A stretch of 36,856 nucleotides of DNA from Candidatus Eiseniibacteriota bacterium (GCA_034440375.1 JAWXBZ010000209.1:1-36856), one strand, 5' to 3'. Positions 1-36,856 are shown, counted from the stretch's first letter. The notes: a model not told the origin generated them from the letters alone. Made by a program: numbers and translations.

Positions 1-702
1 CCGGCCGCGGCCGGTTTTGGCCTTGCGCTCGATATAGGTCATCAATTGATCGTGGTACTCGTCGTGGTAAGTGGCCGGGCGCCACGACTCGGCCATCTTG
101 CCGATAAGTTCGATGGCGATCGCGAGTTCCTTTGCACTGACGGTCGAGCCTTTGGTCGTCGACGCCGGGATGTCCAGGTCTTTAACATCGCGAAACTCGC
201 CGGCATAACGCAGAAGCTGGAGCACCAATATGTTGTCCATCGGGTAGACGGCGGCCATGTACTGGCGCGTCCGTAACACCACGCGCGCAACGCCCACCTT
301 TTTCGACTTCTTCAGGGCTTCACGAAAGAGTGCATAAGCCTTCAACCCCTTCTTCTCCGGCGCCAGGTAATAGGGCCGGTCGAAAAAGTACATGGGGATG
401 GCCTCTGCGGCGACAAATCCGACGATGTCCACCGTCTGGGTGGCCTCCGCGTTTGCAGCCTTCAGTTCCTCTTCCGAGAGGACCACGTAGCGTCCCTCCT
501 CGTATTCATACCCTTTCACAACGTGGGAGCGATCGATCGAGTCGCCGGTAGTCTTGTTGATCAGGTTGTATCCGACCGGGGCCAGGTCGCGCTTGTCCAG
601 CATATGGAGCTCGAACTCCTCGCTGTTCTCTGCCGGAAACAGACCAATCGGAATATTGACCAGCCCGAATTCCAGCGAGCCTTTCCAGACGGCGCCTGCC
701 AT
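1..702 (-). CDS. ku: Non-homologous end-joining protein Ku (runs off the left window edge; absent from ORF track)
   Basis: Manual translation from ATG at 702: MAGAVWKGSLEFGLVNIPIGLFPA...VVKGYEYEEGRYVVLSEEELK...YFFDRPYYLAP...YALFREAL...LQLLRY...YHDEYHDQL. These are typical bacterial Ku motifs. The frame is open to position 1, and GAAAGG lies upstream. Confidence 0.96.
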   Translation of the reverse strand, partial: MAGAVWKGSLEFGLVNIPIGLFPAENSEEFELHMLDKRDLAPVGYNLINKTTGDSIDRSHVVKGYEYEEGRYVVLSEEELKAANAEATQTVDIVGFVAAEAIPMYFFDRPYYLAPEKKGLKAYALFREALKKSKKVGVARVVLRTRQYMAAVYPMDNILVLQLLRYAGEFRDVKDLDIPASTTKGSTVSAKELAIAIELIGKMAESWRPATYHDEYHDQLMTYIERKAKTGRGR

Positions 703-782
703 GCTCTGCCTGCCTTTCGATCCCCAGCCGGAGTCTGAAAAAAGTACTCGCGCTGGGAAGATTCTGCTGGTAGAAGACAACC

Positions 783-806
783 TGGCCCGGGTCATTCGCC
801 GGGCCA
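783..806 (-). other. GC-rich hairpin at the predicted 5' end of the ku transcript
   Basis: TGGCCCGG-N8-CCGGGCCA inverted repeat; the predicted sigma54 start site is about 805. Confidence 0.45.
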
Positions 807-815
807 ATTGCCAAG

Positions 816-832
816 TGCAAGCCACGTGCCAG
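816..832 (-). promoter_or_regulatory. sigma54 (-24/-12) promoter for ku
   Basis: Minus strand reads CTGGCACGTGGCTTGCA, an exact match to TGGCACG-N4-TTGC[AT], about 115 nt upstream of the ku ATG. Confidence 0.8.
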
Positions 833-871
833 TGCTCACTCAACGGTGCCCCGGCCACGACCCGGCCGCAA

Positions 872-884
872 TTGATTGAATCAA
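872..884. promoter_or_regulatory. Palindromic candidate regulator site between the divergent sigma54 promoters
   Basis: TTGATT-G-AATCAA perfect inverted repeat, AT-rich in a GC-rich context, roughly midway between the two promoters. Confidence 0.4.
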
Positions 885-930
885 ATCGATCGCCAGCGCC
901 CTGGCCTCGATTCGAGCCGTGACCAACCGG

Positions 931-947
931 CTGGCATGCAGCTTGCG
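931..947 (+). promoter_or_regulatory. sigma54 (-24/-12) promoter for the lipid kinase-PAP2 operon
   Basis: CTGGCATGCAGCTTGCG, with GG-N10-GC spacing and TGGCA / TTGC boxes, about 80 nt upstream of ATG 1025. Confidence 0.7.
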
Positions 948-1024
948 TTTGCGTGTCACCAGTTGAAACGAGGTCAATTTCAGGTGCCGGGTTCCCCGCA
1001 GTTCTCCCCCCAAACTGAGACATC

Positions 1025-1897
1025 ATGACCATTCACATCCTGTTAAATCCAAACGCCGGGGTACTTCAAGTCAAGCCAACCCCGGAGAAGATTCAGGCGG
1101 CGGCGGTGGCGCTTGGCATGGAAGTGGACGTCGTGGCCTGCAGTTCTGCTGGCGAGATGCAAGTCCACATACAGCGGCACGTCAAGGAAGGTCAGGAGAT
1201 GGTCGTCATCGGCGGCGGTGATGGAACCGTCGGTCTCGCCGTTCAGGAGCTCGCGCACTCGAAGACAGCCTTGGGGATCATTCCGCTGGGGATGGCGAAC
1301 AATTTTTCGAAATCGCTGGGCCTGCCGCAGGACCTTGACGGCGCCCTGTCCATCCTGCAGGCAGGCCGCGTGCGCGCGATAGACCTGGGAAAGATCGAGT
1401 CCCGCTACTTCACCGAAGCCGCGGGTATCGGACTCTTTGCGGACGGTCTGCTGCACTATGGCAAAAGGACGGGCAAGAGTCTCCCGCGGCTGCTCTATTC
1501 CGTTGCCCGACTGTACTTCTCCGCAAGGGCGAAGCGCATCAAGTTGACGCTTGACGATAAGATTGTTTTCGAGCGGGCGATGATGTGTACCGTGGCCAAT
1601 GGCCCCCGAATGGCGCTGGGAGTGCCCGTCGCACCCGACGCACTCCTGATGGACGGCCACTTCGATGTCGTCGTGATTGGCGACCTGAGCCGGATGGAGT
1701 TGATCCGCTACTTCATGGCCGTCATGAACCAAACGCACAATGATCTGCCCAAAGTTACAACCACGAAAGCACGCCGGGTCAAAATTGAATGCGGGACACG
1801 GATGCGGGTTCACTGCGACGACCAGATCGTGGGAACGACCCCCGCCACCATCACGACGGAACCTGGGGCACTCCGGGTCGTCGTGGCGGCCGCGTGA
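1025..1897 (+). CDS. Diacylglycerol/lipid kinase family protein (YegS/BmrU-like)
   Basis: LNPNAG, GGGDGT and IPLGMANNF motifs, plus the C-terminal DGHFDV motif of the DAGK_cat/YegS family. Confidence 0.92.
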   Translation: MTIHILLNPNAGVLQVKPTPEKIQAAAVALGMEVDVVACSSAGEMQVHIQRHVKEGQEMVVIGGGDGTVGLAVQELAHSKTALGIIPLGMANNFSKSLGLPQDLDGALSILQAGRVRAIDLGKIESRYFTEAAGIGLFADGLLHYGKRTGKSLPRLLYSVARLYFSARAKRIKLTLDDKIVFERAMMCTVANGPRMALGVPVAPDALLMDGHFDVVVIGDLSRMELIRYFMAVMNQTHNDLPKVTTTKARRVKIECGTRMRVHCDDQIVGTTPATITTEPGALRVVVAAA

Positions 1898-2562
1898 CAC
1901 CCGCGGCGATTGGACTCCTCTCCTACTTCGAGCAGCTCCACCAGGCCCGGAGTTTCACCGCGCTGGTACTGATCTTCGTCGGCTTCGTGATCGCCGCTTT
2001 TCTTACCCGGACCGGCGCCGTGCTGCGACTGGATGCAAGACTGACCTCACGCTTGCAAGGGCTGCGCAGTGCACCGCTCGACCGTCTGATGCGTGTCCTG
2101 ACCATTCTTGGCGACCCACCAGCACTGTTTGTCGCAGGCGGCGCGGGGGCTCTACTCTTCTGGGCGGTCAATCAGCGGGAGGCCGGCATCCTCACGGCGC
2201 TCTCGTTGCTGGGGCTGCCGTTGAATTACGCGATCAAGGAATTGATTCGACGGCCGCGGCCCGACCAGACACTGGTGAGGGTGCTGCTACCGGTCACCGG
2301 GCGCAGTTTTCCCTCCGGTCACGCCATGACCGCCACGATGCTCTATGGCTTCATGGCATTCGTGATCTGGGTCCATGCCGGCCGGGGGATGCCGGGCACG
2401 ATAGCCACGCTGGCCCTGGTGCTGACCATTCTCGGGGTCGGACTCAGCCGGATCTACCTGGGGGTCCACTGGTTCTCCGATGTCATGGGTGGCTGGACGG
2501 CAGGAATCTTCTTTCTGCTCATCATGGCTTCCCTGTACGGAGCATTGGTTTCGCCGCAATGA
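1894..2562 (+). CDS. PAP2-family membrane phosphatase
   Basis: KxxxxRxRP, SFPSGH and SRIYLGVHWFSDV motifs with several TM segments. The GTG start overlaps the upstream stop (GTGA). Confidence 0.92.
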   Translation: MTPAAIGLLSYFEQLHQARSFTALVLIFVGFVIAAFLTRTGAVLRLDARLTSRLQGLRSAPLDRLMRVLTILGDPPALFVAGGAGALLFWAVNQREAGILTALSLLGLPLNYAIKELIRRPRPDQTLVRVLLPVTGRSFPSGHAMTATMLYGFMAFVIWVHAGRGMPGTIATLALVLTILGVGLSRIYLGVHWFSDVMGGWTAGIFFLLIMASLYGALVSPQ

Positions 2563-2597
2563 ACCAGCACGACAGAAGAGTCAGGTGATCAAGCCGG

Positions 2598-2990
2598 CTA
2601 TTTTCTCCGTTTCTTCGGGGGCGCCGCCTTCTTCGGTGCCGCCGCCTTCTTCCTGGTCGCCGGCTTTCGCACCGGCGCCTTCTTGAAGACCTGCCACAAC
2701 CCCAGCGTGGCTCCCGTTGGATCGATGAAAATTCCGAGCGCACCCATGCCCATTACTTCGTGATACTCGAGAATCACCTGTGCGCCATTCTTCCGAGCCT
2801 TGACGAGTGTCTTCTTGACGTCATCGACAAGAACATAAGCAAGCCACGCCGTCGGTGCGTCCGGAGTTGGTTTCACCGGCATGCCGCCGCCCACACCCTT
2901 GCCGACATCGATCATGGTGTACTTGGCCCCGACCGTGCCCGGAAGCGCCACCTCGGACAATTTCCAATCGAAAATTTTCTTGTAGAACAA
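2598..2990 (-). pseudogene. VOC/glyoxalase family protein, apparently 5'-truncated, with a Lys/Ala/Pro-rich tail
   Basis: FYKKIFDWK...GGGM...WLAYVLVDDV...FIDPTGATLGLWQ is VOC-like. The first strand and helix normally preceding FY are missing, an in-frame TGA lies 3 codons upstream of the TTG, and no clear RBS is present. Confidence 0.7.
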
Positions 2991-3056
2991 GCATTTTCAG
3001 CTTACCCCATTTCGTCGGCTCTACGGGAAGCGGTTTTCCGGGGTGGCGCACAAATA

Positions 3057-3096
3057 ATCCCGGCGCTTACGGTGTCACCACCGACAGCGCCGGGAT
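3057..3096 (-). terminator. Long hairpin, probable terminator of the lipoprotein gene
   Basis: ATCCCGGCGCT-TA-CGGTG-TCAC-CACCG-AC-AGCGCCGGGAT (11+5 bp stem), followed on the minus strand by TATTTG. Confidence 0.55.
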
Positions 3097-3179
3097 CGGA
3101 TCAGGCGAGTCCAGAAAGACTCGAGGAGTGATTTGAGCGTCACCGACCTCCTTTCCGGGTCGTGCGTTGGAGCGGTAGC

Positions 3180-3809
3180 TTATTGCGAGGTGCCGGGGGC
3201 GAAATGACCGACATCGTAGACGTTGGCCTTCAAGCCGCCCCCGCTCTGTGATCCACCAAGCTGCAACCATGCCTCCGAAGGCGTGCCCGAGTTGCTCACT
3301 TCAAACATCGTGCAGCCGGCCACGGGCATCAGGTCCGAGAAAAAGCTCGTCAAATGTGAATGCTTGCTCAATGTCAGGTCAGCGGGAAGCACCTCACACT
3401 CGACGCGGCCGGCCACGCCGGTCAGGTCGCGCAACGTCACCGTGGTTGGCTGACTGAGCGAGTTCGGCAGGATACGGTAGGTGAATCGGCCGACTGTCAG
3501 CGTGGCACCGTGCCTCGGGACAAGCTGGCTGATCTCCAGGATCTCGCCGGTCAGCGGGGCATTGATGCCGGAAGCGGCCGCCGGAGACTCGCCGCCGGCC
3601 GGCAGCGCACTCGTTGACGAAGCGCCGTTGCCATCACCACCGTCGCCGAGGTTGAACTGAATCGCGGCCTGACTCTCAAGAGTGGGTGCTGTCGGTGAAC
3701 GCTCCGAGATAGGCGAGTCGCCCTGGCCACAGCCGGCCAGGAAGATCACCATCGCCGCCAGTGACATTCCCGGAAAGAATTTTCGCCTGGCCACCGTCAT
3801 TCTCATCAT
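3180..3809 (-). CDS. Hypothetical lipoprotein with a divergent ZU5-like beta domain
   Basis: AAGGAG RBS, basic N-terminus, hydrophobic stretch and LAGC lipobox, then a Ser/Gly/Ala linker. GATLTVG..I.P.SL..PTTVTL..EVLP..LTL.K resembles ZU5-like domains. The start could also be 3815. Confidence 0.75.
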   Translation of the reverse strand: MMRMTVARRKFFPGMSLAAMVIFLAGCGQGDSPISERSPTAPTLESQAAIQFNLGDGGDGNGASSTSALPAGGESPAAASGINAPLTGEILEISQLVPRHGATLTVGRFTYRILPNSLSQPTTVTLRDLTGVAGRVECEVLPADLTLSKHSHLTSFFSDLMPVAGCTMFEVSNSGTPSEAWLQLGGSQSGGGLKANVYDVGHFAPGTSQ

Positions 3810-3861
3810 TGTCATCGTCTCCTTCGGAGTGAGGAAATTCATCATCCGACCGGGTACAAAG

Positions 3862-3876
3862 GCAAGTCGCATGCCA
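3862..3876 (-). promoter_or_regulatory. sigma54 (-24/-12) promoter for the lipoprotein gene
   Basis: Minus strand reads TGGCATGCGACTTGC (GG-N10-GC), about 50 nt upstream of the start. Confidence 0.7.
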
Positions 3877-4137
3877 CTCCAAACGGTTCGACGATCGAGT
3901 CCTCGCCAGGCCTTCCAATGGCGGTTTCGGGGCCCCAAGAGGTCGCCAGACGTCGGAATGAAGCCGGATCAAACTGGGGAATTTCCCACTGAATGTCCCG
4001 GGTTTTGACGCAAGTAGTTTCAGCACAATATGTTGCAATGAAAGGCCGAGATGAGCCGGCGGGGGATTTCACCCGGAGTACCGCAAGCGTTAAGCTCCAA
4101 ACATCCGTTGGTTGTCCATGAAAAGAGGATCGAGGAC

Positions 4138-5814
4138 ATGATCGCAATGAATTCTCGTCGGGTCCTGTTGGCGGTGGCGCTCATGGCGCCATTTGGAACA
4201 CTCAACGATTGGTCCGCAATCGGCCCGGTCAGTGCCCGTGCTGAGGATAAGCCGGCTCCCCTCTTCAATGACCTCGGTAGCCGGCATTGGCCGATCTCCA
4301 CGTCAAATCCGATGGCGCAGCGATACTTCGATCAGGGGATGATCCTGACGTATGGCTTCAACCATGCCGAGGCCCATCGCTCTTTCCTGGAAGTGACGCG
4401 ACTGGATCCAGATTGCGCCATGGGATGGTGGGGCGCCGGTCTGGTTCTCGGGCCGAACATCAATGCGGCGATGGATTCGGCGGCGGCCCCGGAAGCGGCT
4501 CGCCTGACCGGGGAGGCCATGAAGCGACGCGCGTCCGCCAACCCGCGTGAGCGGGCGCTCATCGAGGCACTGGATCGTCGCTACTGTGCCTCGCCGCCGG
4601 AGGACCGGAAGCCGCTGGACGTGGCCTTTTCCCAGGCCATGCGCGACGTGGCGAAGCGTTTCCCCGAGGACATCGACATCCTGGCGATGACCGCCGAGGC
4701 CATCATGGATTTGACACCCTGGGATTACTGGACGCCGGACGGCAAGCCGAACGTCAACACGAAGGAATTGCTGGGCTTTCTGGAGCGTGTCCTCGCGGCC
4801 GACCCCAACCACCCGGGCGCCATTCACTACTACATTCATGCCGTCGAGGCGTCGGACCATCCCGAAAAGGCGGAGACTTACGCCGACAAGCTCCCGGGGC
4901 TGGCGCCAGGCGCGGGCCACCTGGTCCACATGCCCAGTCATCTCTACATTCGAACGGGGCGCTACCAGGAGGCGATCGACCTGAACGAAGCCGCCGCCAA
5001 GGCCGATGACTCCTATCTCTCCCAGTGCCATGCCCAGGGGGTTTACGAACTCGGCTACGTGCCGCATAACCACCATATGAAGTTCGCGGCCGCCTGCCTC
5101 TCCGGCCAGAGCGCGGTGGCCCTCGCCGCCGCCGCGGGCACGGCCGCTCGCACGGCCCACCCGATGATGCGCGATCCCGGTCTCGGAACTCTTCAACATT
5201 ATGCGTACGTCGGACTGTACGGCCTCGTTCGTTTCGGTCGATGGTCGGAGATCCTGAACACGCCGCAGCCGCCGGCCGACCTCAAGTATCCGAACGGCGT
5301 CTGGCACTTTGCCCGCGGGATGGCCCACACCGGCACCGGCAAGTTCGACATGGCGGAGGCGGAACTGGCCAATCTGACCCGCTTCGCGGCCATGGATACA
5401 CTGGAGAAGGTCACGATCTGGGAGACCAATACGACGAAACACATTCTCGAGATCGGCCGCGACTTGCTCGCCGGCGAAATCAAAGCTCGCCGTGGTGACT
5501 GGGCCGGGGCCATCCGACACTTCGAGGCCGGCGTGGCCGGCGAGGACAAACTCCGCTACAACGAGCCGACCGACTGGAATCCGGCTGTCCGCCACTACCT
5601 GGGTTGGGCATTGCTCGAGGCCAAACGGGCAAAGGAGGCAGAGGCGGTCTATCGTGAGGATTTGCGCCGCTATCCCGGCAATGGATGGGCGCTGCTCGGG
5701 CTGTCGCAGAGCCTGATGGCACAGGGCAAGACCAAAGCCGCCAATGAGGCCGCCGCACAGTTTCAGAAGTCGTGGGTCAGGGCCGACGTCAAGCTGATAT
5801 CGTCGCGGCTATAG
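4138..5814 (+). CDS. Secreted TPR-repeat protein with conserved His-rich motifs
   Basis: Signal peptide; AQRYFDQG..YGFNHAEA, HPGAIHYYIH, GHLVHMPSHLY and YVPHNHH motifs; TPR-like helical repeats. Start is 4138 or 4147. Confidence 0.88.
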   Translation: MIAMNSRRVLLAVALMAPFGTLNDWSAIGPVSARAEDKPAPLFNDLGSRHWPISTSNPMAQRYFDQGMILTYGFNHAEAHRSFLEVTRLDPDCAMGWWGAGLVLGPNINAAMDSAAAPEAARLTGEAMKRRASANPRERALIEALDRRYCASPPEDRKPLDVAFSQAMRDVAKRFPEDIDILAMTAEAIMDLTPWDYWTPDGKPNVNTKELLGFLERVLAADPNHPGAIHYYIHAVEASDHPEKAETYADKLPGLAPGAGHLVHMPSHLYIRTGRYQEAIDLNEAAAKADDSYLSQCHAQGVYELGYVPHNHHMKFAAACLSGQSAVALAAAAGTAARTAHPMMRDPGLGTLQHYAYVGLYGLVRFGRWSEILNTPQPPADLKYPNGVWHFARGMAHTGTGKFDMAEAELANLTRFAAMDTLEKVTIWETNTTKHILEIGRDLLAGEIKARRGDWAGAIRHFEAGVAGEDKLRYNEPTDWNPAVRHYLGWALLEAKRAKEAEAVYREDLRRYPGNGWALLGLSQSLMAQGKTKAANEAAAQFQKSWVRADVKLISSRL

Positions 5815-5880
5815 GAGCCCGCCGAATGCCATAGTTTTTGCTGCTACGGGACTCGGGGCCGCCTCAGACCGGCCTGACGG

Positions 5881-6969
5881 CTACGCGTAGCTCTCCCACA
5901 ACTTGCCCCACTCCGTGCGAAGCACCGAGTTCACGCGCTCCTTGTGCGCCGGGTACCAGTACACATCGTGGTAGAGGCGGCTGGCGGCGAAGGACCAGGG
6001 GGTGATGGGGCTGCGGAGGAGGAGGTTTTCGAGCGGCTTCAGGGGGCCGTGGTAGATGGCCTTCTGGCCGCGGCTGGCCAGAGTTTCCTGGTTGCGGCGG
6101 AAGTTGAAGTTCACGTTGCTGATGTCTTCGCCGACGATCTCGATTTCGCGCGGGTCGGCCTTGCCGAGGCCCGCCTCGTGGGCCAGTTTCAGGAACTTGA
6201 TCGACAGGGGATCAAAGCCCATGAGGCGGGCGGAGGTGGCATCGATGGCCACCTGGTCGGACGAGGCCAGCAGATACCCCTTCACGTGCGGCACGATGGC
6301 GCGCGGGCCGGGACCATCGCCACAGAAGATGCCGTCCGTCACGGCGAACACGCCGGGGTGGATTTCCTTCTGAATGGTCAGGAGGTCGACCAGGGTTTCG
6401 TGGATGACGCTGTGGGTCCAGTGGCGGTTGAAGTGAAGCAGGCCGCCGAACGCATTTTTCATGGCGCCGGTGATCTCGGTGAAAACGTGCGTCTTGATCG
6501 TCGGGAAGTGGATGATGTTTTTGCCCACCAGGAAGCGTGGGATGCGGATGCCGTCCTTCTTGAAGACATCGTGCAACACCAGCATCTTCCCCTTCGGCTC
6601 GTAGACGAACCACTCCACACCCGGGTCATTGAGATGCATTCTCTGGATGCCGTACTGATCCAGCACCCGGGTCAGGTGATTGTTGGGTTCGCCCGCGCGG
6701 GCATCGACCACGACGGTGTCATTGTGCGTGCCCCACATCTGCTTCCGGTCGAACCCCTGTTCGTCGAGCTGCCGGATGGCACCTTCCAGTTGCCACGGCG
6801 TGGTCGAGCAGGCCGGCATGTACAGATGCCAGGTGATGTTGATCTTGAGGGCGACATCGGCCGAGGCCTTGATGACGTCGGGCGCACCGGCCAGTTTCAT
6901 CACCTTCATGACATCCTCGACAACCGTGCCGGGGGTGGCCTTGATGACTGCTACTTTCGACTTGGACAT
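5881..6969 (-). CDS. DUF362 domain-containing protein
   Basis: LKINITWH, PTIKTH..T.ITGAMKNAFG, DGxxxGDGPGP and DQVAIDA...MGFDP motifs; AAGGAG RBS. Confidence 0.88.
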   Translation of the reverse strand: MSKSKVAVIKATPGTVVEDVMKVMKLAGAPDVIKASADVALKINITWHLYMPACSTTPWQLEGAIRQLDEQGFDRKQMWGTHNDTVVVDARAGEPNNHLTRVLDQYGIQRMHLNDPGVEWFVYEPKGKMLVLHDVFKKDGIRIPRFLVGKNIIHFPTIKTHVFTEITGAMKNAFGGLLHFNRHWTHSVIHETLVDLLTIQKEIHPGVFAVTDGIFCGDGPGPRAIVPHVKGYLLASSDQVAIDATSARLMGFDPLSIKFLKLAHEAGLGKADPREIEIVGEDISNVNFNFRRNQETLASRGQKAIYHGPLKPLENLLLRSPITPWSFAASRLYHDVYWYPAHKERVNSVLRTEWGKLWESYA

Positions 6970-6986
6970 GTTTGGGGCTCCTTAGG

Positions 6987-8131
<1,145 letters not shown>

Positions 8132-8135
<4 letters not shown>

Positions 8136-9274
8136 CCCTTGAGCAATCCCGTGGCGATGATGTGCTTCTGGATTTCCGTGGTCCCCTCGTAGATTTCGGT
8201 GACCTTGGCATCGCGGTAGTAGCGCTCGACCGGGTAGTCTTGCAGATAGCCGTAGCCGCCATGAATCTGCACCGCACGATCGGCATTCACGACCGCCATC
8301 CGGCTGGCAAAGGCCTTGGCCGTCGAGGCTTCCAGCGTGTAACGACGGCCGGCATCCTTGGCCACTGCAGCCTGCCAGGTCAGGAGTCGCGCCGCATCGA
8401 GTTCGGTGGCCATGTCGGCCAGCATCCACTGGATGGCCTGGAATTGGCCAATTGGCTGGCCGAAGGCATTTCGTTCGGTGGCGTAGCGTGTCGAGTCGCG
8501 GAGGCACGCCGCCCCGATTCCCAGCGCCTGCGACGCAATGCCGATCCGCCCGCCGTCCAGCGTGTTCAGCGCCACCTTGAACCCGTCACCTTCCGTGCCG
8601 AGGAGATTTGCCGCCGGGACTTCGCAGTCGGTCAGGATGATCTGGCAGGTCGAGGAACCCCGGATCCCCATCGTCTTTTCCTTGGCGCCGCGGGTCAACC
8701 CCTCTGTGGTGGCCTCGACCAGGAACGAGGAAATGCCATGATGCCCGGCGGCCAGGTCGGTCATGCAGTAGACCACATAAAGATCCGCCACCTGCCCGTT
8801 GGTGATGAAGTTCTTGGTGCCGTTCAAGACGTAGCGATCACCCTGCTGGACGGCGGTCGTCTGCTGGCGGGCCGCGTCGGAGCCGGTGTTCGGTTCGGAC
8901 AGGCAATAGGCCCCAAGCCACTCACCGGTGGCGAGCTTCGAGAGGTAGCGGGCCTTCTGGTCATCCGTGCCGAATTTCTCGATGGGGTGGCAGACCAGCG
9001 AGTTGTTCACTGACATGATCACGCCGGTCGAGGCGCAGGCCGCGGAAATTTCCTCGATCGCCAGCGCATAGGCCATGGTCGACATCGCCGCCCCACCAAA
9101 CTCCTCGGCCACCATCATCCCCATGAACCCAAGTTCAGCCAGCTTTCGAACGTTTTCCGCGGGAAAGATGCCCGACGCGTCGGTCTCCGCGGCCCGCGGC
9201 GCGATCACCTCACGCGCAATCTGCCGGGCCGTGTCCTGGATGAGGTGTTCGTCATCGGTGAGGGAAAAATCCAT
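8132..9274 (-). CDS. Acyl-CoA dehydrogenase (butyryl-CoA dehydrogenase-like)
   Basis: CLSEPNTGSD, LNGTKNFITNG, LDGGRIGIA and IYEGTTEIQ motifs; start MDFSL with GAGG upstream. Confidence 0.95.
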
Positions 9275-9475
9275 GAGGCCTCGGGGCGCTGTCGCGGCCC
9301 GGAGCAAGGCGAGCGACGATCAATACAAACTAATATGGACAAAGAGGTTAGCATGCCAGACGGAAGGCGGACAACGAGATTATTGGATAACCACAGGCAT
9401 CACCACAATTGTGTATCTTGTTGAAGCCCAACGCGAATTCAGACTGAACTTCATTTGAATACTGTTGTTTCATGA

Positions 9476-9628
9476 CATCCGCGCCGGGCCACTCACCAGG
9501 GAGGTCGAACAATCGGGTCGACATATTTTACCGTATCGGGATTTAATCATGGCGAGATCTTGGTCTATGCCTTCCCCACCGCCGTGCAGCCCACGACTCG
9601 GAGCGCGATCAAAACGCTGCTGAACTAG
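9476..9628 (+). pseudogene. 3' remnant of a secreted (possibly NHL-type) gene with a decayed TWxxIK tail
   Basis: The frame reads ...YFTVSGFNHGEILVYAFPTAVQPTTRSAIKTLLN*. The motif Trp position is CGG (9599-9601). There is no upstream ATG or signal peptide. Confidence 0.65.
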
Positions 9629-9753
9629 GTAAGTCGCGCGACGAGTTGGCCGAATATCACCGCGCCCTGGCGCCCGGTTTCATCGCTTTCAAAACTCATG
9701 GCAGACGGTCGGGTGAAGAGATTCTCGAGATTGAACGTGGCAATTCGGATCAT
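9625..9753 (-). pseudogene. 5' fragment of an endonuclease/exonuclease/phosphatase (EEP) family gene
   Basis: GAGGGGG RBS, then MIRIATFNLENLFTRPSAM...; IATFNxENLF is the typical EEP N-terminal motif. It stops after 42 codons. Confidence 0.7.
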
Positions 9754-9832
9754 CAGTTGCCCCCTCAGTTAATGCTGAAGATAGTCAAGTTTGATGCGAA
9801 TCGCCAGCCGAGAATGGCCCCGCAGCCATTGT

Positions 9833-9861
9833 TTGACGCTCCCGACCCTTACTGATAGCCT
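9833..9861 (+). promoter_or_regulatory. sigma70-type promoter for the methyltransferase
   Basis: TTGACG-N17-TAGCCT with an extended -10 TGn. Confidence 0.6.
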
Positions 9862-9887
9862 TTCTCACTCCTCAGCCACTCCCGTAG

Positions 9888-10676
9888 ATGACCACCAGCG
9901 AGTCACTTATGCGCGCTTCGACCCCCAGGCACTGGGACGATTACTGGAAAAAACAGGACGACCTCGACGACGCCTATTCGAATGAGGATCGGCTCATCGA
10001 CGGCCTCCTTCGGCTCATGGACCCGAAGGGGAAGAAGATCCTGGAGGTCGGCGGCGGCTCGGGGCGGGATTCGATCCGGCTGGCTCAGATGGGGGCCGAG
10101 GTCACGGTCATCGATTACGTCGAGTCATCACTCGGCGTCGTGGCGCGAAATGCGGAGCGAGCCGGGGTCAAGATCACGCTGGTGCACGGCGATGCGCTCA
10201 AGATGCCGTTCCCCGACAACACCTTCGATGCCGTATTCCACCAGGGGCTCATGGAGCACTTCCGCGATGAGCAGCCGCTGCTTCTCGAGAACCGCCGCGT
10301 CCTGAAGCCCGGCGGCCTTGTCCTGATCGATGTGCCGCAGAAATATCACATCTATACGCTCTTCAAACAGACACTGATCGCGATGAATCGCTGGTTCGCC
10401 GGCTGGGAGACGCAATATTCCATCGACGAACTCGAGTCGATCGTCCGGAAGGCCGGCTTCGAAGTGGCCGGCCGCTACGGCGATTGGATGTGCCCGGGAT
10501 TCTTCTACCGGCTGGCGAGGCGGGGCCTCTCGACGACGGGGCTGGCAAAACTTCCCAAATATCCCCGGGTACCGCCCTTCGCCCAGATCAACGATGCCTG
10601 GCGCGGTGCCTGGCGGCGTACGCCGGTGGCCATCTACACCTACGCGATGATTGGGGCCGTGGGTCGCAAGGTCTGA
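9888..10676 (+). CDS. Class I SAM-dependent methyltransferase (type 11)
   Basis: ILEVGGGSG, GDALKMPFPDNTFD and RVLKPGG motifs. The start may be 9909. Confidence 0.92.
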   Translation: MTTSESLMRASTPRHWDDYWKKQDDLDDAYSNEDRLIDGLLRLMDPKGKKILEVGGGSGRDSIRLAQMGAEVTVIDYVESSLGVVARNAERAGVKITLVHGDALKMPFPDNTFDAVFHQGLMEHFRDEQPLLLENRRVLKPGGLVLIDVPQKYHIYTLFKQTLIAMNRWFAGWETQYSIDELESIVRKAGFEVAGRYGDWMCPGFFYRLARRGLSTTGLAKLPKYPRVPPFAQINDAWRGAWRRTPVAIYTYAMIGAVGRKV

Positions 10677-10689
10677 TCAACGCCAATAA

Positions 10690-10890
10690 TGGGAGGAAAT
10701 ATCATGCCCGGAGATTTCCGGCTCGGTGGAGGAAATGTTCGAGGCGATCGAGCAGGATGGTGAGTACCGCGCCAGGTACGATGCCGATGACGGGCACCCC
10801 ACGTTTTTCCGGCTGGGACAACCCGAAGTCGATGCCGGCTCCGATCACCATGTCCTCTGGTTGCGTCACGCCAACATCAAAATCCAATAA
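10690..10890 (+). pseudogene. 3' gene fragment, DUF6174-like
   Basis: Stop-to-stop frame WEEISCPEISGSVEEMFEAIEQDGEYRARYDADDGHPTFFRLGQPEVDAG...*, with coding-like codon usage. The pattern V/IEELF..I...YD...G.P resembles the DUF6174 C-terminus. Confidence 0.45.
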
Positions 10891-10898
10891 ACCCGTAT

Positions 10899-11708
10899 TT
10901 AGTGACGGCCGAGCGCTATCTTGATCTCGCTCCAGGTTACCGGGCGGACCGCCACCACGCGGGAGAACTTCTGAATTCGATGGTTGGTGAGATCCGCGAT
11001 GTAGATATCGCTGAACGAGTCGATCGCCAATCCAATGGGATGATTGAGTTGACCGATGTCCGCGCCGAACGCACCGAACCGCGCAAGGTACCCACCCGTG
11101 CCGGTGAATATCTGAAAGCGATGGTTGGCGAATTCGGAGGCGCAGACATTGCCGGCGGGATCCACCGCCACGCCGGTGGGAAGATCGAACTGGCCGTCGC
11201 CACTCCCCGTTGACCCCCACTGGGTGAGGTACGTGCCGGTGCCGGTGAACTTCTGGATCCGATTGTTGCCGGGATCCGCGACGTAGACATCGCCGGCGGC
11301 GTCGATCGCCAGTCCCCTGGGCAATGCGAACTGGCCGTCGCCGCTGAACTTCTGGATTCGATGGTTGCCGAGGTCCGCGACGTAGACATCACCGGTGGCG
11401 TCCACGGCTACTCCCGAGGGATTGTCGAACTGACCGGTGCCGGCGCCCCGGGAACCCCACTGGGCGAGGTAGTCGCCGGTGCTGTTGAATTTCTGGATGC
11501 GGTGATTGTAGAGGTCCGCCACGTAGACATGACGGTTCGTGTCCACTGCAATACCGGTGGGATTGTCGAACTGTCCGGCGCCGGCGCCGTAGGAGCCCCA
11601 CTCCGTGAGGTGGAACTCGAAGTCCATCGCGCCGACCGTCGCGGGCAGGAGGAGCGCCGGGACGATGAGCGCGATCGTGAATCCGAATCGTCTGACCGAT
11701 GATCTCAT
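10899..11708 (-). CDS. Secreted NHL-repeat beta-propeller protein (5 repeats, internal deletion) with TWxxIK tail
   Basis: GGAGGTGAG RBS, signal peptide, GQF..P.G.AVD..G.VYVAD..N.RIQKF repeats; ends VAVRPVTWSEIKIALGRH. Confidence 0.9.
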   Translation of the reverse strand: MRSSVRRFGFTIALIVPALLLPATVGAMDFEFHLTEWGSYGAGAGQFDNPTGIAVDTNRHVYVADLYNHRIQKFNSTGDYLAQWGSRGAGTGQFDNPSGVAVDATGDVYVADLGNHRIQKFSGDGQFALPRGLAIDAAGDVYVADPGNNRIQKFTGTGTYLTQWGSTGSGDGQFDLPTGVAVDPAGNVCASEFANHRFQIFTGTGGYLARFGAFGADIGQLNHPIGLAIDSFSDIYIADLTNHRIQKFSRVVAVRPVTWSEIKIALGRH

Positions 11709-11769
11709 CGACTCACCTCCGGCACACTTTGCTCCCGGCGTCAGCCCCGGTGGTTGATCCCTGTCACCG

Positions 11770-13560
11770 TCAGGATATCTTGAGGCGCTTCTCCAGCTCG
11801 GACAATTCCTCAGACAGCCCCGCCGGCAACTTCGCGCCGAACTTGTCGTAGTGGCTGCGGATGAGCGGCAGCTCGGCGGTCCAGCCAGGCACATCGATGG
11901 CCAGTATCTGCCTCATGGCGTCCTCGGACACGGATAGCCCTGACAGGTCGAGCGCGCCCTTGGCCGGCAGGCGGCCGATCGGCGTGTCGATGGCCTCGCC
12001 GCCGCCGGTGACCCGCTCGAAGACCCATTTCAGGACGCGGCTGTTTTCGCCGTAGCCGGGCCAGAGGAATTTGCCGTCGGCGCCCTTGCGGAACCAGTTC
12101 ACCTGGTAGATGCGCGGCAACTTCGCGGCGTCCGCGCCGGCGCCGATCTTCAGCCAGTGTGCGAAATAATCGCCCATGTGATAGCCGCAGAACGGCAGCA
12201 TGGCGAAAGGATCGTGCCGAAGCTGTCCGACGGTTCCGGCGGCGGCGGCGGTCATCTCACTCCCCATGATCGAACCGAGGAAGGTGCCGTGCTGCCACGA
12301 GCGCGCTTCGTTGACCAGCGGCACCACGGTGGCACGGCGACCGCCGAACAGGATGGCGGAGATCGGCACGCCATTCGGATTTTCCCACTCGGAGGAGATG
12401 ACCGGGCACTGTCTGGCCGGCGTCGTGAATCGGGCGTTGGGGTGGGCGGCCGGTCGACCCGACGTCGGCGACCAGGGGCGGCGCAGCCAATCGACCAGCG
12501 ATGCGGGCGCCGCGTGGGTCATCTGCTCCCACCAGACATCGTTGTCGGGCGTCAGGGCGCAGTTGGTGAAGATCGAGTTCTTCTGGGCGGTGACCATGGC
12601 ATTCGGGTTCGACTTCATGCTGGTGCCGGGCGCCACGCCAAAGAATCCGGCCTCCGGATTGATGGCATGCAGGCGGCCGTCGGCTCCGAATTTCATCCAG
12701 GCGATGTCATCGCCGACTGTTTCGATTTTCCAACCGGGGAGCGTCGGATTCATCATGGCCAGGTTCGTCTTGCCGCAGGCGGAGGGGAACGCCGCGGCCA
12801 CGTAAATCTTGCTGCCGGCCGGATCGGTGATGCCGAGGATCAGCATGTGCTCGGCCATCCATCCCTCGTCCCGGGCCTGAACGGACGCGATGCGCAGCGC
12901 ATGGCACTTCTTGCCGAGCAGGGCGTTGCCGCCGTAACCGGAGCCGTACGACCAGATCTCGCGCGTTTCCGGGAAGTGGCTGATGTACTTGGTTGTCGGA
13001 TTGCACGGCCAGGGGCTGTCGGGCGCATTTCCCTTGAGCGGGGCACCGATCGAATGAAGGCCCCGGACGAATTCGCCGTCCGTGCCCAGGACATCCAGCA
13101 CCTTCGTGCCGACGCGGGCCATGATATGCATGTTGGCCACCACGTACGGGCTGTCGGAAATCTCCACGCCGATCTTGGCGATCGGCGAACCGATCGGCCC
13201 CATGCTGTAAGGCACGACGTACATCGTGCGGCCGGTCATGCAGCCGGTGAACAGCGGCGTCAGCGTGGCCTTCATCCCGGCCGGATCGCGCCAGTTGTTG
13301 GTCGGTCCGGCGTCATCCTTCGACTTCGAGCAGATGAAGGTGAACTCCTCGACCCGGGCTACATCGGCCGGATCAGAACGGACAAAGATGCTGTTGGGCC
13401 GTTTGACCGGATCCAGCCACTGGGCCGTTCCGGTCTGCACCATCAGGTTGAGCATTCGCTGATATTCGGCATCCGACCCATCGCACCAGACCACATGGTC
13501 CGGCTGGCAGAGGGTGGCCGTTTCCTTGACCCAGGTTTCCAGCGTTGCGTGCTTCGTCAT
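11770..13560 (-). CDS. pckG: Phosphoenolpyruvate carboxykinase (GTP)
   Basis: [38 protein letters not shown] and NWFRK motifs. Confidence 0.98.
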
Positions 13561-13645
13561 GAGTAATGGCCTTCACAGGAGAATTAGCGTCAGGCGCGCC
13601 CAGTGGCGCCGCGCCCGACCGGGGCGCGGCGCAAGGGCGGCAATA

Positions 13646-14698
13646 TTAGCGCCGCAGGCGTCGCCGGAGAAGCCCCGCCGGCAGAATCAGGAACAGGACG
13701 CTCTCCAGCGGCAAAACGGATCCGAAGGGGGCGTTGGACCATCGAAGCTCCCGGTCCGAGGGAGCCCGTACGACCATCTGGCTGCCCGTCATGGCATCAC
13801 TGGTCCGAAATGTGCGGTCGAGGCGGGTCAGGAAGGCACCCGGGCGAAGCCGTGAGCCCACTTCCGAAAATCCATTGTTGATGGCGGTCAATTCGGTGTG
13901 GGAAATCTGGTTGACGTAGTTCGTTTGAAATCCGGCGAGATCCACCCGGTGATCGTCGACCACGTAAAAGATGACGGGAAAGAAATCATCCCGGTTGATG
14001 GCCATCAACTCCAGGGGCACTTCAACCTCGTCGGCCGCATACCGGAATTCCACGGGGTTAACGTTCACATCCCAGCCACCGGCAGGCCGCCGCGCCTCCG
14101 GGCTGGCCGGGTCGAGTTTCATCGCCGTGAAGACCCAGCCGCGCGCCACGTAGCGGCCGAGAGCCTGGGCCTCGGGCTCGGTGACCTGAAACCCGTTGCC
14201 GCTCAGCCAGGCGACCAGACCCTGCGGATCAGTGGCGCGGATCGTCGTGGCCAGAAAGCTGCCGACGGAGGTTCTGGCGATGATTTCGACGTCGGTGGGG
14301 GCCGCATTGTCCCTGCCTGCCAGGACCTGCTCCCCCCCGCACCCGGATCCTCCGGAGGAAAACGTTCTCGGAGGCGGCGCCGTGAGGCTGGTAGCCTGCT
14401 GCCAGATTTCCTTCGCCACCGGATGCAACGTCGGCACGGTCGGTGTCGGCACGACCAGGGCAAACGAGTTGGCCAACCCCGATAGCCGAATGTTGGGAAT
14501 GACCCGCACGAGGCCGTTCTCACGATCCATGATGACAAAGGTGGCCTGGCCGCTGTTCTCGATGTCACAGTCGAAGCAGGGAAACACGGTGCACATGGCC
14601 GAGACTGGAACGGCGACAGTGCCGGAAATAAACAGGACGATGGCAAGCGACAGAAGCGCGGCCGCAATCCGCCGCCGGACGAAGGATGGCGATGACAT
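13646..14698 (-). CDS. DUF2330-family exported protein with a C-terminal hydrophobic plus Arg-rich anchor
   Basis: GGAGG RBS, signal peptide, FALVVPTP, L.AWL..NGF and YV..GWVF.AMKL motifs; ends LFLILPAGLLRRRLRR. Confidence 0.85.
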   Translation of the reverse strand: MSSPSFVRRRIAAALLSLAIVLFISGTVAVPVSAMCTVFPCFDCDIENSGQATFVIMDRENGLVRVIPNIRLSGLANSFALVVPTPTVPTLHPVAKEIWQQATSLTAPPPRTFSSGGSGCGGEQVLAGRDNAAPTDVEIIARTSVGSFLATTIRATDPQGLVAWLSGNGFQVTEPEAQALGRYVARGWVFTAMKLDPASPEARRPAGGWDVNVNPVEFRYAADEVEVPLELMAINRDDFFPVIFYVVDDHRVDLAGFQTNYVNQISHTELTAINNGFSEVGSRLRPGAFLTRLDRTFRTSDAMTGSQMVVRAPSDRELRWSNAPFGSVLPLESVLFLILPAGLLRRRLRR

Positions 14699-14715
14699 GA
14701 TGTACCTCCCGTGAA

Positions 14716-15333
14716 TCAGCGGAGCGAAGCGGAAAGGCCCAGCTCCATGGATAGCGCGCTGTAGCTGATTTCCCTCGAGCCTCCCCGGTAAGTGACCGCG
14801 TCGACCAGTGACAGGCGGCTGCGTCCAAAGGCATTCCATCGATCGCTCAAACGGAACTCCGGCCGCAACTCAAGACCGGCGCCAACCGTGGCGCCACTGA
14901 AGGTATCGTCATTCGCATTGGTGTAACGGGTGCTCATGATTTCGACGAAGAAACCGGCGTAGAGGCGCGGCCAGGGATTCTGACTGCCGGGCGCCAGTCG
15001 GGTTCGGACACTGGCGACGATCGGAACGACGAAATAGTGCGATTCAGACACCTCGAAGGTCGGACTGCCTCCGTCCCGGCCGCCCGAACGAATGTATCCG
15101 ATGTCGAGTGCGATCGACGATGCGCCATTGGCGAAATCAGAGGCAATACCAATCGTGAACTGGGGGGCCAGTCCGAAAACTTCCCGCTCATTGGTTCCGG
15201 TCGGTGCATGGATGCCACCGGATACCTCAAGTCGGGCCGGCGAGGCAAGGCCGGGGAGCGAGAGGCCGGTCAGGCTCAGAATGGCCGCCAGGGCCATGAC
15301 AATGGGCTTTGCCAAGTTCGTGCGCGGCGGCAT
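14716..15333 (-). CDS. Putative small outer-membrane beta-barrel protein
   Basis: GGAGG RBS, signal peptide, and about 8 amphipathic alternating beta strands (LDIGY, YAGF, GAGLE, MELGLSA). Confidence 0.7.
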   Translation of the reverse strand: MPPRTNLAKPIVMALAAILSLTGLSLPGLASPARLEVSGGIHAPTGTNEREVFGLAPQFTIGIASDFANGASSIALDIGYIRSGGRDGGSPTFEVSESHYFVVPIVASVRTRLAPGSQNPWPRLYAGFFVEIMSTRYTNANDDTFSGATVGAGLELRPEFRLSDRWNAFGRSRLSLVDAVTYRGGSREISYSALSMELGLSASLR

Positions 15334-15435
15334 CAGGAACCTCCCGGTCGAAGCGGACCCGCAAGGGAAACCGGGCCAACAGGAGTGTAGCGCGCCGGGG
15401 ACCCGGGTGGTGGTGCGAATCTGTTCCAACTGCCC

Positions 15436-16299
<864 letters not shown>

Positions 16300-16322
16300 G
16301 TATTCCTCCGACAAGGGGTCGC

Positions 16323-18581
16323 TCAGGACCCGGACCTGGATTTCGTTGCGGCTGGTTTCTTTGGCGCGGTCTTTTTGGCCGCCGGTTTTTTTGCCGCCGG
16401 TTTCTTTGCCGTGGCCGCACCCGGGGCCTTTGGCGCCATCCCGATCTGGGCGAAAACGAATGACCAGATGTCCGTGTACTCCTCGACCAGTTTGCGCACC
16501 GGCTTGCCGGCTCCGTGGCCCGCCCGCGTTTCCAGTCGGAGCAGCACCGGCCGCCCCGAGGTCGAGGCCGCCTGCAGACGAGCCGTCATCTTGCGGGCAT
16601 GAAGCGGCGCCACGCGACTGTCGGATTCGGCGGTGGCCAGGAGGATGGCCGGATAGACCGTTCCATCCTTGACGTTCTGGTACGGCGAGTAGCGTCGCAG
16701 GTATTCAAACTGCGTCGAGTCTTCCGCGGTGCCGTACTCCGGAATCCAGAGGCGGGCCACCAGAAACTGGTGATAGCGCAGCATGTCGAGCAGCGGTACC
16801 TGGCAGACGACGGCGCGGAAGAGATCCGGCTTCTGCACCAGCGCGGCGCCCACCAGAAGCCCGCCGTTCGACCCCCCCTGAGCCACCAGTTTCGACGACG
16901 AGGTGTACTTCTGCTTGATCAGCCACTCGGCGGCGGCCAGGTAGTCATCGAAAACATTCTGTTTCCGATCGAGCGTACCGGCCTGATGCCAGGCCTCGCC
17001 ATACTCACCCCCGCCCCGCAGGTTGGCGATGGCCAGGACGCCTCCCTGCTCCAACCAGAGAAATGAATTGCGCTGAAAGCCGGGCACCAGGCTCTGATTG
17101 AAGCCACCATAGCCGTACAGGAGCGTCGGGTTGGTGCCGTTTTTTTTCAACCCCTTCTTATGCACCAGGAACATCGACACCGGTGTGCCATCCTTCGATG
17201 GGTAGGTCACCTGGTTCACGACATAGGCGCTTGAATCAATATCGGCCGCCACCCGATCGAACTCGGTCAGCCCCCCGGTGGCCGGATCAACCCGGTAGAC
17301 GATCGGCGGCACGAAATACGAATGGAACAGGAGATATGCCTCGGTCCCGTCTGATTCTCCGTTGAGGCACGCCACCGTGCCACGGAGCGGGAGTGTCACC
17401 GGATTTTCGATAACCCCTTCCCGATTGACGATGACCACGCGGGACGAAGCCAGGTGAAGGTAGTGAAGAAACAATCGCCCGGCGATCACTGAAACGCTGG
17501 TCAGGGCATCCGGTCCTTCGGGCACGATCTCCACCCAGCCGGCGCGTTCGGGTGCAGCCGGATCGACCCGGTACAGGCGCCCGCGGGGCGCTCCGGCGTT
17601 CGTCCAGAGGAAGATTTCGCCGGAGCCGAAGTGGGCTTCGTAGCGCGCCGCCTCCCCCGCCACCAGTGTTCGCCAGCCGGCCACGGGTGCCTGGCGGTCG
17701 GTGAGATACAGCTCCGTTCTATCCCAGCCAATGCTGACGGAGGCCAGGAGCCAGCGGCCATCACGCGAGATCTGGACATCGACCCAATCCTCGGGCGCGC
17801 GGCCATCACCGAAAATCAGCGAGTCCGCGCGGTGGTCGGTATCGAGAAGGTGGCGGAAAATGCGCCGGTGGTAATTCTCATCACCGCGCGGCACGTCGCC
17901 GATGTCGGGATATCGCGTGTAGTAAAACCCGGTGGCATCGGGGAGCCAGGCCACCGAGGCTGCACGTGTTCGAGGAATTTCCTCGATTCGATCCCGACCG
18001 GTGTCGACATCCCGCACGCGAAGCGTGCTCCACTCATCGCCGTTGCGGGAGGATCCCCAGGCGACCAGCAACCCGTCGGGCGAGGGGTACCACCAGTCGA
18101 GCGCGGTCGTGCCATCGCCCGAAAGCGTGTTCGGATCGATCAGGACGCGGGAGCCACCGGAATCGCGCAGGTACAGGACGGGCTGCTCCTGGTCCCCGCT
18201 CCGCTTGAGATAGAAAAGACGCCCACCCCGCGCTTTCGGTGCGTCAATGGTGCCGATGGTCATGAGCTGGCTCAGCCGCTCGCGAATGTAGTCGCGGCCG
18301 GGCACCGCATCCAGGAGCAGCCGCGTGTAGGCGTTCTGCGTTCCAGTCCACTGCCGGACCTCGGTCGAGCGATCGTCTTCGAGCCAGCGGTAGGGGTCGC
18401 GCATGGAAACGCCGTGGATCGTCTCCACGACATCCTCAAGGCGCGTTTCCGGTGGAAGGGTGATGAGCGTGTCGGATGGCACGGTCGGGGCATCCTTCCG
18501 TTTGGGGGCGGCAGTCGTCGTGGCAACCCATCCGCAGCAGGCGAGAAGGCCGCCCAGGGTGAGAAGAACCGCCCGGGTCAT
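16323..18581 (-). CDS. Secreted prolyl oligopeptidase (S9A) with a histone-H1-like basic tail
   Basis: Signal peptide, [14 protein letters not shown], catalytic GGSNGG, DSRV and AGHG motifs; ends [23 protein letters not shown]. Confidence 0.95.
16345..16412 (-). repeat. Degenerate 15-nt coding tandem repeat (AKKPA-like pentapeptide, about 4 copies)
   Basis: Units such as gccgccggtttcttt and gccgccggttttttt encode the peptidase tail. Confidence 0.8.
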
Positions 18582-18592
18582 CAATGGCGGAA

Positions 18593-19777
18593 TTACAGCA
18601 TCTCCACGGCCAGCGCCACCGCGTTACCCCCACCGAGGCAAAGGGTGGCCATACCGGTCTTCTTGCCGCGATCTTTGAGGGCATACAGCAGGGTCGTGAG
18701 CACGCGGGCGCCCGAAGCGCCGATCGGGTGCCCCAGCGCCACCGCGCCGCCGTTCACATTGACCCTTTTCCAATCCCACTCCAGCTCGCGGCCATCGACC
18801 AGCGCCTGTGCACTGAATGCCTCGTTAGCCTCGATCAAATCCCAGTGGTTGATGTCGACGTTCATTTTTTCCATGAGCTTCCGAACCGCCACGACCGGCG
18901 CGTAGAACAACATCTCCGGTTCGGTGCCGCCGGTGGTGTAGCCGGTGATGCGGGCCATCGGTATCAAGCCGAGTGCCTTCGCCCGATCGGCCGACATGAC
19001 CACCAATGCCGAGGCGCCATCGTTCACCGAGGGGGCATTGCCCGCAGTGACGCTGCCGTCCTTCTGGAACGCCGGCTTGAGCGCCGACAGCTTTTCGATG
19101 GTCGTGTCGCGGCGCGGGCCTTCATCCATATTCACGACGAGCGGTTCGCCCTTCCGTTGCGGAATGACGACATCCACGATCTCGCTCTTGAACTTCCCGG
19201 CATCCATGGCGGCCACGGCCTTCATCTGGCTGTCGAGCGCGAACCTGTCCTGATCCTCACGGGTCACCTTGAATTTGGCGGCGATGAACTCCGCCGCGGC
19301 ACCCATGTGATAGTTGTTGTACACATCCCACAAACCGTCATGGATCATGCCGTCGACGATCTGCTGGTGCCCCATCTTGAATCCTTCGCGCGCGCCGAAC
19401 AGGTAGTACGGCGCCCGGCTCATGCTCTCAAAACCGCCGGCCAGTACCACGTCCGCATCGCCCGCCTTGATGGCCTGCGCCGCCAGCATCACCGCCTTGA
19501 GACCCGACCCGCACACCTTGTTGACCGTGAAGGCGCCAACCGTGTCCGGCACGCCGCCGAAGTGCGCCGCCTGCCGTGCCGGTGCCTGTCCGACCCCCGC
19601 CTGCAGCACATTCCCCATGATCACTTCTTCGATGGCATCCGGTTCGATACCGGCCCGCAGGATGGCTTCCCGAACGGCCACGGCACCCAGTTCGGGGGCC
19701 TTGAGGCTGGCCAGCCCCCCCTGAAAACGACCAACCGCCGTACGGCAGGCACTGACGATCACGACCTCGCGGGACAT
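18593..19777 (-). CDS. atoB: Acetyl-CoA C-acetyltransferase (thiolase)
   Basis: NKVCGSG, NEAF, GHPIGASG and CLGGG motifs; AAGGAGGT RBS before MSREV. Confidence 0.96.
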   Translation of the reverse strand: MSREVVIVSACRTAVGRFQGGLASLKAPELGAVAVREAILRAGIEPDAIEEVIMGNVLQAGVGQAPARQAAHFGGVPDTVGAFTVNKVCGSGLKAVMLAAQAIKAGDADVVLAGGFESMSRAPYYLFGAREGFKMGHQQIVDGMIHDGLWDVYNNYHMGAAAEFIAAKFKVTREDQDRFALDSQMKAVAAMDAGKFKSEIVDVVIPQRKGEPLVVNMDEGPRRDTTIEKLSALKPAFQKDGSVTAGNAPSVNDGASALVVMSADRAKALGLIPMARITGYTTGGTEPEMLFYAPVVAVRKLMEKMNVDINHWDLIEANEAFSAQALVDGRELEWDWKRVNVNGGAVALGHPIGASGARVLTTLLYALKDRGKKTGMATLCLGGGNAVALAVEML

Positions 19778-19891
19778 TCGGATACCTCCTTCATGCTGCG
19801 GCACATATTTGAAGCGCCCAAAAGGGTACCGCAGCCGACGACACCTCTCAACTCAAGACGGCTGTTTGTCCTGCATCCTCAAACCCTGAAA

Positions 19892-20605
19892 TCAATCGAG
19901 GAGTGACTTGATTCCTCCCCAGGTGGAGGGAAGCACCGGCATGTCGTCGCAGGCGATGTCGCAGGGATTGCACCCGTTTTCCGTGCCGCCGGACGAGAAA
20001 GCCGCCGAGCCAAGGTCGCGACCCGCGTCCAGTGTCACCAGTGCCGACTGGCAGTTGCGAAGGGAGGCGATGCCGGATACCGGCTCGGCCGCAAGACGCA
20101 GAACATCGGCCGAATAAGCCCCGATGTAGAAATAACCGGCCACCGCCGCCTCGCCTTCCTGGCAACTTTCCGGCAGATCCCATCTGATCGTGATGCCACC
20201 GCCGGGCCGGGGCCATTCGGGGGCACCGGTCGAGATGTTGTCGATGGTGGCGCACGACCGCCACGCCAGGACATCGATGCCGACCCGATCACCAATTGCC
20301 CCGGCCGCACCACCCTGGTAGTCGATGCCGCAACGCACCTCGGCGACTCCCGTCATGGAGGTGCCGCGAGCGGCGAGAAGATACACGAAATAGTAGGGCC
20401 CTTCGGCCGGTGTCGTGAGGCCCCCGGACGTGACAGCCTCCACGCAGTCGCCCAGGGCGCCATGGTTCGCGCACGGGCTCTGCACGATCGGCGGGCGGAC
20501 ATGTAAAAGCAGTTTGGGCTGGCCGTCCCAGGGGGCGGACAGGGCGGGGCGGGGCGGAACGACAGCGAGCAGGAGCGCGAGACCAGCGAGTGGAATGAGC
20601 CGCAT
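19892..20605 (-). CDS. Secreted Cys-rich hypothetical protein with TWxxIK tail
   Basis: GGAGG RBS, signal peptide, 9 Cys; ends DMPVLPSTWGGIKSLLD. Confidence 0.85.
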   Translation of the reverse strand: MRLIPLAGLALLLAVVPPRPALSAPWDGQPKLLLHVRPPIVQSPCANHGALGDCVEAVTSGGLTTPAEGPYYFVYLLAARGTSMTGVAEVRCGIDYQGGAAGAIGDRVGIDVLAWRSCATIDNISTGAPEWPRPGGGITIRWDLPESCQEGEAAVAGYFYIGAYSADVLRLAAEPVSGIASLRNCQSALVTLDAGRDLGSAAFSSGGTENGCNPCDIACDDMPVLPSTWGGIKSLLD

Positions 20606-20694
20606 GAAAGACCTCCAATGGTTTTGACTGCCGACTTTCGATTGGCAGCCCTGAGCCAGACAGCTTCCATCTTATGCTGAATTGACGTGAAGGA

Positions 20695-21675
20695 CTACGG
20701 GCGCGCGGCCTGCGCCTTGATCCGGCTCCAGGTGGATTCCTCGACCGGAACGATGAATGGGCCGAACTTCTGGACCCGGTCGTTGCCGTTGTCCACGACG
20801 TAGACGAAACCGGCGGCATCGACTTCGACGCCTGAAGGGCCGCGGAACTGCCCGTTGCCGCCGCCGATCGTCCCCCATTGGTCAAGATAGGCACCGGCCG
20901 GCGTGAAAATCTGAATGCGATTGTTGGCTGAGTCGGCCACGTAGACATTGCCGTCCGGAGCCACGGTGACATCGTATGGAAACTGAAGCTGACCATTGCC
21001 GGCGCCGAATCCGCCAAATTGCGCCAGGTAAGTGCCGGTACCGGTGAATTTCTGGATGCGATTGTTGTTGGGGTCGGCCACGTAGACATTGCCGCCGGCA
21101 TCCACCGCCACGCCGGTCGGAAAGTCGAACTGGCCATTGCCGGTGCCGAGCGATCCCCATTCCGTCAGGTAGGTGCCCGTGCTCGTGAATTTCTGAACGC
21201 GATTATTCAGCGCATCGGTCACGTAGACATCGCCGCTCGCGTCAACGGCCACGCCATCTGGATAATTGAAAAGGCCGGCGGTGTTGCCAAATGCACCCCA
21301 ACTCGTCAGGTAGGCGCCGGCGGTCGTAAATTTCTGAATCCTATTGTTGCTGTGATCCGATACGAAAATGTTTCCGGAGCCATCCATGGCCGCGCCGAGT
21401 GGCACGATCATCTGGCCGGATGCGGATCCAAACGTACCCCACTGGTTCACGTAGCCGCCAGTACTCGTGAAGACCTCGATGCGATTATTTCCCGCATCCA
21501 CCACGTACACATTGCTGGCGGCGTCCAGCGCCAGACCGTACGGCAGGTTGAGCTGGCCGTTCCCGCTGCCGCTGGTTCCCCACTGTGTGATGTAGACGGG
21601 TGGAGCCGCGGACGTGGCGAGAGGGGTGAGGGCGAGGAAGGCGAATGGCAGGAGTAGCATTGGATGAGTACGCAT
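20695..21675 (-). CDS. Secreted NHL-repeat six-bladed beta-propeller with TWxxIK tail
   Basis: GGAGG RBS, signal peptide, six ~47-aa NHL repeats; ends IVPVEESTWSRIKAQAARP. Confidence 0.92.
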   Translation of the reverse strand: MRTHPMLLLPFAFLALTPLATSAAPPVYITQWGTSGSGNGQLNLPYGLALDAASNVYVVDAGNNRIEVFTSTGGYVNQWGTFGSASGQMIVPLGAAMDGSGNIFVSDHSNNRIQKFTTAGAYLTSWGAFGNTAGLFNYPDGVAVDASGDVYVTDALNNRVQKFTSTGTYLTEWGSLGTGNGQFDFPTGVAVDAGGNVYVADPNNNRIQKFTGTGTYLAQFGGFGAGNGQLQFPYDVTVAPDGNVYVADSANNRIQIFTPAGAYLDQWGTIGGGNGQFRGPSGVEVDAAGFVYVVDNGNDRVQKFGPFIVPVEESTWSRIKAQAARP

Positions 21676-21705
21676 GGCGGACCTCCGGTGATGAGGATGA
21701 TTCCT

Positions 21706-21739
21706 CCTGAAGGAGTCAGTCTAGCATGGCGCCTTCAGG
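21706..21739 (-). promoter_or_regulatory. Extended -10 element flanked by an inverted repeat (candidate promoter/operator of the NHL gene)
   Basis: The minus-strand TGcTAGACT lies between CCTGAAGG and CCTTCAGG arms. Confidence 0.4.
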
Positions 21740-21765
21740 CTCCCCGTCTCCCCGGGCTCGGCTGA

Positions 21766-23334
21766 CTACTGATACTCCTTCGTCAGAGGCCACAGCTCCA
21801 CCACGCCCCACTTTGGCCTGCGGCAGAGGAGAATCGGATTGTCATCCTCGTAAGGCATGCAATCCGGGCAGTGGACGCGGCCGATTTCCGTAACATCCTC
21901 GAAGGCCGATTCGGCCTCCTCACGACTGTCTCCATAGAGAACCAGCACCTCCCCGGACCAATCGCCCGGCCCCCAGAGCCAGTAGTTGTTGTGGCCGCAG
22001 ATGGGCCGGGGCAGCCCGTGGGCCGGGCCCAGAACCTGGATGGCACCTGCCTGGCCGTAGTTGGAGGTGTAAATCGCGGCGCGGGCGCGATCTTCGGGCG
22101 CCAGCGTGTTCCAGGCACGGGCTACTTCGGACACCATGGCCTGCCAGCCGACCTGGTCGGCGAAGTGCTGGGAGAGGCGACGAACTCTCGTGCGCTCGCT
22201 GGTTCGAGGGGCAATGCCGAGGCGGGCGGCGTAGCGCACCTGATCATCGACCGACAAGATCGGCAGGGCCAGCGGCGCGAGCAGGAACCCCGTTGCCACG
22301 ACGAAGAGGATAGCGGCACCGCTGAGAATCTGGGGAAGTCGTCCTGTATTTCGTTCGGCCAGCTTGCTGATGCCGGCGCAGAATGCCACAGCCCCCGCCG
22401 CGAAGAGTGGCGGGTAGGCGGGCGTCAGGTAGTTGGGTCGACTTCGACCGCTGATCAGCAGAAGCACGAGCGTGGCCAGATAGATCCAGGCCAGCGGGGC
22501 CCAGCGCCGGGAGGAGGGCGCGAACAGGAGCCAGAACAGGCCGGCCATCCAGAGCGGTGCAAGGAACGGATTGTGGCTGAGAATCTGCTGGCCGAGGAAG
22601 TCCAGCGTCGGCGTTTCGACCATTTTCATCGTCGCGGCGTTGTGCATGAACTCGCGGGTCGGCCAGTCGTGCGCGATCTGCCAGAGCAGGTGGGGAATCG
22701 GCATCACCCCCGCCGCCAGCGCCGCCAGCCAGGGGCCGCGTGTCAGGATCTGGCGCCGATGCGGCGTCATCACCAATCCAACGGCCAACCCGCCGGCAAA
22801 CCAGCTCATGCTGTACTTGTTGAGCAGGCCAAGGCCGATGACGACACCCAGCGCCAGCCATCGCACGGTCGTCGGACGCTCGAGCAGCCCGATGACCAGG
22901 AGCGCCGCCCCCGCCCAGAAGACCAGCTCGATCGCATTCATCGACATGAAGTGATTCAGGCCAAAATGCATCGGCGAGACGATGATCGCCAGCATCGCCA
23001 GAACCATCGCATAGGAGCCGCCGCCGAGCCGGCGAGTCAGGAGGCCCGTGAACAGGACAAGCATCGCCCCTGCGACGGCTGGAATTGCCCGCACCGCCTC
23101 AAGCGAAGAGCCGAAGACGGCACGCCACCCGGCCAGCAGGGCGATCGACAGCGGTGGGTGATCGACATATCCCCAGTCGAGCCGGTCGGCGCAGGCCATG
23201 TAATAAAGCTCATCGCGAAACCAGCCCCAGCCGGTTCCCACCCAGAGGTGAATGGCCAGTTTGATCAGCGGCAGGAGGAGAAGCGCGAGGAGTTCGGGGC
23301 GGGACCAGGTGGGCGGGTCGTCCCGATCAGCCAT
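21766..23334 (-). CDS. GT-C membrane glycosyltransferase (family 39 / ArnT-like)
   Basis: RDELYY, LDWGYVDHPPL, GLLNKY and NYGQAGAI..G...GHNNYWLWG motifs; many TM helices. The start overlaps the HMG-CoA lyase stop. Confidence 0.9.
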   Translation of the reverse strand: MADRDDPPTWSRPELLALLLLPLIKLAIHLWVGTGWGWFRDELYYMACADRLDWGYVDHPPLSIALLAGWRAVFGSSLEAVRAIPAVAGAMLVLFTGLLTRRLGGGSYAMVLAMLAIIVSPMHFGLNHFMSMNAIELVFWAGAALLVIGLLERPTTVRWLALGVVIGLGLLNKYSMSWFAGGLAVGLVMTPHRRQILTRGPWLAALAAGVMPIPHLLWQIAHDWPTREFMHNAATMKMVETPTLDFLGQQILSHNPFLAPLWMAGLFWLLFAPSSRRWAPLAWIYLATLVLLLISGRSRPNYLTPAYPPLFAAGAVAFCAGISKLAERNTGRLPQILSGAAILFVVATGFLLAPLALPILSVDDQVRYAARLGIAPRTSERTRVRRLSQHFADQVGWQAMVSEVARAWNTLAPEDRARAAIYTSNYGQAGAIQVLGPAHGLPRPICGHNNYWLWGPGDWSGEVLVLYGDSREEAESAFEDVTEIGRVHCPDCMPYEDDNPILLCRRPKWGVVELWPLTKEYQ

Positions 23335-24280
23335 CGCGTTCGGTGGCATTCATCGCTTCGAGCACCCGCGAGGGTTGTTTCACCGCGGCCGCCGCCCGCA
23401 GCGCGTTGGAGGCCGCGCAGACCTTCCGAAGATCGACACCCGTTTCGATCCCCATGCCGTCGAGGAAATAGACGAGGTCCTCGGTGGCCAGGTTTCCGGT
23501 GGCGCCGGGCGCAAAGGGGCAGCCGCCGAGCCCGCCGGCCGACGCGTCGAAGATTGTGATTCCCCGCTCGAGTGCGGCCATCACGTTCGTCAGCGCCGTG
23601 CCGCGCGTGTCGTGAAAGTGCATTGCCAGCCGGTCCGCCGACATGTCTTCGGCCAGTTCGTCGAGGAGCCCATGCACCTGGCGCGGCACCGCGGCCCCGA
23701 TGGTGTCGCCGATCGACACCTCATCAACGCCCAGCTCGAACAGTTGACGAACGACCCGAGCCGCTGCCGAGGGATTCACCGGCCCCTCGTACGGACAAAC
23801 GAACGCCGTCGAGAGATAGCCGCGCACGCTGACATTCGCTGACCGCGCCATTTCCATCACCGGCTTGAATCTTTCCAGAGATTCGGCGATCGAGGCATTG
23901 ATGTTCTTCTGATTGAATGTCTCGGAGGCGGCCGTGAAGACCGCCACGCGCCGTACGCCGGATTGGATCGCCCGTTCCATCCCGGCCAGATTCGGCACCA
24001 GCGTCGAGTAGCAGACGCCGCGCGGCGGTTCACCGAGCCCCGTCAGCACTTCCGCGGCGTCCGCAAGCTGCGGCACCCATTTCGGGCTGACGAACGAAGT
24101 AACCTCGATGTCCGGGAATCCACACGCCGCCAGCGCCTGGATGAATGCCACCTTGTCGGACGCCGACACAAGTGTCTTTTCATTCTGCAGCCCATCCCGC
24201 GGACCGACCTCCACGATATCGACCCGGCCGGGAAGTCCGTCGTCACGGTGCAGGGCTTTCAGGCTGTGGCGGATACGCAT
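23327..24280 (-). CDS. liuE: Hydroxymethylglutaryl-CoA lyase
   Basis: EVGPRDGLQNE, HFHDT and GGLGGCPFAPGATGN motifs. Confidence 0.96.
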   Translation of the reverse strand: MRIRHSLKALHRDDGLPGRVDIVEVGPRDGLQNEKTLVSASDKVAFIQALAACGFPDIEVTSFVSPKWVPQLADAAEVLTGLGEPPRGVCYSTLVPNLAGMERAIQSGVRRVAVFTAASETFNQKNINASIAESLERFKPVMEMARSANVSVRGYLSTAFVCPYEGPVNPSAAARVVRQLFELGVDEVSIGDTIGAAVPRQVHGLLDELAEDMSADRLAMHFHDTRGTALTNVMAALERGITIFDASAGGLGGCPFAPGATGNLATEDLVYFLDGMGIETGVDLRKVCAASNALRAAAAVKQPSRVLEAMNATERDG

Positions 24281-24371
24281 GAGGCTCCCTGGGAGAGACG
24301 ATCCCGATCAACTGCCGACGACAGTCAGCTTACCCAAATCGGACCATGTGATCGAGCGGCGCCTACAATTT

Positions 24372-24404
24372 GTCGAAACCCGAAAGCTGGTCGTCCTGAG
24401 ATAG
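24372..24404 (+). pseudogene. Extreme 3' remnant of an FlgD-tail gene (VETRKLVVLR*)
   Basis: 24375-24404 matches the last 30 nt of the downstream gene (ETRKLVVVR*) at 25/30 positions, including the stop. Three of the five mismatches are synonymous. Confidence 0.6.
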
Positions 24405-24569
24405 CGAGACCTTCTGGAGACCGGCAACCGGCGCACCGTTACAGAATCTTTACACCTTGGCGATGGCCAACTTGCAAACATGGCCGTATGTTTTGTTACA
24501 AGAAGAACCTTTTCGAGGGCAGTCCGGGACTGCCCCACTTTGCGTCCCGCGATCCGTGCGAGGTGCATC

Positions 24570-26291
24570 ATGCGAGCAACAGGTCCCCAATTTTGTCTTG
24601 GAGTGCTTGCGCTTGGAGCCCTCCTGCTGCTGGGCCCGTCCGGGCTCGCTGCGCGCCCCCTGTTGAATCCGGGCTTGCGCGGGCCGGTGGTACCGACGGA
24701 ACGACCGGCCATTGCCGAGGTGCTTCATCTCGCCGCCACGGCAGGCCCGGATACTAACTGGTACGGAGGAACTGTCTGGGCCGCCGATTCGAATCGGTGG
24801 GAGGCAATCCCCGATGGCATCTGGACCTTTGAATCGGGCGTTGGCTCATCCATCCAGAACGCGATGCCGGAGCAACAGAAGCCGAACGGGTATCACCGCC
24901 AGATGGAAGGGTGGCTCGGGCATGTCCGAGGGAACGAGCTGCCGGATATCGGCTTTCGGCGGGCTACCGACTGCGTCATTACCGGAGATTATTCCCTGTG
25001 GGCCGGACGCACTCAAGCCGAGGCGGAGGCGTCCTGCTGGCCCGGCGGGCGGGGATACGGAAACGGGATTAACGCGGTGGTCGAACGGACATTCGCTTAC
25101 CCCGGGGCCGGCAACGTCACATTGGAATTCGATTTTGCCGTCGATTCGGAACCGGGTTTCGACTATCTCAGTCTGACGGTCCAGCCCTCCGGCGCTGCGA
25201 GCCCGGTCGTACTGAACAGCTGGAACGGAATGACCACCGGACATGCCGTCTTCACGCTCCGCACCATCGACGGCACGCTGCCGGCCGGAGCGGGCACCGT
25301 GACCATCCGATTCATTGCCGACTCGGACGGCGCGTACAGCGACGAGGATGGCCTGTATCTGACGTCGTGCGGCCACTCGGCCATCGACAATATTCAGTTG
25401 ACCGGCGCGATCGTGCACACCGCCACCTTCGAATCGTCGACGGACGGATGGGATGCCGTTGTCCCGGCCACGCCCCCTGTCGAAGATTTCAGCAGTCTGG
25501 ATGACGTGGACGACCTCCCGCCGCCGGCCGGTTTCACGGGACGGTGCGGCACCAGCGATTCCGTCCTGGTGTTCATCAATCCCGCAGGTCAGCATCCTGC
25601 CGGGCAATCCAATGTGGCCGGATCTCCCTGGATCGACCTGCGAGCGGGCGGCGATGTCGGCCGGCCCGGGATGATCGTCCGCTTCGATGCCTACTCCGGC
25701 ACGAACACCAGTGTGACGCCGAACCTGGCGTGGGGTGTCCAGTACTACCCATGGACCTGCCCGGTCACCGGGGAGGTGGGTGTCAGTCCCCCGATCTTCA
25801 ACGGCTTCTTCTTTTTCTTCGGCGCTCCGTCCTGCGGCCCGGTCACGTACAATCTGCGAAACCTGGTGCCGACGTCCGCCGAACAGCTACGAGTCTTCCT
25901 GGGTCCCCACCCGTACGGATCCTTCAACACGAATGCCGGACCCTGGATCGACAATGTCCGAGTGGCCGTGTTCGGTGGGGCCACGAGCGGCACGGAGCCG
26001 GCCCCGGCCAAGCCCACCTACCTGACCGAGGCCCGGCCAAACCCCGCCTCCGGCGCCACCCGCATCGTCTTCGGCGTGGCCCGAAACAACACGCCCACGC
26101 GTATCGAGATCTTCGACATCGCAGGGCGCCGCGTCCGGACACTCCTTGATCGAAGCCTGGATGCGGGCTCGCACGAGATCGTCTGGGATGGCCGGGCAGA
26201 GGATGGCAGCGAGGTCGTCGCCGGGCTTTACTTCTATCACTACGAGAGCGGGAGCCTTTCGGAGACGCGGAAGCTGGTCGTCGTCAGATAG
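24570..26291 (+). CDS. Secreted multi-domain protein with a C-terminal FlgD-Ig / T9SS-CTD-like domain
   Basis: GAGGTG RBS, signal peptide, a MAM / immune-inhibitor-A-like jelly-roll (DSEPGFDYL...F.ADSDGAYSDEDG...IDNI), and a C-terminal PNP...IFDIAGRRVRTL...WDGR...GLYFY...RKLVVVR. Confidence 0.88.
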   Translation: MRATGPQFCLGVLALGALLLLGPSGLAARPLLNPGLRGPVVPTERPAIAEVLHLAATAGPDTNWYGGTVWAADSNRWEAIPDGIWTFESGVGSSIQNAMPEQQKPNGYHRQMEGWLGHVRGNELPDIGFRRATDCVITGDYSLWAGRTQAEAEASCWPGGRGYGNGINAVVERTFAYPGAGNVTLEFDFAVDSEPGFDYLSLTVQPSGAASPVVLNSWNGMTTGHAVFTLRTIDGTLPAGAGTVTIRFIADSDGAYSDEDGLYLTSCGHSAIDNIQLTGAIVHTATFESSTDGWDAVVPATPPVEDFSSLDDVDDLPPPAGFTGRCGTSDSVLVFINPAGQHPAGQSNVAGSPWIDLRAGGDVGRPGMIVRFDAYSGTNTSVTPNLAWGVQYYPWTCPVTGEVGVSPPIFNGFFFFFGAPSCGPVTYNLRNLVPTSAEQLRVFLGPHPYGSFNTNAGPWIDNVRVAVFGGATSGTEPAPAKPTYLTEARPNPASGATRIVFGVARNNTPTRIEIFDIAGRRVRTLLDRSLDAGSHEIVWDGRAEDGSEVVAGLYFYHYESGSLSETRKLVVVR

Positions 26292-26332
26292 GCCCGGTGC
26301 GGAGGCTCTTCGCGCGGACGAGATAGAGAAAG

Positions 26333-26851
26333 CTACTGATCCGCCGTCGCCGGCGCTGCCTCGAATCGCACCAATAGCTGTCCCAGGTCAACTGGCTGGC
26401 CCACAGAGCACAGGAGCTCGGCCACGCGTCCTTCTCCCGGCGCGGTCACCGTGTATTCCATCTTCATGGCTTCGACGACGAGGAGTGGTGCTCCGGCGGC
26501 GACGGCCTGACCCGACTCGGCGAAGACCTTGCGGACAGTTCCGGTCATGGGGCTTAGGACATCGCCACCGGTGGGGCCGCCGGGGCCGGACCCGGCGCGG
26601 GGCGGTTTCTCGGGCTCGAAGACGTACGTCCGGCCGTCGAGCTGGACCCAGATGGCCTCCGCGGTGGCGGCGGCATAACCGGTCAGGATGCGGTCGCCCT
26701 GGCGAAGAAAAAACGAACCGATCGGTCCTTTCACAACGCTGAACTCGACGGGCTTTCCGTCCAGTTCCATGTAGAGATGATCGCCCGACAGCTCGGCCTG
26801 GATATGGTGCGAGGTGCCATCCCACAGCCAACTGCGATCGAGTTTCGGCAT
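26333..26851 (-). CDS. Biotin carboxyl carrier subunit (BT beta-barrel part plus BCCP) of methylcrotonyl-CoA carboxylase
   Basis: SPMTG and EAMKME biotinylation motifs; its own ATG lies 2 nt after the upstream stop, with AAGGGA RBS. Confidence 0.92.
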   Translation of the reverse strand: MPKLDRSWLWDGTSHHIQAELSGDHLYMELDGKPVEFSVVKGPIGSFFLRQGDRILTGYAAATAEAIWVQLDGRTYVFEPEKPPRAGSGPGGPTGGDVLSPMTGTVRKVFAESGQAVAAGAPLLVVEAMKMEYTVTAPGEGRVAELLCSVGQPVDLGQLLVRFEAAPATADQ

Positions 26852-26853
26852 CG

Positions 26854-28437
26854 TCAGCGTCCCTTCTGGCCCAGGCGGAACGCGCCGAGTTGACGCCAGG
26901 GAGAAGACGGGTCGTCGTCCGCGGAGTACTGGCCACCAACGCCCGCCGCCGGGCCGCGGCCGTTGCCGATCATCCCCAACCGCTCCCACTCGGCCATCGC
27001 CGCCAGGGCCAGCACGTCGGTGCCTGGTGGCGATTCATGCGCGTGCCAGTTGGCGAGATGGGTATCGAGGAAATCGATCGGCGTGCGGCCGGCCATGAAC
27101 TCGGGATGCCGGACAACGGCCTGAAGGAAAGGCAGATTGGTCGTCAAGCCCAGCAACACCGTCTCCGCCAGTGCGCGCTGCATGCGGGCCACGGCCCGCT
27201 CGCGCGAATAGTCGTGAACGATGATCTTGGCCAGGATCGGGTCGTAGTGAACGCCCACATGCCAGCCGGCCATGATGCCGGAATCGACCCGCACGCCGGG
27301 TCCCTCGGGCGCCTTGAACATCAGTACCGGGCCGGACGACGGCAGGAACCCACGCTCCGGGTCCTCCGCGTACAGGCGGCATTCGATGGCATGGCCGCGC
27401 CACTCCACCACCGATTGACCGCGAGAGAGATCCTTGCCGGTGGCTTCAACCATCTGCATGCGCGCCAGGTCCATGCCGGTCACCATCTCCGTGACGGGAT
27501 GTTCGACCTGCAGGCGGGTATTCACTTCCAGGAAGTAGAAGCGGCCGGATTCGTCCAGGAGAAACTCGCAGGTGCCGGCACTTCGATAGCCCGCCGCACG
27601 CACCAGCGTCACGGCCGCGTCGGCCATCACCTCGCGCACGGCCGGCTCGATGGTCGGCGAGGGGCTCTCCTCCACAATTTTCTGATGTCGCCGCTGGATG
27701 CTGCACTCGCGTTCGCCCAGGTGGATGACATGGCCGTGCGCGTCGGCGAAGACCTGGATTTCAACGTGATGCGCCGGGCTCACGAAGCGCTCAACAAGAA
27801 GCCGACTGTCGCCAAACGCCGCGTGCCCCTCGCGACGGGCCGATCGAATCGCTTCCGGAAGATCCTTCTCGTGATCGACGCGGCGCATCCCCTTGCCGCC
27901 GCCACCGGCCACCGCCTTGAGAAGGAGCGGAAACCCGACCCCCTTCGCCTTCGTGATCAGGGCCGCGTCAGCCTTCTTTGCATCCAATGGCTCCGCGGAA
28001 CGGTCCATGCGATCGCGTTCCGAGTCATCGCCCGACACGGTCGGAATGCCGAGCTTGGCCGCCAGCGCCTTGGCCCCGAGTTTGTCGCCCAGCAGGCGCA
28101 TCGCCTCCGGCGGCGGGCCGACCCAGATGAGGCCGGCATCGATCACCGCCTGCGCAAACTCCGCGTTTTCGGACAGAAATCCGTAGCCGGGATGGATGGC
28201 CTCAGCACCGGAAGCCCGCGCCGCCTCCAGCACCGCCGGAATGGACAGGTACGATTCCGCGGCCGGTGCCGGCCCGATTCCGATGGCGCGATCCGCTTCC
28301 AGCACATGCAGCGCCGCGCGATCCGCATCCGAATGAACGGCGATGGTTTCGAGGCCCAGCTCACGCGCCGCGCGGATCAGTCGAACCGCGATCTCACCCC
28401 GGTTGGCGATGAGAAGCCGGTGAAACTCGCGGCTCAT
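26854..28437 (-). CDS. liuD: Biotin carboxylase subunit of methylcrotonyl-CoA carboxylase
   Basis: LIANRGEIA, HPGYGFLSEN, GGGGKGMR, ERECSIQRRHQK and EVNTRLQVEH motifs; start at 28437 by ATGA overlap. Confidence 0.93.
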   Translation of the reverse strand: MSREFHRLLIANRGEIAVRLIRAARELGLETIAVHSDADRAALHVLEADRAIGIGPAPAAESYLSIPAVLEAARASGAEAIHPGYGFLSENAEFAQAVIDAGLIWVGPPPEAMRLLGDKLGAKALAAKLGIPTVSGDDSERDRMDRSAEPLDAKKADAALITKAKGVGFPLLLKAVAGGGGKGMRRVDHEKDLPEAIRSARREGHAAFGDSRLLVERFVSPAHHVEIQVFADAHGHVIHLGERECSIQRRHQKIVEESPSPTIEPAVREVMADAAVTLVRAAGYRSAGTCEFLLDESGRFYFLEVNTRLQVEHPVTEMVTGMDLARMQMVEATGKDLSRGQSVVEWRGHAIECRLYAEDPERGFLPSSGPVLMFKAPEGPGVRVDSGIMAGWHVGVHYDPILAKIIVHDYSRERAVARMQRALAETVLLGLTTNLPFLQAVVRHPEFMAGRTPIDFLDTHLANWHAHESPPGTDVLALAAMAEWERLGMIGNGRGPAAGVGGQYSADDDPSSPWRQLGAFRLGQKGR

Positions 28438-29234
28438 TCGCCCTCGGTCCAGGCGGGCTTGCGGCGCTCCAGGAATGCCGCCAGCCCCTCTTTCCCTTCG
28501 TCGGAGGCACGCCGCCCGGCGATCAACTCGGCGGTCATCTCGGTCACTTCGACGCTGTCGAGCCCGGTTGGTTTCAACAGGCGCGCGATGTGACTTTTTA
28601 TCGTGGCCACCGCCACCGGCGCCGCGGAGCGATACGCGTCGATCCATCGGTCGACCGCGGCATCAAGCGCCTCGATGTCGGCGGCCGCTTCGTGCGCCAG
28701 GCCAATCCGGCAAGCCTCGACCGTGTCGAATCGCTTGCCTGTGGTGAAGTGCGCCCGGGCCGCCGATGCGCCGATTTTGGCCAGCACGAAGGGCGAGATG
28801 ACCGCCGGCAGGATCCCGAGTTTCGTCTCGGTGAATCCGAACCTGGATGCCGCATCCGCGATGACCACGTCGCAGCAGGCTGCGAGCCCCGATCCCCCGC
28901 CCAGCGCCGCGCCATGAATCCGCCCGATGACCGGTTTCGGGCACTCGTTGATGGCGCGAAACATCCCCGCCAACCGCCGCGCATCCGCCCTGTTCTCCGA
29001 CGGCGTCATCTGCCCGATCGCCTTCATCATGCCGACATCGGCGCCGGCACAAAACGATTTGCCCCGCCCGCCTAGGACCACCACCCGCGCCGCTTCGTCC
29101 GCCGCCAGCTCGCCGAAAACCGCCGTAAGCTCGTCGATCATCTCGGTGCTGAGGGCGTTATGAACGTCGGGGCGGTTCAGCCAGACGCGACGGATGAAGC
29201 CTTGTGACTCGAGTTCAAGGGTCTGCCAGGCCAT
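28434..29234 (-). CDS. liuC: Enoyl-CoA hydratase, probably methylglutaconyl-CoA hydratase
   Basis: LNRPDVHNA, FCAGAD, GGGSGL (first catalytic Glu absent) and ETKLGILPAVISP motifs; located between the MCC subunits. Confidence 0.9.
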   Translation of the reverse strand: MAWQTLELESQGFIRRVWLNRPDVHNALSTEMIDELTAVFGELAADEAARVVVLGGRGKSFCAGADVGMMKAIGQMTPSENRADARRLAGMFRAINECPKPVIGRIHGAALGGGSGLAACCDVVIADAASRFGFTETKLGILPAVISPFVLAKIGASAARAHFTTGKRFDTVEACRIGLAHEAAADIEALDAAVDRWIDAYRSAAPVAVATIKSHIARLLKPTGLDSVEVTEMTAELIAGRRASDEGKEGLAAFLERRKPAWTEGE

Positions 29235-29249
29235 GACGATTCGATTACC

Positions 29250-30857
29250 TCACATCCGAAAAACGGGAAACTTCGTCTCCGGAATCGGTGCATTGAGCGC
29301 CGCGGACAGCCCAAGCGCCAGCACGTTACGCGTCTCCGCCGGATCGATGACGCCATCGTCCCACAGGCGCGCCGAGGAGTAGTAGGGATTTCCCTCGGCC
29401 TCGTACTTTTCGAGGATTGGCCGGGAAATCTCCTCGGCCTCTGCGTCAGACAGCGTCCTTCCCTGCGCGGCGAGCTGGTCGCGTTTGACGGTGACCAGCA
29501 CGCTGGCCGCCTGCTCGCCCCCCATCACGGAAATGCGGGCGTTGGGCCACATGAACAGGAGCCGCGGGCTGTAGGCGCGCCCGCACATGCCGTAGTTGCC
29601 GGCACCGAACGAGCCGCCGATGATGACGGTGAACTTGGGCACGGCGGCCGTCGCCACCGCCTGCACCAGCTTGGCACCATCCTTGGCGATGCCGCCGGCC
29701 TCATACCGCCGGCCGACCATGAAGCCGGTGATGTTCTGCAGGAAGATCAACGGGATTCGCCGTTGACTGCACAGCTCGACAAAGTGGGCCCCCTTCACGG
29801 CACTTTCCGAAAAGAGAACGCCGTTGTTGGCCAGGATGCCCACCGGATACCCATGCAGCCGGGCAAAGCCGGTCACCAGCGTCGGCCCGTACAGCGCCTT
29901 GAACTCGTGAAAGCGGCTGCCGTCGACCAGGCGCGCCACGATCTCGCGCACATCGAACGGGCGCCGCGTATCGCGCGGCAGGATCCCGTAGATCTCTTCG
30001 GGGTCATAGGCCGGCGGCTCGGCCGGACGAACATCGATATCGATCCGCTTTTTTCGATTGAGATTGGCCACGATCGAGCGCACCACTTCCAGGGCCCCGG
30101 CGTCGTCCATGGCCATGTGATCGACAACGCCGCTCGAGCGGCTGTGAACCTCCGCGCCCCCCAGGTCCTCGGCGCTGACCTCCTCGCCGGTGGCCGCCTT
30201 CACCAAGGGGGGCCCCGCCAGGAAGATGGTGCCGTTGCCACGCACGATGACCGTCTCGTCCGACATCGCCGGCACGTAGGCCCCGCCGGCCGTGCAGGAG
30301 CCCATGACCGCCGCCACCTGCGGAATCCCCGCTGCCGACATCTGCGCCTGCATGTAGAAAATCCGGCCGAAATGCTTCTCATCCGGAAAAATGTCCGCCT
30401 GGAGCGGCAGAAAGGCCCCGCCCGAATCAACCAGGTAAATGCAGGGAAGCCGGTTTTCAAACGCAATCTCCTGCGCCCGAATATGCTTCTTCACCGTCAG
30501 CGGATGATAAGTACCCCCCTTAACCGTGGCATCATTCGCCACAATCAAGCACTCCACCCCCTCCACCACCCCAATCCCCGTCACAATCCCCGCCGACGGC
30601 ACCTCATCCTCGTAAACCTCCCAGGCCGCCAGCGGCGACAACTCGAGGAAAGGCGTCCCGGGATCAAGGAGCCGCTCGATTCGATCCCGGACAAAGAGCT
30701 TTCCCCGCGCCTCATGCTTCTTCCGGTGGTCGGGAGCCCCGCCAAGCCGAACCTTCTCCAGACGCTCGCGGAGCTCGTCGCGCAGGCGACGATGGTGTTC
30801 GGCGTTGGCCTGGAAGTCGGGGTCGGTCGGGTGGATTTGACTGGAGATGGGTTGCAT
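29250..30857 (-). CDS. liuB: Methylcrotonyl-CoA carboxylase carboxyltransferase (beta) subunit
   Basis: [43 protein letters not shown] and SARLWDDG motifs, ending FPVFRM; start MQPISS. Confidence 0.96.
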
Positions 30858-30999
30858 TTCCCCTATCGTATTGCCGTCTAACGAGAAAGACAAGACGGCC
30901 GGCGCCTGCTTCGGATGCGCCGGCCATGAAAAAGTGAAGATACCGGCTGCCAAGAGTTGAAAATAGTGACCCTGGTCCAGCGTCCCCAATTCCACCAAA

Positions 31000-31035
31000 G
31001 GAAAGGCCCCCCGGCGAAACGCCGGGAGGCTTTCC
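31000..31035 (-). terminator. Rho-independent terminator
   Basis: Minus strand GGAAAGCCTCCCGGCG-TTT-CGCCGGGGGGCCTTTCC followed by TTTG, 46 nt downstream of the stop at 31082. Confidence 0.8.
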
Positions 31036-31081
31036 AATGCTCAATCTGAACCATCCCTCGCGGGCGGCTCGGAAGTTTTGC

Positions 31082-31693
31082 CTACTGAACCATCAGCGAC
31101 TTCACACGGCCCCAGGTCGTGTGTTCGGTGCCGAGGGGGGTGCAGGCGATCGCCAGCGTGGGGCCGCTGCCTGGGAAGCCGATCGTGGCGCTGGTCTGGC
31201 CGAGGCCGGCGTCGAAGACGTTGACGTGGACGATGAGGTTGTAGGTGCCCGGCGCGATCGAGAAGGAAGCTTCGTAGCCCTGGGCGTGGTTGGGGTCGGC
31301 GTCGTAGCCGACGCCGATGAAAGCGAAGTCGGGGGCGATTCCATCATCGCCGCTTGAGTCATTCACGACCTTGTTGTTCTGGGCATTTATGGCCACCCAG
31401 GCATCGCCGTCGACGAGGACCGGAACGCCCGGCACGGCCAGGACAAGAACGTACATCGTCTGGGTCAGGCAGTCGTATCGGAGGTAAAGTTTTGATTCGA
31501 GCGGCTTGTCGGCCTTGCCGGCCCGGTGCATGTTGGCGAAGAAGTCCTGGGCCAGGTTCCACTCGGAGGAATCGCCATCCACCACCGCTGACGAGAAGAG
31601 CGTGGGGGAATAGTTGTCGGCCAGTGCGGGGGCGGCCGACAGGAGAAGCAGGGCTGCGGAAGCAAGGATGCAATTCGTGGCAATGCGCTTCAT
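31082..31693 (-). CDS. Secreted hypothetical beta-sandwich protein with TWxxVK tail
   Basis: AGAGGAG RBS and signal peptide ending ALA. VVDG..SEW...LYLRYD...MYV resembles DOMON/CBM9-like starts. Ends TPLGTEHTTWGRVKSLMVQ. Confidence 0.88.
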   Translation of the reverse strand: MKRIATNCILASAALLLLSAAPALADNYSPTLFSSAVVDGDSSEWNLAQDFFANMHRAGKADKPLESKLYLRYDCLTQTMYVLVLAVPGVPVLVDGDAWVAINAQNNKVVNDSSGDDGIAPDFAFIGVGYDADPNHAQGYEASFSIAPGTYNLIVHVNVFDAGLGQTSATIGFPGSGPTLAIACTPLGTEHTTWGRVKSLMVQ

Positions 31694-31716
31694 GTTGGAT
31701 ATCTCCTCTGATGCGT

Positions 31717-31750
31717 GCCCGGCGACCGGCTAACCGCCGGCCGCTTGGGC
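31717..31750 (-). other. GC-rich hairpin in the 5' leader of the 31082-31693 gene
   Basis: GCCCGGCGACCGGC-TAACC-GCCGGCCGCTTGGGC imperfect inverted repeat just upstream of the RBS. Confidence 0.35.
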
Positions 31751-31925
31751 CAATGATGTGTGTCTGTGGAGAACACAAGCTTCTCACGACATGAACCATA
31801 CGAAACCAGGGGTGATGCAGATTGCCCCTCAAAATGATGCCAATTAACCGGCTCCGACACCCGCCTGTCGAACTAATTATCTGTTTGCCTGGCCGCGTTG
31901 TCGGGTGATTTGACCCGGGTGGACC

Positions 31926-32261
31926 TCAGAAGCTGCCGAGGGCCCCTTCCCGGGTGCCATAAATGTCGAATACTGATACCAGCCTGGTGATAACCATGAG
32001 GTTCTTGATCTTGTTCTCGACGTTGCAGAGATAAATCTTTCCATCGCGGCGGACATAATTTGCATGTGCGGCCACCAGCACCCCAAGCGGCCGCGACACC
32101 ATCATGTCGACCTTTCCGAGGTCGATGACCAGCTTCGTGTTTCCCTTTTCGGCCAGATCGCGGATCGCGGTCTCGAGAGCCACGGTTTCATCACCGCCCA
32201 GAAGGCTTCCCTTCGGGCTCAAGATGGCGATGTCGCCATCCCATTCCAATTTCACGGCCAT
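31926..32261 (-). CDS. STAS-domain anti-sigma-factor antagonist
   Basis: AAGGGAG RBS; G.L.GG.E...LVIDLGKV...S..LGVL...ITRLVSVFDIY; 111 aa. Confidence 0.88.
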   Translation of the reverse strand: MAVKLEWDGDIAILSPKGSLLGGDETVALETAIRDLAEKGNTKLVIDLGKVDMMVSRPLGVLVAAHANYVRRDGKIYLCNVENKIKNLMVITRLVSVFDIYGTREGALGSF

Positions 32262-32299
32262 GCGTTCTCCCTTGTATGAATCGTGTCGGTGTCGCCGGC

Positions 32300-33460
32300 T
32301 CAGCGGTTGACCGGGTACTCCTTCATGAGTTCGCGGGCGATGACCAGGCGCTGGATTTCGCTGGTCCCTTCGCCGATTTCGCACAGCTTGGCATCGCGGA
32401 AGAATCGCTCGACCGGGTACTCCGTCGAGTATCCATTACCGCCGAATACCTGGATGGCCTGCGTCGTGGCGCGCATGGCCACCTCGGAGGCGAATAGCTT
32501 GGCCATTGCGGAGAGGCGGGTGAAGTTGCCGCCCGCGTCCTTCGTCACGGCCGAGTCGTACACCAGATGGCGCGCCGCGGCGATTTCGGTGGCCATGTCG
32601 GCCAGCTTGAACTGAATGGCCTGGAACGCCGCGATCGGCCGGTTGAATTGCTCACGCGTTTGCGCGTAATCGAGGCTGGCCTCCATGGCCGCCTGGGCCA
32701 GGCCAACGGCCATGGCGCCGATGGAAATGCGCCCGCCGTCCAGCGTCTTCATGAACTGCTTGAACCCCTTGCCCCGGAGCCCGAGCATGGCTGACGCCGG
32801 AACACGGACATCCTCGAAGAAGACCGGGTTCGTTTCCGATCCGCGAAGGCCGAGCTTGTCTTCCTTTTTGCCGACCTTGAGGCCGGGCGTCCCCTTCTCG
32901 ACGATGAATGAACTGATCCCATCGGTCCCCTGCCCCTTGTCGGTGACGGCGGTGACGATGAAAACGCCGGCCACGCCGGCGTTGGTAATCCAGTTCTTGG
33001 CCCCGTTGATGACCCAGTCATCGCCGTCCTGAACCGCCATGGTGCGCGTGCCGCCCGAGTCGGAGCCGGCTTGCGGTTCGGTCAGGCAGAAGGCGCCCAA
33101 AACCTTGCCGGAGCAAAGCCCCGGCAGGTATTTCTTCTTCTGCTCCTCGGTGCCGAAGTTGTAGATCGGTCCGGTTCCCAGGCTGACATGAGCCGCGGTC
33201 AGGAGGCCGATCGATCCGGAGGCCCTGCTGATCTCCTCGATGGCGATGGCATACATCAGCGTGTCGCCGCCGGCCCCTCCCCATTCCTCGGCATATGGCA
33301 CGCCCATGAGCCCCATCTTCCGGAGCTCCTCGACACACCACATCGGGAATTCGCCCGCGTTGTCGATTTCCTTTGCGCGTGGCTTGATGACCTTGTCAAC
33401 GAAGTCCCGGACCGTCTTCTGGAAGAGGCGATGCTCTTCGCTCAGCTCAGCGTAGCTCAT
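32300..33460 (-). CDS. Acyl-CoA dehydrogenase (candidate isovaleryl-CoA-oxidising enzyme)
   Basis: [29 protein letters not shown] and [10 protein letters not shown] motifs; close to the liuBCD genes. Confidence 0.95.
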
Positions 33461-33517
33461 GATTCGGTATTGATCCTTTTCCTGGTGTCAGTAACGGTTG
33501 GCCGATATTCATGATGG

Positions 33518-34180
<663 letters not shown>

Positions 34181-34902
34181 AGTTGGCGCCCTGAAATATC
34201 CAGTCAACGTAGATTCCGGGAGTATGGATCGCGTCGGGGTCCAGCGCCCCGACCGCTTCGAGTTTCTCGACCTCGGCCAGCGAGATGGCGGCCGCGGTGG
34301 CCATCATCGGGCTGAAATTGCGGGTGGTCTTCCGGTAGATGACATTCCCATGGGCATCGCCCCGGTAGCCCTTCACGAAGGCGAAGTCCGCCTTCAGCGG
34401 GAACTCGAGCACGAACAGCCGTCCGTCGATCTCGCGGGTTTCCTTGGGCAGGCTTGCCTTGATTACCTGTCCGGCCGAGTCGTATTTCGTCGGCAGCCCG
34501 CCCTCGGCCACCCAGGTGCCGTAGCCGGTTGGCGTGTAAAAGGCGCCGATGCCGGCCCCGCCGGCCCGGAGTTTCTCGGCGAACGTTCCCTGGGGGATCA
34601 ACTCCACCTCGAGCGACCCGTCCAGAAATTGCCGCTCGAACATCTTGTTCTCGCCCACATAGGTCGAGATCATCTTGCTGACCTGACGGGTGGCCAGCAG
34701 GACGCCGATGCCGAAATCATCCACACCGGCGTTGTTGCTCATGACGGTCAGGTCGGTGACGCCCAGTTCGCGCGTGGCGGCAATCAGATTTTCCGGAATG
34801 CCGCAGAGGCCAAAGCCTCCCATCATGATCGAGGATCCATTCCTGAGGCCGGCCCTCTCCAGCGCTTCCGCCGCGGTTCGGACGACCTTGTTCATCGGTG
34901 GA

Positions 34903-35550
34903 TCAGCCCTCGACCCGGTTGAACGTCACTTCATACTTGAGCGGCAACCGGCCCCCCGAGGAATAAGCCACGACGACCTGGTCCTTGTTGACCGGCGTGA
35001 CCCGCAACTTGAACGGGAAGGGGGCGCCCTCCGCGGTGCTGCTGAAGAGCCAGACCTCGGCGTCGGCCACCTTGCCGCCGGTCATTTCCACACCGCGTCC
35101 GGAGGCGTCCGTCATGACCGCGCGCAGTGCGCGGTGACTCTCTGACCAGCTGACCACGGAGCGATAGTCTCCCTCGATCGGAAGTTTCATCCCCATGCTC
35201 GGCGTCGCCGTAACGTTGAAGGCCAGCGTTTTTCCGGGGCGGAGAACCTGGCCGTCGATGGCGATGTCCATCATCAATGGGATGCTGCGCAGCTCCCCTT
35301 CCCACTTCCCGGAAAGAAAGGACAGACCCTTGATGGCCTTGGCACCCGGCCCGAGCGTATCGGCCGGGGCCGGCTTCGCGGCAACGGGTTTGGATGGCGG
35401 CTTCGCGGCCGTGGACGAAGTTCCTGTGGTTGTAACTGGCGACTTGGCTGCGGCGGGCGCGGTGTTCGTTGCCGCTGCCTGTGTCATGAGACCCAGCGAG
35501 AACAGAAGGGCAAGTACGGCGGCCGCCGTGTTGTGATTCTTCGAAGTCAT
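34903..35550 (-). CDS. Exported hypothetical protein (Ala/Thr/Pro/Lys linker plus lipocalin/DUF1579-like beta domain)
   Basis: Signal peptide, low-complexity linker, and an LSFLSGKWEG domain start; TGATG coupling with the upstream gene. Confidence 0.75.
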   Translation of the reverse strand: MTSKNHNTAAAVLALLFSLGLMTQAAATNTAPAAAKSPVTTTGTSSTAAKPPSKPVAAKPAPADTLGPGAKAIKGLSFLSGKWEGELRSIPLMMDIAIDGQVLRPGKTLAFNVTATPSMGMKLPIEGDYRSVVSWSESHRALRAVMTDASGRGVEMTGGKVADAEVWLFSSTAEGAPFPFKLRVTPVNKDQVVVAYSSGGRLPLKYEVTFNRVEG

Positions 35551-35969
35551 CAGGCTCCCGATCGGGCCGAATCGCGATTCTCGACCCACACACGAATGTA
35601 ATCAATGATGGCAGAAGTTGGCGTTCCGGGGCCGAACAGTTCGCCGACCCCCTGCGCCTTGAGCGCCGTCATATCCGCCGGCGGGATGATCCCGCCGCCG
35701 GTCAGAAGAACATCGTCCATCCCTTCCTTCTTCAATAATTCCTGAATTCTTGGGACGAGGGTCATATGGGCCCCTGACAGGATCGACAGGGCCACGACAT
35801 CCACATCCTCCTGAAGTGCCATGCTGACCACCTGTTCGGGGGTCTGGTGAAGACCCGAATAGATGACCTCCATCCCCGCATCGCGCAGGGCGGCTGCCAC
35901 CACCTTGGCCCCCCGATCATGCCCGTCGAGCCCCGGCTTGGCCACCAGTACCCGTATTTTACCGGCCAT
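35550..35969 (-). CDS. Cobalamin-binding small subunit of an acyl-CoA mutase
   Basis: [10 protein letters not shown] (DxHxxG), SILSGAH, GGIIP and FGPGT motifs; GAGGGGG RBS before MAGKIR. Confidence 0.95.
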
Positions 35970-35992
35970 TCGATAAACCCCCCTCAACGGAC

Positions 35993-36856
35993 CTAGATAA
36001 AGACCGGTTCGTGGTACTCGCCGAAGACGCCGCGCATGACGCCGATCATCTCGCCCTGGGTAACGTAACACCGGGCGCACTCGACCAGCGACGGCATGAT
36101 GTTCTGATCCCCATCGCAGGCCCGCTTGAGTGCCTCGAGCGCCCGGTCAGCCTTGGCGGCATCGCGTGTGGCACGCAGCCGCTGGACGCGGGCCACCTGC
36201 TGCTGCTCCAGTGCCGGATCAATCGTGAGGAGCGGTATCTCCAGTTTTTCATTCTCGATGACGAGGTCGTTGACCCCGACGATGATTCGCTGCTTCGCCT
36301 CGACCTCGTCCTGGTAGCGCCGGGCCGAGGCCTGGATTTCGCGCTGAAACCAGCCGTCCTCGAGACCCTTCACGACGCCGCCGATCTTCTTGATCCGGTC
36401 GAAGTAGGCATAGGCTTCCTTCTCGAGGCGATTCGTCAGTTCTTCGACATAATAAGAGCCGCCCAGTGGATCGACGGTTTCGGACACATTGTGCTCGTGC
36501 GCGATGACCTGTTGCGTCCGCAGCGCGATCTGCACCGCCTTGTCGGTGGGCAGCGCCCAGGTTTCGTCCATCGAGTTGGTGTGCAGGCTCTGCGTGCCAC
36601 CGAGCACCGCCGCCAGCGCCTCAATGGCGGTGCGAACGATGTTGTTCTCCGGCTGCTGGGCCGTCAGGCTGACGCCGGCGGTCTGGGCGTGCGTCCGCAG
36701 CAACATCGGCTCGCGGCGGGTGGCGCCGAATCGCTCCTTCATCTCGCGGGCCCAGATGCGGCGCGCCGCGCGGAACTTGGCGATCTCCTCGAAGAAATCG
36801 AGGTGCACATCCCAGAAGAATGACAGGCGGCTGGCGAATTCATCCACCGGCAGTCC
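35993..36856 (-). CDS. Acyl-CoA mutase large subunit (methylmalonyl-CoA mutase family; 5' part outside the window)
   Basis: [48 protein letters not shown] and IVGVN motifs. It ends without a B12 domain. Confidence 0.95.

Follow-up and report, generated by a model that had tools for sequence, protein, structure and literature searches.

Background

C-terminal sorting signals determine which exported proteins get to the bacterial cell surface, and to our knowledge those described are either folded domains, such as the C-terminal domains (CTDs) of T9SS, or a motif with a membrane helix, as in the sortase and exosortase types. For the T9SS CTDs, the last 22 residues are reported to suffice for GFP secretion (PMC5445135), loss of two C-terminal residues is reported to block the export of RgpB, and the KxxxK motif to lie at the very C-terminus (PMC5445135, PMC10202324). 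Of the conserved CTD residues, only a Lys close to the C-terminus, which hardly ever varies, is described as touching PorV (PMC10994853).

In the 3.96-Mb genome of an uncultured Candidatus Eiseniibacteriota bacterium from soil we analyzed a C-terminal tail of ~15-20 residues, in which an extended linker rich in Pro and Val leads into a short basic segment, [ST]-W-[GS]-x-[IVL]-K-x-L. An earlier note had drawn attention to it in one stretch of 36,856 nucleotides (referred to here as the window).

Tagged proteins in the window

The tagged genes of the window, their tails, and one untagged protein used for contrast are as follows:

10899..11708 (-), gene 1, probable extent: exported NHL-repeat beta-propeller (translation; Pfam NHL, PF01436, E 2.1e-46)
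10899..10955 (-), tail of gene 1, VAVRPVTWSEIKIALGRH and stop codon (translation)
19892..20605 (-), gene 2: exported Cys-rich protein of no family (translation)
19892..19945 (-), tail of gene 2, DMPVLPSTWGGIKSLLD and stop codon (translation; tail HMM E 7.5e-8)
20695..21675 (-), gene 3: exported NHL-repeat beta-propeller, paralog of gene 1 (Pfam NHL E 1.3e-46)
20695..20754 (-), tail of gene 3, IVPVEESTWSRIKAQAARP and stop codon (translation; tail HMM E 6.0e-8)
31082..31693 (-), gene 4: exported beta-sandwich protein of an unnamed family (translation; AlphaFold2 model)
31082..31138 (-), tail of gene 4, PLGTEHTTWGRVKSLMVQ and stop codon (translation; tail HMM E 7.9e-8)
24480..26291 (+), contrast, untagged: 603-aa exported protein ending in a regular FlgD/T9SS type A CTD

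Translation showed that all four proteins end as originally quoted, and BLAST clustering placed them in three families, two members being the NHL propellers, in agreement with the earlier description of four signal-peptide proteins of three types. The note's statement that cytoplasmic enzymes and lipoproteins of the window lack the motif was equally correct; the C-termini of the window genes showed it in none besides these four.

The open reading frame of gene 1 (10899-11894, minus strand) is over-long; it stays open up to 11894, and a signal peptide begins at Met63, i.e., at 11708. This internal start was also chosen by gene calling, with a signal peptide detected from there, and the true extent is probably 10899-11708. 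The tail HMM matched gene 1 at 10908-10964 with an E value of 2.1e-6, the gene 1 tail itself being part of the training set. Genes 1 and 3 form one BLAST family, and the nearest NCBIfam model for the NHL proteins of the window was that of the PEP-CTERM protein ScyF, with a score under the cut-off. Gene 2 is one of 11 tagged paralogs genome-wide (the 'CNPC' family by BLAST clustering) and had no match in Pfam or NCBIfam. No Pfam or NCBIfam family was found for gene 4 either; its AlphaFold2 model has a sandwich at residues 45-182 (pLDDT over 90), the fold of which gave a weak CBM9-like match (E 0.017), and a tail at residues 188-203 (pLDDT about 41) that is unpacked on the domain. The 603-aa contrast protein matched PF13860 at 26052-26231 (37 bits) and TIGR04183 at 26037-26282 (34 bits).

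Distribution of the tail in the genome

The pattern [ST]W[GSA].[IVLM]K gave 88 six-frame matches in the whole genome, and 72 of the 88 sit 2-10 residues before a stop. Among the 2827 called genes, [ST]W[GST].[IVL]K was found within the last 16 residues of 52, in comparison to 4 matches in the 1,099,428 residues elsewhere. The internal matches give a chance expectation of ~0.1 C-terminal matches, and the enrichment at C-termini computed from the two counts is roughly 460-fold, the C-terminal occurrence of the motif thus being far beyond chance. The signal peptide test, which was a lenient, home-made one applied to genes called likewise by our own script (neither is a standard tool), was positive for 45 of the 52 tagged genes and 891 of the 2775 other genes (odds ratio 13.6, Fisher p 1e-15). 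Both the C-terminal and the signal-peptide enrichment that the earlier note had envisaged for a proteome-wide regex search were therefore found.

The tagged genes belong to 38 families unrelated by BLAST, the largest of which has 11 paralogs, and nearly all have signal peptides, so that the proposed portability of the tail across unrelated proteins is borne out. Fourteen of the 20 tagged proteins scanned had no Pfam family, and the remainder were CHRD, LTD, beta-helix, NHL, and Golvesin_C proteins. The Ser after W is encoded by AGC (34), TCG (7), or AGT (7), and this synonymous variation in the tail codons shows that selection acts on the peptide rather than on a DNA repeat. The tail is not covered by any Pfam or NCBIfam model, and the literature searched gave no description of it, consistent with the view that it is not an already characterised family.

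Conservation across phyla

In the genome studied the tail has the form TW[SG]x[IV]KxL followed by 3-6 variable residues. The widespread, or canonical, form is [ST]-W-G-x-[IVL]-K-x-[LI]-[YF]-R-stop, with [YF]-R-COOH as the exact end in most lineages. The canonical K-x-x-x-R-COOH end is absent here (0 matches to the end pattern in this genome), and the local form is derived from the more widespread one. A DNA pattern in which W was left unspecified (G-x-hydrophobic-K-x-hydrophobic-[YF]-R-stop) gave up to 39 matches per genome versus 0-1 for the reversed control, and W preceded G in 27 of the 28 tails sampled by this pattern.

Numerous small exported proteins of Eisenbacteria, Krumholzibacteria, Latescibacteria, and unnamed MAGs bear the canonical tail, while in Ignavibacteriota, Chlorobiota, Calditrichota, and their relatives it ends one conserved Fn3-like protein of ~135 aa. 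It is thus conserved across at least four named phylum-level labels, with W, G, K, and the terminal [YF]-R kept, and the recurrence in FCB-type candidate phyla and Poribacteria that the note had mentioned was confirmed, the latter by one MAG. In the orthologous family of gene 4, the tail is kept in 112 of the 120 homologs listed and the Lys is invariant in 30 aligned members. The W had been given as a fixed consensus residue and is not invariant, being replaced by F in 18 and by L in 10 of the 120 listed members of this family. Of 68 tails, 43 have a Cys no more than 25 residues upstream of W; it is missing in the other 25 and is hence not a universal attachment site.

Predicted structure and physical character

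AlphaFold2 drew the tail as a linker and a short helix, free of its own domain, with pLDDT of about 41 for gene 4 and 64-79 in a second model. The helical hydrophobic moment of the tails was 0.417, compared with a mean of 0.364 and a 95th percentile of 0.66 for shuffled sequences, which lends weak support or none to the amphipathic helix suggested earlier, drawn as a short helix at pLDDT of about 41. The last 12 residues have a mean net charge of +1.9. Only 3-8 residues, mostly polar, follow the K before the stop, and a tripartite signal (motif, TM helix, and basic cluster) was ruled out by these residues. Since there is no hydrophobic anchor, the tail is not PEP-CTERM, LPXTG, or GlyGly-CTERM, as the note had stated. 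An outer-membrane beta-signal, which calls for a terminal aromatic residue after alternating hydrophobic ones, was also ruled out because the last residue of the tail is R or, in the genome studied, varies; the PorV-like barrels of this genome end in F or W.

Relationship to the T9SS and its CTD

The genome studied encodes SprA, PorU adjoining PorV, and more than 100 CTDs. With a local CTD HMM, a CTD was found in none of the 52 tagged genes and in 123 other genes, as expected if tail and FlgD/T9SS CTD exclude each other. Tagged proteins are small, with a median of 254 aa in comparison to 759 aa for CTD proteins, and tagged domains have paralogs which end in a CTD instead (one pair is 66% identical over 191 residues). 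The small Fn3-like protein of the Ignavibacteriota type matches, in the genome studied, the domain directly before the CTD of CTD proteins, and the Fn3 domains that it matches in fold include the Ig-like domain of PPAD, a T9SS cargo.

By family models and predicted fold, the tail itself is not a T9SS type A CTD: there was no NCBIfam or Pfam match and no seven-strand beta-sandwich, the AlphaFold2 models giving a linker and a short helix. Profile comparison with the CTDs of the genome studied, whose family motifs include D (PxGxYVV) and E (KxxxK), gave no significant likeness (hhalign probability 0.3%). The lead-in of the tail was said to resemble the linker before the CTD; the linkers of this genome differ, and what was observed is a weak 9-column hhalign match to the first CTD residues of Poribacteria CTDs (P 0.037-0.047; 0.5 for the reversed control). 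Nothing in the CTD profile corresponds to the second half of the tail (G-x-I-K-x-L-Y-R).

Across genomes, CTDs are present in 45 of 45 Eisenbacteria genomes of the panel, T9SS markers are found in every tag-rich genome tested, and SprA was above the cut-off in 17 of 19 tail-bearing genomes tested, the two others being the Poribacteria MAG, which has only weak SprA-like pieces, and a 1.0-Mb partial bin. In Eisenbacteria family f5, each of 16 genomes has 26-86 CTDs but only 0-4 tails, which indicates that T9SS alone does not predict tag use, and the number of PorV-like paralogs does not track tag number (3-5 in f5, 2-5 in tag-rich genomes). The co-occurrence of tail and T9SS could simply come from the shared ancestry of FCB-type phyla.

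Possible explanations

Our leading, still tentative reading, to which we assign a probability of about 0.42, is that the tail serves as a minimal and portable signal for sorting or docking, linked to the envelope machinery of the T9SS. Its carriers are small, mostly single-domain Sec-exported proteins of T9SS bacteria, which have the tail where larger proteins have a CTD of ~80 residues. After Sec export, the flexible tail may be bound by an outer-membrane component of the T9SS, either a PorV-type shuttle or another part of the translocon, and this binding would send the protein across the outer membrane or dock it there. The tail would thus act as a minimal CTD substitute, with its invariant Lys in the role of the Lys conserved at the C-terminus of type A CTDs. 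In favor of this reading we count the position and portability of the tail, its occurrence in place of the CTD, its conservation, the T9SS genes of tail-bearing genomes, the published CTD work, and the tail left free of its domain by AlphaFold2. Counted against it are the lack of significant likeness to the CTD, the f5 genomes, the PorV-like paralog numbers, the two genomes with no clear SprA, the neighbourhoods of the tagged genes, in which no gene family was enriched, and the CTDs of the genome studied, whose basic residues at -6/-7 and -1 have a spacing unlike the canonical tail; moreover, since the terminal [YF]-R is lost in this genome, the analogy with KxxxK fails for its tails. A further step, which we consider somewhat less probable, is that the tail makes up a third, minimal class of T9SS signal, a linear peptide of ~10-20 residues in which the Lys (and canonically the C-terminal [YF]-R) would replace the 80-residue CTD and give small single-domain proteins access to the T9SS; in Eisenbacteria, Krumholzibacteria, and Latescibacteria it would have spread to dozens of cargoes per genome, and Ignavibacteriota and relatives would have kept one Fn3-like protein.

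The tail may instead be a docking or retention tag independent of the T9SS, which binds a conserved envelope receptor outside the T9SS or, as a short basic helix, anionic lipid or LPS, and so keeps the protein attached to a membrane surface, be it periplasmic or on the cell. The positive charge of the last 12 residues and the short free helix drawn by AlphaFold2 fit such a tag, as do f5, rich in T9SS cargo and poor in tags, the PorV-like paralog number unrelated to tag number, and the lack of significant sequence likeness to the CTD. We nevertheless regard it as unlikely, because T9SS markers occur in every tag-rich genome tested, close paralogs of the tagged domains bear the extracellular T9SS CTD, the hydrophobic moment is not significant, and the different phyla share W, G, K, and the terminal [YF]-R, while lipid-binding helices usually conserve character and not sequence. 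A lone helix of 9-12 residues should also bind membranes weakly. MinD, FtsA, and PBP5 have C-terminal amphipathic membrane-targeting helices which are sequence-variable and mainly on the cytoplasmic face (that of PBP5 is periplasmic); the tail resembles them as a short, basic, partly hydrophobic C-terminal segment predicted to be helical, and differs in that its sequence is conserved across phyla and its amphipathicity is not significant.

A signal for maturation rather than an address, recognised by an envelope protease or modifying enzyme and serving as a pro-peptide to be cleaved off, as an attachment site, or as a handle for quality control, seems to us improbable. Enzyme recognition would predict the fixed distance from the C-terminus and the Lys and Arg invariant in the canonical form, the CTD of type A cargo is described as cleaved by PorU (PMC10202324), which offers a precedent, and the upstream Cys of 43 of 68 tails could also be taken in its favor, but no peptidase or modifying enzyme was enriched near tagged genes and the variable ends in the genome studied argue against recognition of terminal residues there. 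That the tail has no function, being a chance motif, paralog ancestry, or the dead remnant of truncated CTDs, is scarcely credible. Although the largest tagged family has 11 paralogs and the lead-in is weakly like the first CTD residues, this view is already contradicted by the C-terminal position counts with their roughly 460-fold enrichment, the 38 unrelated families, conservation within orthologs and across phyla, and the result of the W-free pattern; the synonymous codon variation and the half of the tail without counterpart in the CTD profile speak against it as well.

Significance

The tail is neither known type of sorting signal, yet it marks ~2% of called genes in the genome studied and is met again in several uncultured phyla that soils and sediments commonly contain. 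If the T9SS reads it, a short linear peptide can replace a CTD, which would sharpen the question of what the translocon recognises, and the tail could provide a compact export tag; if something else reads it, these phyla would hold an unknown sorting or docking system. A tail HMM would flag hundreds of MAG 'hypothetical proteins' as envelope or surface proteins. Should the tail form a third class of T9SS signal, the single Fn3-like carrier in Ignavibacteriota and relatives would make the idea testable in cultivable relatives.

Comparison with known systems

In being short, portable, strictly C-terminal, and present on dozens of proteins per genome, the tail resembles PEP-CTERM/exosortase, LPXTG/sortase, GlyGly-CTERM/rhombosortase, and MYXO-CTERM. 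It shares with such tripartite signals a Pro-containing motif before the final segment, and they are found at its place in gene 4 homologs of other lineages, three of which end instead in a hydrophobic helix and basic cluster; it differs from them in having no hydrophobic TM stretch and no terminal Arg cluster. The C-terminal helix of F. johnsoniae SkpA, described as docking on the periplasmic face of PorV (PMC10994853), is likened here by description, since in it, too, an exported protein has a short helix at the C-terminus, which docks on an outer-membrane component of the T9SS; SkpA is presented there as a translocon chaperone and not cargo, and the Skp of the genome studied has no tag-like end. 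The T9SS type A CTD (TIGR04183/PF18962; FlgD_ig PF13860) shares with the tail the extreme C-terminus of Sec-exported proteins from many unrelated families in the same genomes and a conserved Lys a few residues from the end, with a basic last residue only in the canonical tail, whereas it is a beta-sandwich of 70-100 residues in comparison to 15-20 residues of predicted linker and short helix for the tail.

Tagged genes in the window and in its genome

The tail, that is, the short C-terminal motif TW[SG]x[IV]KxL followed by three to six variable residues, had been quoted in the earlier note for four genes of the window; the ORF translations agree and the quoted ends are present in all four:

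10899-11708, reverse strand: gene 1, NHL beta-propeller
19892-20605, reverse strand: gene 2, Cys-rich protein
20695-21675, reverse strand: gene 3, NHL beta-propeller
31082-31693, reverse strand: gene 4, beta-sandwich protein

The ORF of gene 1, 10899-11894, is over-extended by 62 codons; its signal peptide begins at Met63, and thus the true start is probably 11708. The two tagged proteins that are not NHL propellers matched no Pfam or NCBIfam family. By BLAST clustering, gene 2 belongs to the largest tagged family, which has 11 Cys-rich members, none of which matched a Pfam or NCBIfam family. Gene 2 and its 10 paralogs (contigs C11, C50, C101, C146 and C252) share a conserved N-terminal K-[LI]-[LM]-L-H and a C-N-P-C motif immediately ahead of the tail.

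The source genome comprises 3.96 Mb in 264 contigs, of which the window is C209. When the whole genome was searched in six frames, the pattern [ST]W[GSA].[IVLM]K gave 88 matches, 72 of which sit 2-10 residues ahead of a stop. In a gene set of 2827 calls made by our own codon-usage script, which covers 87% of the genome, [ST]W[GST].[IVL]K was found within the last 16 residues of 52 genes and just four times among the remaining 1,099,428 residues of the proteome; about 0.1 C-terminal matches are expected by chance (our own arithmetic from the internal rate) in comparison to the 52 observed. In one of the four internal matches, C129:11086-12159, the motif is followed by 46 more residues with no stop, an extension which may stem from loss of the stop codon or from a frameshift.

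The proposed enrichment among signal-peptide proteins was borne out, with 45 of the 52 tagged genes positive in comparison to 891 of the 2775 others (Fisher p 1e-15) in a lenient, home-made test; by eye, a signal peptide is visible in several of the 7 tagged genes that were negative in it. A clear lipobox was seen in only one of the 52. After the tails were stripped, the 52 genes fell into 38 BLAST-unrelated families, and 14 of 20 scanned tagged proteins carried no Pfam family, the remainder having CHRD, lamin-tail, beta-helix, NHL or Golvesin_C modules. The tail codons vary synonymously, and both Ser codon families are used after W, so the conserved entity is the peptide and not a DNA repeat.

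Tail anatomy and comparison with the CTD

The consensus over 68 ORFs is P-V-P-V-[EA]-P-T-T-W-S-R-I-K-S-L-[LFI] with 1-3 residues more, and the commonest stop position is 4 or 5 residues past K (46 of 68 tails). In 43 of the 68 a Cys is present no more than 25 residues ahead of W, and it is thus not universal. Over the final 12 residues the net charge averages +1.9. In an AlphaFold2 model of gene 4, based on a 30-sequence alignment, a confident beta-sandwich was obtained, with the tail unpacked as a short helix (pLDDT ~41). The suggestion that the tail forms an amphipathic helix gained little support, since the helical hydrophobic moment calculated for the tails did not significantly exceed that of shuffled sequences and the modelled helix has this low pLDDT.

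[quoted passage not shown] A local CTD profile identified 123 genes with a C-terminal CTD and none of them is tagged, in agreement with the mutual exclusion that had been predicted; no fusion of tail and CTD was found in this genome. The median size is 254 aa for tagged proteins versus 759 aa for CTD proteins, and CTD-ending paralogs exist for several tagged domains, one being 66% identical across 191 residues. The earlier note had also likened the lead-in of the tail to the linker ahead of a CTD, a likeness which did not hold for the linkers of this genome; in a profile comparison the lead-in plus T-W gave only a weak match to the first CTD residues. A truncated CTD as the origin of the tail was rejected, since the tail showed no significant likeness to CTD profiles.

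In four places PorV-like barrel genes come directly after large CTD-bearing genes (C30:26332-32833, C75:15293-18988, C150:2254-6556 and C241:122-9206), repeating the porU-porV order of contig C196; these neighbours look like private cargo-and-shuttle pairs.

Distribution within Eisenbacteria

At E up to 1e-3, 228 homologs of gene 4 were retrieved, and the ends were classified for the 120 listed. Most tails among these listed homologs have a Y-R end exactly four residues past K.

Ends of the 120 listed homologs of window gene 4
W-type tail: 84/120
Same tail with F: 18/120
Same tail with L: 10/120
Hydrophobic helix and basic cluster: 3/120
Fragments or other: 5/120

A detector independent of W, namely a DNA pattern for G-x-hydrophobic-K-x-hydrophobic-[YF]-R-stop, was applied to 45 Eisenbacteria genomes and gave up to 39 matches per genome in comparison to 0-1 for the reversed control. 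With one tail sampled per genome, the residue ahead of G was W in 27 of 28 tails and F in one. The widespread, canonical form reads [ST]-W-G-x-[IVL]-K-x-[LI]-[YF]-R-stop. The W-independent pattern had no match in the source genome in comparison to 2-15 in its family and order, so the tail of the window is a derived form, in which W is followed by S and the end varies.

Within the phylum, a tail HMM trained on the source genome matched 137 of 151 genomes, the unpublished G015 included, and 71 of 72 genera, with per-genome counts to be read as at least 58 at their maximum. Searched against 5.8 billion proteins, the tail profile, a query too short for a census, gave 32 matches at E up to 10, and those with names were all from Eisenbacteria. 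In a search for orthologs of gene 4 in tag-poor genomes, the family was absent from all 30 genomes covered.

Tandem arrays of five to seven tagged genes of ~0.7-1 kb were observed in four genomes (G140:C3:410003-416179, G160:C65:74882-78328, G056:C164:315-5830 and G088:C8:141726-144785), within which the tail codons are nearly identical.

Occurrence outside the phylum

A cross-species scan, with one genome per species and the pattern T-W-G-x-hydrophobic-K-x-hydrophobic-[YF]-R-stop biased to A/T wobble positions, returned at least 80 loci, and the tails among those listed fall into two classes. The first consists of diverse small exported proteins, 175-376 residues long, which have signal peptides and share the lead-in; they come from MAGs labelled Krumholzibacteriia, Latescibacteria/-ota, Eisenbacteria, Poribacteria (one locus) or simply 'bacterium'. 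Canonical ends in whole genomes numbered 28 in Latescibacteria, 44 in Krumholzibacteriia and 13-45 in five 'bacterium' MAGs, in comparison to 0-1 for controls. For the Poribacteria MAG they numbered 5 versus 2 for the control, and the tail HMM had no match in it.

The second class, which accounts for about 60 of the 81 tails among those listed, is a single conserved protein of ~135 aa in which a signal peptide and one Fn3-like domain precede a tail that hardly varies (loci L060-L139, e.g. L076:1204-1611, reverse strand). It was found in MAGs labelled Ignavibacteria, Melioribacter (including M. roseus), Kapaibacterium, Chlorobiota, Caldithrix, Kryptonia and Bacteroidota. This family is single-copy and occurs in lineages with cultured members; it matched no family in Pfam or NCBIfam, and in the ESM Atlas it led to clusters of hypothetical proteins. 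A Maf-like gene lies directly downstream at 36 of 60 loci. AlphaFold2 predicted an Fn3-like sandwich with a 12-residue terminal helix (pLDDT 64-79), and Foldseek matched it to Fn3 domains, including an Ig-like domain, that of the T9SS cargo PPAD. The domain is one of a very large family of repeats, and a search of representatives gave 88,626 matches at E up to 1e-3, mostly giant multi-repeat proteins. In the source genome it matches the domain directly ahead of the CTD in CTD proteins, so the tail again stands where a CTD would.

Co-occurrence with T9SS and candidate readers

Many CTDs were found in all 45 Eisenbacteria genomes of the panel, and SprA was above the cut-off in 17 of the 19 tail-bearing genomes tested, the exceptions being a 1.0-Mb partial bin and the Poribacteria MAG (G151; e.g. 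loci L215-L244 and C281:33343-37206). The latter gave 37 matches to the type A CTD and, within a frame of 2124 aa, weak SprA-like pieces; its CTDs begin N-P-E-T-W, and [WFYL]G.[IVLM]K was found around the CTD start in none of its 29 CTD proteins. The Eisenbacteria family f5 (16 genomes of 2.2-3.5 Mb, e.g. G017, G023 and G054) has 26-86 CTDs and 0-4 tails per genome, whereas equally small genomes of family f8 have 14-21 tails. Being rich in CTDs and poor in tails, f5 shows that the converse, T9SS implying the tag, fails. It is tag-poor by two detectors but not tag-free, with real tails in G024 and G031, and thus a simple presence/absence profile of the reader is not expected.

Up to three genes away from tagged genes no family was enriched, and an adjacent gene was thus rejected as reader; the best uncorrected p was 2e-3, for an enoyl-CoA-hydratase-like family. 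A tagged gene adjoins paralogous thiolase-like and enoyl-CoA-hydratase-like genes (names guessed) at 15436-19804 of the window and at C52:21775-24700 of the same genome, and this neighbourhood gave the best signal, which was not significant. A PorV-like paralog lies 1.8 kb upstream of one tagged gene on C30. A dedicated PorV-like paralog was rejected as reader as well, the paralog number not tracking the tag number in 45 genomes. PMC10994853 describes SkpA as docking on PorV through a C-terminal helix; an analogy to it was dismissed, since the Skp of the source genome has no tag-like end.

Interpretation and comparison with known signals

The tail, a conserved peptide of exported proteins, is portable and strictly C-terminal; it is placed where a sorting signal would stand, in lineages that bear T9SS. 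We tentatively read it as a signal for localisation that is linked to the T9SS envelope machinery (probability about 0.4), a reading in which we infer what reads the tail, which route the protein takes and where it ends up. No tag-rich genome without T9SS markers was found among the genomes tested; that the tail could serve independently of T9SS, as a docking or membrane-binding tag, is considered unlikely. A processing signal would be a distinctly improbable explanation, and that the tail should have no function is barely credible. The remaining probability belongs to mechanisms beyond these four.

What is new here is a W-independent detector with its own control, the derived form of the tail, the Fn3-tail family, a T9SS-rich yet tag-poor family (f5), the way in which tag-bearing genomes nest within T9SS-positive ones, and the finding that neither adjacent genes nor PorV-like paralogs emerged as readers. 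A literature search, with subscription-only papers and supplements outside its scope, found no paper on the tail motif, on C-terminal sorting in Eisenbacteria, or on T9SS in Eisenbacteria, Krumholzibacteria or Latescibacteria.

In the accessible parts of five sources (PMC5445135, PMC10202324, PMC10994853, bioRxiv 10.1101/483123, PMC12618676), T9SS signals are described as folded domains, which come in three types (A, B and C) and are read by PorV or PorP/SprF-like shuttles, and no natural short tail is described as such a signal. For the type A CTD, the review PMC5445135 reports that the last 22 residues are enough for secretion of GFP, and PMC5445135 and a second review, PMC10202324, that export is blocked by loss of two C-terminal residues and that PxGxYVV and KxxxK are the most conserved motifs. 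According to PMC10994853, PorV is contacted by a Lys close to the C-terminal end of the CTD, a residue that is almost invariant.
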